In this document: positions 1 to 64,000 of the stretch, piece by piece
Layout of the letters: every line of letters starts with the position of its first letter
Numbering within the stretch: position 1 is the first letter of the stretch
Assembly: GCA_016839705.1 (NCBI GenBank)
Contig: JAEOTR010000060.1
Coordinates: 64,001 to 128,000 of the forward strand
Length of the DNA stretch: 64,000 nt
DNA from: Promethearchaeota archaeon
GTDB taxonomy: Archaea; Asgardarchaeota; Lokiarchaeia; Sigyniarchaeales; SOKP01
Reading direction: 5' to 3'
The notes under the pieces: generated by a model
The model's database searches: none
What the model was told of the DNA's origin: nothing
Seen by the model: only the letters and a program-made list of their open reading frames with translations
Position numbers and translations under genes: made by a program

Positions 1-2
1 CC

Positions 3-206
3 TCTGAGGTTATTAGAGAATTTTCTCAACAAGCACAATTTTTAGTAATCAGCCACCGTGAAGAAAATATTGTAAATTCAGACAGAATTTATGGCGTATC
101 CATGCAACAGTCTGGTGTAACCGATATTTTTAGCGTTGATTTAGAAGAAGAGGCTAAAAGGCTTTTAGAACTTGAAGATATCGAACCAACAATTACAGAA
201 AATTAA
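3..206 (+). CDS. smc: SMC chromosome segregation ATPase, C-terminal end (partial, runs off window start)
   Basis: Manual translation SEVIREFSQQAQFLVISHREENIVNSDRIYGVSMQQSGVTDIFSVDLE matches the SMC C-terminal QFIVISH...ADRIYGV motif; directly upstream of scpA/scpB-like genes. Confidence 0.88.
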   Translation, partial: SEVIREFSQQAQFLVISHREENIVNSDRIYGVSMQQSGVTDIFSVDLEEEAKRLLELEDIEPTITEN

Positions 207-230
207 AAAACTAAGCTTGAGTGAATTATA

Positions 231-1232
231 ATGTCTGAAAAAAAGAATTTGGCCAAACTCTATAATTTTAATGATTGGACTGTAAAAGAATTAAGGGAAT
301 TTGCTGCAAAAAACAATATCAAAATTCCATCAAAGTCAAAAAAACAGGATATCATTATTTTACTTCAGAAAGTTGTATCCCATGAGGAATTCATAGATAG
401 AACTCAAGAAGTTGAAGAGCTTGAAGAAGAATTAATTGCAGGTTTTGAAGATGATGAAGATTTTGCTTTATTGAGAAAAGAAAAAATGGAATTGAAATTT
501 TGGCAAAAACCACCCTTTTCAAGTCTATTAGATCCGGAATTGGCTAAAGAGTCTGAAATTGCGTTTTATGACTTAGCAAGTCTAGTAGACGAATTTTTTG
601 GCAAAATGCTTCATGAAGATTTAATAAATTATAAGATCTCCGGAATCGCACTTAAAACTTCAGCCTCATTGCACCATTATAAAATATCGAGTATAATACG
701 CGAAGAAGAACAAATTCAAATGAAAGAAGAGCTTGAAAAATTTCGACAGAGACATTCAAGGTCAATTCCAAAAGCTCTACCCCAACCTATTCAACCCAAA
801 ATGCAAATTGCTACAAAAGATGAATTATTTGACGCAATGAGATCTGCAATAATCGAAACTATGCAAAATAAGGAGAAATTAAAAAGAAGAAGAATACGAC
901 GAGAAGAATTGAAACAACAAAAAATACAAATGAAATCCAAAGCCCAATTACCAAAAGAGCTTTTAAGACATATTAGTGGCAAAGAACAAACAGTACAGGA
1001 GTTACATGATTCCTGGTATAATCGAATAAAGGGTACCATCAACTTAAACAATAAGGAAACTAGCTTTTTTGACTTAACAAGCATTATAAAAGGTGAAGAA
1101 GAGAGTAGTGTTGGGCGGAAATTTTCCCTAGTAAGAATGTTTTTAGCTTTAATGTTTTTGTCTACAGGGAATAAACTAAATTTAACTCAAGATGAAGATT
1201 TCAAAGATATTTCTATAGATATTAAAAAATAA
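231..1232 (+). CDS. scpA: ScpA kleisin (segregation and condensation protein A) with N-terminal Rho_N/SAP-like helical module
   Basis: Lies between smc and scpB; kleisin N-domain-like YKISGIALKTSASLHHYK; C-terminal winged helix VRMFLALMFL...LTQDEDFKDI. Confidence 0.75.
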   Translation: MSEKKNLAKLYNFNDWTVKELREFAAKNNIKIPSKSKKQDIIILLQKVVSHEEFIDRTQEVEELEEELIAGFEDDEDFALLRKEKMELKFWQKPPFSSLLDPELAKESEIAFYDLASLVDEFFGKMLHEDLINYKISGIALKTSASLHHYKISSIIREEEQIQMKEELEKFRQRHSRSIPKALPQPIQPKMQIATKDELFDAMRSAIIETMQNKEKLKRRRIRREELKQQKIQMKSKAQLPKELLRHISGKEQTVQELHDSWYNRIKGTINLNNKETSFFDLTSIIKGEEESSVGRKFSLVRMFLALMFLSTGNKLNLTQDEDFKDISIDIKK

Positions 1233-1252
1233 GAACTGTTATTAATGAAATT

Positions 1253-2188
1253 ATGAATGATTCTAATGAAAATTTAGAAAAGGATTCAACGGAAGAGTTA
1301 AAGGAAGAGAATAGTAAAAACCCCGATGCCCTACTCGACAAAGAGATTGGGTCAGATGATGTAATGGAAAAACAAGACGACAATGAGATCAATACAAACA
1401 TAACAAATATTGAAAACCCCCAAATAGAGAATTTAAATTCAATAAATGGAACAACAGAGGAAGCCCTTTCCACTCAAGAGATTGGGTCAGATGATGTAAT
1501 GGAAAAACAAGACGACTATGAGATCAATATAAACATAATAAATATTGAAAACCCTCAAATAGAGAATTTAAATTCAATGAATGGAACAACAGAGGAAACC
1601 CTTTCCACTCAAGAGATTGAAAAAGAATTAGTAGAAAAACAATTGAGAGATTTCCATAGAAATTTGATTGAAGCCTCATTATATGCAGCAGGTAGACCTT
1701 TAACAGTGGAAGAGATATCAAATAAATTAGAACTACCAAAAAAAGAAGTTGAAGAACTTACCAATGAGGTCGCATTTGAGTATCTTGAGCGTCCTACAGC
1801 ATTAATAATTGCTCAAATAGGAGACAGATTTCAGATGCAGATAAGACCAGAATATACGGAAAAAGTATCTAAATTTGCTAAAGGGGGGGCTATAGCAGAG
1901 AGATACTTGAGGACTTTAACAATTATTGCTTTAAAGCAACCAATTCTAAAATCAATGGTAATAAAATTAAGGGGAACTGGAGCTTATGAGCATGTTAAAT
2001 ATCTTGTAGATAACGGATTTATTGATACTGTGAAAAAAGGACGCTCTCAAGAATTAACTACTACAGATAAATATGCTGATATGTTTGGATTACCTAAAGA
2101 TAAAACTGAGTTGAAACGTGCTATGGTTACTCAATTAGGAATAAGTGATAACGGAGATCAGATACAGTCCAATGAGGGTGAAGATTAA
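1253..2188 (+). CDS. scpB: ScpB segregation and condensation protein B with acidic, repeat-containing N-terminal extension
   Basis: LIEASLYAAGRPL, LRTLTIIALKQPI, LRG...HVKYL and TTTDKYADMFGL motifs. Confidence 0.93.
   Translation: MNDSNENLEKDSTEELKEENSKNPDALLDKEIGSDDVMEKQDDNEINTNITNIENPQIENLNSINGTTEEALSTQEIGSDDVMEKQDDYEININIINIENPQIENLNSMNGTTEETLSTQEIEKELVEKQLRDFHRNLIEASLYAAGRPLTVEEISNKLELPKKEVEELTNEVAFEYLERPTALIIAQIGDRFQMQIRPEYTEKVSKFAKGGAIAERYLRTLTIIALKQPILKSMVIKLRGTGAYEHVKYLVDNGFIDTVKKGRSQELTTTDKYADMFGLPKDKTELKRAMVTQLGISDNGDQIQSNEGED
1341..1619 (+). repeat. Tandem duplication, about 2 copies of a 135-bp (45-aa) unit within the scpB 5' region
   Basis: AAGAGATTG recurs at 1341, 1476 and 1611; the peptide EIGSDDVMEKQDD...NGTTEE(A/T)LSTQ occurs twice with few substitutions. 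Confidence 0.95.
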
Positions 2189-2201
2189 AAAAAAAGAAGA
2201 T

Positions 2202-4811
2202 TTATTTCTGTGAGTTATAAATATAAATTTTAATCTCTAGATCTTCAATTTTTTGTTTTAAATCTGGATTTTCTTCTAATCCATTTTCCTCTGAAATCTT
2301 GATTATATCTAAATTTTCAATTCGAATAGTATTTTTAATGTCATCTCTTAATTTTTCAATTTTTTTCAATTGATTTTCTTCTGTTAGGATGACCACTTTT
2401 GATATTTCTTGATTTAATGGTATTTGAAGCTTTGATTTATTCATTCTTAACAATTTTATTATTTCAATCCCGATTTTTCCAATATCCGTTAAATCTTCAG
2501 AAACTTTTAGGTATTGACCTGGCCATCTTTCTTGATGTATTGACTTCAAATTTGTGAATCTTTTATAAATAATCGAATTTATTTCTTCAGATATAAAGGG
2601 CATTGTTACAGCAGAAAGAATTAACATCTTATAAAATAAATTCAATGCATTTTTTAAAGAAATTTCTCTAATATGATGGTCATTAGAATAGAATTTATGC
2701 TTTATTGCTTCAATATAATTATCACATAAATCATTCCAAAAAAAGGAACGCAAGCTAAGAGTAGCTCCATGCCAATTATATTCATCAAAATATTTACCAA
2801 TTATTTCTAAATTTTTGTTAAATTCAGAATAATAGAAACAATCTATTACCGATAAATCCTCAGTTTTAATATTCAGATTAGAAGTTTCGATCTTATTCAA
2901 ATTTAAGAATAAGAACCTGAAGGCATTCCAAATTTTCGTGATAAATCTGGATGTACCCACTAGCTGATCACATCTTATCCCGAATTTTTTGTTAAATTTA
3001 TCTTCTGGAAGTTTTACTCTTTCTTCCGCGATAACAGAATCAGAAATTGGTTGCTTAGTTTGAAGACTTATCCACGAAAATTCAAATGGATAATCGTCTC
3101 CTAAAGATCCCATAGCAGCCCATTGTCTAATCGCATCTGCACCATATAAAGGTAGAATCTCATCTGGTGAAATTGAATTTCCAAGACTTTTTGACATATG
3201 ACGGCCATCTGGACCTGCAACCATCCCGTTTATCATAACTTCATAAAAGGGGTCTTTTCCTGTCAATTTTTTGCATCGGAATAAGGTATAAAACAACCAT
3301 GTTCGGATAATCTCATATCCTTGGGGCCTATGAACTTTAGCTTTAAGATAAGTTTTCTCAAAAAAGTCTTCATCCTCCTTCCATTTTGCAATTTCTAATG
3401 GGGTTATACTAGAATCAATCCAACAATCACATACATCTTTTTCTCCGATGAGCTTTTCACTTTTACATTTCGAGCATTTTTTAATCGGAGGGTTAGTTTT
3501 TACAGGATCTAAAGGTAAATCTTCATTATTTGGGGCAATAATTTCACCACATTCTGCACAATACCAAAATGGGATTGGAGTGCCAAAAACTCTTTGGCGT
3601 GAAATAACCCAGTTCCAACCTAAACCTTCTGTCCAATCTAATAATCTTTGCTTCTGTTTTTCAGGATACCAATTCATTTTTTCTGCAGATTGAATAATTT
3701 CCTGGGTAAAATCCTTTACGTTGATAAACCATTGAAAAACAGGTAAATATTCTATTGGTTTTCGGCATGATGGCCTTTCAGAATGAACAATAATAGTGTG
3801 TTCATAATCTTCTATTTTTTCGACAAGTCCCATTTCTTTTAGATCTTTTACAATTTCCTCTCGAGCTTCATGAATTGTAAGACCTTGGTATTTGGAATTT
3901 TCATTCATATGGCCATCTTCCGTGAAAATCTGAATTTCATCAAGATTATATTGTATTTTCCAATTAATATCCATTTCATCTCCATAAGTACAAACATAAA
4001 CAACTCCTGTACCAAAATTCATATCCACTATGCTATCCATATAAATTCGAACAGTTCGGTCGGTAAAAGGAATCTTTATTTCCGCAGCAGAGAGATCGTA
4101 ATACCTATTATCATTTGGATGAACCATTACGGCGACACAGGCTTCCATATATTCAGGTCGTGTGGTTGCAATCGTGATAAATTCATTTTCTCTTCCTACA
4201 ATTGGTAATTTTATATACCATAATTTTCCTTGTTCTTCTTGATAACCTACTTCTGCTTTCGCAACAGATGTCTCACAGTTAACGCAAAAATGTGTTGGAA
4301 ATTTTTCACGATATAACCATCCCTTCTCATAAAAATATAACAGTGATAATTGAACTTTATACTTATAATCATCATTCATGGTTCGATATGTGTATTCCCA
4401 ATCAGCAGAATATCCTAAATCATCATATTGTCTTCTCATATTTTTTATATTATTATCAACCCATTCGACACATTTTTCGAGGAATTCATCTCTTTGATGT
4501 TGTGAGATTCCGTACTCTTTTTGCACGGCAAGTTCCACTGGTAATCCATGACAATCGAAGCCTTGTGGAAAATAGACATTATCTCCTTTCATCTTATGAT
4601 ATCTTGCAACAAAATCTATCCATGAGTGATTTAAAATATGTCCCATATGTAGGTTTCCACTTACAAAAGGAGGAGGGGTATCAATTGAAAATATTTCACC
4701 TTTTTGATTGATATCAAAAGAGTAAATTTTTTCCTCACGCCAGTACTTCATCCATTTGTTTTGAACTTCCTTAAAGTTAAACCGTTTTGGATATAATGCT
4801 TCTTTCGACAT
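2202..4811 (-). CDS. valS: Valyl-tRNA synthetase (archaeal type)
   Basis: IDTPPPFVSGNLHMGH (HIGH), IATTRPE, WVISRQRVFGTPIP, PQGYEIIRTW and HMSKSLGN (KMSKS). Confidence 0.96.
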   Translation of the reverse strand: MSKEALYPKRFNFKEVQNKWMKYWREEKIYSFDINQKGEIFSIDTPPPFVSGNLHMGHILNHSWIDFVARYHKMKGDNVYFPQGFDCHGLPVELAVQKEYGISQHQRDEFLEKCVEWVDNNIKNMRRQYDDLGYSADWEYTYRTMNDDYKYKVQLSLLYFYEKGWLYREKFPTHFCVNCETSVAKAEVGYQEEQGKLWYIKLPIVGRENEFITIATTRPEYMEACVAVMVHPNDNRYYDLSAAEIKIPFTDRTVRIYMDSIVDMNFGTGVVYVCTYGDEMDINWKIQYNLDEIQIFTEDGHMNENSKYQGLTIHEAREEIVKDLKEMGLVEKIEDYEHTIIVHSERPSCRKPIEYLPVFQWFINVKDFTQEIIQSAEKMNWYPEKQKQRLLDWTEGLGWNWVISRQRVFGTPIPFWYCAECGEIIAPNNEDLPLDPVKTNPPIKKCSKCKSEKLIGEKDVCDCWIDSSITPLEIAKWKEDEDFFEKTYLKAKVHRPQGYEIIRTWLFYTLFRCKKLTGKDPFYEVMINGMVAGPDGRHMSKSLGNSISPDEILPLYGADAIRQWAAMGSLGDDYPFEFSWISLQTKQPISDSVIAEERVKLPEDKFNKKFGIRCDQLVGTSRFITKIWNAFRFLFLNLNKIETSNLNIKTEDLSVIDCFYYSEFNKNLEIIGKYFDEYNWHGATLSLRSFFWNDLCDNYIEAIKHKFYSNDHHIREISLKNALNLFYKMLILSAVTMPFISEEINSIIYKRFTNLKSIHQERWPGQYLKVSEDLTDIGKIGIEIIKLLRMNKSKLQIPLNQEISKVVILTEENQLKKIEKLRDDIKNTIRIENLDIIKISEENGLEENPDLKQKIEDLEIKIYIYNSQK

Positions 4812-4927
4812 TTCAAATTCTCTTAAGATGGGCTATTAATATAAAGTTGTATAATATTTGATAATTTAATAAGATTTATTCAACCCTAAGCTATTTCTGT
4901 TTATTTTTATGAATTGATGATTATTAA

Positions 4928-5029
4928 TGGACCTGACGGGAATTGAACCCGTGACCTCTTGAATGCGAATCAGGTAGTTAAGCGTTCTGCTTAATTAAAT
5001 CAAGCGATCTTCCACTGATCTACAGGCCC
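4928..5029 (-). tRNA. tRNA-Ala(CGC) with a 30-nt intron at a non-canonical position in the anticodon arm
   Basis: Reverse complement GGGCCTG TA GATC AGTGGAA GATC G CTTGA T[30 nt]T CGC AT TCAAG AGGTC ACGGG TTCAATT CCCGT CAGGTCC A. It has the G3:U70 Ala identity pair, discriminator A and an intact T-arm; CCA is not encoded. Confidence 0.93.
4969..4998 (-). other. tRNA intron (30 nt; placed at 32/33, boundary ambiguous between 28/29 and 33/34)
   Basis: TTAATTAAGCAGAACGCTTAACTACCTGAT with internal hairpin TAATTAAGC-AGAAC-GCTTAACTA; the TGATT direct repeat at both ends makes the exact boundary ambiguous. Confidence 0.85.
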
Positions 5030-5116
5030 AAATATAATTATTTGTTTTTATATTTTAAAAATCAAATTACCTAAAATTTTTTATTATTTTTATGAGATTT
5101 TGAAATAAAAAAGAAG

Positions 5117-7495
5117 TTAGTATTCTGTTCGAACAATAATATCATCTTGTGCGCTTTTTGATAATTCTGTGAAATATACTGAATATCCAGCGATTCTAAC
5201 TACTAATCCTCTAAAATTATCAGGATTTTTTTGAGCTTCGTATAAAGTTTCTTTTCCCACAATATTAAATTGGACTTGATAACCACCTTCAGGTTCAAAG
5301 TAAGTTCTAATTAATGGTATTAGAAGATCCAATTTCAATGTATTCGGATGGAAGGATAAAATTAACGAATTACCGTTTGTCATCAATTCATTTTTTAACT
5401 TTTTAACAGAGTTAAGAATGGCTGTAGGTCCTTTTTCATCCATGGCACTTGTAGGGCAAAGACCATTCGAAAGTGGATCCGATTTTCTCCTACCATCTGC
5501 AGAAGCACCTGTAAAAACACCAAATGCTAAATGAAAAGTTGTGGAATAAATCCCAGGATTAAACTTCCCCCCGCGATAATTGGAATGCTTAGAAATTTCT
5601 TCACAATATAATTTTGCGATATCAACGGCAATTTCGTCGACATAATCGTTGTCATTCCCAAATTTAGGTATTTTATTTATAAAAAACTCCCGCCATTCTG
5701 TGCCTTTTTTTCCTTGATAAATACCCCTATAATTTTTAGTAAGCATTTGAACTATTTCTCCAAACGAGAGGATTTTTTCTTCAAAAACAACTTTTTTAAT
5801 TACCGCAAGACTATCTGAGACGGTGGCTAAACCAACCAGCTGAGGACCAGTAAAATTATAGATAGCACCGCCATTAGTTATATCTAATCCTCGGTCTATA
5901 CAATCATCTATAGTTGCTGATAAAAATGGTTGAGGTGTAAGTTCAGCTATTGATTTATCAAGAAAAAACATAGTCTTTACCATATAATCAATGAAAAATT
6001 TTACCTGATCCTTAAAAACTTTCCAGAGATCTTCATATGACTTGATTTTCTTTTCACTTTTAATTCCATATTCTTTTCGAGATACCATATCAATCCCGTT
6101 ATTTAATGTCAACTCTAAGCATTTCACAATATTGAATTGATTTGCATTTGTTGATCCGAATGATTTATATGGGTGCTGAGGTTCAACACATCCTATTGGC
6201 GCATATTCTCTAGCATCCTCCCGACTAAAACCCTGATTGATAAGACCAGGTATCATTACCTGATCATTAAGTAAAGCAATGCTAGTACCACTTTTTATTG
6301 ATTCCCCAACTTTAATAAGAAAATCTTCTGAAGTGTCTTTATGTATTCTAACGCAAAAAGTAGGTTGTACAGATTTTATATGGGTATAAGCATCTAAAAT
6401 TACCAGAGATAATTCATTTAAAGCATCCTTTCCTTCACGATCTAATCCTCCAATTACTACATTTTCAGCAATAGGTGGACCCTCAACGGCTACAACTCCT
6501 TTTGAAATAACATAATTCCATAAGGTCGAGAGCTTAATAAAAAAACATTCTATTAGAAATTGTGCTTTATCTCTTGTAACCTTTCCTTCTTTTAAATCTG
6601 CCAAATAATATGGATATAAATATTGATCTAATCGTCCTATTGAAATAGCAAAACCACCATCTTCTAAACCACATATTAAATGAGTAAAATATATTAATTG
6701 TAAGGCTTCTTCATAATTTTCTGGAGGTTTTCCAGAGATGTTATTACAAGCCTTAGAGATATCATAAAGTTCTTTTCTACGGACGGGGTTTCCTTCTTTT
6801 TCTGCCATATTTTTTGCCAAACTTGAGAACCTCTGTATGAATTTTCTAGCAGCTTTCAATAGAATGATTACTGATTCTAAAAATGTCTTTTTATTTCTAT
6901 CTTTAAAATATCTCCCCAAACTTCTTTCTGTTTTTTGAATCAATCCATTGATTCCAATCTTTAATAAATTTTCATGACCTGGAAAAAAATGACCAATTCC
7001 ACTAGAGAGTTCAACATCTACAGCAAATACAAGCTTTTCCATAATATTTTTAATATCTTGGTTTAAATAAGATTGAAATCGCTCTTGTACTGTGATTTCC
7101 TCGTTTTTCCAATAAGGTATTAGTTTTTCTCTTATATAGTGCTTTTCTGGATCTGCTAAAAAAAGCTTTTGAACAGGACGAGTATCATAACTATCAATAT
7201 CTTGTTCTATTGTATCTATTCGCGCTTCAGGAAATAAAGGTGTTCCCACGTATTTTGTACATCTGTTTCCAATAATAAATTCATCTTGCCATATTTTAAG
7301 TGTCATATTTGTTAAATAAAAATCCATGGCTTTTGCAAATCTAATGATTGGGTCTTCGCCTTTCGTTTTTTTGTAAGATTCTGTAAACAACTTAGCCCTT
7401 TCTATACAAATACCATGTGGTGAGGTTATTAGCTCATCCTTCATTCTCCGTGTCCGTTCTTTATAATTGGAAATCGAATTTTGTGTTAATTGCAT
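5117..7495 (-). CDS. Glycyl radical enzyme (PFL2/dehydratase-like family), substrate unknown
   Basis: C-terminal glycyl radical loop LVVRIAGYSVYF; single-Cys loop IGCVEP; SIGRLDQYLYPY; PKFGNDNDYVD; ASADGR. Confidence 0.92.
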   Translation of the reverse strand: MQLTQNSISNYKERTRRMKDELITSPHGICIERAKLFTESYKKTKGEDPIIRFAKAMDFYLTNMTLKIWQDEFIIGNRCTKYVGTPLFPEARIDTIEQDIDSYDTRPVQKLFLADPEKHYIREKLIPYWKNEEITVQERFQSYLNQDIKNIMEKLVFAVDVELSSGIGHFFPGHENLLKIGINGLIQKTERSLGRYFKDRNKKTFLESVIILLKAARKFIQRFSSLAKNMAEKEGNPVRRKELYDISKACNNISGKPPENYEEALQLIYFTHLICGLEDGGFAISIGRLDQYLYPYYLADLKEGKVTRDKAQFLIECFFIKLSTLWNYVISKGVVAVEGPPIAENVVIGGLDREGKDALNELSLVILDAYTHIKSVQPTFCVRIHKDTSEDFLIKVGESIKSGTSIALLNDQVMIPGLINQGFSREDAREYAPIGCVEPQHPYKSFGSTNANQFNIVKCLELTLNNGIDMVSRKEYGIKSEKKIKSYEDLWKVFKDQVKFFIDYMVKTMFFLDKSIAELTPQPFLSATIDDCIDRGLDITNGGAIYNFTGPQLVGLATVSDSLAVIKKVVFEEKILSFGEIVQMLTKNYRGIYQGKKGTEWREFFINKIPKFGNDNDYVDEIAVDIAKLYCEEISKHSNYRGGKFNPGIYSTTFHLAFGVFTGASADGRRKSDPLSNGLCPTSAMDEKGPTAILNSVKKLKNELMTNGNSLILSFHPNTLKLDLLIPLIRTYFEPEGGYQVQFNIVGKETLYEAQKNPDNFRGLVVRIAGYSVYFTELSKSAQDDIIVRTEY

Positions 7496-7599
7496 TTATA
7501 TCCCTAAATATTATTTATAATTTAGATTAATTAAAAGTATAAAATATCAGTTTAATATAGGTTTTCATTTTATTAAAGAAATTCTGGCACTTATAAGAT

Positions 7600-8436
7600 T
7601 TAGATATATTTCATTAAATGATTTTGGTCTTCAGGAGAAAATAATAGTTCGGATTTTCTTATATCTTTAAACCTTTTAATTGCTACGTCTAAATATTCTT
7701 TATTTGAATCTATTCCAATAAATTCACGTTTCAAAATACTACACACTATTCCTGTCGTGCCAGATCCTGTAAAAGGATCTAATATTAAATCTCCTTCATT
7801 TGATGAAGCAGAAATTATTCTGTTTAAAAGCTCTAAAGGTTTTTGAGTTGGGTGTTTACCAAATTTTTTTTCATTATTTGGGATTAATGGGATAGACCAT
7901 ACACTTCTCATTTGTTTGTCTGTATTTTTTAATTTATCCTTAGGATTATTCCATTTTTTCATTTTTTCATAATTATATATATGTTGAGAAATTTTCGATT
8001 TTCTTGCCCATAAAACAACCTCATGACTATGTGTGAAATATTTACATGATAGATTAGGTGGGGCATTAGGTTTAAACCAAATTATATCATTAATTATGTG
8101 GAAGTCATTTTTTTCCAATAAATATCCTACCTTATATATGTTATGCAGTGTACCAGAAACCCAAATACTCCCATCCTCCTTTAAGACTCTTTTACAACCT
8201 TTTAGCCAAGAATCTATAAAGGATATATCTTCATTAAAACCCTTCGATTTATCCCAATCACCCTTGTTAACAGAAACCATTTTTCCAGATTTGCAAGTAA
8301 CTCCATCATTGCTTAAAAAATAGGGAGGATCTGCGAAGATTAAATCAAATTTGTTGTTTTCCATTTGATTTAGGATATTTAAAGCATCTCCGTGATATAA
8401 AATAAAATTTTCTTCTTGAAAATAAGGTTTTATCAT
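7600..8436 (-). CDS. Orphan beta-class amino-DNA methyltransferase (DpnA/M.DpnIIB-like)
   Basis: DLIFADPPY precedes HPTQKP and LDPFTGSGTTG; LSNDGVTCKSGKMVSVNKGDWD is typical of DpnIIB-like enzymes. Confidence 0.9.
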   Translation of the reverse strand: MIKPYFQEENFILYHGDALNILNQMENNKFDLIFADPPYFLSNDGVTCKSGKMVSVNKGDWDKSKGFNEDISFIDSWLKGCKRVLKEDGSIWVSGTLHNIYKVGYLLEKNDFHIINDIIWFKPNAPPNLSCKYFTHSHEVVLWARKSKISQHIYNYEKMKKWNNPKDKLKNTDKQMRSVWSIPLIPNNEKKFGKHPTQKPLELLNRIISASSNEGDLILDPFTGSGTTGIVCSILKREFIGIDSNKEYLDVAIKRFKDIRKSELLFSPEDQNHLMKYI

Positions 8437-8591
8437 ATTTTAAAAGAAATATGTGAATTATATACAATTTGATAGAACAGATTAAGAAATTATAATACCT
8501 TTTAATTATTAACTTTAAAGTTTAATATTATCTAGTAATTAATATATACGAAGAGTCTCAAAATTTTAACTTTAACAAAAGAGAATTAAGA

Positions 8592-9533
8592 ATGATAAAT
8601 AAACAACAGTTTGAGGAGTTATTTAATCAACACCTTATTAAAGAAATTTCGGAAGAACATATTGAAATCGTTCTTTCAGGGCAATATGGTAAAGCACTTG
8701 AATTATTAAGGGATGCCGAAGCAACTGGTTTATTTCCCGCATTAGTGGGGCCACCTGGGGTCGGAAAAACTATTTTATGTCGATATTTCGCTAGTCTTAG
8801 AGCTAAAGAAAATAAAAATAAGAGTTTCAATTGGATGACGATGGACGAAAGTATTAAACCATCACATTTTCTTGGATCATTTGATCCAGCAATCACCTTG
8901 AAAAAAGGTTTTGTGTTAGAAGCATTTAATCCGGGACCTTTATTGAACGCTATGTTAGAGGGTGGAACATTCCTAGCAAACGAAATTAACAGGGCAACAG
9001 AATACTCTCAAAATACGTTATTAGAACCTTTGGAAGAAGCTTCAATTGGAATAGCTCATTTGGGAAGGATAAAAGCTGATAAGGATTTCTTTTTTATATG
9101 CGCAATGAATCCTGAAGAACTCTCGGGGACTCATAGATTATCTGAAGCATTAAAAGATAGGATAAAAGTGTGGATAAAATTAACATACCCTGATAAATCA
9201 ACTGAGTTAGACATTATAAGGATTAATTTACCCGAACATTTTCTTATAGAAGAATCAGAATTAGAATTAATATATTCAATCATTAAAGAAACTAGACAGA
9301 ATAAAGTTGATATTGAAATCCCTGCCTCTATAAGGGCTGGAATTGCTATAGCAAAATTAATGGGGAGGAGAAGGCTTATTGAAAAGGAGAAAAAAATGCA
9401 AGAAAAAGAATCTGCGTATGTACTTCTCTCTGAGATCTCTAGAAATGTTTTACTAGGAAGCATTAAACCAAAACCCGGGGTAAAAGTAGATAATGTTATA
9501 GAAAGTATTATCCATAAAACTTTAGGGGGATAA
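8592..9533 (+). CDS. MoxR-family AAA+ ATPase
   Basis: Walker A GPPGVGKT, Walker B variant FLANEINR, CAMNP sensor, GTHRLSEALKDR, and lid PASIR. Confidence 0.9.
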   Translation: MINKQQFEELFNQHLIKEISEEHIEIVLSGQYGKALELLRDAEATGLFPALVGPPGVGKTILCRYFASLRAKENKNKSFNWMTMDESIKPSHFLGSFDPAITLKKGFVLEAFNPGPLLNAMLEGGTFLANEINRATEYSQNTLLEPLEEASIGIAHLGRIKADKDFFFICAMNPEELSGTHRLSEALKDRIKVWIKLTYPDKSTELDIIRINLPEHFLIEESELELIYSIIKETRQNKVDIEIPASIRAGIAIAKLMGRRRLIEKEKKMQEKESAYVLLSEISRNVLLGSIKPKPGVKVDNVIESIIHKTLGG

Positions 9534-9537
9534 TCAC

Positions 9538-12027
9538 TTGGGGGTTTTTCCTGAAAATCCATGTGAGTTTGCCGTTGAGTTTATAAGAAGGATGAGAAAC
9601 CATCCAGATACGGTTCAAATTCCATCTTCAAGACAAGTTTTATCAATTCCAAAATTAATCGTCTCAAGATATTACCGTAAGGGTTCTGTAACTCCAAATG
9701 ATTTTATTGAAATTAGTACAGTTACGTCGTTTCCAGATAATCAAAATTTAGCAAAGGATATCGCATTTGAAGTTTTATTTCCGAATTATAAGAAAAATAT
9801 TATGAATTCTTTTTTTAATGATGGGGAAATAACTGAACTCGAAACCAAAAGTATCAGTACTGAAATAAAATCTGAATTAGACCAATTACAGGAATTAATT
9901 GATGAAATTGAAATGTCTCAATCAATAGATACAAATTTTATCCAACAAATGGAACAGTTTATGGAGACTCTGAACAAAAAAAGGGACGAAGATCTTATTA
10001 AAGCCGCAATGAACTTTTTTAATGATGATTCTGAATTATATAAGGAAGAGATAAATTCTTTTGATAAGTTACTTGAGGAAGCGAAAAAAAGGTTAATTCA
10101 AAGAATTAATTCGTTAGATCCTGATGATTTGAAAGCAAGTCATTCATTAGGATTAGATGATTTAATTCAAGAAAAATCAAAACGAACCTGGGAAAAATTA
10201 GCAACTAAAGCTCTTAATGATAAAGATATAACGCAAGATTTAGCGGATTTAATTAAATCTGGGAAAATTGAAGATTTAATACAATCTATCAAATATCTAG
10301 GTAAAACTAAAGCAGTTTCTAATGACATTCTACAAAATCTTAAGAATAACTTGCAAAATCATATTGATAATTTAGATCAATTGTTTAATGCCGCTAAAAC
10401 TTTAGGAGAAACTCCTAATTTTAATTTAGATGATATCTTAAATAATTCTCTACAATCTACCTCATTTGAACATAACTTTAATTTAGCAAATTCACTAGAT
10501 CAATTCTATGGAACTAACTTAAGAACCTCATTACTCGATAAGTTTAATCAACAAAATCCTAATTCTAAAATGAATCTTTCACTTGAATCATTAACTAAAA
10601 CAGCTTTTGCAAATAAATCGTGGAATAGTCTTTTCAATCAGGCACTCCAAAATGCTATAAAAGAAGCAATGCGTCAAAACAAAAAGTTTGAGGCTTTCAA
10701 ATCTCTTTCTCACCAACTACAGCAATTAGCAAATAGCTGTCAAAATTTACACTGTAGTCAAAAAATGGCTCAAAACCTTCCAAACCTTACATCTCTAACT
10801 TTAGAATCAAGTGAATCAGCGAATCAATTAAAAAACGTGACTGAATTCTTAAGAAAGATAGGTTTAAATCCCCAATCCGATGATATCAAAAGGATTGGTG
10901 AGAAACTTAATATGCCAGAGGAAGAAATTTATGAATTAATTGAACCAAATTATCAATTATTAAAAAAATTAGTTGAGAAAAAGACAGCAGATTTTCAGCG
11001 ATTAAGTAATTTGTTGAATCAAGTCAAGGATCAGTTAAACCCCGAAAGAGTTAATGAATTAATCGCTAGCGCATTAGCTTCTGATAACAGAGATGCTTTA
11101 GGTGCTTTAGGAAACTTCAATTTAAGTGAAGCCTTAAAAGGAGCCCAACAAGTTGGGGGTAAAGAGGCTCAGGATAAGATGATTTCCTGCTTATCAGCAG
11201 GAAGTGGGGAAAATTTACTTAAACAATGGTTTATGCATCGAGAGAAATTACCACAGAATGCAAAGCAAAAAGTAAAAGAATTAGCAAAGAAAGTATTAAT
11301 TGATCTCGGTATATACTATTCGCGTGCTCGTTTAGGTAGCTCTACAACTGGACCAATCCCGATAAATGTAGTAAGGCCTTATTCAATAGGGGATGATTTT
11401 GAAAATATAGACCTTGAAGAAACTATTTATAATATATTAGAAAAAGGGAAAAAACTAGATCATATAAAATATGATGATTTTTTCGTTTTTGAGACAGCTA
11501 AAGGTCTCAGAACAGCATGTTTTGAACTAGACATCTCAGGAAGTATGACTGGTGAAAAACTTGCCTATATGAGTATCTGTGTGACTATGCTTTGTTATGG
11601 AATGCGTAAGGATGAACTTGGAATCTCTTTCTTTGAATCTAATACGCATGTACTTAAAGATTTAAATCAAAAAATCGATTTAGAAAAATTAGCAGACGAT
11701 CTACTTTCTGTTTCTGCTCGAGGAGGTACAAAAATGCAAAGTGCTCTAGAATGGGCGAATAAGCAATTTAAAGAACATTCCTATTCACGTGAAAAATTAA
11801 ATGTACTGTTTACTGACGCAGAAATTTATGATCTTAAAGAAGCTCTGCAAGAATTTAGAATAATGCGTTCTCTAGGAGTAGACTTTATCTTAGTTTGCCC
11901 TGAAACCTCCTATAACCTAAAAGAAGCTAAAAAAATGGTTAAAGTTGCAGGAGGACAATTACTCACAATAAACAATTGGGATGAATTTCCAAAACTAATC
12001 TCTGAAATAATTAAATCAAGATTTTAA
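9538..12027 (+). CDS. VWA (MIDAS) domain protein, MoxR partner
   Basis: C-terminal DISGSM...GGT...FTD MIDAS; IDLEETI pre-VWA motif; co-operonic with MoxR (TTG start after GGGGGA). Confidence 0.85.
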   Translation: MGVFPENPCEFAVEFIRRMRNHPDTVQIPSSRQVLSIPKLIVSRYYRKGSVTPNDFIEISTVTSFPDNQNLAKDIAFEVLFPNYKKNIMNSFFNDGEITELETKSISTEIKSELDQLQELIDEIEMSQSIDTNFIQQMEQFMETLNKKRDEDLIKAAMNFFNDDSELYKEEINSFDKLLEEAKKRLIQRINSLDPDDLKASHSLGLDDLIQEKSKRTWEKLATKALNDKDITQDLADLIKSGKIEDLIQSIKYLGKTKAVSNDILQNLKNNLQNHIDNLDQLFNAAKTLGETPNFNLDDILNNSLQSTSFEHNFNLANSLDQFYGTNLRTSLLDKFNQQNPNSKMNLSLESLTKTAFANKSWNSLFNQALQNAIKEAMRQNKKFEAFKSLSHQLQQLANSCQNLHCSQKMAQNLPNLTSLTLESSESANQLKNVTEFLRKIGLNPQSDDIKRIGEKLNMPEEEIYELIEPNYQLLKKLVEKKTADFQRLSNLLNQVKDQLNPERVNELIASALASDNRDALGALGNFNLSEALKGAQQVGGKEAQDKMISCLSAGSGENLLKQWFMHREKLPQNAKQKVKELAKKVLIDLGIYYSRARLGSSTTGPIPINVVRPYSIGDDFENIDLEETIYNILEKGKKLDHIKYDDFFVFETAKGLRTACFELDISGSMTGEKLAYMSICVTMLCYGMRKDELGISFFESNTHVLKDLNQKIDLEKLADDLLSVSARGGTKMQSALEWANKQFKEHSYSREKLNVLFTDAEIYDLKEALQEFRIMRSLGVDFILVCPETSYNLKEAKKMVKVAGGQLLTINNWDEFPKLISEIIKSRF

Positions 12028-12035
12028 AGAAAAAA

Positions 12036-14384
12036 ATGACTGAAAAACCTATTTCAAGTTTAATAATTGAAAAGTTTGGTCTAGAATTTTATCAAAAATC
12101 TCTTAAATTCCCTAGTAATAAAATAAATATTTTTTTCATACGAGATGAACCATTAAAGATTAGAAGTGTCATTTTGGATAATGATCGTGAATATCATCTT
12201 ATCATCGATGAGAAAAACAATGAAATTTATCACGATTGCCCATTGTTTTTAATCCACTCAGAAAGAGATAAAAAGATTTGTGTGCATTTCATCAAATTGC
12301 TAATGAGTGTTAAAGTAAAATATTCAAACAAAATTTTATTAAAGTTAGATAAATATAGGCTATCTTCTGACGACTTAGGCTCTAAAAGAAAAGGAAAAAA
12401 CTTTCAAATATTGGCTAATAATTGCTACGATGCTAACAATTGTGTTGAGGCACTTAATTATTTGAATAAGGCAATAGTAAACCAATATAGCAATAAAGTT
12501 CTAATAAAACAGTTTCTAAATTTAGCAATTATTAATAATCTATTCATTGAGTTTTTTGAATTCTTGGAATACGGTTATGAGGATGGATTAAATGACTATT
12601 TCCTTCAGTATAATGATTATATTGAAGAAGGATTTAAAAAATTCCTCAATGTTATTCAAAAATATTCATTTTATAATTTACTAAAAATTGTTGAATCAAT
12701 AGATAGCATTATAGAATTTAATGGTGTTTCATTAGTAGCCTCTCTCATTAACAAATTAAAGAAACTCATAAATAGTGAACATTTTAATGACAATTATTTC
12801 TCTATATATATTATAATGAAATATAAAAGGGATTTGGTTGAATATAATTCTGAGTTTAAGGATATAATTACTCAAGATAGACTAAATAGACTTAAAGATA
12901 AATTGATTGATTATTTTAAATCTGAAATTGATAATTTTTGTTTAATCGACAAACTAAAACTATTAAAAAAACATTTTAGTATAATAGGAATTCCCAAAGT
13001 AATATTTAATCGTAACTATAAAAACTACAAGCAAGAAATAAAACAACTGGAGAAAAAATTATATTTAAAAAAATTTGCATTTATGAAATTATTGATAGAA
13101 AAGTACAACATAAACATTATTAAAGGTGATTTCAAAAAAAAAAGAAACGCCTATATTGTAAAACATGATGAAGAAAATTTAACGAATCCTGTTTATCACT
13201 ACATAATCACACGCATTGGGTTCTTTGGGTTAAATGATCAAACAATTAAGTCTTCAGAAATTGGATTTAACTATTTTTTTATAAAAGAATTATTCTTAGA
13301 TGATTTAAGGGCTTTTCAGGATGTTAATTACTATAAAACACAATTCTGGGGTGAAAATGATTATAGTATTAATTCAGTTGACGGATTTTCTTTATTAAGT
13401 AAAAATGTGGAATACAGTTATGAGGGTGAACAAAAATATTCTGATGATGTGAACATTATTGAATGGGATTTAGCCAGTAAACCAATCCAAGGAAGTATTG
13501 TTAGTGCTTATGGTTCTCAGATAATAATCCCTGATCAGAATAATTCCTTATTTCATGATTTAAAACCTTTTGATCTTTGTTATTGTAAAAAAACTCCAGT
13601 TAAAATTGAGAGTAACTTAATTAAAACTGTTAACGTGATTGCAAAATGCTCATTTAAGGATGTGATAAAAAGTGTTTCTTTAGGAATGACTTTTATTGAG
13701 GGATATTTTCCACTTTCTCTTGTCAAAGCAGTATTAGATAAAGAAATAAATCCATTTCAAGCAAACCAATTAGTAGTCGAAAACCCTAACAAAACATTTA
13801 TCCCAAATTATACTCAATTCGTTCAATCGTTTAGAGAGTTTCTATTTAGTTTTGTTTTTAAAGAAAAGAAATTTGTTTATGAAGAATTAAAATCTGATTT
13901 TGCTTCAAAAATAGATCAATTACTTCTATTATTAGATTTAACAAATGAATTAAACGGCTTGAATTTACCTTTTATCGAAATCATAAATGACCTACTATCT
14001 CTAGATCTCAATTTAAATGATATGAGATCTAAAATTTTAAGTGAAACTCATAGATATATAAAAAATATTTTAGATAAGCGAATTCGCGGAAGTACTGAGC
14101 TATTTGAACTGAAAAAGTTAAAGAATTCCCCGTTCATAAAATATACGAATGAGATTTTAAAAATAAGAAAAGAAGAATTTGAAGCAACAAACGTTTTAAA
14201 ATATTATGAAGATGGTGAACTAAAATATGATCTTACTGAAATAAGTAAAACATATTATGGTAAAAAATTCTTGGGGATTCTTCAATGTAGATATTTGACC
14301 CTGAAACCAGATGAATTCAAAAAATTCCAAAAATATTCTTTAAAATTGAACTTTCAATTGAATATTATCGAAAATCACACTTAA
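12036..14384 (+). CDS. Hypothetical protein with N-terminal SWIM-like zinc finger
   Basis: YHDCPLF...KICVHFIKLL (HxC...CxH), followed by helical/TPR-like segments. Confidence 0.65.
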   Translation: MTEKPISSLIIEKFGLEFYQKSLKFPSNKINIFFIRDEPLKIRSVILDNDREYHLIIDEKNNEIYHDCPLFLIHSERDKKICVHFIKLLMSVKVKYSNKILLKLDKYRLSSDDLGSKRKGKNFQILANNCYDANNCVEALNYLNKAIVNQYSNKVLIKQFLNLAIINNLFIEFFEFLEYGYEDGLNDYFLQYNDYIEEGFKKFLNVIQKYSFYNLLKIVESIDSIIEFNGVSLVASLINKLKKLINSEHFNDNYFSIYIIMKYKRDLVEYNSEFKDIITQDRLNRLKDKLIDYFKSEIDNFCLIDKLKLLKKHFSIIGIPKVIFNRNYKNYKQEIKQLEKKLYLKKFAFMKLLIEKYNINIIKGDFKKKRNAYIVKHDEENLTNPVYHYIITRIGFFGLNDQTIKSSEIGFNYFFIKELFLDDLRAFQDVNYYKTQFWGENDYSINSVDGFSLLSKNVEYSYEGEQKYSDDVNIIEWDLASKPIQGSIVSAYGSQIIIPDQNNSLFHDLKPFDLCYCKKTPVKIESNLIKTVNVIAKCSFKDVIKSVSLGMTFIEGYFPLSLVKAVLDKEINPFQANQLVVENPNKTFIPNYTQFVQSFREFLFSFVFKEKKFVYEELKSDFASKIDQLLLLLDLTNELNGLNLPFIEIINDLLSLDLNLNDMRSKILSETHRYIKNILDKRIRGSTELFELKKLKNSPFIKYTNEILKIRKEEFEATNVLKYYEDGELKYDLTEISKTYYGKKFLGILQCRYLTLKPDEFKKFQKYSLKLNFQLNIIENHT

Positions 14385-14386
14385 CA

Positions 14387-14713
14387 TTAATTCATTGAAT
14401 TAAATCTCAATTTTCCATAATTTACTTCATAACCTGGCATATACAAATAATTTCCTGTTCTTATATTTGTAATTGCATAAATTAAATTCTCGGGTAATCC
14501 TTCAAAATTGCTGTTTCCTTCCCATATATTAAATTCACCTCTATTATTAGATATGAGTGTATTATAGATTGTTAAATTTATTTTAGAATACTCTGTATCT
14601 CCTAATATTTTAGCTATTGAATGCAGAAGTGGGACAATATATTGAAATTTTTGATTAATTGGAGTTTTCTGATCACTTAATTTATATACTTGAGAAATCA
14701 ATCCTTTTGTCAA
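14387..14713 (-). CDS. Hypothetical protein (may extend upstream to include a CPYC motif)
   Basis: 108-aa ORF filling the intergenic gap; the frame stays open upstream as ...INKCPYCFKDLTKG. Confidence 0.5.
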   Translation of the reverse strand: MTKGLISQVYKLSDQKTPINQKFQYIVPLLHSIAKILGDTEYSKINLTIYNTLISNNRGEFNIWEGNSNFEGLPENLIYAITNIRTGNYLYMPGYEVNYGKLRFNSMN

Positions 14714-14885
14714 GTCTTTAAAGCAATAAGGACATTTATTAATGTTGAGTTTAGGACTACATTTTGAAATAAGAATTAATAAATTTTAGAAATTGAGATA
14801 TGAATATGTTTTTATTTTGCATAAATTTTATTCTAAATAGAAACTGAAAGTTAAATTTAAAAATAGTAAATATAACCCTCTAAAA

Positions 14886-16172
14886 ATGAAAAATAGTAAT
14901 CTCCAACATCCCTCTAAAGATATTATTGAAAGTAAAGGAACAATTCTTAGCGGAAAGACTATCTGTTTGTGTTTAACTGGCTCTGTGGCAGTCGTTTCTT
15001 CTCCTATTGTTGCACGAGAACTTATGAGGCTAGGTGCCGAAGTAATTTCTGTTATGTCTAAAGCTGCTACTGAATTAATTAACCCTGCTTTAATGGAATG
15101 GGCAACGGGAAATAAAGTTATCACTAAATTAACTGGGGCTGTTGAACATATATATTTAGCTGGAGATAGACCAGGAGCTAAGGGGAAAGCGGATTTAATT
15201 TTGATTTGTCCTGCTACTGCAAATACCATATCTAAAATTGCGTGTGGAATTGATGACACCCCTGTAACCACTGTAGCTACCACATCGTTTGGTTCATCCA
15301 TCCCAATTGTTATTGTACCTGCAATGCATGAAAGCATGTACAAACATCCAATATTGCAGGAAAATGAAACTAAATTAAAAGAATGTGGAATTGATATATT
15401 AGTTCCAAGAATTACAGAAGGAAAAGCAAAAATTGCTCGAATTGATGACATTATTGATAGAGTTATTGATATATTAGTCTCTAAAAAAGATTTAGATGGA
15501 AAAAAGGTATTAATTACTGCTGGACCAACTAGAGAAGCAATAGATTCAGTTCGATTTGTTTCAAATAAGTCCTCTGGAAAAATGGGAGTGGAAATTGCTA
15601 AAGAAGCAGCAGCTAGAGGAGCGGAAGTATTACTAATTGCGGGAAAATGTAATGTTAAGTTGCCGGAGTATATAGAGACTATTCACGTGGTTTCAACTGA
15701 TGATTTTATTAAAGCAGTCAAGGATGAAATCTCATATAAAAACTACGATCTTTTTATCTCTGCGGCTGCTATTAGTGACTATAAACCAATCGAATGTATT
15801 GAGGGTAAAATCTCTTCTGATAATATTGAAGAAATACATCTCAATATGAAATTAACACCCAAAATAATAAATGTCGCAAGGAAAAAAGATTATAACTTAT
15901 TTATTGTTGCATTTAAAGCAGAAACAAATGTATCTAGAACAGAATTGATTAATAGAGCATATAATAGGCTAGTTAAATCTGAAGTTGATTTGATTGTGGC
16001 AAATGATATCGGGAGGGATGATATAGGATTTGCTAGTAAACATAATGAAGTTTATATTATCGATAAAAAGAAACATATAACTCACGTGGAGAGAAATACT
16101 AAACGATATATTGCATCCAAAATTCTTGATGTTGCTTTAGAGGTATATAAAGCAAAAGAAATTAAACATTAG
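14886..16172 (+). CDS. coaBC: Bifunctional phosphopantothenoylcysteine decarboxylase/synthetase
   Basis: LTGSVA, PATANTISKIACGIDD, VPAMH, LITAGPTRE.ID.VRFVSNKSSGKMG, AAAISDY and FKAET. Confidence 0.96.
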   Translation: MKNSNLQHPSKDIIESKGTILSGKTICLCLTGSVAVVSSPIVARELMRLGAEVISVMSKAATELINPALMEWATGNKVITKLTGAVEHIYLAGDRPGAKGKADLILICPATANTISKIACGIDDTPVTTVATTSFGSSIPIVIVPAMHESMYKHPILQENETKLKECGIDILVPRITEGKAKIARIDDIIDRVIDILVSKKDLDGKKVLITAGPTREAIDSVRFVSNKSSGKMGVEIAKEAAARGAEVLLIAGKCNVKLPEYIETIHVVSTDDFIKAVKDEISYKNYDLFISAAAISDYKPIECIEGKISSDNIEEIHLNMKLTPKIINVARKKDYNLFIVAFKAETNVSRTELINRAYNRLVKSEVDLIVANDIGRDDIGFASKHNEVYIIDKKKHITHVERNTKRYIASKILDVALEVYKAKEIKH

Positions 16173-16436
16173 TTCAATCCAGAATAGAATTTTTACGTCT
16201 TCTCTTGAAATTAAAATTTTTTTATACTTTTTTCAGTAAGGTAAATATTTAAATACTAAATTAATTACAGTAAGAAGTGAAGAAACAAGTAAATTTAATG
16301 CAAAAACAAAACAATTATAATATTAGTTTTTCAATCTGAGAAACTAAATCTTCTTAAAAATCTGGAAAAAAAAGAATTTATATTCTTATTTTATTTTAAA
16401 GATTAATGAGTAAAAAAGTAAAAGAGTGCGTTTAAA

Positions 16437-19400
16437 ATTTCATCAAAAGAAGAAGGAAAGATAAAACAAGGTACGATCGCAGAATATATGCGAAAGAGAA
16501 CCCAATTAGTTGGATTTGAATACGGTTATTGGAAACATGTTCAATACTGTGCTGAATTTATTGATAATGCACTTGATGCAATAGAAAGCTTCCAATGGAA
16601 AGAATTAAGAAAACCAGATTCAAAAGTTAAATTTTCTCTTGACCAAGAACTATTTTTGGAGAAGTTCTCGATTGTAGAAGCTGCAAAAGAGGAAAAAAGG
16701 ACTCAACACTTAAATAATGAGGCAAAACATACTCTAATGCGAGAATTAGGGATAGAAACATCTAAATCAGAGCAAAATTCTGTTTTGAATTTAGAAGTAA
16801 AAGATGAGGAATCTGGGGAGATTATTGACAAAGAAGAATTAGAAGTGGAAGAAGAAGTAAAAAGGATTATTGATGACATGCAAGAAATCATTAAACCCGT
16901 AGAAAATATAATTGACGTGGAACCGATAGTTATTGTTCGAATTAGAGAATATGAAGCACCATCATTTTTAACGTCTGAAATAAGTCAAAAAAATGTTATG
17001 AGCTTTATTTTTGAGATATTTGATAATGGAACTGGAATGTCGAAAATTGATTTAAGAAAATTTGGGAAATATCTTGCTTCATCAAAATCACTGGAATTAA
17101 AACAAACAAGAGGTAGTCAAGGTTTTGGATCTCCAAGCGCCTTTAGCGATGCACAAAACACAACTGGAAAGCCAATTGTAGCTGTTTCGAAGTCTGCGGA
17201 AAATGTTTATGCCACCGTTAGTGAATTTTTTACTACCTCTAAAAATGAGAAGAAATATTTAATTCACCCATCCGATATAGATAGTCCATTTTTACATGGA
17301 ACATACATTAAATTAAATTATTTAAATGTTAAATATGTTAGAGGGTATGTTGAGAAGTATATTGAAGAAACCGCCTTTATGAACCCTCATATTACTGTTA
17401 TTTATATTGATCCATACGGAAAAGAAAAAATTTATCGCCGATTGGCGTCTTATTTTCCAAACGAGCCTAGATATGCAAAACCTCATCCCTCATCGGTTAA
17501 TATTGGTGATCTCCAGGATTTAATCTCAAAATCTGAAAACAAATCAATCTCAGCATTCTTAAAAGAAAATTTTGTAAGGATTACGTCAAAAACAGCTAAG
17601 GAAATTATTGATCTAGCTGAAAAAAACCTTCAGGATAAATTTAATCTTTTGATTCTTAAAGAGGGATTTGTTAATAAGATTCAAAAAAAAGGAGAAAAAA
17701 TCCAGTTTTTAAAATTTGAAAAAAGAGTGTTTGGGCGTTCAACTAAACCAAGAGATAAACTAATAATTTATGAACTTAATTCTGAGGAACTTATTGAAAA
17801 TTATTGGAATATAATACAAAAGTACATAAAAATTGATAAGGATCAAGAAAAAATCAATAAAGAAATCAAAAAAGTCAATATACGAATAGAACAAGTTGAA
17901 ACTCAAAAGGATAAAAAGAATCTGGAAAAGGAACTAAAAGTATTATTTAAAAAAATTGATGAAATTAAATCTGGAAAGGAAAAAATTAAACTAGAATTGG
18001 ATAATTTATTTAAAACGAATAAATCGGGATTAATTGAATTAAAAAAACTCACAAATCGAAGTGATTTTGAAGATTTAATAAGAGAAGTAGATTTATCTAA
18101 AGCGAAACCAAGCGATATTACAAAAGAGCAATTTAATTCACTTTTCTTTGCATTTAAATCAATTAAATACATGGCACCGCCAACCGATACGGCCATTCCT
18201 GTTGGAGAATTGATTTTGGAAAATACTTTAATAAAAGAAATCGGGCTTAAAATATCCGTAGATATTGATAATTTTGATATACCAATAGAAAATATTAATA
18301 AAACTATTGATATTATATCTGAAGAGAAGAAAAAAATTTTAAATGATGAAGATTCCAAGAGGGATTCTGAAACTAGTAAAAGTATTACTGTTCAATCAGA
18401 AGAAATCATTAATCTTAATTCTGACATATTAAGAGATGTTAATATAATCGATGAGAGGATAGAAGATCAACAGATAAAACAAATATTCGAAGATCTTATA
18501 GGAATTTCTGAAGTTGAATCAGTTGATAATTATGGGGATGTATTTGAATATTTTATTGAAAATTATACAAAAGATGATGATTTTGTCTCAGCAGAGACAA
18601 GAACACCTACTAGTGGAAAGGGATTAGCATATGTTGTTGAAGCTGTTTTGGCTTACTCAAGAAATATTGAAGTTCCAAAACGTTCAAGAGATGTATTGTC
18701 TAGATTTGTGAATAGAACACCCAAGTTAAGAGATAGTGCTGATTGTGCAATCACAAAAGCAGTTCAATCAGTAAACTGGAAAAATTACAATCTTGAGAGC
18801 TATGATAATGGTTTACCAAAAGGTCCTATAAAATTACTCGTAAACGTTTCTGGGCCATTTGTACATTTAATGTTTAAATCTCAATCAAAAAATGCTTTAG
18901 CTGATGATGAAGATTTAATAAAAGAAATGAAATATTGCCTCGAGGCAATAGGAAGAAGACTTCGAGTTTACATTAATCGAAAAGCGAATATTCATAGAAG
19001 TGAAAAGAGATCTAGTTTAATCGAAAAGTATATCCCCCGGTTCGCTGAAACCGTGTATAATATCGCCTCTAAGGGAGAGAGTAAATTTAAAGCAAGGCTT
19101 GATCTTAAAGAAATTGAAACATTAATGAGGGAGGCAATTGGGAAGAAATATATTCCACCTATTAAAAGAGATTTGAAACCCGAAAAACCTGAAATAGAAG
19201 AAGTTAAAGAGATACAAGAAGTTAAAGAAAAAGAAAAAGTACCAGAAGAAACAAAAATAATAGAGAAAGAAAAACCAGCAGAAAAAGAACAAATCTCTAA
19301 AATAGAAAAACGAGAACCCTTGATAGATGTAAAAAAAGAAGTTAAAACCCAAATTTCAAAACCGACAATTAAAAAAGCACCCAAAAAACCTATCACAAAA

Positions 19401-19634
19401 CCACCAGCTTCAAAACCAACATCTACTCAAATGACTCTACCAGTTATAACTACTGATGCGATTTTAAAAGTTTTATCCAATGATTGGCAAACAATTAAGC
19501 ATCTGATTTTTAAACTAAAAATTAAAGATATGATGGATGCAAGATATCTCCAACTGAAACTCAAAGAATTAGAACGTAAAGGAGAAGTGTTAGTAGAACT
19601 AAAAATGGGAAGAAAGCATTGGAAATTGAAATAG
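16437..19634 (+). CDS. top6B: DNA topoisomerase VI subunit B, strongly expanded; start probably upstream of ATG 16488
   Basis: GHKL motifs EFIDNALDA, DNGTGM, QTRGSQGFG; KPHP; transducer RFVNRTP...VNWKNY. The conserved N-terminal GTIAEYMRKRTQLVGF begins before the first ATG. Confidence 0.9.
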   Translation: MSSKEEGKIKQGTIAEYMRKRTQLVGFEYGYWKHVQYCAEFIDNALDAIESFQWKELRKPDSKVKFSLDQELFLEKFSIVEAAKEEKRTQHLNNEAKHTLMRELGIETSKSEQNSVLNLEVKDEESGEIIDKEELEVEEEVKRIIDDMQEIIKPVENIIDVEPIVIVRIREYEAPSFLTSEISQKNVMSFIFEIFDNGTGMSKIDLRKFGKYLASSKSLELKQTRGSQGFGSPSAFSDAQNTTGKPIVAVSKSAENVYATVSEFFTTSKNEKKYLIHPSDIDSPFLHGTYIKLNYLNVKYVRGYVEKYIEETAFMNPHITVIYIDPYGKEKIYRRLASYFPNEPRYAKPHPSSVNIGDLQDLISKSENKSISAFLKENFVRITSKTAKEIIDLAEKNLQDKFNLLILKEGFVNKIQKKGEKIQFLKFEKRVFGRSTKPRDKLIIYELNSEELIENYWNIIQKYIKIDKDQEKINKEIKKVNIRIEQVETQKDKKNLEKELKVLFKKIDEIKSGKEKIKLELDNLFKTNKSGLIELKKLTNRSDFEDLIREVDLSKAKPSDITKEQFNSLFFAFKSIKYMAPPTDTAIPVGELILENTLIKEIGLKISVDIDNFDIPIENINKTIDIISEEKKKILNDEDSKRDSETSKSITVQSEEIINLNSDILRDVNIIDERIEDQQIKQIFEDLIGISEVESVDNYGDVFEYFIENYTKDDDFVSAETRTPTSGKGLAYVVEAVLAYSRNIEVPKRSRDVLSRFVNRTPKLRDSADCAITKAVQSVNWKNYNLESYDNGLPKGPIKLLVNVSGPFVHLMFKSQSKNALADDEDLIKEMKYCLEAIGRRLRVYINRKANIHRSEKRSSLIEKYIPRFAETVYNIASKGESKFKARLDLKEIETLMREAIGKKYIPPIKRDLKPEKPEIEEVKEIQEVKEKEKVPEETKIIEKEKPAEKEQISKIEKREPLIDVKKEVKTQISKPTIKKAPKKPITKPPASKPTSTQMTLPVITTDAILKVLSNDWQTIKHLIFKLKIKDMMDARYLQLKLKELERKGEVLVELKMGRKHWKLK

Positions 19635-19635
19635 G

Positions 19636-20835
19636 GTGAACAATTTAATGGCAAAAAAGCAAAATAGTAAAGAATTAGACTTACGGGCAGCAAAGGAACT
19701 TTATATTGAATATTTAGAAAAGGGAAGAGTAAAAAAAGATATCACTCTTCCTCCTGAAACTGTAAAAATTGATGATCTTAATAGGAGAGAAACTCTCAAC
19801 AGATTATATAAATTGGTTGACGATGTTCTTGAAAAAATTTATAATACTGGAAGACCTTCAATCGAGTTACCTTCTAGATCAGGAGCGAATATAATATGGG
19901 ATGAAGAAAATGATTTGTTACTCCTTGGTAGACAAATTATGGAAAAACAATTCCATACTTTAACAAGCGTTGCGGACATAACAAGATTAATGCGTGTACT
20001 AGAAGTTGTAAATGAATTACTTAATGAAGATATTCATGCTACAAAAAGGGAGGTTTTCTATACTGATGTAAATTTATTTCAAGAACAAAAAAATAGCGAT
20101 AAAAGTATTGAAGATGTAGCAACAATGCTATATACAACAAGAAACTCTACCCATATAGTAGCGGCTCCAAAAGGTACTTGTGTAGGTAGATTAAGAATTC
20201 GGGATAGAAATGATATAATCGACTTAGAAGGACTGGGGAGTGGAGGATGGACAATCTCACCAATGTTAGACAACATTGATATAATTGAATCAGACGCAGA
20301 ATTCATACTTGTAATAGAGAAAGATGCAGCAATGATGCGTTTAGCAGAAGCAAGATTTTGGAGGAAATATCCTTGTATACTCTTAACAGCTCAAGGAGTT
20401 GGAAATGTAGCCGTTCGAATGTTTTTAAAAAGGTTAAGTAAAGAATTAAACCTTCCAGTATTCAGTTTAGTTGATAGTGATCCCTATGGTCATTACATTC
20501 ATTCAGTCTATTTGAGGGGATCTAAAAGATTGAGTTATGAATCTCCATTTCTTGCAACCCCAAATATAAAACTATTAGGAGTGTTAACGAGAGATTTAGA
20601 TGAGTATAAAATTCCTCAAGAAGTGAGGATAAAAATGAATAAACAGGATGAAAAACGTACTAAAGATTTGCTAAGCGAGGATTTTGTCAAGAAGAATAGA
20701 GCTTGGGAAACTGATCTTAAACTTGCACTTAAACTTAAAATAAAAGCAGAAATACAAGCATTTGCTTCTCATGGATTTAAATTTTTAACTGACAGGTACC
20801 TACCTGAAAAACTTACAACAGGTGATTGGATATAA
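19636..20835 (+). CDS. top6A: DNA topoisomerase VI subunit A (Spo11 homolog)
   Basis: ATKREVFY (catalytic Tyr), FQEQKNSD, VIEKDA, DSDPYG (TOPRIM DxD) and KAEIQA. Confidence 0.96.
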   Translation: MNNLMAKKQNSKELDLRAAKELYIEYLEKGRVKKDITLPPETVKIDDLNRRETLNRLYKLVDDVLEKIYNTGRPSIELPSRSGANIIWDEENDLLLLGRQIMEKQFHTLTSVADITRLMRVLEVVNELLNEDIHATKREVFYTDVNLFQEQKNSDKSIEDVATMLYTTRNSTHIVAAPKGTCVGRLRIRDRNDIIDLEGLGSGGWTISPMLDNIDIIESDAEFILVIEKDAAMMRLAEARFWRKYPCILLTAQGVGNVAVRMFLKRLSKELNLPVFSLVDSDPYGHYIHSVYLRGSKRLSYESPFLATPNIKLLGVLTRDLDEYKIPQEVRIKMNKQDEKRTKDLLSEDFVKKNRAWETDLKLALKLKIKAEIQAFASHGFKFLTDRYLPEKLTTGDWI

Positions 20836-21344
20836 AGGTTTTTAAATTGAAAAATGGTGGAGTAGTACAATTAGCTGATAAGGAAAAAATGCAAGAATGG
20901 CCAATTGAATTACCGTTACTTTTTATTGAATATATAAAAAGTAAACAAATAGATAGTTATGGGAGTGCGAAAAGGGAGGTTGAGAAATATCTCGATGAAA
21001 TTTTAAAAGACGTTGCCATTCCTAGATTAATAGCTGTTTTGAGGGGAGATGATAATGAAGAAATTGTATTAGCTTTAACTCGTATTGAAGAAATTTCAAG
21101 AAAAAATGTAGACATGGCTAAACCAATAAGCAAATATCTTGGCGATCTCTTAAAGAAAAATGATAAAAATATAGTAAAACTAGCCAAAACTATTTCAGAC
21201 AATTTTGCTAAAGCAGAAAGAAAAGAAGAATTGGCGAAAAAAAGGAAAATAATGCGCGATAAAGAGAAACTGTTTTTGGAAGGAAAAATTAATGGGGAAG
21301 AATACGCTAAAGCTAGAAGAGAATATTTAACTTTAAAAGATTAA
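20826..21344 (+). CDS. Hypothetical helical (HEAT-like) protein
   Basis: 172-aa ORF overlapping the top6A stop; AIPRLIAVL...ALTRIEEIS helix pair; C-terminal GKINGEEYAK (SHOCT-like). Confidence 0.6.
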   Translation: MDIKVFKLKNGGVVQLADKEKMQEWPIELPLLFIEYIKSKQIDSYGSAKREVEKYLDEILKDVAIPRLIAVLRGDDNEEIVLALTRIEEISRKNVDMAKPISKYLGDLLKKNDKNIVKLAKTISDNFAKAERKEELAKKRKIMRDKEKLFLEGKINGEEYAKARREYLTLKD

Positions 21345-21355
21345 TTTTAATTCTT

Positions 21356-22036
21356 ATGAACGGGGAATTTGATAAGGATAATTTTTATCAGTTTATATTT
21401 AAAAACAAAATAATTGGATTTTTTGAAGAACCGATTAAATTAAAATCTGGTAGACTCTCATATTGGTATGTAAATTGGAGAAATATATCAGAAGATGTAT
21501 TCTTACTCGATAAGTTATGTGATTACATCTTACAGTTTATCAATCATCTAGATTTATCCCCAGATTGTTTTTATGGGGTACCAGAGGGTGCTACTAAATT
21601 GGGTATAATTACGCAATTTAAATGGGCTAAAAGTCAGGAACATTATAACTCTGGAAGATTTAGATTATCAATGGGAAGAGGGAGACCAAAAGAACATGGG
21701 GATCCAAAAGACAGGTACTTTCTTGGTCAACCACAGGGAAAAGTAATAATTTTAGAGGATGTCATTACCACAGGTACATCTTTAATTGATAGTATTAAAA
21801 AATTAAAAGAATTAAATATAAATGTAATAGCTGCTATTGGTTTAACAAATCGAAACGAGTTGCGAAATGACGGTAAAAGTGTTGAAGAGGTCATTCTAAA
21901 AGTAGGTGTTAAGTTCTATACAATGAGCAATGCAATAGATCTCTTACCAGCTCTTAAACCAAATAAAAATATTGCTTCAAAAATTGAAGCCTACTTTAAG
22001 AAGTATGGGACTAAAGATATCAAAATGTCCTATTGA
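21356..22036 (+). CDS. pyrE: Orotate phosphoribosyltransferase
   Basis: LKSGRLSYWYVN, PKEHG loop and PRPP-binding ILEDVITTGTS. Confidence 0.85.
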   Translation: MNGEFDKDNFYQFIFKNKIIGFFEEPIKLKSGRLSYWYVNWRNISEDVFLLDKLCDYILQFINHLDLSPDCFYGVPEGATKLGIITQFKWAKSQEHYNSGRFRLSMGRGRPKEHGDPKDRYFLGQPQGKVIILEDVITTGTSLIDSIKKLKELNINVIAAIGLTNRNELRNDGKSVEEVILKVGVKFYTMSNAIDLLPALKPNKNIASKIEAYFKKYGTKDIKMSY

Positions 22037-22071
22037 TTTAAAGGATTAAAGATCTAAAAGGATACTTATTC

Positions 22072-22644
22072 TTATTCACTATTTATAAAAAAATCTCTCC
22101 AATTTTTAATAATTTTAAAAAATATGTCAAATAATAACTTCTCGGATATCGTAAGTCGTCTTTCATCATCTAAAGATAATTCTGTTTTTGCTAATTTTAA
22201 TAACTTAAATAGTCGATTATCAACTATACTTGTTGAATAAGAATTATACCTATCTAAATTAATTTGAGGTATATTCTTGTTTTTAATATCATTCTTCATG
22301 AATTGCTTGAATACTTTAATCTTATTCAAGAAAAAGTTATCCTCAGTTTGGATTAATTTCTGATCATCTCTTTCACTTATAGCATACCTCTGCACGTCAA
22401 CATTATCACATTTTTCAGATTGGCTAATTTCTAAAACTTCATTAATAATAAAGGGAATTGCAGAAAACAACTTAATCTTATATTTTTTTCCCTTCTCATA
22501 AGGCCCAAAAGATTCACCTAACAATGTAAATCCATCATAACTCTTTACACATTCAGTAGTAATTTTTTCATTTTTAAACATAAAATTTATTCTTTTAAGG
22601 GAATAGGTTAACTGTCCTCCTAGGTCTTCCATTATTTTTCTCAC
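22072..22644 (-). CDS. GINS complex subunit, Gins23-like (B-A domain order)
   Basis: N-terminal beta domain FGPYEKGKKYKIKLFSA; C-terminal RLFKLLKLA...LTISEKLLF...KNWR; close to mcm. Confidence 0.7.
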   Translation of the reverse strand: MRKIMEDLGGQLTYSLKRINFMFKNEKITTECVKSYDGFTLLGESFGPYEKGKKYKIKLFSAIPFIINEVLEISQSEKCDNVDVQRYAISERDDQKLIQTEDNFFLNKIKVFKQFMKNDIKNKNIPQINLDRYNSYSTSIVDNRLFKLLKLAKTELSLDDERRLTISEKLLFDIFFKIIKNWRDFFINSE

Positions 22645-22739
22645 CAGATTTATTAAACTATAAAAACTTTATATATTATACAAACGTACTACAAGAGAAA
22701 TAAACTTAATATTAATTTATTAATATTTTAAAAAAGTTT

Positions 22740-25700
22740 GTGAAGATTTTGATTATAGAAATTATCCTACTAATAATTTTCCTAATATTTTTCGCAATTG
22801 GATTCTATATTATTTATAGACAAGTTGCTCTAGTAAAAAAAGGGGAATTCAGTAACAAAGATCGGCTTCAGTGTGTTATTTACGGTTTCATTTTTAGTTT
22901 AGCTATAATGGTAGTCATCGCTGTAGCATTTATTTTTGCTGTAGAATTATGGGGTACAACACCCATAGAAGTTAATCCTTTGATTTTGCTAATACCTTTT
23001 GTTTTTAGTTTAATATATATCTCATTCTATCCTCTTATAGATTTTCTTTTTATTGCTTTGAGTAAAGAATCCGACGAAGGATTAACTCCATTTCACAAAT
23101 TCATTAGTATTAAAATAATTAATAGACTCGAAAAGACACCATTGAAAATATTGATCGCTATTACTTTTTATGTTTTTGTATTCTTTCTGCCACCTTTTCT
23201 CCTATCTATTATTGGTTTACCTTTTATAATGATTTGGGTAACTTGGGTGTTATTTTATCCTTTAATGATTTTAACTTTCTATGGCTCAAAAGGATATATT
23301 GCAGGAATATCAAATGCTTTTTATCACATCCCAAATATAAATAGATCAATATTTATTAATTTTGAAGATCCGAAAAGAGGAGTAAAACAATTTCTTTCAG
23401 ATCCCGGTCCTTATATTATTTTAGGATTAATGATATTCGTGTTTGTATGGGCATGGATTTCCCTCTTTCAGACAATTGCCTTTTTTTTTACCGGGAAATT
23501 AGCTATTTCAACAATGTCTTCCTATTTTGTTTTTGTAACATTAATATTCGGAATACTGGGATATTTTACTCGTTTTTGGGGGAGAAAAATAAAATATCGC
23601 GGAATAGATATTTACTTTGCAGCCTACCTTATGGCTTCGATTGTTATTAATGTGCTTGTTAACTTTTTGATTGTCAATCGTGAAAACTTATCTGAGGCTT
23701 TTAGCATATGGATTGTAACAAGCCAAATAGTTCCCAACTATTTAAAATTTGCATTCGCAGCGGTAATTGAAGAAATTGTATTAATAATTTTTACATCTTA
23801 TTTCTTTTTAGCAAGAAATAATAAATTTCTAAAAAATATTCGATATTCCAAAATTACAGAATGTGGTCAAACATTTGATCCAATTCCTTTGTTTAATTTT
23901 ATAAAAAACCGTGATCCTGACATAAGGAAACATGCAGAAGATACTTTGTTTTTTATGTTTGAAAGAATTCCTCTTAAACCTGAAATAGATCTTAATAATT
24001 GGAAATATAGAAATGCAATAATGGATGGTTTGTGTGATCAAAATCCCAAATCAAAAAGAATTTGTTATAAGATTTTAGTTCAATTAGAAGAAGATGTTCC
24101 AGAAATAACCTTACCTTGGATAATCGAATCACTTAATTCCCCGAATTATGATAGAAATATTCCCATCCTAAAATCCCTTCTAGAGATAAAAATCGACGTT
24201 CTTGATGAATTACCATATTATCTATATATAAATCTATTGAATGACGCAGATTGGAGAATAAAATTGTTGGGATTGAAATTATTAACACGTTTATTAAAAA
24301 AAAATAGTGCAATTGCTTCAAAAATAAATTTTGATAACTTAGTAAATGACCCTAATTATCAAATTCAGGTAGAACTCCTTAATATCTTTTCAGAAATTCC
24401 TCGTAAACTCCCTGAAGAGATAATTTTGGAGAAAATATTTCATAGCAATAAAGAAATAAGTGCTGCGGCTATAAAAAACTTGAAATTTCTAAAAAATATT
24501 GATTTTAATAGTAAATTTGTATCAAAAATCATTCATTTAATGGAAGATCCATCAAGTTTAGTAAGAGCTTCAATTTTTGAAATTTTGGGAAGGATAGGGA
24601 ATTTTAAGAAAAGTAAAATTCCAATCTTGCCTCTCCTCGAGGGATTGATTGATCTTGATGAGAATGTGAGAAAATCCGCAGCAAATGCACTAGAAAAATA
24701 TTATAATGAAGAACCTAAATTGTTAGATTTAGATGGCATTATAAGTAAAATTGACCCAAACAATGTTGAAATATTAAATAGTATATTATCTTTACTGGGG
24801 AGATTATGGGAAAAAAATCCCGAAAAAATCTTAACAACATTACTAGTTTTTATAAAATTCGAAAATACTCAATTAAAACAACTTATCTCAGATATTTTAA
24901 TAGAGAAATATAAAGAATATCCAGATTTAATACTTCAAAATTTAATAAAAATTCCTGATGACTCTGGATATATAACAAAAGGGATTGTTGCTAAAACACT
25001 TATCAATATTGGTAAAAATGATCCAAAGAATATTATTCAGAAATTAATACTTTTTCTTGAAAATGAGAATAATGAGATTAAACTCAATTCAATTATTTCT
25101 TTAGATGGATTAGTAGAAGAATTTCAGGATGGTCTTAATGTTAAACCTATTATTAATTTAATCCAAAGTAATGAAAGCAATCAAATAAAAAAGGAAGCTT
25201 CGAAACTTACTTCAAGAATTGCTAATAAAGATCCCAGACTGATACAACCATTAATACCTGAACTTATTAATTCATTAACTGAACAGGAATCATCTGTAAG
25301 AATCGTTCTGTTTAAATCAATATTAGAGATCTCAAAATCTTCACCTGATATAATCCCGATTCAGACAATTTCTAATTTCCTTTCAGATTCTGATTCATTC
25401 ATACGTGAAATAAGTACAAAAATACTAGGTAATATAGGATATAAAAGACCTATGATTGTAGCCGATAATATTATTAAGATTGCGTTAGTAGATGAGGATT
25501 GGATTGTTAGGGAGGCAGCGGTTTCGAGTCTGGGAGCTATTATTGATCATTTAGAAGATAAGAAAAGAATTATTGAAAAACTCACAGTCTTACTCGATGG
25601 TGAACAGGGTTGGGTTAGGCGATCAGCTCTTATGATATTATCAAAAATTGAGGAAGTAGATGAAACTTATGTACCTTTCAATAAACTTCTAAATTGTTTA

Positions 25701-26078
25701 ATTAATGAAGATCCTAAGGTAAGGGAAGCAGCAGTTGGGTTGTTAAAGATTTATAGTAGCAATATTGAAGAAATCTTTGATAACATTGTAGAATTATTAG
25801 GTGATCATGAAAAGGAAGTAAGAACAGGCATAATCAATAGTATAGTAAATATAATACAAGAAGTAGGACTAAACCAAATTTTATCAAAGCTTTTAAAGAA
25901 TTTAAGTGATACAGGATCTATTGAGATTCAGCGTTCGATATCATTGATTTTAGGAAGAACAGCAAAATATGAAAATGAAAAAATAAAGAAACGTGTGATA
26001 TCAGTCTTGAAAATTAGATGTGAGATGAGCCAAGATCCAATAATATGTGGTACCCTTCAACAATTGAAAGAAAGTTAA
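22740..26078 (+). CDS. Polytopic membrane protein fused to a long HEAT-repeat solenoid
   Basis: About 9 hydrophobic segments in the first 360 aa, then many HEAT repeats (DPSSLVRASIFEILG, DEDWIVREAAVSSLG, EDPKVREAAV). Confidence 0.85.
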   Translation: MKILIIEIILLIIFLIFFAIGFYIIYRQVALVKKGEFSNKDRLQCVIYGFIFSLAIMVVIAVAFIFAVELWGTTPIEVNPLILLIPFVFSLIYISFYPLIDFLFIALSKESDEGLTPFHKFISIKIINRLEKTPLKILIAITFYVFVFFLPPFLLSIIGLPFIMIWVTWVLFYPLMILTFYGSKGYIAGISNAFYHIPNINRSIFINFEDPKRGVKQFLSDPGPYIILGLMIFVFVWAWISLFQTIAFFFTGKLAISTMSSYFVFVTLIFGILGYFTRFWGRKIKYRGIDIYFAAYLMASIVINVLVNFLIVNRENLSEAFSIWIVTSQIVPNYLKFAFAAVIEEIVLIIFTSYFFLARNNKFLKNIRYSKITECGQTFDPIPLFNFIKNRDPDIRKHAEDTLFFMFERIPLKPEIDLNNWKYRNAIMDGLCDQNPKSKRICYKILVQLEEDVPEITLPWIIESLNSPNYDRNIPILKSLLEIKIDVLDELPYYLYINLLNDADWRIKLLGLKLLTRLLKKNSAIASKINFDNLVNDPNYQIQVELLNIFSEIPRKLPEEIILEKIFHSNKEISAAAIKNLKFLKNIDFNSKFVSKIIHLMEDPSSLVRASIFEILGRIGNFKKSKIPILPLLEGLIDLDENVRKSAANALEKYYNEEPKLLDLDGIISKIDPNNVEILNSILSLLGRLWEKNPEKILTTLLVFIKFENTQLKQLISDILIEKYKEYPDLILQNLIKIPDDSGYITKGIVAKTLINIGKNDPKNIIQKLILFLENENNEIKLNSIISLDGLVEEFQDGLNVKPIINLIQSNESNQIKKEASKLTSRIANKDPRLIQPLIPELINSLTEQESSVRIVLFKSILEISKSSPDIIPIQTISNFLSDSDSFIREISTKILGNIGYKRPMIVADNIIKIALVDEDWIVREAAVSSLGAIIDHLEDKKRIIEKLTVLLDGEQGWVRRSALMILSKIEEVDETYVPFNKLLNCLINEDPKVREAAVGLLKIYSSNIEEIFDNIVELLGDHEKEVRTGIINSIVNIIQEVGLNQILSKLLKNLSDTGSIEIQRSISLILGRTAKYENEKIKKRVISVLKIRCEMSQDPIICGTLQQLKES

Positions 26079-26239
26079 GAAATAAGTATAACTACTAAGT
26101 CTATTACTAAATCTTTTCTCTCACTCAATTTTTAAATTTGGAGTTTTATTCACTGTTTAATAACCTATCCCTTAATATTCATCATTAAAATAGCATAAAA
26201 TAAATTATTAAAATATTCGATTTATAAAAATAAGAGTGA

Positions 26240-29200
26240 TTTGACACGACAACCCCACTTTCTAACCCGACAATTCCAATAAATAGAATCCAAAAGTTTG
26301 AAGATTTTTATCGACTGTTTCAAGAAAAACCTGGTGTATATAAATACTTAGACCAAATTAACAATATAACCTCAAAGGGGGGAAATACGTTAATAGTTTT
26401 TTATGAGGATTTATTAGCATTTGATCCCCAGATTGCAGATAAATTAAAAACTGATCCCGAATCGGTGCTAGAAGATGCTATTGAAGCATTTACAAACATT
26501 CTAAAATTTCAAGGAATAGTAGTAAGTAATCTTAATTACTTTGTTAGGGTTACAACTAATGACAAAAAATGCCCATTGTATATACTCCTAAGAGGTCTTA
26601 GAGCAAAAAATATAGACAATTTTATTTGGTCAAATGGGATTCTAATTAGAAGTTCAACAATTAGACCAAAGTTAATAAAAGCTACTTTTGAATGTACGCT
26701 ATGTGGAAGCAAATTTGAGGTAATTCAGCTGACATCGAGAATTAAATGGCCTAATTTCTGCAGTAATCAACGATGTAAAGCCAAAACTCAATCAGATTTT
26801 AGGCTTATCTCAAAAAGTTCAGAATTTATTGATTGGCAAAGTATTATGATCCAAGAAATTCCTGAAGATTTACCCCCAGGAAGAATTCCCAGATCAGTTC
26901 AAGCAATACTAACACATGATTTAGTTGATACAGTTAAACCCGGAGATAGAATAAAGATAATGGGCATTTATAAATCCGTTTTAGCTCAATCAACCCAAAG
27001 TTATAACTCTACGCTATTTAAAACCTTTATTGATGTTAATTTTATTGATCCTGAAGATAAAAGCGAACAGATTGTCGATCTTTCAAAGGAAGATAAAAAA
27101 ATAATAGAAGAAATGTCAAAAGAACCGATGATCCAAAAAAAAATTGCTCGTTCAATTAGCCCTAGTATTTATGGTCGGGATCAATTAAAAATGGCATGTG
27201 CTTTGAGTTTATTTGGAGGGACAAGGAGAAAAAAACCAGGTGGTGGATATAAAAGAGGGGATCTTCACTTTCTTGTCGTAGGCGACCCCGGTACTGGAAA
27301 ATCAGAAATTTTAAAAGGAGCGGTTGATATCTCCCCCCGAGGATTATATACCTCTGGTAAAGGATCAACAGGCGTTGGGCTTACCGCTGCTGTAATAAAA
27401 GAAGGCGACACAGGACAAATGAATCTTGAAGCGGGTGTTGTAGTACTAGCCAATGGAGGGATTGCAGCTATCGATGAGTTTGATAAAATGGACACCACAG
27501 ATCGCTCAGCTTTACATGAGGCGATGGAACAACAATCTTACCATTATAATACTGAAATTCTAAGTGTAGATGGTAGACGAATTGTTATTGGAGAATTTAT
27601 CAATAATTTAATGGATCAAAATAAAGATAAAATAATATTTGGTAAAGATTGTGAAATTTTACCATTTAATGATTTAAAAATTTACACCAGTGACTTTAAG
27701 AAAATATTTAAGACTAATGTAGATCGAGTAAGTCGTCATAAAGCACCTAACAGTTTTTATAAAATTACATTTACTAATGGGAGATCAATAATAATTACAC
27801 CCGAACATCCAATATTCGTGTTTCGAGAAGGTATTTTATGTTGTATTAGTGCAAAAGATTGTATTAAAGATGACTTCATCCCTATCCCTAAATATTTACC
27901 AAATTCAAGTGATATTATTGAACTACATGATAATCATGGTTCAAATCATCCGCTAGCTAAGGAATTAACCATGCCAAGACGTCTAACTCCTAAATTAGGA
28001 AGTTTGCTTGGATATATAGTTACTGAAGGCCATAGCTATAAAGACTCTGGAGCAGAAATAGGATTTTCAAATATGGATGACATTTTGCTTAAAGATTTTT
28101 ATAAATTGATGAAAGGTGAATTCAATATTGAACCTTCTATAAATGAAAGGGATGATGGATTAAAAACACTCAGATATATATCAGTTAATTTGTATGAATG
28201 GATGCTAGAGAATTTTCCAGAAGTTATGACAATATCAAAATTTAAACGTATACCAAATAAAATATTATCCAGCAGTCGTAAGATAAACAAGGAATTCTTG
28301 ATTAGTGCTTTTAAAGGTGATGGAAGTGTAGAATCTACAGCAATATGTTATCGAACGGCTTCTAAAGGTTTATGTGTTGATTATCAAGATTTACTATTGA
28401 AATTAGGAATTCACTCTCGAATTACTTATGATAAGTATAATGATTCCTATAAAGTCTACATTCGGGTCCAATCTTTAATTCAATTTTATGAAGAAATTAT
28501 TCAAGATAATGATCATAGAATTGAAAAAATCAGAAATTTAATTAAACCTGATGTATCCAAAACCCATCATCATGATATATTTCCAAATTCAATAATAGAC
28601 ATGATTATTAATCTTAAGCATAAATTAGCTATTTCATACGATGGATATTTCCATGAACATTTAAAAGAAAATCATGGAATTACTCGTAATGTCTTTCAAA
28701 AAGAGCTAGTTCTAATCAAACATAAATTCTTAAAAATTAAAAAAATTTTTGATAAAAATATTGACATTAAAGAAATCAGAAATAAAACGGGGTATTCTCA
28801 GGAAAATTTAGCTCAAATGGCTGGTCTTAATCGAAGTAATATTGATTATTATGAAAGAGGAGGATATGATAAAAAACAGAAGGAAAAATTAATATTAAAG
28901 ATCGTTTCCTCTCTTAAAACCAAAATAAAAGAAGCTGAAGAGGAAATCGACTACTTAGACTCTTTATTAGAATCAGACATTTGTTGGGATAGAATTAAGA
29001 AAATTGAGTGTATCCAAAATAAGAAAAAGAATTATACACCATGGGTCTATGATATAACTGTAGAACCGAATCATACATTTATTAGCCAAGGAATTGTTCT
29101 TCATAACACTGTAAGTATTGCCAAAGCAGGAATAGTGGCTACTTTAAAAGCTCAAACCGCTATTATTGCGGCAGCTAATCCATATTCAGGAAGATATGAT

Positions 29201-29947
29201 AGATATAAAACACCTACACAAAACATTCGTCTGCCACCATCTCTTTTATCTCGTTTTGATCTAATCTTCGTAGTAGTAGACCGACCTAATCCCTCTGAAG
29301 ATGCCCAAATGGCAGAATTTATTTTGAAAAACGCTATGGTAAAGCCAGAAGAGGACTTTGATGATCAAGGTGAAAGTATTGCCCCAATTCCTAAGGAGCT
29401 TCTTAAAAAATACATTAAACATGCGAAGAGAACATGTCACCCTGTTCTGTCAGATGAAGCTAAAGAAAAAATAAAAGAATTTTATTTAGAATTAAGAGGT
29501 CAATATGATAGTGAAGATGCAATCATTTCGATCTTAGCAAGAAATTTAGATGCTCTTGTAAGGTTGTGTGAAGCTTATGCAAAAATGGCTTTAAGAGACA
29601 AAGTTATTAAAGAAGATGTTGAAGAAGTTATGAAATTATTTAAAAGATACCTTAAAGATACTGGCTATGACGAAACTTCTGGGAAAATTGATATGGATAG
29701 AATCTTTGTTGGGCAATCTAGAAGTAATCTGAACAGACTTGAGTCATTAATGAACAGACTTAAAGAAATATTCGAGGAAAATAGTTGGAAACCTTTAGAG
29801 AGGATTAATGTAATTCAAATCTTAGATTTAGAAGAGAAACTAGATAAGAAATTCATTGAAAATGCGCTTGAAGAATTGATAAAAGAAGGAACTCTTTATG
29901 AGCCAAAAAGTGGATTTATCAAGTTCACTAACAAAGAATCAGTCTAA
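26240..29947 (+). CDS. mcm: MCM replicative helicase containing one intein; start codon unresolved, frame open from 26240
   Basis: N-domain IQKFEDFYRLF...YKYLDQI...FYEDLLAFDPQIADKL lies upstream of GTG 26465; Zn finger CTLC..CSNQRC; GDPGTGKS; IDEFDKM; SRFD arginine finger. Confidence 0.95.
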   Translation, partial: FDTTTPLSNPTIPINRIQKFEDFYRLFQEKPGVYKYLDQINNITSKGGNTLIVFYEDLLAFDPQIADKLKTDPESVLEDAIEAFTNILKFQGIVVSNLNYFVRVTTNDKKCPLYILLRGLRAKNIDNFIWSNGILIRSSTIRPKLIKATFECTLCGSKFEVIQLTSRIKWPNFCSNQRCKAKTQSDFRLISKSSEFIDWQSIMIQEIPEDLPPGRIPRSVQAILTHDLVDTVKPGDRIKIMGIYKSVLAQSTQSYNSTLFKTFIDVNFIDPEDKSEQIVDLSKEDKKIIEEMSKEPMIQKKIARSISPSIYGRDQLKMACALSLFGGTRRKKPGGGYKRGDLHFLVVGDPGTGKSEILKGAVDISPRGLYTSGKGSTGVGLTAAVIKEGDTGQMNLEAGVVVLANGGIAAIDEFDKMDTTDRSALHEAMEQQSYHYNTEILSVDGRRIVIGEFINNLMDQNKDKIIFGKDCEILPFNDLKIYTSDFKKIFKTNVDRVSRHKAPNSFYKITFTNGRSIIITPEHPIFVFREGILCCISAKDCIKDDFIPIPKYLPNSSDIIELHDNHGSNHPLAKELTMPRRLTPKLGSLLGYIVTEGHSYKDSGAEIGFSNMDDILLKDFYKLMKGEFNIEPSINERDDGLKTLRYISVNLYEWMLENFPEVMTISKFKRIPNKILSSSRKINKEFLISAFKGDGSVESTAICYRTASKGLCVDYQDLLLKLGIHSRITYDKYNDSYKVYIRVQSLIQFYEEIIQDNDHRIEKIRNLIKPDVSKTHHHDIFPNSIIDMIINLKHKLAISYDGYFHEHLKENHGITRNVFQKELVLIKHKFLKIKKIFDKNIDIKEIRNKTGYSQENLAQMAGLNRSNIDYYERGGYDKKQKEKLILKIVSSLKTKIKEAEEEIDYLDSLLESDICWDRIKKIECIQNKKKNYTPWVYDITVEPNHTFISQGIVLHNTVSIAKAGIVATLKAQTAIIAAANPYSGRYDRYKTPTQNIRLPPSLLSRFDLIFVVVDRPNPSEDAQMAEFILKNAMVKPEEDFDDQGESIAPIPKELLKKYIKHAKRTCHPVLSDEAKEKIKEFYLELRGQYDSEDAIISILARNLDALVRLCEAYAKMALRDKVIKEDVEEVMKLFKRYLKDTGYDETSGKIDMDRIFVGQSRSNLNRLESLMNRLKEIFEENSWKPLERINVIQILDLEEKLDKKFIENALEELIKEGTLYEPKSGFIKFTNKESV
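27536..29107 (+). mobile_element. Intein (524 aa) in MCM with LAGLIDADG homing endonuclease and embedded HTH
   Basis: Interrupts HEAMEQQ|TVSIAKAG; starts with SYHYNT; block B ITPEHP; LAGLIDADG-like LLGYIVTEG and FLISAFKGDG; block F VYDITV; ends VLHN with +1 Thr. Confidence 0.95.
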
Positions 29948-29989
29948 TTTTTTTTAAATATCTTATTTTTTCGTTATAATCTGAACAAT

Positions 29990-30514
29990 CTATTGAAGAT
30001 AGTTAATCGCCTGTTTAGCTATCAACTTGAATGCCAACTCTACGTTATCACCTGATTTTGCTGAAGTAAAAATAATTGTCCTAGTATTAATTCGCTCCCC
30101 TAATGAATCGATGTATTGTTTTTCTATTTCATATAACAAATCACTTTTATTCGCAATCAAAATGATTGGTATTAGAGAACAATATTGATCTAAATCGGGT
30201 ACCCAAAATTTTTCAATCTGATCAAATGTGTTACTTCTTGTCAAGTCCCCTACAATTATTACTCCTTTAGCACCTGAATAATATGGACGTCTCATACTTA
30301 TCCATCTTTCTTGTCCGGCAATATCCCAAAGTTGAAGAGTTGTTTCTGTTTCATTTTCTAAAACGATCTTTTTTGTAAAGATATTTGTTCCGATACTGGA
30401 ACGGTAATCTGTAGTAAATCGTCCCGATACAAATTTCTTGACTAGACTGGTCTTGCCAACTGCCGGTTCTCCGATTACAATAATTTTAAGAGTAATTCTC
30501 TTGGTATTGTCCAT
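29990..30514 (-). CDS. Rab-like small GTPase (Ras superfamily, eukaryotic signature protein)
   Basis: G1 GEPAVGKT, switch I YRSSIG, G3 LWDIAGQE, G4 NKSD, G5 TSAK; no C-terminal Cys motif. Confidence 0.93.
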   Translation of the reverse strand: MDNTKRITLKIIVIGEPAVGKTSLVKKFVSGRFTTDYRSSIGTNIFTKKIVLENETETTLQLWDIAGQERWISMRRPYYSGAKGVIIVGDLTRSNTFDQIEKFWVPDLDQYCSLIPIILIANKSDLLYEIEKQYIDSLGERINTRTIIFTSAKSGDNVELAFKLIAKQAINYLQ

Positions 30515-30615
30515 ATATAATTATTTTTATGAAGAAACTTTTTTAAGTTTATATATAAATATTAAAATAATCAAATCCTAAAATAACGAAAATTAAAAGA
30601 TAGCAATATAACATT

Positions 30616-31707
30616 ATGGTCACCGGTATAGTGTATGATGAAATTTACCTAGAACATAAAACTGGAAACCATCCAGAAAGCCCCTCTAGATTAATTGCTA
30701 TAATGGATTTCTTAAAAGAAACAAAATTGCTAGAAGATCCAAACTTTAAAATCATTAAGCCGAGAAAGGCTACTCTAGACCAAATAAGATATGTCCATAG
30801 AGAAAGATTAATAAAAGAAATCCAAGAAATTTGTGAGTTAAGTGCTAAAACGCGTCGTCTTCAAGAAATAGATTGGGATACTGTAGCATCCCCTAAAACT
30901 TATGAGGCATCCTTATACTCAGTCGGTGGTAATTTACAAGCAATAGATAAGATAATAAATGGTAATATAAAGAATGCATTCGCTTTGGTTAGACCTCCTG
31001 GACACCACTCTAATTCACATCGATTCGCTGGATTTTGTATTTTCAACAACATTGCTATCGCAGCAGAATATCTTTTTAAAGAAAAAGGAATAAAAAGAGC
31101 AGTTATAATTGATTGGGATTGTCATCATGGAAATGGTACACAAGATATTTTTTATCACGGTTCTAAGTCAGAATCAGGTGAATTAGTAATGTTTAATTCA
31201 CATCAATATGGTAATTTTTATCCAGGTACAGGTAACTATGATGAAATTGGCACAGATAAAGGAATAGGCAAGATTATTAATTATCCAATGCCCGCTGGCT
31301 CTACTGATGATGCTATTCCTATTTATTTTGATGAAATAATTGTACCTATATGTGAAGAGTTTAAACCAGAATTTATCCTAATTTCTGCTGGTTTTGATAC
31401 CCATTGGACAGATAGAAATACAGATATGAATTGGACATACCAAGCACCAGCAAATTATTTAAAAAAAATTAAAACAATCGCACAGAAATATGCAAATAAT
31501 AGGATTCTCATAACATTAGAAGGTGGATATGAATTGGATAAACAAGCTCGAGCTGTTTATAACTGTTTAAAAGTACTTAATGATGAGGATGATAGTTTAA
31601 TACAAGAAGAACCAAGAAAATCTAGATCTGAATTGTTAAATTATTTTAAAAAAAGATTAATCCCTGCCTTAAAGGAAAAATTAAAACCTTATTGGGCTTG
31701 CTTCTAA
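30616..31707 (+). CDS. Histone deacetylase-family (class II/APAH-like) Zn-dependent deacetylase
   Basis: HPESP.RL, RPPGHH, GFCIFNN, DWDCHHGNGTQ, SAGFD and LEGGY. Confidence 0.95.
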   Translation: MVTGIVYDEIYLEHKTGNHPESPSRLIAIMDFLKETKLLEDPNFKIIKPRKATLDQIRYVHRERLIKEIQEICELSAKTRRLQEIDWDTVASPKTYEASLYSVGGNLQAIDKIINGNIKNAFALVRPPGHHSNSHRFAGFCIFNNIAIAAEYLFKEKGIKRAVIIDWDCHHGNGTQDIFYHGSKSESGELVMFNSHQYGNFYPGTGNYDEIGTDKGIGKIINYPMPAGSTDDAIPIYFDEIIVPICEEFKPEFILISAGFDTHWTDRNTDMNWTYQAPANYLKKIKTIAQKYANNRILITLEGGYELDKQARAVYNCLKVLNDEDDSLIQEEPRKSRSELLNYFKKRLIPALKEKLKPYWACF

Positions 31708-31822
31708 AGTTCTTCACTAAGAATAATACATATAACAATTATGCATTAATTTATAAACTTGAATACTATATTAAAAATAAATAACCAATTATTATTTCAT
31801 AAAAATACCTAAGGAGATTATT

Positions 31823-32773
31823 TTGTCGTACGAATATGAAAGAGAAGAGGAAGAAGAAAAAAAAAAAAAATCTATTTCGCCACCTCCCTCAATGCCACCC
31901 CCTTCAATAACTCCTGCAATGCCACCTCCCTCAATGCCACCCCCACCATTAAGACCTTCACCGGAACAACCATTAACCCCGCCTCCCTTTGAAACACCTC
32001 CACCCGCTCCGAGTATAAGTTTAACTCCTCCTGTAATTGATACACCTACACAACCTTCATATGATCCTTCACCAGTTCCTACATACACATCTGCGCCATC
32101 AATTTCTACTGGACATTCACAGGTAGAATATAATTCTCTAATAGCTCAACTTGAAGAAAGAGAATCAAGAATTAATCAGTTACAGAGTAACTTAAATGAG
32201 ATTAAAACTCAAAGTTCTTCGTTAAATGCACAACTTCTTGAAAGGGACAACCAAATTAATCATTTGCAAAATCAAATCCAATCTCTTCAAACTTCTGCTG
32301 AGGCTTACCAAAAACAAGTTAATCAACTTACAGATGAGAATGCCCAATTACAAGCACATATCCCAGGCTTACAACAGCAAGTTCAAGACCTACAGCAAAA
32401 TAATTCTATGCTACAACAACAAATTAGCCCATTACAATCGCAAATTTCTAAACTTCAAGAAGAAGTAGCCTATAAGGATAGGAGAATAAATGAACTTAAA
32501 GAACCCAAGGCTGTAATGCCGTCGAGCTTAGCACAAGGGATTACCGCTCAATCATCATCCGGATATGAGCCTAGCTCAACTTATAGCCCTCCTGCAACTC
32601 CTGCTCCAAGTCCGGCTATCCCAATAGGAACTGGAAGAAGGATATGTCCTAACTGTGCTGCGTCAGGATTTGCTGTAAAAGAGGTTGAAGATAGAAGTCG
32701 TATAATAAGCTATATCCCAAAACCAATATACGCAAAGAAATTTGTATGTACTAAGTGTGGATTCGAGTTCTAA
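31823..32773 (+). CDS. Proline-rich / coiled-coil / C-terminal zinc-ribbon protein
   Basis: PPPSMPPP repeats, a Q/L-rich heptad stretch and C-terminal CPNC...CTKC; AAGGAG precedes the TTG start. Confidence 0.8.
   Translation: MSYEYEREEEEEKKKKSISPPPSMPPPSITPAMPPPSMPPPPLRPSPEQPLTPPPFETPPPAPSISLTPPVIDTPTQPSYDPSPVPTYTSAPSISTGHSQVEYNSLIAQLEERESRINQLQSNLNEIKTQSSSLNAQLLERDNQINHLQNQIQSLQTSAEAYQKQVNQLTDENAQLQAHIPGLQQQVQDLQQNNSMLQQQISPLQSQISKLQEEVAYKDRRINELKEPKAVMPSSLAQGITAQSSSGYEPSSTYSPPATPAPSPAIPIGTGRRICPNCAASGFAVKEVEDRSRIISYIPKPIYAKKFVCTKCGFEF
31879..31944 (+). repeat. Exact 24-bp direct repeat (period 42 bp) encoding PPPSMPPP
   Basis: GCCACCTCCCTCAATGCCACCCCC at 31879 and 31921. Confidence 0.9.
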
Positions 32774-33128
32774 ACGATTTTGCAGATATAATCTGCATTT
32801 TATAAAAATGGGGAGAATATTACACATTTGCTAAAAAATTTGGATTTTTCTGCTTGTGATTTCACTAAAAACTCTGAGTTCTGAAATTAGACTTAGAGTT
32901 ATTTAATGTTCAATCTTCGACTTATCTTCTTCTTATCTTCTTACCATTATGACGTATTTCTTTCTCTTTTTAATCCTAACTACAATTTAAAAAGAATGTC
33001 AGATAAATGGTATTAATTTAAGAAAGTTCAGACTAATATGTTATTTATGTAGAAAATTATTTAAATAATAATTTTGATTAATATTCTAAACTTTTTTTCG
33101 ATAATAATTACGTTCAATTTACGTTAAT

Positions 33129-36100
33129 ATGTCAGAATTAAGGGAAGAAATACTCGGTGCCAGTATTAATAAAAAGAGAGTATTGGGAGTGATACTGGTT
33201 GCCGTCCTATTAATTTCTGTATTTGCTTTCTCAATGGTTTTTATCAGTTTATTATTCGGTGGCCAAAGATTGGATCCTAGTGATAGAAAAGTTGATGCTG
33301 ACGAAGAAATCCCCCTTTTAATAGCACCACCTTATCCTTTTGATGAAGATTTCTGGCGAGATTTATTTGATGATTTAACTCCAGAAGAACTACAAGATTT
33401 GATGGATATGCTTTCCGAAATGTTTGATGGAGACATCGATGAGCTAGATTTAGGAAATTTTTCGCAAGAACTCCTAGATCTTCTATATACAAGTGCAGGA
33501 GATGTAGAGGTTTTTCGAGTTTATGATTATTTAGATTTTGCTAATATGGAAGATGTTCTATGGAAATATGAGAGTTTTGATCAATATACTGGAGAAGGAT
33601 GGGAATCAACAGCAGGTTCTGATATTTACAGTTTTTTTACATATGGTGAGTATTATAGTAAATTTCCACCATATCCAGAAATTCTAAAAATAAAGATGCC
33701 ACTATCCCCGAATATTGGGATAAATTCAATGGTACTACCATCCCTTTTTCCTACTCCCAATATAATGGAAAATAGCGTTTCTGCTCCAAATCTGATACCT
33801 GACTCGACAACCTTATATAAAACAGACTATAATTCTTCTACTTTAGATTTATCTTTTTCTTCAGATGAGGATGTTAATATGACCTATAAGTTGTTTGGAT
33901 TTGATCTACCCTCTGCTTCAGAAATCAATAACAGTGCAATAGAGGCAAGATGGACTCCCGTTCCTATTCAGGCTAAATATTTACAATTACCTCCTGATAT
34001 TGATCTTTATAAAAGCAACAACCCCTTCTTCACAAACCATGTGAATATTTTAAACGGAACAATTAACGACACCGATAACGCATTTGAAGTAGCAGTTAAA
34101 ATAAGAAATTATTTACAAACCCAATTTTCTTTTCCCCTGAGTCCTGATGACTATAATCCTGCACCGGAAGGAAGAGATATCATAGATTGGTTTTGTGAGA
34201 CCCAACAGGGATTATGGTCCGATTGGGCTTCCGCTTTTTGTGGTTTTACTCGTGTTTTTGGGATCTCAAGTCGATTTGTAGATGGATTTAATAACCTAAA
34301 TACCACACAATTTTTTGATAATGATGAGGGACAGTGGGGTTTTGCGATAAAATATAAAAATCTTTATAATTGGGCAGAAATTTATGTTCCAACAGATATT
34401 ACAGGGAATGGGAATTGGGTTCAAGTAGATATTTTTGAAGATTATGCTGGAACCCTACCGATATCACAAGGAAATTATTCTATTACAGTTTCCCTAGACA
34501 AGTTAACGGTAAATAGACCAGATGTCATAAATATAACAGCTACTATGTCTTCTGATGGAGGAGATTCAATAGATAATAATAGAATAATATTTACAGATTT
34601 AACAGCTGGACAGGAGATTGGGAGTGTTTATACTGATTCTTTCGGAATGGCTTCACAATTATATAATATCAATAATTCTCATGTTGTGGGTCCTCACCTA
34701 ATTGAAGCTAGATATGATTTCTTTACTAGAGGTGGAAATATTACTACAATATTAGGAAATATAGATGTTAATCTTACAACTGTTAACCCACAAGTAGTTA
34801 ATCGTTCAGATACTTTTCCAGATACCATTAATATTCAAGGCTATTTATATGACCCCATAAATGGAGAAAGAGTCGAATACGCAAGTGTAAATCTCCTTTT
34901 ATTTCAAATTGGGACGAGTTTTGAAGAAGTTGGGGCATTTAGTCCGTCGTCAATTATATCAGATAATAATGGTAATTTCGATGGTAATTTTGACATAAGT
35001 CAATCAGTACCCGCAGGACAATATGAAGTTCGCGCTGATTTCAATGGAACGTGGATCTTTCCTTACCCTCCCCCTCTCTATGTGCCAATCATAAACGATT
35101 CAAGTAACAGAATGGGATTAAATATTACTACAGCCCTAACAACTTGGTTTTATATAAATGGTTATTCAACCACGAATCCCAATTTACCCTCTATTTCTAG
35201 ATATCAAGTATTAAATCTAACAGCACAAGTAATTTTGGAAGGTTTCGGCCCAATGTCTAACGAGGTAGTTTATTTTTATGACTATACTAGAGGAAGTATT
35301 CAGATTGGATCCGATACTTCAGATTTAAATGGATTTGCTTCGATTAACTACACCGTTGGAGTTAATAGCTTAACTGGTCCTAATTTATTGTATTCAATGA
35401 TAGGCTCACACATGAATTATTCCTACTATATTTTAAATGAAGAGCCTACAATTAATGCTATTTCAGGCCCTACACCACAAGTAATTAATCGTACGGGGAT
35501 GGGTGATACAGAGTTCAATATTGTTGGGGACATTACTGATACTACTAATCCTTCCAATCCGCTAAGTTTCTCTGAAATTACTTTAAAACTAATGAAAGGT
35601 AGTACAGATTATTCTTCTTATTTAGTACCCTTTGAGGGTTATCCTTATCAAACTGATATAACAGGTACTTTTGATCTAACTTTTGGTGTTGCTCCCAATA
35701 CCCCACCAGGAAATTATTCACTAAGGTTAGATTTTAATGGAACTATCGATTTATCAAGTTATCCTTATCCTAATTATTTCACCTTATCATATATCAATAC
35801 TTCAACTTATTATAGTATTGAACTTAAAATTGATGCAGAAACATCTTTAGATTTTTGGATAAACGGAATACCTAATGATGATGCATATAATCCAGTAGTA
35901 TACAGAGATGATTCTCTTAATCTTTTAACCAAAGTGCACCATGCAGGAGTTCCGGTGCCCGATGGTGAGTGGGTTTATTTTTATGATGGTACACAAGATA
36001 ATTTTTTCATTGGTTCTGCTCAAACAATTGGAGGATTTGCTCAAGTTTTTTATAACACAAATTGGAACACAACAGCAGGACCTCATTTAATATATGCTAC

Positions 36101-37580
36101 TTGGAATAACAAATTCAATTTCTCTTATTTTATCCTTGATGCCCCAATCTCAGTAAATCTTGATATCTGTCCACAACCAACAGAAATAAACCGAAGCGGA
36201 ACAATTGGAAGGAATTTTTGGATTCATGGGTATTTAAATGATTCTTTTAACGGAAATACTATTAAATTCAGTCAAATAGAAGTTCGTCTTTACGATCCTG
36301 CTGATGTATCGTTTTATTTAAACGAACCAAGGTTTACTCAACTTGGTGAGACTGGAGAGATAAATCTATTCTATACTGTTTCACCCTCAACACCAGCAAA
36401 AAATTATACTCTTCAAGTTCGGTTTGATGGAATTTTTATTTATGCGAATCCATTCTATCCTCAATTTTTTAATCTCAATTTTCTTGGAAATATGACAGAT
36501 AGCGCAAATGGATTCTTTGATTTAAAAGTCATCGATCCAGATGATATAGATATATTTTTCTTCATTGATGGAAATCCAACTTTATCCTTTTATTGGAATG
36601 GAGCTCCACCTGAAAGTTATAATGGTGGAGAAATGATTAATTTTAGTGTTTACATAACTCAAGGGGGTCCCCCAGTTAACTCCGGCACCGTTTCATTTAC
36701 TGATGTGTATACCGGTGATCCATTAGGAACTCAACCTGTAGTTCTCGGATACGCTTCAATTTTGGCTAATTCTACGACTTGGCATGCAGGGCTCCATCGA
36801 ATAAAGGCTCAATGGTCTGGATCAGCCTCATTTAATACAACATATATCGTAATAAATAAGACGGTTAGTATTTTTAGTTCAATTGACACATCTTCTATCT
36901 TGAGAAATGTTGATATCTTTTCTGTTTCAGGTACAGTTCAGGAAGGTGTTGTACTTTTAAGAGGTTTAAGAGTTAACCTTATATTATTAGATGGAACTTT
37001 TAATGATGTTTCTGGATATCTCGTCCCTCCTCCTCCTCGAACACTTACTACAGATAATGCGGGTTATTATCAATTTGTCAGTTCAATTAATTTAAATTGC
37101 CCACAAGGACAGTACTATATCAATATCAGTTTTACAGGGGACATTGATGCTCCTGGTATTTGGATGACAAACTTTATGATCCATAATAGTAGTATTCTTA
37201 TTCCAATAAACATCACCGCAGGTACTAATATAATAGAAAATACTTGGTATACTGATTATGATTTCATATATCCAGAATATTCTGATAGATGGATAATTAA
37301 CGATACACTTCATGTAATTGGAACTTTAACATGGGATAATGGGTCAGTAATGTCAGGTATGTATGTTAATGTAACCGTTAAATTACTTGATGGTACAATT
37401 ATTGCATATAATGATACGGTCCAAACGGACATTTCTGGAGTATTCAATGTATCAATATTTATTGATGGTTTTTCTGGTTGGCCTGATTTTAGAAATGAAT
37501 CTGAAATATGGGTTTATTTTGATCCTGTTGTAAACAGTATTCAATATGTTGAAGGATCTGAAAATGAATTTACATCATAA
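33129..37580 (+). CDS. Large membrane-anchored extracellular protein: transglutaminase-like domain plus Ig-like repeats
   Basis: N-terminal TM; TGase-like IDWFCETQQGLWSDWASAF...GISSRFVDGF...YNWAEIY...WVQVD; repeated beta-sandwich motifs (TD.NG.F, GPHLI.A.Y, PPGNYSL); many NxS/T sequons. Confidence 0.8.
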   Translation: MSELREEILGASINKKRVLGVILVAVLLISVFAFSMVFISLLFGGQRLDPSDRKVDADEEIPLLIAPPYPFDEDFWRDLFDDLTPEELQDLMDMLSEMFDGDIDELDLGNFSQELLDLLYTSAGDVEVFRVYDYLDFANMEDVLWKYESFDQYTGEGWESTAGSDIYSFFTYGEYYSKFPPYPEILKIKMPLSPNIGINSMVLPSLFPTPNIMENSVSAPNLIPDSTTLYKTDYNSSTLDLSFSSDEDVNMTYKLFGFDLPSASEINNSAIEARWTPVPIQAKYLQLPPDIDLYKSNNPFFTNHVNILNGTINDTDNAFEVAVKIRNYLQTQFSFPLSPDDYNPAPEGRDIIDWFCETQQGLWSDWASAFCGFTRVFGISSRFVDGFNNLNTTQFFDNDEGQWGFAIKYKNLYNWAEIYVPTDITGNGNWVQVDIFEDYAGTLPISQGNYSITVSLDKLTVNRPDVINITATMSSDGGDSIDNNRIIFTDLTAGQEIGSVYTDSFGMASQLYNINNSHVVGPHLIEARYDFFTRGGNITTILGNIDVNLTTVNPQVVNRSDTFPDTINIQGYLYDPINGERVEYASVNLLLFQIGTSFEEVGAFSPSSIISDNNGNFDGNFDISQSVPAGQYEVRADFNGTWIFPYPPPLYVPIINDSSNRMGLNITTALTTWFYINGYSTTNPNLPSISRYQVLNLTAQVILEGFGPMSNEVVYFYDYTRGSIQIGSDTSDLNGFASINYTVGVNSLTGPNLLYSMIGSHMNYSYYILNEEPTINAISGPTPQVINRTGMGDTEFNIVGDITDTTNPSNPLSFSEITLKLMKGSTDYSSYLVPFEGYPYQTDITGTFDLTFGVAPNTPPGNYSLRLDFNGTIDLSSYPYPNYFTLSYINTSTYYSIELKIDAETSLDFWINGIPNDDAYNPVVYRDDSLNLLTKVHHAGVPVPDGEWVYFYDGTQDNFFIGSAQTIGGFAQVFYNTNWNTTAGPHLIYATWNNKFNFSYFILDAPISVNLDICPQPTEINRSGTIGRNFWIHGYLNDSFNGNTIKFSQIEVRLYDPADVSFYLNEPRFTQLGETGEINLFYTVSPSTPAKNYTLQVRFDGIFIYANPFYPQFFNLNFLGNMTDSANGFFDLKVIDPDDIDIFFFIDGNPTLSFYWNGAPPESYNGGEMINFSVYITQGGPPVNSGTVSFTDVYTGDPLGTQPVVLGYASILANSTTWHAGLHRIKAQWSGSASFNTTYIVINKTVSIFSSIDTSSILRNVDIFSVSGTVQEGVVLLRGLRVNLILLDGTFNDVSGYLVPPPPRTLTTDNAGYYQFVSSINLNCPQGQYYINISFTGDIDAPGIWMTNFMIHNSSILIPINITAGTNIIENTWYTDYDFIYPEYSDRWIINDTLHVIGTLTWDNGSVMSGMYVNVTVKLLDGTIIAYNDTVQTDISGVFNVSIFIDGFSGWPDFRNESEIWVYFDPVVNSIQYVEGSENEFTS

Positions 37581-37599
37581 AAAAGTGAGGAAGATTAAG

Positions 37600-39186
37600 A
37601 TGATTAGGAGCAGTAACCCAAAAAGAATTTTGGTAGGAATTCTGTTCATATCATTTTTTTCAATCCCATTAATATTAATAGAAACTGATAAAGACTTCTA
37701 TAATAATAATCATAATCAATTGAATGAGGAATCAAACCCAAAAACTTCAATTACATGGGGATGGGTAAATCTTACGAATTATGACGTTGATAATACTCGT
37801 CATTACCATAATGATATAGTCACACTTAAAGGAAGAGTTTTTCATTTACCATCAAACCTCAGCTATGTTGGCTATTCTGTGTCATTAGTAGTTGATGGAG
37901 TAACCCTTCCTTTGTACTCTGATACAACTGATGTATTTGGGAAATTTGAGTTTGATTATACTATTCCTTACTCAAGCAATATATATTCTGATCACATATT
38001 TGAGGCGGTAATTAATAATCCAGGGGGAGATGTAATATATCTAAATTATTTCACTATTAACTCCAAATCCAGATCCAAATTTGAAAATCTGTTATATGAT
38101 ATATCAATCCCTCTACTTACTGAAGAAAATTTTGTAATAAACGGAGATCTAAGATATGAAAATGGATCGAATATCCCAACTTCAGAAATTCATTATTATT
38201 GGATAAATAGTTCTGATATTAATGATATAATTGACAGTGGATCTATTTTTACAGATTCCTTAGGAGTTTTCTCAAATATTCAGACGCCCCTCACAAGCTT
38301 AATCGGTTCTTTAAGCTTACTAACTCTTAAATTAAATTACTCTTTTCTACCATATGTAGAATATTCAGAAATTTACATCTTTAATATAGCAGTGTTCCCT
38401 GATATTCAATGGGTTTTAAATATTGATTATAATACAATGGAAGGAGAACAATATACTTTAACAGGAACATTGATATCCAGCACAGATCCTTCTTTAAGAA
38501 TAAGTAATAGAGAGATAAGTATCCATCTGAATGGGACTTTACAAGCTATAACAACAACTGGTTCCACTGGTACTTTTTCCTCTACTTTTCAAATACTCCT
38601 GCAAAATGGGACAGCATCAATTCAGGTTCAACTAAATAATACTGCAGGTAAAATAATTATTTCCCCAATACAATTTATTACTGTTGAAAGTAGACCACCC
38701 TCAACTCAAAGACCAATTGAGTTACCCCCATTCTTAATTTTTTCATTGATTTTCTTTCCTATTCTTATCGGAGTTGTTGTAGGGTTAGCTGTTTATGGAT
38801 TTTTCTTTTATAAAAAACAGGAAGAAGAATCAAGAGTGGTAGCTATACCTCTGGAATCAAAAATTTTAAATCTTAAAATTCTAAAAGATTCTGGAAGATT
38901 AGAAGAATCTTTATCATATTTATTCAATGCCATTTATATGGATTTAGTAAATGCAAAGTATAATAGAGTTAGAAAAGATAATGAAACAATTCGGGATTTT
39001 GCAATAATCTCAGTTAAAGAGTTAAAATTAACACCCGCTTCTATCTATCCATTTATTCAACAGGTTGAAGAAATAATCTACGGGAAACCCTACAAAATAA
39101 CTGAAGAAGATTTCTATAAAACCTGCGAGTTATTCTCACCAATCTATTTTCAATTAACTAGACACAATTTTGTTTTAAATTTTTAA
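37600..39186 (+). CDS. Membrane protein with Ig-like domains, TM and C-terminal DUF4129-like domain
   Basis: Signal/TM segment, TTDVFGKFEF-type repeats, second TM, and C-terminal NETIRDF...VEEIIYG; ATG 37600 follows GAGGA. Confidence 0.7.
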   Translation: MIRSSNPKRILVGILFISFFSIPLILIETDKDFYNNNHNQLNEESNPKTSITWGWVNLTNYDVDNTRHYHNDIVTLKGRVFHLPSNLSYVGYSVSLVVDGVTLPLYSDTTDVFGKFEFDYTIPYSSNIYSDHIFEAVINNPGGDVIYLNYFTINSKSRSKFENLLYDISIPLLTEENFVINGDLRYENGSNIPTSEIHYYWINSSDINDIIDSGSIFTDSLGVFSNIQTPLTSLIGSLSLLTLKLNYSFLPYVEYSEIYIFNIAVFPDIQWVLNIDYNTMEGEQYTLTGTLISSTDPSLRISNREISIHLNGTLQAITTTGSTGTFSSTFQILLQNGTASIQVQLNNTAGKIIISPIQFITVESRPPSTQRPIELPPFLIFSLIFFPILIGVVVGLAVYGFFFYKKQEEESRVVAIPLESKILNLKILKDSGRLEESLSYLFNAIYMDLVNAKYNRVRKDNETIRDFAIISVKELKLTPASIYPFIQQVEEIIYGKPYKITEEDFYKTCELFSPIYFQLTRHNFVLNF

Positions 39187-39301
39187 TCAAATTCAACGTA
39201 ATAATAATTAGATAAAAAAGAAAAGGAAGTACAAAAAATTATAAATTCAAAATAAATTATTAATTAAATCGTTTGAAAAAATACCGAAATAGGTTTAAAA
39301 A

Positions 39302-39679
39302 ATGGCTAAAAAGAAAAAGAAAACACCAGAACCAGAAATAGATATTAAACAAAAGTTTGAAAATGTTAAAGTGTTAGTTGATACAGAGAGACCGAAAGAA
39401 GCAATAGCTTACATATACCTAGTTTACGACGATCTCATCAATGTGAAGTTTAAAAAACCTAGACAATCACATCAGACTATTCGAGAATATGCAATAAATT
39501 GTGTAAACGAATTAGAGAAGAAATTAAAACCAGAATCGGTTTATCCGTTCATTAAAAAAATAGAAGATATCATCTATGGAGGCATAGAACCTACTACAAA
39601 AGAATTGAATTTTACTATTGATCTATTCTCTAATTTATACAATGAAATCACAGGAAAAACTGTTAGTTTCTCGTTGTAA
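39302..39679 (+). CDS. Stand-alone DUF4129-like helical protein
   Basis: EAIAYIY...HQTIREYA...IEDIIYGG, paralogous to the C-terminus of the upstream ORF. Confidence 0.65.
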   Translation: MAKKKKKTPEPEIDIKQKFENVKVLVDTERPKEAIAYIYLVYDDLINVKFKKPRQSHQTIREYAINCVNELEKKLKPESVYPFIKKIEDIIYGGIEPTTKELNFTIDLFSNLYNEITGKTVSFSL

Positions 39680-39743
39680 TATCAACTTCATGAAGACACG
39701 TTTCAAATCAAATCAAATTAAAATTTAGCACTTAGGAATTAAA

Positions 39744-41546
39744 ATGGGTAAGAAAGGAAAAACTTCACAAAGGAGTATAAATATATCTAAAGGGATAATC
39801 TTTACATTTTTCATAATTTATCTCTTAGTGTTCGGCGTTATTATAAGTGGATTTTCCAGCGCCTTACAATTAGCAAACCCAGAGACTTTTCCTATTTTCA
39901 TTACCTATATCCCACTATTATGTTATATTGGTGCCCTATTTTGTGGGATTGGATTTCTTATATTTATCAGAAATGCTACTGCTCAGAAATCGCGTGAAAC
40001 TCAATCTCGTAAAAAAATAAAATCTGGTTCATTGTATAAACAAGCTCTATTTCTCATAATATTTATTTTTGCTTTTGTTCCAATACTTTCACCAGCAATC
40101 GATAAAGGGATAAATTCACAACATTTTTCAGTTTATAATTCCAATTGGAATGGGGCTTCTAAGTTAAAAGATATAATTCAACAGCCGGTGGCAGCTGGTG
40201 GCTTAGGATATGATGTAATGACTGTACAGTCAAGTTTGAGTGCTACTGAAAGGTTAATAAATACCACAATTAATGGTAATAAAAAAGAATCTATATTATT
40301 AATTTTGTTAGGCCCTAACCAATTTTATGATCCTATCTTTGAAATTCCATATTTTATATCATTTTTCAATGGTTCTAATTCCCTCCTTATATGTCATGAT
40401 CATGGCTCTACTAGCACCCTCTTATGGGAAATTATGATTGCTAGTGTATTTGATCCCACCATTCAAGTTCCAGTTACGATATTTCCTAACGGAATATTGC
40501 GCGATAATGAATCTTTTGATACAAATCCCGAATTTCCTGTAATCACGCAATTTGAGGCTCACGAAACAACTGTAGGCATTAACAATGTTATTCTTTCTCG
40601 ATCTTCTTGTGCTGTAGGTGGACCTTTCATTAAAGGATTTGGATGGACATCAATAGGAACAAGTTCAGACAAATATTCCTTTATCGATAAAAATGGAGAT
40701 GGACAGTATATTTCTGCTGATGATGATCTTGATCTAGGATTTATGAGTTTTTTTGCCAGTAGCTTACCTTTTGAATTACCTACTACATTTCCCCTTGAAG
40801 GGTATGCTCAACATGTTTTTTTAGCAAATGATATGGGAAGGCAGCGATTATTTGTATCTGCTGATGCGAGTTTATTTAATAATGATTTAATTGACGATTC
40901 AGAATATGATAACACTCAGTTTGCAATAAACATTATAGAATGGCTTACTTATGAAAATGATCCTAGTGATACAAGAACTAAAGAAGATTGGGTAATTGTC
41001 TTTGATGAAGCACATATCAGACCAGAACTATCGAGAGATCTTACCTCCGCGGGAATTTTTGGATTCATTATGCAATATATTGTTCATCTTTCTACAAATC
41101 CCATAACAGCATGGATTTATCCACTTCTTGCTCTTTATACATTGAGAAAGTATCTTCCTAAAAAAGATAAAAAGGAAGAAGAGAGAAAAAAAGCTGAAGA
41201 AGAAGAAAAAAAAGAAGAAAGGGCTCGATACAGAACTTCATCGTTTTTTGCCCAAAAAATTGAAGAATTTCGGGATAAAAATAAATATGGGGATGCTTTA
41301 AAATTACTCTATAGAAGATTAGAAAGAAAGTTACATGCCCAATTACGAGAAGAAAAGATTACTACTCAAAATATAGTAAATTTGGTTGTTGCTAAAGATC
41401 CTTCTACAACAAAATTTAAAATTAAAAGGTTGTCTAAATTTATGGATAGAATTATAGCTCTAAAAGAGGGAAAATATAAGGTTAGAACCGAAGAAGATTT
41501 CGAAGATCTATTTTTCGAAATGGGTTGGGCAGTTGAAAATATTTAA
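39744..41546 (+). CDS. DUF4350-like membrane protein
   Basis: N-terminal TMs; FSVYNSNWNGASKL; ADASLFNNDLI...NTQFAINII; VFDEAH. Confidence 0.7.
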   Translation: MGKKGKTSQRSINISKGIIFTFFIIYLLVFGVIISGFSSALQLANPETFPIFITYIPLLCYIGALFCGIGFLIFIRNATAQKSRETQSRKKIKSGSLYKQALFLIIFIFAFVPILSPAIDKGINSQHFSVYNSNWNGASKLKDIIQQPVAAGGLGYDVMTVQSSLSATERLINTTINGNKKESILLILLGPNQFYDPIFEIPYFISFFNGSNSLLICHDHGSTSTLLWEIMIASVFDPTIQVPVTIFPNGILRDNESFDTNPEFPVITQFEAHETTVGINNVILSRSSCAVGGPFIKGFGWTSIGTSSDKYSFIDKNGDGQYISADDDLDLGFMSFFASSLPFELPTTFPLEGYAQHVFLANDMGRQRLFVSADASLFNNDLIDDSEYDNTQFAINIIEWLTYENDPSDTRTKEDWVIVFDEAHIRPELSRDLTSAGIFGFIMQYIVHLSTNPITAWIYPLLALYTLRKYLPKKDKKEEERKKAEEEEKKEERARYRTSSFFAQKIEEFRDKNKYGDALKLLYRRLERKLHAQLREEKITTQNIVNLVVAKDPSTTKFKIKRLSKFMDRIIALKEGKYKVRTEEDFEDLFFEMGWAVENI

Positions 41547-41615
41547 TCATGTTAATAAATTTAAAAAAAAATCAAGAAATATAAAATAATAAAAAAATAG
41601 AAAGGTGAAAAGAAA

Positions 41616-42596
41616 ATAGAAACTTCAGATAAAGCAAAATATTATGAAAAAGAAGCTATTGACGTTGCTCCAATTCGTGAAATAGCTCAAGAAGTTCTTA
41701 GCGAAGTAAGCAGGGTAATAGTCGGATACGGTGATATACTCCAACAACTCTTTGTCGCACTCCTTGTCAACGGACATGTCCTCCTTGAAGGAGTCCCAGG
41801 ACTAGGAAAAACAGTAATGGCAAAAACATTCTCTAATACACTAGGGATTTCGTTTAAACGCGTTCAATTTACACCAGATTTACTCCCAGCAGATATAACT
41901 GGCACAAAGATTTTCGATCAAAATGAAGGGGCTTTTGTTTTAATGAAAGGACCGATTTTTGCTAATGTAGTTCTTGCTGATGAGATAAACAGAAGTGCTC
42001 CTAAAACTCAAGCAGCCTTGCTAGAAGCTATGGCTGAAAGACAGGTAACCATAGAAGGCCAAACTTTAAGTCTTGAAAAACCATTTATCGTGATAGCTAC
42101 TGAAAACCCAGTTGAAATGGAAGGAACATACCCATTACCTGAAGCCCAGGTTGACCGGTTCCTATTTAAACTCTGGCTTGATTACCCTGAAGATTCGGAG
42201 GAAGTGGAAATTATGAGGAGACAATTATCCGGTGACATACCGTCAGTTGAGGCTATAACTTCAGGTGAAGAAATTCTAGCAGCTCAAAAAATAATGAATT
42301 TGGTGTATATCGATGACAGAATTCTTAAATATATCAGAGATTTAATAATTAAGACACGAAATCATCCCCAAATAGCATTGGGTTGCGGACCAAGAGCAAG
42401 CCTTACTTTAATGAAATGTTCTAAAGCCCGTGCAGCAATACTAGGAAGAGCTTATGTAACTCCTGATGATGTGAGGGCCTTGATTATTCCAGCATTGAAT
42501 CATAGATTATTATTGAAACCTGAAGCGGAACTTGAAGGACTTGACGCTAAATCAGTGTTAAATTCAATCATAGAAGAAATTCCAGTTCCTATTTAA
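41616..42596 (+). CDS. moxR: MoxR-family AAA+ ATPase (MoxR proper), probable ATA start
   Basis: GHVLLEGVPGLGKT lies upstream of the first ATG (41817); RVQFTPDLLPADITG, LADEINR, ATENPVEMEGTYPLPEAQVDRF; ATA at 41616 follows AGGTGA by 7 nt. Confidence 0.93.
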   Translation: METSDKAKYYEKEAIDVAPIREIAQEVLSEVSRVIVGYGDILQQLFVALLVNGHVLLEGVPGLGKTVMAKTFSNTLGISFKRVQFTPDLLPADITGTKIFDQNEGAFVLMKGPIFANVVLADEINRSAPKTQAALLEAMAERQVTIEGQTLSLEKPFIVIATENPVEMEGTYPLPEAQVDRFLFKLWLDYPEDSEEVEIMRRQLSGDIPSVEAITSGEEILAAQKIMNLVYIDDRILKYIRDLIIKTRNHPQIALGCGPRASLTLMKCSKARAAILGRAYVTPDDVRALIIPALNHRLLLKPEAELEGLDAKSVLNSIIEEIPVPI

Positions 42597-42678
42597 AAAA
42601 CATCAATTTTTTTAATATTGATGAAGTACCAAACCATTAGAGATAGTATTAAGGTAAAATATAGAGTGGTGTTGTAGC

Positions 42679-44007
42679 ATATTAGGAGGAAAGGGTAGAA
42701 GTTTAATTTTGTTTGCTGTTTTCTTTCTTACAGCGGGATTTGCATTTGAAAATTATTTTCTTTTGTATTTTGCAATTCTATTGCTATTTAGTACCATTAT
42801 AAGTTTACCTGTTTTCCACTATAAAATGAATGTAGAGGAATTGCGGGTATATAGAGAATTAGAAAAAGAGAAAGTATTTAAAGATGATTTTGTTCATATT
42901 AAGGTAATTATTGAAAATATGGGCAAAAATAGTTTTGACTTTCTTGAAATACGAGATAACTATAATCCTCAGCTTTTCAGGCTAATTTTAGGGGAAAATT
43001 ATATTTCGACGCGTATTGGACCAAAAGATATAGTAAAATTTTCCTACGTTTTAGAACCAAAAGTCAGAGGTGAATACGCTCTTGGACCTCTATCAATAAT
43101 CATTAAAGATAGATTAGGTTTTAATTCTATAGAAAGAATAGTACCAGATAGTGTTACAGATATCCTGGTATATCCCCCCTATGAAGATATCAAAAGAATT
43201 GAGATCTTAGGATCAAAACGATCTCTTCAATTAAACTATGGATTACAAAGATCAAAACAAAAGGGTTTAGGATCAGAATTTTACGGAATGCGAAAATACG
43301 TCTTTGGTGATCAATTTAGATTAATCGACTGGAAAGCAAGTGCCCGAACCCAGTCATTAATTGTGAAAGAATTTGAAGATGAAAGAGACGTTACTGTTAT
43401 GATATTGGTAGATTCTTCGGAAACAATGGCAGGTGGTGCTATCGAAAACACCAAATTTGAATATGCTATAAGAGCTTGTATGCTTTTAACAAAAGTGGCC
43501 TTGACAAGGAGAGATAATGTGGGAGTATTTACTTATTCTGATAAGAAAAATTTTAGATTCTTGAAACCTAACGGAGGAGAAGATCACTTTTATCAAGTCT
43601 TAGATTTTGTAGCACGAGTTAAACCAGAAGGAAAATGTAGAATTACTGAAGCAATGGATTTTTTCGCCCGTAGGTTTCAAAAACGCAGCTTAATTTTTAT
43701 TATATCTGATTTGGAAGCCAATCCTAAAGAAATTAGTAATGCCATAAAAAAATTGGTGCCATTCAATCATACCATAATAATTATCAATCCTTTTAGCCCA
43801 TGGTTCGAAATTCATGAGATTAACTTATCTTCAACTGATAAAGCATTAGCAGAAGCGATAAGTGAAGCAATGATGGAGCATATTTTAACAATAAAACAAG
43901 GAGTTCGTAATCTTGGAATAAACCTTATTACTTGTGGTCCTGATGATATAATGAACCAAGTCTTAAGTAATTATATGGAAGCAAAGAAGAAAGGGAGGGC
44001 TTATTAG
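42679..44007 (+). CDS. DUF58 / VWA-like protein
   Basis: GSEFYGMRKYVFGDQFRLIDWKASAR, VKEFEDE and ISD; possible ATA start at 42679 (ILGGKGRSLI), track start TTG 42709. Confidence 0.88.
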   Translation: MLGGKGRSLILFAVFFLTAGFAFENYFLLYFAILLLFSTIISLPVFHYKMNVEELRVYRELEKEKVFKDDFVHIKVIIENMGKNSFDFLEIRDNYNPQLFRLILGENYISTRIGPKDIVKFSYVLEPKVRGEYALGPLSIIIKDRLGFNSIERIVPDSVTDILVYPPYEDIKRIEILGSKRSLQLNYGLQRSKQKGLGSEFYGMRKYVFGDQFRLIDWKASARTQSLIVKEFEDERDVTVMILVDSSETMAGGAIENTKFEYAIRACMLLTKVALTRRDNVGVFTYSDKKNFRFLKPNGGEDHFYQVLDFVARVKPEGKCRITEAMDFFARRFQKRSLIFIISDLEANPKEISNAIKKLVPFNHTIIIINPFSPWFEIHEINLSSTDKALAEAISEAMMEHILTIKQGVRNLGINLITCGPDDIMNQVLSNYMEAKKKGRAY

Positions 44008-44010
44008 AAA

Positions 44011-45486
44011 ATGGTACGTAGTTATTTATTAACCTTAAAAATCATCAATATAGTCGTTTATGTCTGGCTATTATTAATTTTTCTTTTATCAATTTTTAAT
44101 TTTGATGCGGTAGTTACCACTGCAGACAATGAATTCGTTATCTTTGCTTTCTTTGGTGCAATAAGGAATGTTTTTTCATATCTAATTTACTTTGGTGGTT
44201 TAGGTATTGGATATGTATGTGCTTTTATCAACCCAGCTTTATCTAGGTTTGTATTAACATTCTTTAAAAAATTTTTACTATCGTGGTTTCCCTTTAATGA
44301 GGATCATGTTAATCAGTTTTTAGGCACTAATCCCATTAACGATTTACATGAATTAGATTTCAATCATTTTCTCCCATTATTAATGGGGGAGGGTGAAATA
44401 CTCTTTAATGATTTATACCTTTTTGCATTTCAAATTCTGTTCCTTATTTCAGTTATCTATGCTATTAGAGCTTTCTTCAAAAGCGATCCAAAAAATCATC
44501 TTGTTGCACTTGGATCAATAATGATGATGATTGTCCTACCTTTGATAATTTTTGGTCTAAGAGATATGCTAAACTTATTTACTATTCAATTCGATTATTT
44601 GAATAACATGGCCGATCCCTTAAGTCCGAGTCTATTTGAAATTCCCTTAGACAACTTACTCCAATTCATATTTAGTCCCGTCATTGGATTTGCTATTATT
44701 TCTTACATTTATTTAGAGCTAGCTTTTCAAATTAATTACACAGATACAGTAACAAAACCATCATTAGAAAGAACAGATAGATTAGAAGCTCAATTGAACG
44801 TTTTGGCTAGAGAATCTTATTTTATCACTGCCAATGTGGATAAAATCAAAGCAGAAGCTAAAAAAAGAATTGAAGAAATTGAATTAGAGCAAAAAGAAGG
44901 GTTGATAGTAGGTAAATTTTTCGCAAAAACAGGGAGACGATTCTCATACGTAAAAGAAATGATTGAAAAAAGAAAACTAGAAGAAGAGGAGAAAAAATTA
45001 GTAACTGCAGCATCAAAGACCAGAAGACTTGGGAGATATATAGATCGCCTCTTTCAGGAGGATAGGGAATCAAGAGACACATTAACTGCGAGTTCTTCTG
45101 CCCCTCGAGCGACTAATTTAGCAGTATCAACAGTAGTAAATTTTGTTTATCGGGTAGGTCTACTCTTAATTATTAGTTTCATAATCATCCATCCTCTTTG
45201 GTTTTTAGACACCATTATTCAATTACCTGATGCGATAACAGAAAGTGTAGCAATGTTTTCCCCGGAAGTTATAATTATTTTACTTCTTCCAATCACGCTA
45301 ACTTTTCCCGTGATTTCTCAATTAATATCATTCGTTAAACACAGAAATCTAATAGTGAAATTACAACAAGAAGGCCGAATTAAGGAACTTTTAGCATCCG
45401 TTGGGGATTATGTAAAAAGGGGAGATGTTAAAGCAGAAGAAACAGGACAAGAAGGAACAGAAGTTGTAGCAAGCGAAACTACCTAA
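44011..45486 (+). CDS. Polytopic membrane protein, last gene of the MoxR/DUF58 operon
   Basis: Multiple hydrophobic segments around a cytoplasmic coiled-coil; 3 nt after the DUF58 stop. Confidence 0.7.
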   Translation: MVRSYLLTLKIINIVVYVWLLLIFLLSIFNFDAVVTTADNEFVIFAFFGAIRNVFSYLIYFGGLGIGYVCAFINPALSRFVLTFFKKFLLSWFPFNEDHVNQFLGTNPINDLHELDFNHFLPLLMGEGEILFNDLYLFAFQILFLISVIYAIRAFFKSDPKNHLVALGSIMMMIVLPLIIFGLRDMLNLFTIQFDYLNNMADPLSPSLFEIPLDNLLQFIFSPVIGFAIISYIYLELAFQINYTDTVTKPSLERTDRLEAQLNVLARESYFITANVDKIKAEAKKRIEEIELEQKEGLIVGKFFAKTGRRFSYVKEMIEKRKLEEEEKKLVTAASKTRRLGRYIDRLFQEDRESRDTLTASSSAPRATNLAVSTVVNFVYRVGLLLIISFIIIHPLWFLDTIIQLPDAITESVAMFSPEVIIILLLPITLTFPVISQLISFVKHRNLIVKLQQEGRIKELLASVGDYVKRGDVKAEETGQEGTEVVASETT

Positions 45487-45499
45487 TGTTATATTTTTT

Positions 45500-46435
45500 T
45501 TATTCGTTTAAAGTCATCAAGAAATGTGCCAGAGCTTGTTTTTTATTAATATTCGTCATCAAAGTGTCATAACAATAGGTACTAATGCCTAATTTTTCAA
45601 TTTCAGGTTTCAAATTGCAATCCTTATTATCAATAATAAAATGACCTAAGAAATCTTTGTAATAATTCGCAACTCCTACGCTTGAAACTTCTAAACCAAT
45701 GCATTTCATTAATTTATCGGCCGGTCCTTTTACTGTAGCACCTTCGATAATTGGGCTTATTCCGTAAATTTTATTTTTGACTTTTATAAGAGATTCTCTG
45801 ATGTTTTTCACTTGGATTATTGTTCCTATTGACACTATAGGGTTGGATGGACAAATAATTATTCTCTTTGCTTTATCTATGTATTCTAATGTCTCCTTTA
45901 TTGGTAGTGCTTCATTTATTCCTCTAAATTCCACATCCAGAACTTCTGGGTCACAGTGATACTTTATGAAATATTTTTCGAAATGCATTACTTCAGTTGG
46001 AGTTTTTATATATGTTTCAACTTGTTCGTTACACATAGGAATAAGATGAGCTTTTACTCCTAAGTTTCTACATATCATATCTGTTATTTGAGCTTTAGTA
46101 TATCCCTGGTTAAATAAGTCAGTACGATAAATATGAGTAGCTAAATCTTTATCACCTAAATTGAACCATCCTGTATCATAAAATTTTTTTAAAACTTTTA
46201 AACAGTTGAACGTGTCATCTATAAAACCCCATCCTTTTTCCTTATCTACCAAATCTGCTAGAGTATAAGTTATAATATCCAGATCGGGGCAGATTTTAAG
46301 ACCAAATAATTCAATATCATCACCAGTATTAACTACTATTTTAAGTAATTCTGGGTCTATAAGCTTAGCTAATCCTTCGATTAATTTAGCTGCCCCTACC
46401 CCTCCTGCTAATATTAAATAGTAATTTTCACTCAT
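45500..46435 (-). CDS. cofD: 2-phospho-L-lactate/PEP transferase (F420 biosynthesis)
   Basis: LAGGVGAAK, VNTGDD, CPDLD, WFNLGDKDLATHIYRT, PSNPIVSIG and KGPADK. Confidence 0.95.
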   Translation of the reverse strand: MSENYYLILAGGVGAAKLIEGLAKLIDPELLKIVVNTGDDIELFGLKICPDLDIITYTLADLVDKEKGWGFIDDTFNCLKVLKKFYDTGWFNLGDKDLATHIYRTDLFNQGYTKAQITDMICRNLGVKAHLIPMCNEQVETYIKTPTEVMHFEKYFIKYHCDPEVLDVEFRGINEALPIKETLEYIDKAKRIIICPSNPIVSIGTIIQVKNIRESLIKVKNKIYGISPIIEGATVKGPADKLMKCIGLEVSSVGVANYYKDFLGHFIIDNKDCNLKPEIEKLGISTYCYDTLMTNINKKQALAHFLMTLNE

Positions 46436-46449
46436 ATTTTTTAACTCAT

Positions 46450-47862
46450 TTAAACTTTAGGCTCATAAATTACATCCTGGAGTTTTTTACGAGATGGAAC
46501 TGGCATAGTTTTTAATGGATATCCTACTGTAAAAAATGCCATAGGCACATAGGATTTAGGGAGATTTAGAGTTTCTTTTATTATCTCCTTAGTAAATATT
46601 GGAGCACAATACCAGCATGAAGCTAAATTCTTGACTTCTAAAGCAAGGAGAAAATAAGTCGCTGAACTACTTATGCTCTGAATCCCTAAAATATACTCAT
46701 TCTCTCTTCGCTCATCATCAGGATAATCCTCGAGTTCAATCTTATCTAAACATAATAAAATCAAAACTGGTGCTTTAATAAAATTCAATTTAGCTTTTTT
46801 TATTTTATTTTTGATGTATTCTTCGGTTTTCCCATCATTTTTTAAATCATTTCTTAGTTTTTGGTTCATCTTATCTATCACTCTTTCGCGTAGCTGTTGA
46901 TTATCTAATATAATATACCTCCAGAATTGTCCATTATGAGCACTTGGAGCCCATCTTGCAACTTCAATACAATCTTCAACTACTTTTCGATTAACTATCT
47001 TATCATCAAAAGCAAATTTGTAACTTCTTCGACTCTTCAGAACTTTGGTTAACTTTGAACCTTCCGGCCCTCGAAATAAATCGATACTCTTGTTTCTTAT
47101 GATAGAGTTGATACTGCTTTTTTCATCATATTCAAAATTATAACCTCTAATTAGAACCACAGGAATCCCCTCATCAGATTCCCCCATTACCAATTGGGCT
47201 GCAGAAGAAAGGCTATCTGCTTGACCAATAATTGTAGATTGCAATTTATATCCAAATAAATCTGTTTTTCCTCGCATATCTAAAATTGGATTTATTCCTG
47301 ATACTCCAATTGATACTCCTACAGCACCTACTCTAAATGATCTACCAAATGAATCTGATATTATCACTGCAATTTCTTTATGACTTTTCTTCTTCAATGA
47401 TTTTCTAATTTTTTCAGCTTGGTAATCTGGATCTTTTGGTAACAATGTAACAATTCTATTCCCTTCAATATTAGATTTATCTATTCCAGCATCTGCACAA
47501 ACAAATCCATGTTTCGTTTCAGTTATCAACACATGTTCTGTCTTAATAATTTCTTTGGCTTCATCTAATATTAACTGAATCAAATGAGGATCCTTTTTGG
47601 GCAACCCTTGTTGTTCTGCTTTTGGGGCTATAATATTGAAGATTTCGTGAGCTTTCTCGCTTGGTGTGATATCATCTAAATTTCTAACTTGTCCTATACT
47701 TTTAGATACCAATGATTGAGCGATCACGATTATATCCTTATCTTTTAAAGACAAACCATTATACTTTAAAGAGTTAAGTATAATTTCAGGAATATTGTCA
47801 CCCGTTTTAATTAATGGGATTCCTTTAAGTCCTATTATTTCAATTCCATACTTATCGTTCAT
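46450..47862 (-). CDS. cofE: Coenzyme F420-0:L-glutamate ligase fused to C-terminal nitroreductase domain (FbiB-like)
   Basis: TKHGFVCADAGIDKSN, ISDSFGR and LVMGESDEGIPVVLIRG; C-terminal SRRSYK...ARWAPSAHNGQFWR nitroreductase. Confidence 0.92.
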   Translation of the reverse strand: MNDKYGIEIIGLKGIPLIKTGDNIPEIILNSLKYNGLSLKDKDIIVIAQSLVSKSIGQVRNLDDITPSEKAHEIFNIIAPKAEQQGLPKKDPHLIQLILDEAKEIIKTEHVLITETKHGFVCADAGIDKSNIEGNRIVTLLPKDPDYQAEKIRKSLKKKSHKEIAVIISDSFGRSFRVGAVGVSIGVSGINPILDMRGKTDLFGYKLQSTIIGQADSLSSAAQLVMGESDEGIPVVLIRGYNFEYDEKSSINSIIRNKSIDLFRGPEGSKLTKVLKSRRSYKFAFDDKIVNRKVVEDCIEVARWAPSAHNGQFWRYIILDNQQLRERVIDKMNQKLRNDLKNDGKTEEYIKNKIKKAKLNFIKAPVLILLCLDKIELEDYPDDERRENEYILGIQSISSSATYFLLALEVKNLASCWYCAPIFTKEIIKETLNLPKSYVPMAFFTVGYPLKTMPVPSRKKLQDVIYEPKV

Positions 47863-47875
47863 AATTAGTCAAATT

Positions 47876-48931
47876 TTAGAGGTTCAAATATCTCTTGATA
47901 TCAGATTTTTCACTTTTAGCGAATTTTTCATATTTTTCAGGAATGGCACAACAAGCAGAAAAATATTTGAAATTAATACCCGAATTCTGCTTCCTTAACC
48001 ATTTAATCGTACCTTTAGAAGGGATTTCAATTCTAGTTATCCCCGCTTTTAACGCATAAATCTCAACTTCTGACTTAATATTTCCACGAGGTCTCATACA
48101 ACCTAATGAAATTTCTGTGTTAGGAAATATGAACCTGATTAAAGCTATAGTTTTTGCTATAATTTCTGGATTTGGAGTTTCAAATTTCATGTTGGAATGT
48201 TTTGGAGGAATTAAGGCAATCACAACGATTAGTGAAGGGTTTAACAGAGTTTCTTTTATGAATTTTATTGATTCTATCTCTTTATGGAGCTTGCCATAAT
48301 TTAATCCCACACAAACATGGGGTACAACACTTAAGTTATATTTCTGTAATAATTCAATTGATCTTCTATACTCATCCAATTCTACATCCAAATGATAGAC
48401 ATTTCTTATAACTTCCTCATCCATGTTGACATCAAAAGAGACTATGTCTACATTAGCCTCACTAAGTTTTTTAGCTGTTTCTTCTTTTAGAAGGCCAGTA
48501 TGAGCGTTTATAATCAGATTGGTTTCTTTCTTCACTTTTTTAATAGTATCTAAGAAATTTAATAAAGGTACTGACCCATCCAAATCACTTCCTCCAGAAA
48601 TTAAAACACCTATTCCATTCTCCTTAGAGAGAGATAATAAAAATTGTTCTAAATCTTTTTCTTCTAATATCTGTTTCATACCTTTCAAATATTTCTTATT
48701 ACAATGTTCACAATTTAAAGCACATTCACTCCCAGTTATACTAATAGCAGGAAATTTCTTTGTAGGGTTATAAATCTTTATAATGTTTCCAAAATTCCTC
48801 TTGGTAATACTCTGAGCTAGATTAAGGAATGGTTCTAAGTACTTAGATTCTAAGTTTAAAAATTCTGAATAATCAATCCATGAAGCAACTCCAGATTTTA
48901 TTCTATTTAATAATTGCTGAGCATCAATCAT
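47876..48931 (-). CDS. lipS1: Archaeal lipoyl synthase component LipS1 (radical SAM)
   Basis: CALNCEHC radical SAM motif, GCMR motif and C-terminal CC; flanks a lipoate ligase gene. Confidence 0.8.
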   Translation of the reverse strand: MIDAQQLLNRIKSGVASWIDYSEFLNLESKYLEPFLNLAQSITKRNFGNIIKIYNPTKKFPAISITGSECALNCEHCNKKYLKGMKQILEEKDLEQFLLSLSKENGIGVLISGGSDLDGSVPLLNFLDTIKKVKKETNLIINAHTGLLKEETAKKLSEANVDIVSFDVNMDEEVIRNVYHLDVELDEYRRSIELLQKYNLSVVPHVCVGLNYGKLHKEIESIKFIKETLLNPSLIVVIALIPPKHSNMKFETPNPEIIAKTIALIRFIFPNTEISLGCMRPRGNIKSEVEIYALKAGITRIEIPSKGTIKWLRKQNSGINFKYFSACCAIPEKYEKFAKSEKSDIKRYLNL

Positions 48932-49703
48932 ACTTTTTTAACCACTTTATATTTGAATATTTATCTTTTACTAATTTCTCTGCTAAATTTATCTCATCGC
49001 GAGTAAAAGTTCCTTCTTCTAATTCTATTCCTAAAGACTTTTGAAAACCTCTCTCTAAAGAATCTATTAATTTTTTTTCATCATAATTTTCAATTTGATT
49101 TTTGATACCAATGCATTTAGCACGAACCGATTGAACCATCCGGGATTTCCCAACATTTTCCGGTGCTTTTAATACTGAATACATTAATTCTGGATCAATA
49201 TCTAACAAAATTGTTCCATGTTGCAGAATATAACTTTTCCTCCTTACCTGTGCATTTCCGGAAAACTTTTTTCCATCTAGTAAAATAGCGGGACAATGGA
49301 TGATATCTTTTTCAGGTTTCAATCCGTAAATCATTAAACCAAAAATTATTCCTTGAGTAATAATCTCAAACTGATCAATGACTTTTTTTGCACCTAAAGC
49401 CTCTAACTTTTTTATGGGACATACAATTGAATATGTTAATTCCCGTATCTCATCGTGAAAAACAGCACCTCCTCCAGTTATCCGTCTAACGATATTAAAA
49501 CCCTTTTCTTTCGCAAAGGTAAGATCTATCTCATCTTGCAAACTTTGATTTCTCCCAATGCTTGCAGTTGATGGTTTCCATTTGTAAAACCTTATAGTAT
49601 TAGGTACATATTTTTTGATCGCATTGCTAAAGATGGCCTCATCTAAAGCCATATTCCAGTAACCATTTCTAATTTCCAGTGGTAAAATTCGCCATGTATC
49701 CAT
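48924..49703 (-). CDS. Lipoate/octanoate-protein ligase catalytic domain (LplA/LipM-like)
   Basis: NMALDEA, VRRITGGGAVFHD, KKFSGNAQ and LQHGTIL. Confidence 0.93.
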   Translation of the reverse strand: MDTWRILPLEIRNGYWNMALDEAIFSNAIKKYVPNTIRFYKWKPSTASIGRNQSLQDEIDLTFAKEKGFNIVRRITGGGAVFHDEIRELTYSIVCPIKKLEALGAKKVIDQFEIITQGIIFGLMIYGLKPEKDIIHCPAILLDGKKFSGNAQVRRKSYILQHGTILLDIDPELMYSVLKAPENVGKSRMVQSVRAKCIGIKNQIENYDEKKLIDSLERGFQKSLGIELEEGTFTRDEINLAEKLVKDKYSNIKWLKKYD

Positions 49704-49720
49704 ATTTACTCAATGTATTC

Positions 49721-50722
49721 CTAATTTACAAATCCATTTAATATCTTATAGACTTCTTCATTTTCAATTTCTGTTACCTTTCTAGGATAATTATAAATAG
49801 GACCCGACGGTTTTGAGGTGTAATAGGGACGATTACATCCAGGACATCCTGAAGTTAAGAACGCATCTGTATCTTTTATAATATCTTTTAATTCTTTTTT
49901 ATTAATATTAAAACGTACAATATCCCCATTAATATTAAAAGTAAAATCACTTCGACTTTTCTCTTTATTAACAATAAGATGCCTCCCTAATTGTAATTTC
50001 CTAAAGTTTAGAAGAGATGGTTGACTAATGTCTTCAAATTTTGTCCCTTTAATCGGAGTGAAGGCAAAAAGCGATACAAGAATTTTCAAATTATGTAGCT
50101 CTTCAATACGAAATATTACATCTTTTTCCATCTCTCCTAAACCAATTATTAGGTGGGTGCTCACAAATCCTTCTGAAAAAATGTCTATTGCTTCAACTAA
50201 ATTCTGGAAATGTTGATCCCATTTATAGGGGCCATCTACTTTATCACCCTTGATTTCATTAAAGATTTCCGGAGTAGTACCATCTAAAGCAATTCCAACC
50301 CTTTCAACACCAGCCAGTTTTAATTCTTTTAATCTATCCTTTGACATGGGAGGGATCGCAACTGAAATCGGGATTTTGATATTATATCTAATCTGAGTGA
50401 TAATTTCCATTAAATCTCTAAAATTTTCAGGATAATTAAGAGTCTGTATACAGATCCTTTTAAACTGTTTTGACGAACGTAAGTATTTCAACTTTGTCAA
50501 GTAATCTTTAAATGGAAATATTGGCCATGTAACTCGAGACAGCATTTCTTCAGAGCTCTTTGATGATCTTGCTTGTGGACAAAACCCACAATTCGCAGTA
50601 CAATGTCCATCCTTATAAGTCATAATGTAGCAGGTAGTTGGGGGATCTTTGAATTTCGCCATCGACCCTAATCCTAAAACAGAAGCACTCCCTATTGACA
50701 CCCTTATTTTTTCAACTTTCAC
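49721..50722 (-). CDS. lipS2: Archaeal lipoyl synthase component LipS2 (radical SAM)
   Basis: CTANCGFC radical SAM motif, LSRVTWP and C-terminal TSGCPGCNRPYY. Confidence 0.8.
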   Translation of the reverse strand: MKVEKIRVSIGSASVLGLGSMAKFKDPPTTCYIMTYKDGHCTANCGFCPQARSSKSSEEMLSRVTWPIFPFKDYLTKLKYLRSSKQFKRICIQTLNYPENFRDLMEIITQIRYNIKIPISVAIPPMSKDRLKELKLAGVERVGIALDGTTPEIFNEIKGDKVDGPYKWDQHFQNLVEAIDIFSEGFVSTHLIIGLGEMEKDVIFRIEELHNLKILVSLFAFTPIKGTKFEDISQPSLLNFRKLQLGRHLIVNKEKSRSDFTFNINGDIVRFNINKKELKDIIKDTDAFLTSGCPGCNRPYYTSKPSGPIYNYPRKVTEIENEEVYKILNGFVN

Positions 50723-50918
50723 AACTCTCCCTAGTCAAAAAGCAAAATTAAGTTTTATTCCTTCAATTTATAATTTTTTTTAGTCATTATAATTATTGTT
50801 GTTTTAAGAAATATCAGAAATTCTTGAATTTTCTCTCTACAAAAAAATTTATTGAATCAATTATTAAAATATTAAATATAAATTACACCCCCAATTTTCA
50901 AAGAAGTGTTGACGTTTT

Positions 50919-53708
50919 ATGGTTGAATATAACCCAAAAATAATTGAAGAGAAATGGCAAAAAAAGTGGGTAAAAGACAAAATATTTGAAGTCAAAGAAG
51001 AACCGAATAAGAAAAAATATTATGTATTAGAGATGTATCCATACCCATCAGGTAAACTACATATGGGACACCTTAGAAACTATACTATTGGTGATTGCTA
51101 TGCTAGATTTAAACGAATGAATGACTTTAATGTTCTTTATCCGATGGGTTATGACTCGTTTGGTATGCCTGCAGAAAATGCTGCTATTGATCACGGAGCT
51201 AATCCAGAGGATTGGACGAATAAAAACATAGAAACAATGAAAAAGCAACAGAAGAGGATTGGATTATCATATGATTGGACTAGAGAAATTTATAGCCATA
51301 ATCCTAATTTTTATAAATGGGATCAATGGTTTTTTTTAAAAATGTTAGAAAAGGGGTTAGCCTACAGGCAAGAAAGTTATGTTAATTGGTGCCCAAAATG
51401 CGCTACAGTATTAGCCAACGAGCAAGCTCAAGGAGGAAGATGCTGGAGATGCAATAATCTTGTTGATCAAAAATTTCTAACACAATGGTTTCTTAAGATA
51501 AGGGATTATGCTGAGGAACTACTCGAAGGATTAAATACAGTTGATTGGCCTGAAAAAGTAAAAATAATGCAACGAAATTGGATAGGTAGATCAAAGGGTA
51601 CTATTATAAAATTCCCAATTGTTAAAGAAGAAAAGACAATCGACATTTTTACGACAAGACCAGATACTCTTTATGGAGTTACCTTTATGGTTTTCGCTCC
51701 CGAACATCCATGGGTTCGTGATTGGGTGAAAGGAACGAACTATGAGAAAGAGTTTGAAAAGTTATACGATGAAGTTATGCATCAAGATAAATTTGAAAGA
51801 ACAGATATTGAAATAGAGAAAAAAGGGATTTTTATCGGAAAATATGCAATAAACCCAATAAATAATGAGGAAGTACCGATTTTTATTGGTAATTTTGTTA
51901 TCTATGAATATGGTGCAGGTGCCGTTATGGCAGTACCCGCACATGACCAAAGAGATTTTGAATTTGCAAAAGAATATGATATTCCAATTAGAATAGTAAT
52001 TCAACCACATGACTACGAATTGAATTTAACTAAAATAAATAGAGCATTTGAAGGTGATGGGGTTCTTGTAAACTCCGATGAATTTGATGGGATGGAGAAT
52101 CGATCTGCAATCAATGCAATTACAGAGAAATTAAATGATAATAATTTAGGGTATGCTACAATTAATTACAAATTAAGAGATTGGGGAATTTCACGTCAAC
52201 GGTATTGGGGCTGTCCAATTCCCGTTACTTATTGTGAAAAGTGTGGTATGGTTCCCGTACCATATGAAGATTTGCCAGTTTATTTACCAAAAGATGTTTC
52301 TTTCACCGGAGAAGGTAATCCATTGGAAACAAGCAAAACTTTTATTAATACAAAATGTCCGAAATGTGGTGGGACTGCAAAACGCGAGTCTGATACGATG
52401 GATACTTTTGTAGATAGTTCTTGGTATTTCTTCTCCTTTTGTGATCCACCTTCTGTGGAATCAGAGCTTCCATATAACAAAGAGGTTGTAAATTATTGGG
52501 GTAATGTTGACCAGTATATAGGAGGAATTGAACATGCTGTTATGCATCTAATATACGCACGGTTCTTCACAAAAGTTACACGAGATCTCGGTCTTCACAA
52601 ATTTGAAGAACCTTTTCAATCCCTACTTACTCAGGGAATGATTAATAAAATTCATCCCTATTGTTCTAACTGTAACGCTTTCCTAATGGAAGCAGATCTA
52701 GAACTGATGAAATGTAAGAAGTGTGGTAATACTAACCTAATTGAAAAATCCGTTAAAATGAGCAAAAGTTATGGTAATACAGTAGATCCTGGTGAAATTA
52801 TTGGTAAGTATGGAGCAGATGCGGCAAGGTTCTTTATATTATTCGGAGCTAGTCCTTCCTCCGGATTAGAGTGGTCTGATGAGGGTGTTGATTACGCTTA
52901 TAGGTTTATTAAGAATACTTTTACACTATTAACCGATCCCCCAAAAAATGTAAGGAAGGAATTAACGATTAGAGACACACTGATTAAATATTATTTAAAT
53001 AAGACTATCAAGGAATTTACTGGTAACATGCAGAATCTTGCAATTAGAAATGCGGTTAATAATATAATACAATTTGTATCAGAGCTTGGTAAGTATAAAG
53101 AGGAGGGTATAAAAAATGAAATTTTCGAAGAATGTCGAGAAAATCTACTGATACTTTTGCATCCAATTGCCCCACATATGACTGAAGAAGTTTGGGAAGT
53201 CATTGGTAAGAAGGGATATTTAAGTCTAAATCTCTGGGCTAATTATAACAAGGACCTTCTTACAGAAGAATCAGATTATAAGTGGGGATTAATGAATAAC
53301 ATCTTGGATGATATAAACAATATAAAAATAGCGATGAAGAAAGAAAACTTAAATTCCATTTCAATTATAATCGCTAATGAGTGGAAATTGAAACTTTATA
53401 AAACCCTAGTGCCATTGTTAGAAGAAACCAAAAATCAAGGGGAAATAATGAAAAAATTAATGCAAGATAATGATCTCAAGAAATATACTAAACAAATCGT
53501 GAAAATCGTGAACCGAATATTAAAGAATATAGGTAAATTTCCAAAATTTTGTTTATCTCCAGACGATGAATTTGAATTTTTTGATGAAATCAAACCGATT
53601 ATTGAAATGAAGTACAAAAGTGATGTTAAAGTTATTTTTGAGAAAGATTCAACCGAACAAAAAGCATCTCAAGCACTCCCAAGTAAACCTGCAATTATAA
53701 TCCAATAA
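50919..53708 (+). CDS. leuS: Leucyl-tRNA synthetase, bacterial-type core with archaeal-type C-terminal domain
   Basis: [60 protein letters not shown] and KMSKS. Confidence 0.96.
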
Positions 53709-53873
53709 TAACAGGAATTTTTCTTCCCACTTTTCTTCAAAGTTTAGTGCACTTGTTAAGAGTAGTTTATTAACTTAAGATTAAATAAATTATTTTTATT
53801 CATAAAACCTTAAATCTAATTAAAAAATGGATTTGTTTAATTCTAAGAAAATGTCAAAGGATTTTATACTAAA

Positions 53874-54743
53874 ATGACAATCTACGAACTTAGTATCATC
53901 TCAACAACTGGGTTCCCATATTATAATAAGGTAATTAACCCTATACCTGAAGGAGTAAGAATTTTTCTTAGATTTTTTGATTTTTCCAGTGATAAATCCA
54001 TTATCCATGACCAATTAGATTCCGATTCAAAATTTGATCTTACTGCCGGATTAATATCAGCTTTATTCGAATTTGCTCGCAATATAGATAAAAAAATTGT
54101 AAGACTTGAATTTAAAGCAAAGAAATCACCTAAAAATTCCAAAAAAGTAGAAGAAAAAAACAAAGAGAAAGGAGACGTATTGGTTACAGCCCAAACAGAA
54201 TCATTTCTACTCCATAATTCAGTGCGTGAAAAGGTTAGATTAATTTATAAGAATTTTATAAATGCTAAAGTTCCTCTCGACTCTGCGGATTCGATTATAA
54301 AAAATGAAGAGAATAAAATTATTGATATTTTAACAGATTCAAAAGCGAGAAAAACGATTTCTAATCACCAAAGTGAACTTAAACATACCGCAAACAACTT
54401 CATGAGTGAAATGAAAGATTATGGTCTATGGGGAATATGCATAACGTCATTTGATCTATCTCCTATAGTTGCATATGGCAAGAAATATTCCCTCAACCAT
54501 GTCAATGAAATTTTAAGGCATATCAGCTATATCCCTGATATTGATCCTTTAGAATGGATATATAGACAATCATTCTTTTCTGAGGAACAAATCCAAGTCT
54601 GCATTATCAAATCAGGCATAGGACCAACAATTGAAGATACATTATTCGAGCCCTATTTTTATCTACTATTTGCCGATCCTCAAAGTTATTTTGGAGAATT
54701 CCCTGCTAAACTGACTGCTGCGTTCAATAATATCCTTGGATAA
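53874..54743 (+). CDS. Hypothetical protein, longin/roadblock-like fold(s)
   Basis: N-terminal IYELSIISTTGFPYY beta-hairpin and LTAGLISALFEFA helix resemble Asgard longin-like domains; second half GLWGICITSFDLSPI. Recognised by eye only. Confidence 0.5.
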   Translation: MTIYELSIISTTGFPYYNKVINPIPEGVRIFLRFFDFSSDKSIIHDQLDSDSKFDLTAGLISALFEFARNIDKKIVRLEFKAKKSPKNSKKVEEKNKEKGDVLVTAQTESFLLHNSVREKVRLIYKNFINAKVPLDSADSIIKNEENKIIDILTDSKARKTISNHQSELKHTANNFMSEMKDYGLWGICITSFDLSPIVAYGKKYSLNHVNEILRHISYIPDIDPLEWIYRQSFFSEEQIQVCIIKSGIGPTIEDTLFEPYFYLLFADPQSYFGEFPAKLTAAFNNILG

Positions 54744-54770
54744 AAAACCTAAAATTCAAGAGATATAAGA

Positions 54771-55541
54771 CTATTGAATACTTTTCTCAGCAGCTTGCAC
54801 TATCTCAGCTAGGGACTCTGATTGAAGTGAAGCCCCACCAACTAAACCACCATCAATATTCTCTTTGCTAAATAGGATTTCAGCATTTTGTGGCTTTATT
54901 GACCCACCATATTGTATCCTTACTGAATCTGCGGTCTCTTGGTTATATTTTTGAGAAATTAATTCACGTATAAACATGTGAATCTCCTCTGCCTGCTCAG
55001 GAGTCGCTGTTTTTCCTGTACCTATTGCCCAGATTGGTTCATATGCTATTACTGTTTGAATCATCTGATCTCTCGTAAGATCCTTAAAAGATCCCATCAT
55101 TTGGTTTTCTATTACATCTTTGGTTCTTCCTGTTTCTCTTTCCTCTAGATGTTCACCAATGCATACTATAGGTTTTAAACCAATCATTAAAGCTTTTTTC
55201 AATTTTTTATTAACTATTACATCTGATTCATTGAAAATATTTCTTCTTTCACTATGTCCAAGAATAATATATTCAACTCCAATTTCCTTTAAAAACTGTG
55301 GTGATATTTCCCCGGTAAAGGCTCCCTTTTCTTCATAATACATATTCTGAGCTCCAAGCTTAACATTTGTATCTTTTATAATTTCATAAGCACTTATCAA
55401 TCCCGTAAATGGAGGTGCGATTACCACCTCAACATTTATTACATTTTTAATCAGAGGAACGAAATCAATCAACATTTCTTTCGATTCTTTCGGTGTACCT
55501 CTATTCATCTTCCAATTTCCCCCAATTATTGGTTTTCTCAA
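54771..55541 (-). CDS. tpiA: Triosephosphate isomerase (bacterial/eukaryotic type)
   Basis: GGNWKMN, GAFTGEIS, GHSERR, AYEPIWAIGTG, YGGS and LVGGASL; probable TTG start at 55541 after GAGG. Confidence 0.97.
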   Translation of the reverse strand: MRKPIIGGNWKMNRGTPKESKEMLIDFVPLIKNVINVEVVIAPPFTGLISAYEIIKDTNVKLGAQNMYYEEKGAFTGEISPQFLKEIGVEYIILGHSERRNIFNESDVIVNKKLKKALMIGLKPIVCIGEHLEERETGRTKDVIENQMMGSFKDLTRDQMIQTVIAYEPIWAIGTGKTATPEQAEEIHMFIRELISQKYNQETADSVRIQYGGSIKPQNAEILFSKENIDGGLVGGASLQSESLAEIVQAAEKSIQ

Positions 55542-55663
55542 CTTCTTTAACCTCAAAATATTTTTAAATATTAAAAATACCAATTTTCGTTATTTATCAA
55601 TTAAGATACAGAGACTATTAAACTCTCACGAAAAATTTAAAAAATATAATCAAAAAGAAAGAG

Positions 55664-56173
55664 CTAAGATAATTCAGATTTAGGAAGTTTTTCAGGTAGT
55701 TTAGTGGCTTCTAAGAGCTTTTTTACTTCATCCATATCAGGAGCCATTATCTCTGGCAAACCTAATTGTGTACGCCTTCTTTCTATAGCAGGTTGCATTG
55801 GAATTGCTTTTCCATGCTCTAACACTGTTGAAGCTTGACCTGTATAATGAACAGGTGCTTCACCTCTCTCTACACTCATATTTTTTAAAAGTGTAAAGAT
55901 CTCTGTTAGCTCAACTTTTTGAGGACATACTTCATCACACGTGTCACATACAGTACATCCCCAAATATTAAAAGCATTCTCTGGTCCAAATATTTTCTCT
56001 TTAAGACCTAATAGGGCATCTAAAATTAACCGCCTCGGGTTGTATCTACCCTCAGTAACCTGCGCTACCGGACATGCTCCACTACAAGTTGCACATTGAT
56101 AACAATATGCTAATGTATTACCAATCTCATTTCCAAGAATTTGGTTTCTGAAATCAAAATCTATAGTTGCCAT
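55664..56173 (-). CDS. hdrC: Heterodisulfide reductase subunit C-like 2[4Fe-4S] protein
   Basis: CYQCATCSGACP, YNPRRLI and WGCTVCDTCDEVCPQ. Confidence 0.88.
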   Translation of the reverse strand: MATIDFDFRNQILGNEIGNTLAYCYQCATCSGACPVAQVTEGRYNPRRLILDALLGLKEKIFGPENAFNIWGCTVCDTCDEVCPQKVELTEIFTLLKNMSVERGEAPVHYTGQASTVLEHGKAIPMQPAIERRRTQLGLPEIMAPDMDEVKKLLEATKLPEKLPKSELS

Positions 56174-56579
56174 ATGAATTGATCTGTTTATCTTATTATT
56201 ATCTAGTATAACTTATTGTCGATTTTAAAATTAATTCTTTTAAAATTTAGTTTTAAAATTAGTAAATTCACTTCATTTGCAGAAGTTTCAACTCTGATTG
56301 TTTCAAGTAATCTAATGATAAAATATCTATCAAAAATTGTTGCTTCAATGCTTATTTACACTTTCGTGTAATGTTATTCTTAACACATGAGATAAGGTAT
56401 TATTTTAGTTAGAAGTTCCAGTATTATTGTTAAATAGATCGGTACCTGCATTACTTTATCGCGATTTTTGAACTTTATGCTCTTTTCAGCACACACATTT
56501 ATAGTTAGAGTTTTTATTTATTAATTAACAATTTTGTATATTTTTTCTTAAAAATCTATTCAAAACACTGAGTAAAAGA

Positions 56580-57284
56580 TTGCCAGGTATGATAAAAGAA
56601 GTAATAATACGTGTATCTGAAAAATTTATTATAGTTATTATTTCCATCTTTTTGTATGTACCAATAATAGTTGGTATTTTATCACCAATGTTAATATTCT
56701 TCCCACTTGATCTTTATATTTCTTGGTCATTAATCGGAGATAGGCTGTGGATGTGGGGTTATTATCTAATTCCTTCACACTCACTTACTCTGGTAATCTC
56801 GATTGAAGCGTTTCTATTTTGCTTTGGATTAGGATTACTTCTATCTGGGTTATTTACCTTGGTAAAAGAAAAAATAAAGGGAGTTGGGTTGGTTAAGACC
56901 GGAATATATAAATATTTTCGACACCCGCAGAATTTAGGCATTGTCCTAATGGTGCTCCCATTCGCAATATACGTTCCAGGATTCAGAGATATTGGAATTA
57001 GAATGGGCGAGATAGCATCTTGGCTATATTTTGCCTTCTTTATGTGCCTCTATTCTTTTTATGAGGAATGGCGTTTATCAAGAAAATATGAAAATGAATA
57101 CCTAGAATATTATGGAAAAACAGGACACTTCATTCCTAAAATAAAAGATAAAAAAACTGAAACTCCACCAAGAATAAATTTCCTAAAGAAAATTCTAATA
57201 ACAGTTTTAGTATACGTGTCCTTTTATTTTCTACTCGACTTGATAATACGATTATTCTTTGATTTAATAATCTATTACAAATAA
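56580..57284 (+). CDS. Isoprenylcysteine carboxyl-/phospholipid methyltransferase-family membrane protein
   Basis: LVKTGIYKYFRHPQNLG and EEWRL..KY..EY.EY...T..FIP; several TMs. Confidence 0.85.
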   Translation: MPGMIKEVIIRVSEKFIIVIISIFLYVPIIVGILSPMLIFFPLDLYISWSLIGDRLWMWGYYLIPSHSLTLVISIEAFLFCFGLGLLLSGLFTLVKEKIKGVGLVKTGIYKYFRHPQNLGIVLMVLPFAIYVPGFRDIGIRMGEIASWLYFAFFMCLYSFYEEWRLSRKYENEYLEYYGKTGHFIPKIKDKKTETPPRINFLKKILITVLVYVSFYFLLDLIIRLFFDLIIYYK

Positions 57285-57558
57285 AACATAGGTTTGATTT
57301 TTTCTGGTGTAATTTCATACAAATAACCGATAATATTTGTAAAGGAGTAAGCCGAAATGCTGCTGTTGAATATATAAAGGAAATGAGTTTATGGGAAATT
57401 CAACAATAGTACTGGGTAACAATGTTAAGTTTCTAAATATCAGTCTCATCAGTATTAAATTCATTTAATTTAAATATTATAATTGTATAAAGAATATCTT
57501 GAAGGGTAAAACTATATCGAGTATTATTAAGTAAGTATGTTAAAAAAAAAAAATTTGT

Positions 57559-59661
57559 ATGCCATCCCAGAAATTAAGTTTATTAAGCTTAGTAAGGTAT
57601 ACCAAGAACGAACTTCTACTTGAATCGTTCCTACAGGCAAAAGGTGAACATCGATATAGGATTTTAGAAAGATATAAAAAGAAAGGGCGTTCACTCAAAC
57701 TTAAAGTAATAATTACTAAAATCATATATGCGGTTATATTTGGCATTCTTCCTATAATGCCATTATTAACTTATTTTCAAATTATCGAAAACCTTATAGA
57801 AAGTCCTGTTTCAATTGAAAGTATAATATTTTTTGGAAGTATTCTCTTTACATTGTATTTTAGTCTACAATTTTTTAATTTCTTTCTAATGGGGCTATTA
57901 GAATCTGGTATGATAATGTCTGGTATTATCTTTCGTTGGCTTGAAACTTTGCCAATTTCAAGAGATAAATTACACAAATTAGCTTATTTAACTATATTCC
58001 GAAGTTTTGATATCCCGATGATTGTAATTGTATTAGGGTTTCCAATTGCAATACTCGTTGGAACTCAGAACATCCTAATTTTTTTTGTAGCTTTAGGTAT
58101 TTCACTCTTAAATATTATTTTTTCCTTTAATCTTCTTATTATTTTTGGAGAAAGACTCAATTGTGTCTTAGATTTTAACAAAGGTAGTTCGAAACGATCA
58201 CTTTTAATTAGGTTGTTTCATATCCTGAGTTATTTAATAGTAATTCTTGGAAGCATATATATAATCCAGTGGGTTTTTAGCTCACTTGATGAGATTTTTC
58301 GATTAATTATAGAACTCGAATACCCTTCAATGGTAAATCTTATTCTTAGCATGATACCATATCCCTTCAATCCAAGTTATTTATTCTCAAGAATTATTAC
58401 ATTTAATCAAGGTTCTTTAGAATCCTGGGTCAGTATCTTTATTGGTTTAGGGCTATTTATAATTCTAACCTGGTGGAGTCATCTAAAAGCATCAAAAACA
58501 CTTAAAAAAATCACATATACGAAATATCGAAATACTAATAAAGATGGTCGTTCAGAATTAGTAGGAAATGAAATTCACATTAGGATTAAAACTCACTCTC
58601 CAATTGAAGCATATTTACGTAAAGATTTATCCGCAGCTTCACACGATCTTAAAACACTTCTATCTATGATAATGCCTATAATCCTCTCATGTATTTTTTC
58701 CTTTTCCTTTAATATTGGTAATATGGGAGTTGCGATTTTATTAGAAAGAGATCTATTTTATAATTGGGTGGGTATATTGTTTTTTAGTCCAGTAATATCC
58801 AGTATGCTAGTATATGGGGTATTAAATATAGAGATATCCGGTAAATCTGTTATGGCATCGCTACCGATCAATCCTCGAGAACAAGCAATTGCAAAATTTG
58901 AATTATTAATAATTCTTCAAACACTTGCAGTATTTACTCCTCTCTTGATATATATAAATACAGACAAATTTCTTCTTTTACTCTTCACAGTATTATTAAC
59001 TCTACCTACAGTATGGGTATATATAGTTTTAACTTTTGAATTAAGAGTTCTCTATTTTGGTAAATTTAAAAACCATTATGTAGTTGATGAAGTTAATCCA
59101 GAAAGTAGGAGTTTTAAATGGATTTTAATCTTGTGTATTCAAGATATTATCTCTTTCTGGCAAATCTCAGTCTTAATTACATTTTATTTAAATCAGCAAT
59201 TTCTTAATTCATTAATTTTCTCCTTTTTTGCAGTAGATTTAATAGGATTCCTAAGCGTTGTTGTTTTATTTGAAAAAATTTTCCCAGATCTTCCAGCATT
59301 CAAAACAATTCCCATATTTCAATACGATTTCCAAAATTTGCCCAAATATACATTAGATGCAAAACTTACCACGCTTCCTTCAGCTGAGAAAGCACAAATA
59401 ATTAAAGAAATGAATAAAAATCCCGATGTATATTCTGATAAGATAAAAGAGAAAATTGACCTAGGAAATAAATTAATGAAACAAGAAAAATTCGATGAAT
59501 CAATACATGAATTTCAAATTGCTTTAACTCTTATTAAAGAGAAATTTAACATTTTACCCGATACAATAAGAAATAGGTTTAATGAGGGAAACGAAATTAG
59601 AGAAATTTATAGTTTAATTAATCAATTGGAAATTAATAAAATTAAAAACAAGGAGCAATAA
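57559..59661 (+). CDS. Polytopic membrane protein, ABC-2 permease-like, with helical (TPR-like) C-terminal tail
   Basis: Two TM blocks each containing a WLETLPIS / MASLPINPRE motif; C-terminal GNKLMKQEKFDESIHEFQIAL. Confidence 0.65.
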   Translation: MPSQKLSLLSLVRYTKNELLLESFLQAKGEHRYRILERYKKKGRSLKLKVIITKIIYAVIFGILPIMPLLTYFQIIENLIESPVSIESIIFFGSILFTLYFSLQFFNFFLMGLLESGMIMSGIIFRWLETLPISRDKLHKLAYLTIFRSFDIPMIVIVLGFPIAILVGTQNILIFFVALGISLLNIIFSFNLLIIFGERLNCVLDFNKGSSKRSLLIRLFHILSYLIVILGSIYIIQWVFSSLDEIFRLIIELEYPSMVNLILSMIPYPFNPSYLFSRIITFNQGSLESWVSIFIGLGLFIILTWWSHLKASKTLKKITYTKYRNTNKDGRSELVGNEIHIRIKTHSPIEAYLRKDLSAASHDLKTLLSMIMPIILSCIFSFSFNIGNMGVAILLERDLFYNWVGILFFSPVISSMLVYGVLNIEISGKSVMASLPINPREQAIAKFELLIILQTLAVFTPLLIYINTDKFLLLLFTVLLTLPTVWVYIVLTFELRVLYFGKFKNHYVVDEVNPESRSFKWILILCIQDIISFWQISVLITFYLNQQFLNSLIFSFFAVDLIGFLSVVVLFEKIFPDLPAFKTIPIFQYDFQNLPKYTLDAKLTTLPSAEKAQIIKEMNKNPDVYSDKIKEKIDLGNKLMKQEKFDESIHEFQIALTLIKEKFNILPDTIRNRFNEGNEIREIYSLINQLEINKIKNKEQ

Positions 59662-59863
59662 CCAAATTTTCGTCAATCTTCTTCACTTACTAACTTTTTT
59701 AAACGAACTAATCTAACTATTTAGAACATCTTAAGAAACAATAACTAGATTTTTTAATTGTGGTTATTTGGAAATACTTTGTCTTAGGGTAAGTGACTAT
59801 TCTGGAACCTGCTACTGATAATAAAAAAGAAAAGAAAAAAAGAAAAAATTTCAGATTTATTAA

Positions 59864-59894
59864 GGATGGTTTACCTTTCGAAGGTTCCCCATCC
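59864..59894. other. GC-rich intergenic hairpin
   Basis: GGATGG-TTT-ACCTT-TCG-AAGGT-TCC-CCATCC in an otherwise very AT-rich spacer. Confidence 0.6.
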
Positions 59895-60067
59895 CATCTC
59901 ACTGTGATTTATGCATTTTTTGATTTCTTATGATATACTAAAATGATTTCATCATTAAAATCCATTTATAAATTCTAAATAAAACCAATAAAAGCAATTA
60001 AATATTTATTCCCACAATTATATAACAAAAACAAAAATAATTGTAAAACACACAAAATTGAATTATC

Positions 60068-60454
60068 ATGACAAAAATAGAAGAACTCCAAGAATTTGGA
60101 CTTGAAATCACCGATGACCTAAAAGAAGGCAAGGTTATCCTCGATGTATACACTGAAATTTGAGTGAATATATCACTCAAACAGGATTGGTGTGGACCTT
60201 GCAAATTTGTTAGCCCTGTTCTAGAGAAACTGAAGAATGAAGGATTAATTAAGTTATTGAAAGAGGACTTAGATAAAAATCGACCACTCGGCGAAAGATT
60301 TGGAATTACTGCCATACCAACATTGCTTTTTTTCAAAAATGGTGAACTCTTAAACCACCCGATAGAAGTTCAGGGCCAAATGCTAGTAAGAAATGGTGTG
60401 ATGGTGGGGGCTGCCGGGGAGCCTATTTTAAGACAAATTATTGACCAGATGTAG
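60068..60454 (+). CDS. trxA: Thioredoxin, split by a candidate 30-nt intron (exons 60068-60157 and 60188-60454, 118 aa)
   Basis: Exon 1 MTKIEELQEFGLEITDDLKEGKVILDVYTE joins exon 2 WCGPCKFVSPVLEKL...GITAIPTLLFFKNG; the unspliced frame has TGA at 60161. Confidence 0.85.
60158..60187 (+). other. Candidate BHB-type intron in thioredoxin mRNA
   Basis: ATTTGAGTGAATATATCACTCAAACAGGAT; perfect 9-bp stem TTTGAGTGA/TCACTCAAA; flanking ACTG/CAGG helix with 3-nt bulges AAA and ATT. Confidence 0.72.
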
Positions 60455-60529
60455 AATTTGGAAGGAATACATTACTTTTTTATTTCATTTTTTTATTTAA
60501 GTAAAAGGAATCTCATTTTAGCAAATTGA

Positions 60530-60778
60530 TCATCCCTTTCTTAGTAAGGTCGTAACTTTTCTATAATCTGCATCATTTTCAGTAATAACCGTTTTCAGGG
60601 CTTGAAATTTGTAGTGAAGCTTTGAGTTGTCTTCAGATTTTATCAATTTCTCAATTGAGTTAAGTTTGGAATTCAATTTTTTTCTAATTTTCCTTAATCT
60701 ATAAGTTTCATATAGAAGATCTAATTGATTATAATCTTCAATTCTCTGAATTGGCTCTTTAAATTTAATTTCTGTCAT
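60530..60778 (-). CDS. Small hypothetical coiled-coil protein
   Basis: 82-aa ATG ORF with plausible composition; no motif recognised. Confidence 0.55.
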   Translation of the reverse strand: MTEIKFKEPIQRIEDYNQLDLLYETYRLRKIRKKLNSKLNSIEKLIKSEDNSKLHYKFQALKTVITENDADYRKVTTLLRKG

Positions 60779-60879
60779 TTTTTTGGTTAGAAATATTTCA
60801 GTGATAAAGAATAAATTCTTGTATATTTAAACAAAAAAAAAGAGAATTTTTTATATATAAAAAAATAATTAAAAAAGGT

Positions 60880-61125
60880 TTGAAGTTTAAGATTTTTGTT
60901 GAAACGCAAGAAAATGAAGTTTATAAAATACGGATGAGAAGGAGTAAGCAACCAACGAAAATTCAAAAAGAAATAGTAAGTAAGATAAGCTCATATAAAA
61001 CTGATAAGAAGTTTAATTCTGTTGAGATTCAATTGGAACTCCATGAAAAATTATTAGATATTTATTTAATGCACTCTGACAGGCAAACTAAAACACTTTT
61101 AGATTTTAAGTCTATTGCTAAATAA
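60880..61125 (+). CDS. Small hypothetical protein
   Basis: 81-aa TTG ORF; C-terminal QTKTLLDF is weakly PIP-box-like. Confidence 0.45.
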   Translation: MKFKIFVETQENEVYKIRMRRSKQPTKIQKEIVSKISSYKTDKKFNSVEIQLELHEKLLDIYLMHSDRQTKTLLDFKSIAK

Positions 61126-61240
61126 GAATATAATTCTTCTTAGTATAACATTGTTAGTATAAATCATACGAATAATCTGTTAAAACGGTTACAAATTTTT
61201 TATTTAATGCTATTTTTTCAATATTAAATTAAACATAGGA

Positions 61241-61768
61241 TTGCATAATAGAAAGATGAATTATACAAGGGCAGATTTAACGCAAACGGATGCAACCATG
61301 AACCAGATGAGAAATGCTGTGTATGAGTTAGCTCGATTCATGGAGAAAAATGGGATAGCAGATTTAAAGAATAAATTAAGGAAGATGGGAAGAAATATTG
61401 CCAGAACCTACGTTCGATACTGGAAACCAACAAATCAAGTTATTGACTCCAATTTAAAAGACGTAATTACAACTATTTATCAAAAAATTCTCAACAGTTC
61501 TGTTTCTATTGAAGTTGTTGATAATGAAAATTTGGTTAAAGTTCAAGATTATAAATGTGCTTTATGCAAATATCAGTACGATGATATAGAAATAGCAGGG
61601 TGTGAGATTATCTTAGGAATGGTGTCTGAAATCATAAACCTTATCAATGGTGAAGTTAAAAATACCTCTTCTGTATTTATAGAACCATTAGAAGTAGCAG
61701 AATCTCGAGCATATGGGAATAAAGTCTGTATTCAAGTATACAAATACAAAATTGGTGAGGGGAGTTAG
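61241..61768 (+). CDS. V4R / TRAPP Bet3-like domain protein
   Basis: LKNKLRKMGRNIA helix, KCALC, GCEIILGMVSEII and ESRAYGNKVC. Confidence 0.65.
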   Translation: MHNRKMNYTRADLTQTDATMNQMRNAVYELARFMEKNGIADLKNKLRKMGRNIARTYVRYWKPTNQVIDSNLKDVITTIYQKILNSSVSIEVVDNENLVKVQDYKCALCKYQYDDIEIAGCEIILGMVSEIINLINGEVKNTSSVFIEPLEVAESRAYGNKVCIQVYKYKIGEGS

Positions 61769-61770
61769 AA

Positions 61771-63240
61771 ATGGGTGCTTTTCAATGGTTAATGAAAAAA
61801 ATTACGAAGGTTTTTGGGCATTCTACTAACGCTCTTTTTTACACACTGCTTTATAGGGAAATTCTTAAGGAAATAAACGTGATTACTAATAAAGAGGAAG
61901 ATAGTCTTGCAATCCTTAAAGAAATTGGCAAGAGAGCTGCATACGAATCATGTGAACGCCATTCAAGCATCTTTAAATTTATGCCAGGATCTCCTAAAAA
62001 GATCTTAGAATATTTTGAGATTCTATGGGTCGTTGTATTTGGAAGAGAGTTAGACGATTATTCTTATGAAGAAATTTCTAAAGAGGATTCAAAGTATAAT
62101 GATTATATTTTAAGTATTAGCAAGTGTCCTATATGTGCAGGTTATGGTCAAGATACTGAAGATACTTTTGATTTTAGTAAAACAAAAAATGAGAAAACAG
62201 AAGGTTTAGCGTGTGGATTATGTGGGATGCTGGAAAGTGTTGCTAATTTTATACTAAAAATAAAGAGAAATGATTATAGAATTCAAATAATTGAACAAGA
62301 CTGTATAGCAAAGGGTGGAGATTCACTACAATTTGTCTGTAAAATATATGACTATAATCAATGGAAAGAACTTATGGATTCAAAGGATCCCCAGAAAGTT
62401 ACAATAGACGCTTATTTTGGAGAACGGTTGGAAGAAGAAATTGTGCAAGAAACCAAACTTGATATTATTGATAAACTCCAAGATGTTATATCAATTGATA
62501 AACTAGAAGAATACCTTGATGAGCCACTTGAAACCATCAAGGAACGTGTTTCTGATATTATTAGAGATAAATTGAACATGGAACCTGACCATTTTTTTGA
62601 CTATTTTAGAAATTATGAGGATGATATGATTAGAATAATTGGATATCTAGGAATTCATCTTCTAAACGAGTATGGTGGAATATTAGAAAAATCTCTCAAA
62701 AATGAATGGCTTGCTAAAGTTTTTGGATATTTATTTAAGCAAGTTAAAGAAATGGTTTTATTATTCATTCCGTTAGATGTGATCCGAGATTACAATGAAT
62801 TACTCGTAAATTTTCTAGAAGGGATGGCGCCAGAAGAAATGATTGATAATATTAAACAGATTACAGGAAGGGATACAATAAATTTGATTTTTGAGGGAGC
62901 CCAAATGGCTCTTGAAAATTTAGGAATTGCGTTCACTGAATTAAAAGAAAATGTGTGGGAAGAATTAAAGAAAGAAAGAGAAGATGGATTAGTTTCATCT
63001 GATTCAACCACAGTTGATAAAACTCGCGAAAGAGTCCCACATATTATCAATATACTTCAAGAAATTTTAATGATAATTACTGATATTCTCACTTTACCAA
63101 TTCGTGTTTTAATTTCTGAAAGCCATTACGGGTTAAAAGCTGCAATAAATTCAGTTATATCTGAAGAAGAAGGATTATATGGTTCAATAAGGGAACGGTT
63201 TGATAACATCTTTGATCAGATCGAAGAGATTAGAAAGTAA
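61771..63240 (+). CDS. V4R / TRAPP Bet3-like N-terminal domain plus long acidic helical C-terminus
   Basis: LFYTLLYREIL...LKEIGKRAA, KCPIC, ACGLCGMLES and EQDCIAKGGD. Confidence 0.65.
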   Translation: MGAFQWLMKKITKVFGHSTNALFYTLLYREILKEINVITNKEEDSLAILKEIGKRAAYESCERHSSIFKFMPGSPKKILEYFEILWVVVFGRELDDYSYEEISKEDSKYNDYILSISKCPICAGYGQDTEDTFDFSKTKNEKTEGLACGLCGMLESVANFILKIKRNDYRIQIIEQDCIAKGGDSLQFVCKIYDYNQWKELMDSKDPQKVTIDAYFGERLEEEIVQETKLDIIDKLQDVISIDKLEEYLDEPLETIKERVSDIIRDKLNMEPDHFFDYFRNYEDDMIRIIGYLGIHLLNEYGGILEKSLKNEWLAKVFGYLFKQVKEMVLLFIPLDVIRDYNELLVNFLEGMAPEEMIDNIKQITGRDTINLIFEGAQMALENLGIAFTELKENVWEELKKEREDGLVSSDSTTVDKTRERVPHIINILQEILMIITDILTLPIRVLISESHYGLKAAINSVISEEEGLYGSIRERFDNIFDQIEEIRK

Positions 63241-63999
63241 TTAATGATTTTTTTTATTACTCTTCTCCTTTTCTTTCAAGTATACCTCATAGAACCAATT
63301 AACGATATATTGATAAAAAAATCGTTCTCGCAAAACATCATAGTGTGATTTTCCCTTTAAACTTGTCAGTTTTGCTATATCTTCAGATTTGATTTTCCCT
63401 TTTTCTACTAATTCCATTCGAGTTATAAATTGATCTTTTAGTTTGATTTTTCTTAAAATTTGGGTAACAGCTTTAGAAATTTTTTCTATAATTTCTTCTA
63501 ATTCAATAGTTTTTATTTGTTGGAAACCATCAATCTGGTATAACTCGTATCTAATTTTCTTTAAAATTGAATTCTTATCATAGAAATTAACTATTTCCTT
63601 ATTACTAAGAAAATCAGATAAAAATTCAATTATTCTCTTTCTAAGGTCAAGCTTTATATCTAAATTTGATAACTCCTTCTCTAATTTATTCAAGAATTTA
63701 TTTCTTAAAAATTGTTTAAATTTAATTATGATCGCTTCAGATTCTTTCTGATCTGAGCATATTTCAATGATTTCTCCTTTAGGAGTAGAATAAGTAAAAC
63801 CCAAACCTTGCGGTCCTAAACCTCCAAGAAGAACCATAGAAATACTATAAAAATTATAGTTATCATTGGCCGTTATATTATCTATATTTTTAAAAATATT
63901 CTCTGGTGCAACAAAGTGTTTTTTTACTTCTTGATACTCATGATTCTCTTCAGCATCATAATAAATCGTTTTATAAATTACATTAAATTCAATAAATTT
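63241..63999 (-). CDS. Hypothetical protein, C-terminal part (frame open to the window end)
   Basis: Reading frame continues without a stop from 63999 through the listed ORF; contains GGLGPQGLGFTYSTPKGE. Confidence 0.75.
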   Translation of the reverse strand, partial: KFIEFNVIYKTIYYDAEENHEYQEVKKHFVAPENIFKNIDNITANDNYNFYSISMVLLGGLGPQGLGFTYSTPKGEIIEICSDQKESEAIIIKFKQFLRNKFLNKLEKELSNLDIKLDLRKRIIEFLSDFLSNKEIVNFYDKNSILKKIRYELYQIDGFQQIKTIELEEIIEKISKAVTQILRKIKLKDQFITRMELVEKGKIKSEDIAKLTSLKGKSHYDVLRERFFYQYIVNWFYEVYLKEKEKSNKKNH

Positions 64000-64000
64000 C

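Follow-up and report, generated by a model that had tools for sequence, protein, structure and literature searches.

How should two 30-nt inserts be read that share one layout and lie in the same window (64,000 nt of contig JAEOTR010000060.1 of a Promethearchaeota archaeon), one in a tRNA-Ala(CGC) gene and the other in a thioredoxin gene, where it carries an in-frame TGA? The original prediction held that both consist of the same succession of parts, and this stands: each is 30 nt long and parses as 1 nt, arm, loop, arm, 4 nt and 2 nt (Table 1). We consider it highly probable that both belong to a single kind of intron, which the tRNA-splicing pathway removes, and that the same applies to at least seven others among the coding genes of the genome. 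Because the tRNA, the thioredoxin gene and these further protein genes all carry hairpin inserts shaped for the tRNA-splicing endonuclease EndA, the mRNAs of this Asgard (Loki-type) archaeon very probably need splicing.

Table 1. Coordinates of the two inserts and their host genes within the window.
Feature	Position	Strand	Description
tRNA-Ala(CGC) gene	4928..5029	-	mature form 72 nt; single intron at 32/33, after a 31-nt exon 1
30-nt tRNA intron	4969..4998	-	1 nt, arm, loop, arm, CCTG, AT
tRNA-Ala intron hairpin arms	4997-4989 (9 nt) + 4983-4975 (9 nt)	-	5-nt loop between
tRNA-Ala intron central-helix strand CCTG	4974-4971	-	followed by AT
tRNA-Ala exon half of splice motif	4999..5004	-	CTTG (tRNA positions 27-30) and bulge A31, U32
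Thioredoxin gene	60068-60454	+	insert between YTE and WCGPC
Thioredoxin exon 1	60068..60157	+	30 codons, last residues YTE
Thioredoxin exon half of splice motif	60152..60157	+	ACTG (central helix: 3 pairs and A.G), bulge AA
Predicted 30-nt mRNA intron of thioredoxin	60158..60187	+	1 nt, arm, loop, arm, CAGG, AT
Thioredoxin intron arms	60159-60167 + 60173-60181	+	perfect 9-bp stem, 5-nt loop
In-frame TGA in thioredoxin insert	60161-60163	+	
Thioredoxin exon 2	60188..60454	+	begins at WCGPC active site; Pfam PF00085, E 4.3e-14

In the proposed mechanism, four exon bases would pair with four bases near the intron 3' end, three bases would bulge and the intron hairpin would close (the HBh' form), whereupon, in each bulge, the broad-specificity EndA would cut behind the second base, and the exons would be joined by RtcB; the common layout of the inserts would follow from this geometry. 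A 3-nt 5' bulge with an intron hairpin was found, and sliding the register by 1-3 columns lowered pairing from 87% to 25-43%. The genome encodes an EndA alpha subunit (closest match 3p1z_B, E 1.3e-34; the alignment spans the N-terminal loop and the catalytic Y/H/K) and an intact RtcB gene, and no EndA beta subunit was found in it; Asgard EndAs have been reported as (alpha-beta)2 enzymes with an L1 loop (PMC5829648). Cleavage and ligation in the cell, like the reason for the 30-nt length, are what we infer from sequence. The weak central helix, with three pairs in thioredoxin and two in this tRNA copy, counts against splicing, as does the competing fold predicted for thioredoxin with longer flanks; neither site has the strict hBHBh' form: at tRNA position 32/33 no outer helix forms in register, and in thioredoxin it closes only across a longer 3' loop.

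ARAGORN and Rfam found no tRNA in the window, and ARAGORN with introns allowed miscalled the tRNA-Ala(CGC) gene as Val(TAC). A TGATT direct repeat permits six placements of the intron, and that at 32/33 is fixed by central-helix pairing in the intron-bearing orthologs. The genus has 19 Ala(CGC) genes with the intron: 11 carry the strand CAAG, which forms 4/4 pairs with the exon CTTG, and 8 carry CATG or CGAG (orthologs have 4/4 or 3/4 pairs); the decayed CCTG, with 2/4 pairs, occurs only in the copy of this genome. Placement at 33/34 would give 3/4 central pairs but no in-register stem, and the orthologs contradict it. The stem, nine positions with one A.C mismatch, covaries across orthologs (8/9 pairs changed on both sides; 0/500 shuffles). 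Orthologs in seven genomes have no intron, and excision at the predicted sites would yield a 72-nt tRNA with the sequence of these intronless orthologs.

The thioredoxin insert occupies an identical site in seven genomes of two genera, at 30 nt in all seven, and is precisely absent from most relatives, the closest intronless ones reading exactly YTEWCGPC; predicted excision would likewise remove the stop codon and restore a 118-residue thioredoxin reading YTE-WCGPC. The central helix retains 3/4 pairs in the seven genomes, and two compensatory changes are seen, one of which joins an exon codon and the intron: in one genome (G109), the exon-intron pair U-A has become C-G (10/500 shuffles; a result that rests on that genome). 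Exon 1 varies at 19/25 third and 2/25 second codon positions among six intron-bearing genomes, and exon 2 at 21/25 third positions, which indicates purifying selection on both exons, whereas in the insert third positions are variable at only 3/10. A group I or group II intron was rejected, the ribozyme core of these measuring some hundreds of bases against 30 nt here, with no Rfam match in the window.

Two other explanations leave the hairpin in the message. The TGA could encode selenocysteine, making the ten extra codons part of the protein, as one might suppose from an insert that is in frame and keeps its TGA in 7/7 genomes, in an organism with TGA-containing genes of selenoprotein type (HdrA and VhuD). 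However, homologs have no Cys aligned with the TGA, the insert varies with the RNA loop rather than with codon position, sister inserts carry TAA or shift the frame, and the seven Asgard selenoprotein families do not include thioredoxin (PMC11227280). A SECIS-like element is present at the VhuD control and lacking downstream of thioredoxin in 5/6 genomes, with one weak, unshared match, although the simple pattern used recovered only 1/3 controls and missed the other two. We regard selenocysteine as extremely improbable. Alternatively, the gene could be a pseudogene, or split with a truncated product initiated at a GTG inside the insert, the hairpin staying unspliced. A 96-codon frame does open at GTG 60164, and fold prediction with flanking exons goes against the central helix: the splice fold is favoured in the 37-nt junction segment by itself (z = -4.58, 0/200 shuffles as good), but with longer flanks (ViennaRNA) an exon-exon helix beats the central helix by 1.2-3.1 kcal/mol in 6/6 genomes tested. 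Against this stand the purifying selection on exon 1 in all intron-bearing lineages, the covarying exon-intron pair, the base-exact losses of such inserts, and a nearest other thioredoxin in the assembly that is only 29% identical; decay or splitting is thus very unlikely.

Similar inserts of 27-32 nt were found in at least seven further coding genes of this genome, the hosts including an EF-2 family gene, RNase HII, IscU, mevalonate kinase and others. Ranking by intron folding energy in an initial genome scan proved too permissive (7364 candidates), and because later scans were still full of false hits, the count was restricted to inserts that match homologs or whose removal restores a known motif. 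With thioredoxin included, 4/8 coding inserts shift the reading frame, and some of the at least eight host genes are single-copy in the assembly. In a structure-blind comparison with 1.2 Mb of one relative (1065 reading-frame alignments), five frame-breaking inserts lay in conserved coding regions (27, 29, 30, 30 and 32 nt), and all five have the HBh' shape; ordinary in-frame indels in the same comparison do not. At one orthologous position of a BadF/HgdC-family ATPase, flanked by Pfam positions 1-135 on one side and 136-271 on the other, seven genomes carry stems of 27-35 nt that are unrelated to each other (lengths 27, 30, 32 and 35 nt); all of them pair, and the central helix there is invariant. 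One EF-2-family insert is found in 15 genomes, with a G-C/A-U change, and two EF-2 sites are 30 nt long in 19/19 cases; such counts span related genomes and are non-independent samples. In the single-copy RNase HII gene the insert interrupts the DEAGRGP motif; in a neighbouring family, the 5/5 loci readable by the pattern are intronless, and 8 further loci fall outside the parse. The EF-2, IscU and RNase HII inserts fold directly into the splice form (ViennaRNA).

What, then, do the shared length and junction letters signify? The original prediction explained them by a common recognition rule combining a 30-nt ruler with a GAW motif. A shared rule is supported, namely the relaxed BHB (HBh') geometry already known from EndA substrates; the ruler and the motif did not survive. 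Although TGAW|W at the 5' and GAT|T at the 3' junction are present in both inserts, GAT|T ends only 2/27 tRNA introns, 1/8 coding introns and 1/7 thioredoxin orthologs (the other six end GAC, CAA or GAA), and 5' GAW occurs in 3/27 and 4/8, with TA|A at the 5' bulge of G109 thioredoxin. Both tRNA introns with GAT|T lie at position 32/33; there C27 is the pairing partner of the G, and the T is U33, an invariant base. By contrast, the enrichment of 30-nt introns is real: 10/27 tRNA introns, and 10/21 of the non-canonical ones, measure exactly 30 nt (with smooth length distributions as nulls, P about 1e-5 to 3e-4). The length and the layout thus exceed chance, and the junction letters, attributable to chance or context, do not.

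An enzyme or cofactor that measured 30 nt and read GA[A/T] at both junctions would account for this excess and for the constant length at the thioredoxin and EF-2 sites. Yet tRNA introns range from 19 to 49 nt, the BadF/HgdC-family site varies as described, conserved frameshifting coding introns measure 25, 29, 31, 32 and 35 nt, and a genome from another order lacks the spike (0/22, by an automatic tRNA parse that is rough because it merges some double introns, as checked on this genome). We therefore find a strict ruler with letter reading very improbable. Frame-keeping was also rejected as the cause of the 30-nt length, because tRNAs have no frame and half of the coding inserts shift theirs. 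Instead, 30 nt is a soft, lineage-specific length mode (a 9-bp stem with a 5-nt loop) common to tRNA and coding introns of the genus, although only 3/8 coding introns are exactly 30 nt. The recurring letter is the A that opens each bulge, which is the only sequence preference; the first bulged A has been described as occupying a cation-pi pocket (PMC12397907).

It had also been proposed that an intron moved between tRNA and mRNA. Likeness in length and layout would suit recent copying of the kind described in Thermoproteales, as would the patchy gene-tree presence, by which these introns appear to come and go precisely. However, the cores of the two inserts are no more alike than shuffled sequences (alignment score 3, P = 1.0), none of the 8 x 27 coding-tRNA intron pairs exceeds a null that preserves hairpins (best 10, where the maximum averages 10.3 under the null), and almost no copying between tRNA genes was reported in other Asgard families (2026 preprint, 10.64898/2026.10.13.758758). 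A stem likeness between EF-2 and tRNA-Ala (shared ATTAAG) was not significant (P 0.22). Moreover, the thioredoxin intron is common to two genera and so is not recent. A transposition that makes these two inserts relatives is thus highly unlikely and, as a recent event, refuted; as stems turn over quickly, the two may nevertheless share an old origin. More tentatively, and with the odds against it, the introns that this Lokiarchaeia lineage has in tRNAs and in mRNAs could be one population, delivered by a single insertion process as hairpin units of about 30 nt whose stems later lose their likeness and whose birth length persists. Such units would land wherever four bases and an A permit the splice shape, possibly after EndA and RtcB had spliced them in by the reverse reaction and the product had become fixed in DNA.

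The closest precedent is the BHB-type intron in cbf5 pre-mRNA of Crenarchaeota (Watanabe 2002; Yokobori 2009, PMC2738675), likewise a short coding-sequence insert beside a catalytic codon, with a relaxed BHB motif, a hetero-oligomeric EndA and patchy gain and loss. That intron is confined to one crenarchaeal gene, whereas here splicing is predicted from sequence in at least eight other genes of one promethearchaeotal genome; the host being thioredoxin (PF00085) and not cbf5 at its catalytic Asp codon, the insert would by analogy act like the cbf5 intron, yet is not that intron. The Haloferax HVO_1309 mRNA is another substrate of the tRNA-splicing endonuclease (whose cut is predicted in the present genes), but its BHB intron lies in the 5' UTR (PMC7714728), outside the coding sequence, and therefore breaks no reading frame. 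Non-canonical tRNA introns with relaxed HBh' motifs are known (Marck and Grosjean 2003, as cited in PMC5829648), and the tRNA-Ala 32/33 intron is an ordinary member of that class, with many positions and no copying between genes. The Asgard tRNA-intron census centres on other Asgard families, gives median lengths of 22-23 nt and mentions neither mRNA introns nor a 30-nt mode (10.64898/2026.10.13.758758); here, in contrast, one length dominates tRNA and coding genes. The transposed families of Thermoproteales, as that preprint cites them (Fujishima 2010), similarly comprise many non-canonical introns constrained by the BHB requirement, but related sequences recur across tRNAs there, unlike here.

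In the searchable literature, endonuclease splicing inside archaeal coding sequence is limited to a single gene, cbf5; at least eight genes of one Asgard genome appear to need it. In that case, conserved genes would be truncated or discarded when such genomes are annotated, and tRNA-splicing enzymes would routinely splice mRNA in a lineage close to eukaryotes. In eukaryotes themselves, HAC1/XBP1 splicing uses a tRNA-splicing enzyme at the ligase step. The thioredoxin and BadF/HgdC-family sites offer natural series of length and sequence suited to enzyme assays, and the common 30-nt mode is a clue to intron arrival, described in the 2026 preprint as the main unsolved question about tRNA introns in Asgard archaea (10.64898/2026.10.13.758758). 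Should a single insertion process indeed have delivered these introns, it would mean active intron spread into protein genes in archaeal relatives of eukaryotes.

The original prediction parsed the tRNA-Ala(CGC) and thioredoxin inserts into a single layout; for either insert, the parse and the junction letters given there hold. Archaeal splicing relies on pairing between four exon bases and four intron bases, which leaves three-base bulges that are each cut after their second base (PMC5829648, PMC2738675), a geometry that forces a layout of one base, a hairpin, four bases and two bases. All 27 hand-parsed tRNA introns of this genome (from an incomplete tRNA set) fit this layout, 20 of them with all four central pairs. 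The layout common to the two inserts is thus the known relaxed bulge-helix-bulge (HBh') rule and not a novel one. Genes for an EndA alpha subunit and an intact RtcB are present in the genome; the former is closest to 3p1z_B and aligns with it across the N-terminal loop and the catalytic residues.

A TGATT repeat allows six placements of the tRNA-Ala intron, and at 32/33 the central helix of this copy has two pairs only. The central-helix sequences of its orthologs decide for 32/33: of the 20 Ala(CGC) genes with the intron, CAAG (4/4 pairs) is found in 11, CATG or CGAG in eight, and CCTG in one, the present copy. The intron is 30 nt long in 16 of the 20 and 29 nt in four, its stem covaries (both-side changes in 8/9 pairs), and seven further Ala(CGC) genes have no intron. 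The tRNA gene lies between those for a valyl-type class I tRNA synthetase and a glycyl-radical (PFL-like) enzyme (window 2202-4811 and 5117-7495), and genes for triosephosphate isomerase and a 4Fe-4S protein precede thioredoxin (54771-56173); these are ordinary neighbours. Window frames 57559-59661 and 61771-63240 had no Pfam match.

Besides this genome, five genomes in or close to the genus and G109, a genome of another genus, have the thioredoxin insert at an identical site. In most relatives it is absent exactly, the closest intronless proteins reading YTEWCGPC. Among six carriers, 19 and 21 of 25 third codon positions vary in the exons versus one or two second positions, and the insert varies in its loop, its last bases and one stem position. 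In G109 alone, a Thr codon change (ACT to ACC) is compensated in the pairing intron bases (CAG to CGG), and one stem pair is C-G instead of U-A. The six carriers share one clade with three intronless members (G109 is absent from this tree), one of which is sister to a carrier, a pattern that fits precise loss. The closest thioredoxins in named records come mostly from Promethearchaeota (Lokiarchaeia) metagenome assemblies. HdrA and VhuD genes with TGA codons occur in this genome, so recoding of the thioredoxin TGA as selenocysteine had to be tested. This TGA does not stand in place of Cys, and no conserved SECIS-like element was found 3' of the gene with a search pattern that recovered only one of three controls. 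Judged by sequence, the insert in thioredoxin acts as an intron would, and splicing of the mRNA as predicted is very likely. The RNA may be an inefficient substrate, since with longer flanks the predicted fold favours an exon-exon helix by 1.2–3.1 kcal/mol.

Thioredoxin is one of eight such cases in protein genes (see table). In a structure scan of the genome, it and an EF-2-family gene ranked top, and a BadF/HgdC-family ATPase was also found; a looser scan added RNase HII and mevalonate kinase. A comparison blind to structure, against 1.2 Mb sampled from a relative, G006, gave five frame-breaking inserts within conserved coding regions (IscU, Rab-like GTPase, EF-2, thioredoxin and a small protein that, from its sequence, we take to be dodecin-like), stop-containing gaps before the first Met or close to gene ends having been left out by eye. 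All five have the HBh' shape, which is absent from stop-free indels. Read-through as a general explanation is ruled out by the frameshifting inserts and TAA stops.

Genes with known-type or predicted introns in the window and the rest of the genome (G000, this genome; C, contig; L, sequence record). The window spans positions 64001-128000 of contig C49; the assembly totals 3.36 Mb and is 93% complete, with 6.8% contamination.
Gene	Position	Strand	Insert (nt)	Remark
tRNA-Ala(CGC)	window 5029-4928	-	30	normal 72-nt tRNA after removal
Thioredoxin	window 60068-60454		30	includes TGA; between YTE and WCGPC
EF-2 family	insert L048:688-717 (G000:C82:11187)		30	
Rab-like GTPase	G000:C82:13897	-	29	adjoins EF-2-family gene
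BadF/HgdC-family ATPase	L049:971-1002 (G000:C56:55470)		32	gene split; frameshifting
RNase HII	G000:C25:55280		30	
IscU	G000:C85:74326		27	
Mevalonate kinase	G000:C29:8703		31	
Dodecin-like	G000:C29:83095	-	32	

Six of the eight coding inserts interrupt or adjoin a conserved motif for catalysis or nucleotide binding. The EF-2 insert is found in 15 genomes scattered across the tree, always at 30 nt, and four genomes have a 30-nt insert at a second EF-2 site; when the assembly was searched with residues 1-368 of this EF-2, no other EF-2 gene turned up. At the ATPase site, seven genomes have inserts of 27, 30, 30, 32, 32, 32 and 35 nt whose stems are unrelated yet pair. Relatives have two further thioredoxin sites (L291-L293, L290), with a 25-nt insert near codon 68 in G029, G012 and a second copy in G032, and a 30-nt insert directly after CGPC in G129. 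In a 258-codon gene (L170:19625) that is intact in G000, G006 carries a 30-nt HBh' insert of its own, with a stop codon. All in-frame (3n) coding inserts observed include a stop codon, but the structure-blind search supplied just four of them, a number that does not establish a bias. A ninth coding intron is possible at G000:C9:66131 (+ strand), where a 193-codon frame has a perfect HBh' hairpin of 31 nt close to its start.

Of the 30-nt ruler and junction motif originally proposed, only a preferred length is borne out. The tRNA introns measure 19, 22, 22, 25, 25, 26, 27, 29, 29, 30 (ten times), 33, 34, 38, 44, 45, 47, 49 and 49 nt, and the eight coding introns 27, 29, 30, 30, 30, 31, 32 and 32 nt; these distributions share a 30-nt mode, with no fixed ruler. 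The tRNA spike (P about 1e-5 against a normal curve fitted to the data, 3e-4 against a narrow curve centred on 30) comprises introns unrelated in sequence, and exactly 30 nt is found in 0/6 introns at 37/38 versus 10/21 elsewhere. In one genome of a different order, parsed roughly, the spike was absent, and the medians in a preprint's Asgard panel are 22–23 nt (10.64898/2026.10.13.758758); the mode looks lineage-specific. A tRNA gene at G000:C87:134764-134939 reads Ile(UAU), an unusual anticodon for archaea, once three introns (25, 45 and 30 nt) are removed. Three different genes parse as Ser(CGA) (G000:C48:1730, C81:106525, C93:1708) and the tRNA search pattern found no Ser(GGA); contamination, contigs absent from the assembly or an incorrect parse could explain this.

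The junction rule fails: GAT|T ends occur in 2/27 tRNA and 1/8 coding introns, and TGAW|W in the two initial examples only. The T at 32/33 corresponds to U33, and the G there is paired with C27; the thioredoxin junction T starts a Trp codon. The first bulge base, which sits in a cation-pi pocket in crystal structures (PMC12397907), is A at the 5' site in 24/27 tRNA and 8/8 coding introns and at the 3' site in 20/27 and 8/8. This is a preference, since two of the eight coding introns came from a scan that demanded A at the 5' site, and the base in G109 is T.

Alternatively, introns could have transposed between tRNA and mRNA. Recent copying is not supported: the tRNA-Ala and thioredoxin intron cores align with a score of 3 (P = 1.0), and the top score among 216 tRNA-mRNA pairs, 10, lies below the mean null maximum of 10.3. 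Older copying is possible, since within the genus the stems at a given site diverge beyond alignment.

Published archaeal mRNA cases comprise the coding gene cbf5 and a Haloferax 5' UTR (PMC2738675, PMC7714728), with unconfirmed predictions for further genes in a 2009 paper (PMC2738675); our literature search, whose coverage excluded most subscription journals, turned up no account of coding introns in Asgard archaea. Whereas cbf5 is a single published coding gene in Crenarchaeota, splicing is predicted here for many mRNAs. We conclude that the inserts are real and are a variant of the known EndA intron occurring in many mRNAs, and that they share a soft mode at 30 nt with the tRNA introns.

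What the first reader, a model, noticed from the sequence alone, without database searches (positions are those of the whole stretch)
60068..60454. Candidate tRNA-type (bulge-helix-bulge) intron in a thioredoxin mRNA of an Asgard archaeon
Seen in sequence: the gene reads ...GKVILDVYTE, then 30 nt (60158-60187) with an in-frame TGA, then WCGPC. The insert is a perfect 9-bp hairpin (TTTGAGTGA-ATATA-TCACTCAAA). It is flanked by a 4-nt helix ACTG/CAGG (3 Watson-Crick pairs plus A.G) and two 3-nt bulges, AAA and ATT. Cutting after the 2nd nt of each bulge, the established rule for the archaeal splicing endonuclease, removes exactly 30 nt and gives DVYTE-WCGPC, the canonical thioredoxin spacing. Both exons are otherwise intact. 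Established: BHB introns occur in archaeal tRNA/rRNA, and the well-known mRNA example is crenarchaeal cbf5. Inference: EndA/RtcB-type splicing is needed to make this thioredoxin and may gate its expression. More speculatively, this would parallel non-spliceosomal HAC1/XBP1 splicing. Standard gene callers would report only a truncated GTG-started ORF.
Basis: partly seen in the sequence, partly recalled or inferred. Interest (0 to 1): 0.95.

Follow-up and report, generated by a model that had tools for sequence, protein, structure and literature searches.

The report
tRNA-type mini-intron splits Asgard thioredoxin
A thioredoxin gene of an Asgard archaeon is broken just before its active site by a 30-base hairpin shaped like a tRNA intron; comparison with relatives, which carry such inserts at three different places in the same gene, says the messenger RNA is very probably cut and rejoined by the tRNA-splicing enzymes, something published for only one other archaeal coding sequence.

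Summary
Observation confirmed. The 30-nt insert (60158-60187, in-frame TGA) splits a thioredoxin of a Promethearchaeia (Lokiarchaeia) genome. It sits at the same site in 12 other sequences from independent assemblies, with four compensatory base pairs. One lineage has TAA for TGA and one a 32-nt frameshifting version, which excludes selenocysteine or read-through. Exons are under purifying selection (exon 1 dN/dS 0.07); the insert is conserved as RNA, not as protein. Three close intronless orthologues read exactly the predicted junction. Other orthologues carry unrelated BHB-shaped inserts at two more sites (25-35 nt, mostly frameshifting), and three genes carry two. The genome encodes RtcB and an EndA alpha subunit with the broad-specificity loop, and at least four more genes have such inserts. 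Best reading (0.88): an EndA/RtcB-spliced mRNA intron with a relaxed motif. Not shown: any spliced RNA (no run listed). The motif is not the predicted lowest-energy fold here. Gating of expression and the HAC1/XBP1 parallel are unsupported. Papers searched report only cbf5 and one Haloferax 5' UTR intron. This scan has noted the same phenomenon many times on other DNA (65 notes, at least 38 genomes), including this gene.

The parts
60068..60157 (+). Exon 1 of thioredoxin, 30 codons; encodes two short helices and the core strand that precedes the active site
   Evidence: aligns without gaps to intronless orthologues; dN/dS 0.074 among intron-bearing copies; strand at residues 22-28 in the model of the intronless orthologue L002
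60158..60187 (+). 30-nt intron (site A), phase 0, between the Glu30 and Trp31 codons
   Evidence: same site in 12 other sequences; boundaries from the cut-after-second-bulge-base rule and from intronless L002, L007, L124
60152..60155 (+). Exon strand of the central helix; preceded by C60151, the only outer pair (with G60189)
   Evidence: three pairs kept in 12/12, one with a U-A to C-G compensatory change in 4; fourth position never a standard pair (A.G or A.C)
60156..60158 (+). 5' three-base bulge; predicted cut after 60157
   Evidence: sequence; rule as cited in PMC2738675
60159..60181 (+). Intron hairpin: 9-bp stem and 5-nt variable loop
   Evidence: 92.6% of cells paired, 3 pairs with compensatory change; loop varies freely
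60161..60163 (+). In-frame TGA inside the stem; ends translation of unspliced mRNA after 31 residues
   Evidence: a stop at this codon in all twelve 30-nt copies, TAA in L051 and L052
60182..60185 (+). Intron strand of the central helix, complementary to the end of exon 1
60186..60188 (+). 3' three-base bulge; predicted cut after 60187; first base A invariant
   Evidence: column 45 invariant
60188..60454 (+). Exon 2: WCGPC active site to the stop codon (88 codons plus stop)
   Evidence: Pfam Thioredoxin PF00085; pN 0.10 against saturated pS 0.76

Best explanation
The insert is a small intron of the archaeal tRNA type in a protein-coding mRNA. After transcription the intron hairpin forms and its 3' flank pairs with the last bases of exon 1, leaving a 3-base bulge on each strand. 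The splicing endonuclease EndA (TACK/Asgard type with the broad-specificity loop) cuts after the second base of each bulge, RtcB joins the exons, and the mRNA then encodes a 118-aa WCGPC thioredoxin; unspliced mRNA stops at the TGA after 31 codons. SHOWN: the insert, its conservation and covariation, selection on both exons, exact-junction intronless alleles, two more BHB insert sites in orthologues, EndA alpha and RtcB genes. INFERRED: that the fold forms in the cell, cleavage, ligation, protein. The intron is most likely a tolerated passenger kept spliceable by selection, gained and lost repeatedly, rather than a regulator.
For: Same site and layout in 13 sequences, 8 of them from genomes of different species. 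Four pairs with two-sided change, 10 cells against 2.5 in shuffles, 0/500; slid controls 29-42% paired against 88%. Insert diverges far less (about 0.16) than synonymous exon sites (0.64-0.76) and shows pN = pS when read as codons. Exon bases that pair with the motif are locked: the C of the outer pair in 12/12 intron-bearing against 9/74 intron-free copies; same direction in about 5 of 5 independent pairs. Intronless L002, L007, L124, nested among intron-bearing copies, read the predicted junction exactly. Unrelated inserts of 30-34 nt (site B, 7 sequences; six with a perfect 4-bp helix) and 25-35 nt (site C, 8 sequences) fit the same cut rule; 14 of these 15 shift the frame. EndA alpha aligns to Aeropyrum pernix EndA at E 1e-34, including the loop with the K44 equivalent; RtcB intact. 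Four more genes in this genome regain textbook motifs by the same rule.
Against: No RNA was examined. The BHB core is not the predicted minimum-energy fold in the window copy or in 8 of the 11 others; the fourth helix pair is never canonical and the outer helix is one pair, so cleavage depends on relaxed specificity. In L040, L113, L051, L052 the BHB register gives T-V-W while the best homology register gives T-E-W; Val is however found at that position in 15 copies without this intron. Independent pairs are too few for significance (p 0.06). A beta subunit of EndA was not found with the queries used (genome 93% complete).
Confidence: 0.88

Rival explanations
1. Programmed ribosome bypass: the ribosome takes off at the Glu codon, slides over the hairpin and lands on the last codon of the insert, as in phage T4 gene 60.
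For: Hairpin with a stop; the last insert codon matches the take-off codon at 2 of 3 bases in the window and 3 of 3 in L005 and L111.
Against: The match is not conserved (1 of 3 in L051 and L052); the stop is the second, not the first, codon after take-off and is absent in L255; the A of the landing codon is explained as the first bulge base; covariation between exon end and insert end and sites B and C, which start inside codons, are not predicted.
Confidence: 0.03
2. No splicing: translation stops at TGA and restarts at the adjacent GTG, giving a 96-aa truncated or two-piece thioredoxin.
For: GTG or ATG follows the stop directly in 9 of the 11 distinct 30-nt copies tested; the GTG ORF still scores as Thioredoxin; termination-reinitiation and thioredoxin fragment complementation are known (own knowledge).
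Against: No restart codon in L040, L113, L255; the leader residues show pN = pS; the 96-aa form lacks the core strand 22-28; sites B and C would cut the protein after the active site and shift the frame.
Confidence: 0.04
3. The TGA is read as selenocysteine or otherwise read through, giving a thioredoxin with a 10-residue insert.
For: TGA in ten of twelve 30-nt copies; a tRNA-Sec is called in the genome.
Against: TAA in L051 and L052; 32-nt frameshifting insert at the same site in L255; no protein-level constraint on the insert; no SECIS-like pattern in 250 nt downstream.
Confidence: 0.01
4. An inert insertion (transposon footprint) in a dead or dying gene, or excision at the DNA level.
For: A second intact thioredoxin exists; the insert is a hairpin flanked by partial GA repeats.
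Against: Exons under purifying selection across synonymous saturation; insert more conserved than synonymous sites; no second copy of the insert in the genome; all 13 assemblies carry the insert in their consensus.
Confidence: 0.04

Closest known systems
cbf5 (pseudouridine synthase) pre-mRNA intron of Desulfurococcales and Sulfolobales (Watanabe 2002; Yokobori 2009, PMC2738675)
   Same: Short intron inside an archaeal coding sequence, at or beside the catalytic residue; unconventional BHB motif; cut between second and third bulge base by a hetero-oligomeric EndA; lineage-specific losses.
   Different: Asgard rather than Crenarchaeota; thioredoxin; three intron positions in one 118-codon gene family and genes with two introns, against a single position in cbf5; at least five such genes in one genome; splicing confirmed by cDNA for cbf5 but not tested here.
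Non-canonical BHB introns of archaeal tRNA genes, abundant in Asgard archaea (PMC11291895; bioRxiv 10.64898/2026.10.13.758758)
   Same: Same motif, similar size, many positions, repeated gain; half of the motif built from exon sequence; same enzymes expected.
   Different: Host RNA is an mRNA, so the exon half of the motif is also coding; those papers report nothing on mRNA (0 occurrences of 'mRNA' or 'cbf5' in the preprint).
46-nt BHB intron in the 5' UTR of Haloferax HVO_1309 (Schwarz 2020, PMC7714728)
   Same: EndA substrate in an mRNA.
   Different: Outside the coding sequence; removal is not needed to restore a reading frame.
HAC1/XBP1 non-spliceosomal mRNA splicing of eukaryotes (own knowledge)
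   Same: Short intron whose removal restores a frame; joined by a tRNA ligase (RtcB for XBP1).
   Different: Cut by Ire1 in two stem-loops, not by the tRNA endonuclease at a BHB; stress-regulated. No regulation is shown here and no homology is implied.

Membership tests
Archaeal BHB (EndA-type) intron | Two 3-nt bulges on opposite strands, 4 positions apart | tested here: met
   spacing kept in all 13 site-A copies
Archaeal BHB (EndA-type) intron | Strict form: four canonical pairs in the central helix and an outer exon helix | tested here: not met
   fourth pair A.G or A.C in 12/12, outer helix one C-G pair; so relaxed form at site A. Site B copies in orthologues do meet the strict form
Archaeal BHB (EndA-type) intron | Relaxed (HBh') form: central helix, 5' bulge and intron helix | tested here: met
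   3 helix pairs 12/12, 9-bp stem, 4 pairs with compensatory change
Archaeal BHB (EndA-type) intron | Cut after the second bulge base restores the functional sequence | tested here: met
   gives the junction found in intronless L002, L007, L124
Archaeal BHB (EndA-type) intron | Motif is the fold the RNA adopts | tested here: inconclusive
   not the predicted minimum-energy fold in 9 of 12 copies, but covariation supports it
Archaeal BHB (EndA-type) intron | Host encodes a broad-specificity EndA and RtcB | tested here: met
   alpha subunit with the L1/CSL loop and K44 equivalent, RtcB; beta subunit not found with these queries
Archaeal BHB (EndA-type) intron | Spliced RNA and excised (circular) intron exist; EndA cleaves in vitro | not testable with these tools
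   no RNA run was listed
Thioredoxin (PF00085) | WCGPC motif in a thioredoxin fold | tested here: met
   intronless orthologue L002, Pfam E 2.6e-17, model pLDDT 90.7, best PDB matches are thioredoxins
Selenoprotein | Conserved in-frame TGA at a Cys-homologous position plus SECIS | tested here: not met
Translational bypass element (T4 gene 60 type) | Matched take-off and landing codons with a stop right after take-off | tested here: not met
Group I or group II self-splicing intron | Catalytic RNA core of well over 100 nt | tested here: not met
   insert is 30 nt

The most novel reading that the evidence does not exclude
Promethearchaeia splice many ordinary mRNAs with the tRNA endonuclease and ligase, including mRNAs with more than one intron, and gain and lose such introns at new positions on short timescales. 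The closest prokaryotic relatives of eukaryotes would then have a general, protein-enzyme-based mRNA splicing system independent of the spliceosome and of group II introns, and their annotations would miss or truncate many conserved genes. A stronger form, that splicing of this thioredoxin is regulated (for example through the competing fold), is not excluded but has no support (about 0.1).
Probability: 0.8. Interest if true: 0.9.

Novelty: new variant of a known kind. Interest (0 to 1): 0.78.

Why it matters
Published archaeal mRNA splicing inside a coding sequence rests on one gene, cbf5 (PMC7714728). This locus shows the same kind of intron in an Asgard housekeeping gene, at three positions across one family and twice in some genes, so intron-containing mRNAs would be a normal feature of the archaeal lineage nearest to eukaryotes. 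It gives a short, directly testable substrate (RT-PCR across 30 nt; EndA cleavage of a 58-nt RNA), a natural series of strict and relaxed motifs for probing EndA specificity, and a practical warning: gene callers report a 96-aa GTG-started fragment, and metabolic reconstructions of Asgard genomes will miss such genes.

Tried and rejected
RNA evidence: the look-up of sequencing runs for window 54000-63900 listed no RNA holder; none was listed, which is no evidence either way, and read laying could not be used. De novo BHB scans of the genome without homology are unspecific: loose settings give the same counts for 1-, 2-, 4- and 5-nt bulge controls as for 3-nt; only with hairpin energy and a 3' bulge starting with A is there a modest excess (16 against 10, 6, 1), and those filters were chosen after seeing examples, so the five genes named rest on restored motifs, not on the scan statistic. 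Comparison of about 230 and 180 genes with 400-kb stretches of two relatives found only trx and iscU; it cannot see introns shared with the relative or very short first exons. No second copy of the insert in the genome; I did not run a direct comparison with tRNA introns, whose boundaries ARAGORN placed poorly. EndA beta subunit not found with three queries. Sigma-70 promoter scan is not informative for an archaeon. Selenocysteine, bypass, reinitiation and pseudogene readings were tested and ranked low (see rivals). Five literature searches found no paper on Asgard mRNA introns; the library lacks most subscription journals.

Full report
1. Observation. ATG 60068 opens a thioredoxin frame; after Glu30 come 30 extra bases (60158-60187) with TGA as their second codon, then WCGPC. 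The insert holds a perfect 9-bp stem; its last bases pair with the end of exon 1 (three Watson-Crick pairs and A.G), leaving 3-base bulges at 60156-58 and 60186-88. Cutting after the second base of each bulge gives a 118-aa protein. A helix-plus-stem score as high as here occurs at 4.5e-4 of random genome positions. The insert has no second copy in the genome. Orthologous loci come from records named Promethearchaeota or Promethearchaeia, that is Lokiarchaeia; the genome is 93% complete.

2. The insert is conserved and behaves as RNA. Orthologues were found in 106 of 135 genomes of the family, more with a full-length query and in metagenomes. The same site (A) carries an insert in 13 sequences: twelve of 30 nt and one of 32 nt (L255). 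In the twelve, 88% of cells of the proposed structure are paired; four pairs change on both sides, one of them between exon 1 and the intron end; shuffles reach the observed count of such cells 0 of 500 times and slid registers fall to 29-42% (kin are related, so this is not a p-value). The loop and the last three bases vary. Read as codons the insert has pN equal to pS (0.17, 0.15), yet it is far more conserved than synonymous exon sites (0.64-0.76), while exon 1 has dN/dS 0.074 and exon 2 pN 0.10. The gene is therefore alive, exon 1 is needed, and the insert is selected as nucleic acid. Exon bases that take part in the motif are locked: the third base of codon 28 is C in 12/12 intron-bearing and in 9/74 intron-free copies; about 5 of 5 independent pairs go the same way (p 0.06).

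3. Boundaries. Three intronless orthologues that fall among the intron-bearing ones in the tree (L002, L007, L124) read exactly the junction that the BHB rule predicts. In four more distant copies the BHB register gives Val instead of Glu before Trp; my homology-first script preferred another register there, but Val is present at that position in 15 copies without this intron. Site A changes state at least 6 times on the gene tree, and holding the seven intron-bearing copies of the window's clade together is weakly rejected (p-AU 0.037). Since the site-A inserts share length, layout and about 73% of bases between genera, one old gain with several losses, or exchange between lineages, is the simplest reading; this is inference.

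4. Two more sites in the same gene. Seven sequences carry 30-34 nt inside the Lys codon after the active site (site B); six have a perfect 4-bp central helix, with a compensatory change, and a 3-5-bp outer helix. Eight carry 25, 26 or 35 nt near codon 66 (site C). Fourteen of these fifteen shift the frame, and removal by the same rule restores full-length thioredoxins. L051 and L052 have inserts at A and C, L255 at A and B. In all, at least 17 of the 135 genomes have an interrupted copy; most copies are intron-free. Three unrelated inserts converging on one geometry is the strongest argument that the geometry is what the cell reads.

5. Machinery. The genome has one EndA catalytic subunit whose best solved relatives are the Aeropyrum pernix enzyme (E 1e-34); the alignment covers the insert loop and the lysine matching K44, which PMC5829648 describes as the determinant for relaxed motifs and as present in Asgard enzymes. 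RtcB is intact. A tRNA-Tyr with an anticodon-loop intron is present. The beta subunit was not found with three queries.

6. Other genes. Comparison with a relative recovered iscU (27 nt). A motif scan ranked trx, iscU, an EF-2 paralogue and RNase HII at the top and a looser pass added mevalonate kinase; in each the cut restores a textbook conserved motif. I had seen earlier notes naming these genes before running the scans, and the scan alone is unspecific against geometry controls, so five is a lower bound resting on motif restoration.

7. Mechanism and doubts. Most likely EndA cuts the relaxed motif, RtcB ligates, and the mRNA yields a normal thioredoxin; the model of an intronless orthologue (pLDDT 90.7) matches thioredoxins and shows that exon 1 carries a core strand. 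Every step after transcription is inferred; no RNA run was listed. The fourth helix pair is never canonical and the outer helix is one pair, and ViennaRNA prefers a competing exon-exon pairing by about 4 kcal/mol in the window copy. Order of synthesis (the intron end appears before exon 2) and enzyme binding may favour the BHB; that is inference. A stop is kept at the second intron codon in all twelve 30-nt copies, as TGA or TAA, which suggests selection to abort translation of unspliced mRNA. Rivals were tested: selenocysteine or read-through fails on TAA and on the 32-nt copy; bypass fails on unmatched codons; reinitiation fails where no start codon exists and at sites B and C; a dead gene fails on selection. 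Gating of expression is unsupported: most orthologues have no intron and a second thioredoxin is intact.

8. Known systems and novelty. The papers found name cbf5 as the only BHB intron in an archaeal coding sequence, plus a Haloferax 5' UTR intron (PMC7714728; PMC2738675, which adds that others had been predicted). Work on Asgard introns deals with tRNA. Searches for Asgard mRNA introns found nothing, within a library that lacks most subscription journals. The element works like the cbf5 intron and meets the testable features of a relaxed BHB intron; multiple sites per gene, two-intron genes and several genes per genome make it a new variant of that kind. Within this scan the phenomenon is not new: 65 notes in at least 38 genomes, including this thioredoxin in another genome, and some that report RNA-level joins for other genes. 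Those are unchecked notes and are not counted as evidence here.

9. Verdict. Real feature; EndA/RtcB-spliced mRNA intron at 0.88; regulation unsupported; interest 0.78.

Noticed in passing
G000 C85:74326 (+), 27 nt: BHB-shaped insert in iscU just before the first Fe-S cysteine motif; absent from the orthologue in G006.
   Followed up: partly
G000 C82:11187 (+), 30 nt: BHB-shaped insert in switch I of an EF-2 paralogue.
   Followed up: partly
G000 C25:55280 (+), 30 nt: BHB-shaped insert in the catalytic motif of RNase HII.
   Followed up: partly
G000 C29:8703 (+), 31 nt: Frameshifting BHB-shaped insert in the N-terminal motif of mevalonate kinase.
   Followed up: partly
L051, L052 (sites A and C); L255 = G081:C270 (sites A and B): Thioredoxin genes with two BHB-shaped inserts each, i.e. 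candidate multi-intron archaeal mRNAs.
   Followed up: partly
L025, L032: Intronless copies nested in the intron-bearing clade read T-T-W like the sister clade rather than T-E-W, which suggests loss by a recombination patch rather than exact deletion.
   Followed up: no
L269 = G077:C174:4332-4670 (-): A thioredoxin paralogue with TGA in place of the first active-site Cys codon; close relatives have TGT and no convincing SECIS was seen, so a nonsense change or assembly error is more likely than selenocysteine.
   Followed up: partly
L002 model, residues about 84-100 (window about 60345-60400): This thioredoxin subfamily has an extra beta-hairpin not covered by Pfam PF00085; strong matches were confined to the window's family among the relatives searched.
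   Followed up: no
G000 C42:69220 (L282) and C97:89319 (L284): Other thioredoxin-family genes of the genome are uninterrupted.
   Followed up: partly
window 53874-63240: Neighbours: triosephosphate isomerase-like ORF (54771-55583), HdrC-like 4Fe-4S protein (55664-56173, minus), a 700-aa membrane protein (57559-59661), and two overlapping ORFs without Pfam match (61241-63240) that earlier notes call V4R/Bet3-like.
   Followed up: no
G000 whole genome: ARAGORN finds only 18 tRNA genes, many with introns, in a 93% complete genome, which hints at further interrupted tRNA genes; a tRNA-Sec is called.
   Followed up: no
G000 C56:35901-36491 (L280): endA alpha lies between a MEMO1-like ORF and an ATP synthase subunit A-like ORF; no beta subunit beside it.
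   Followed up: no
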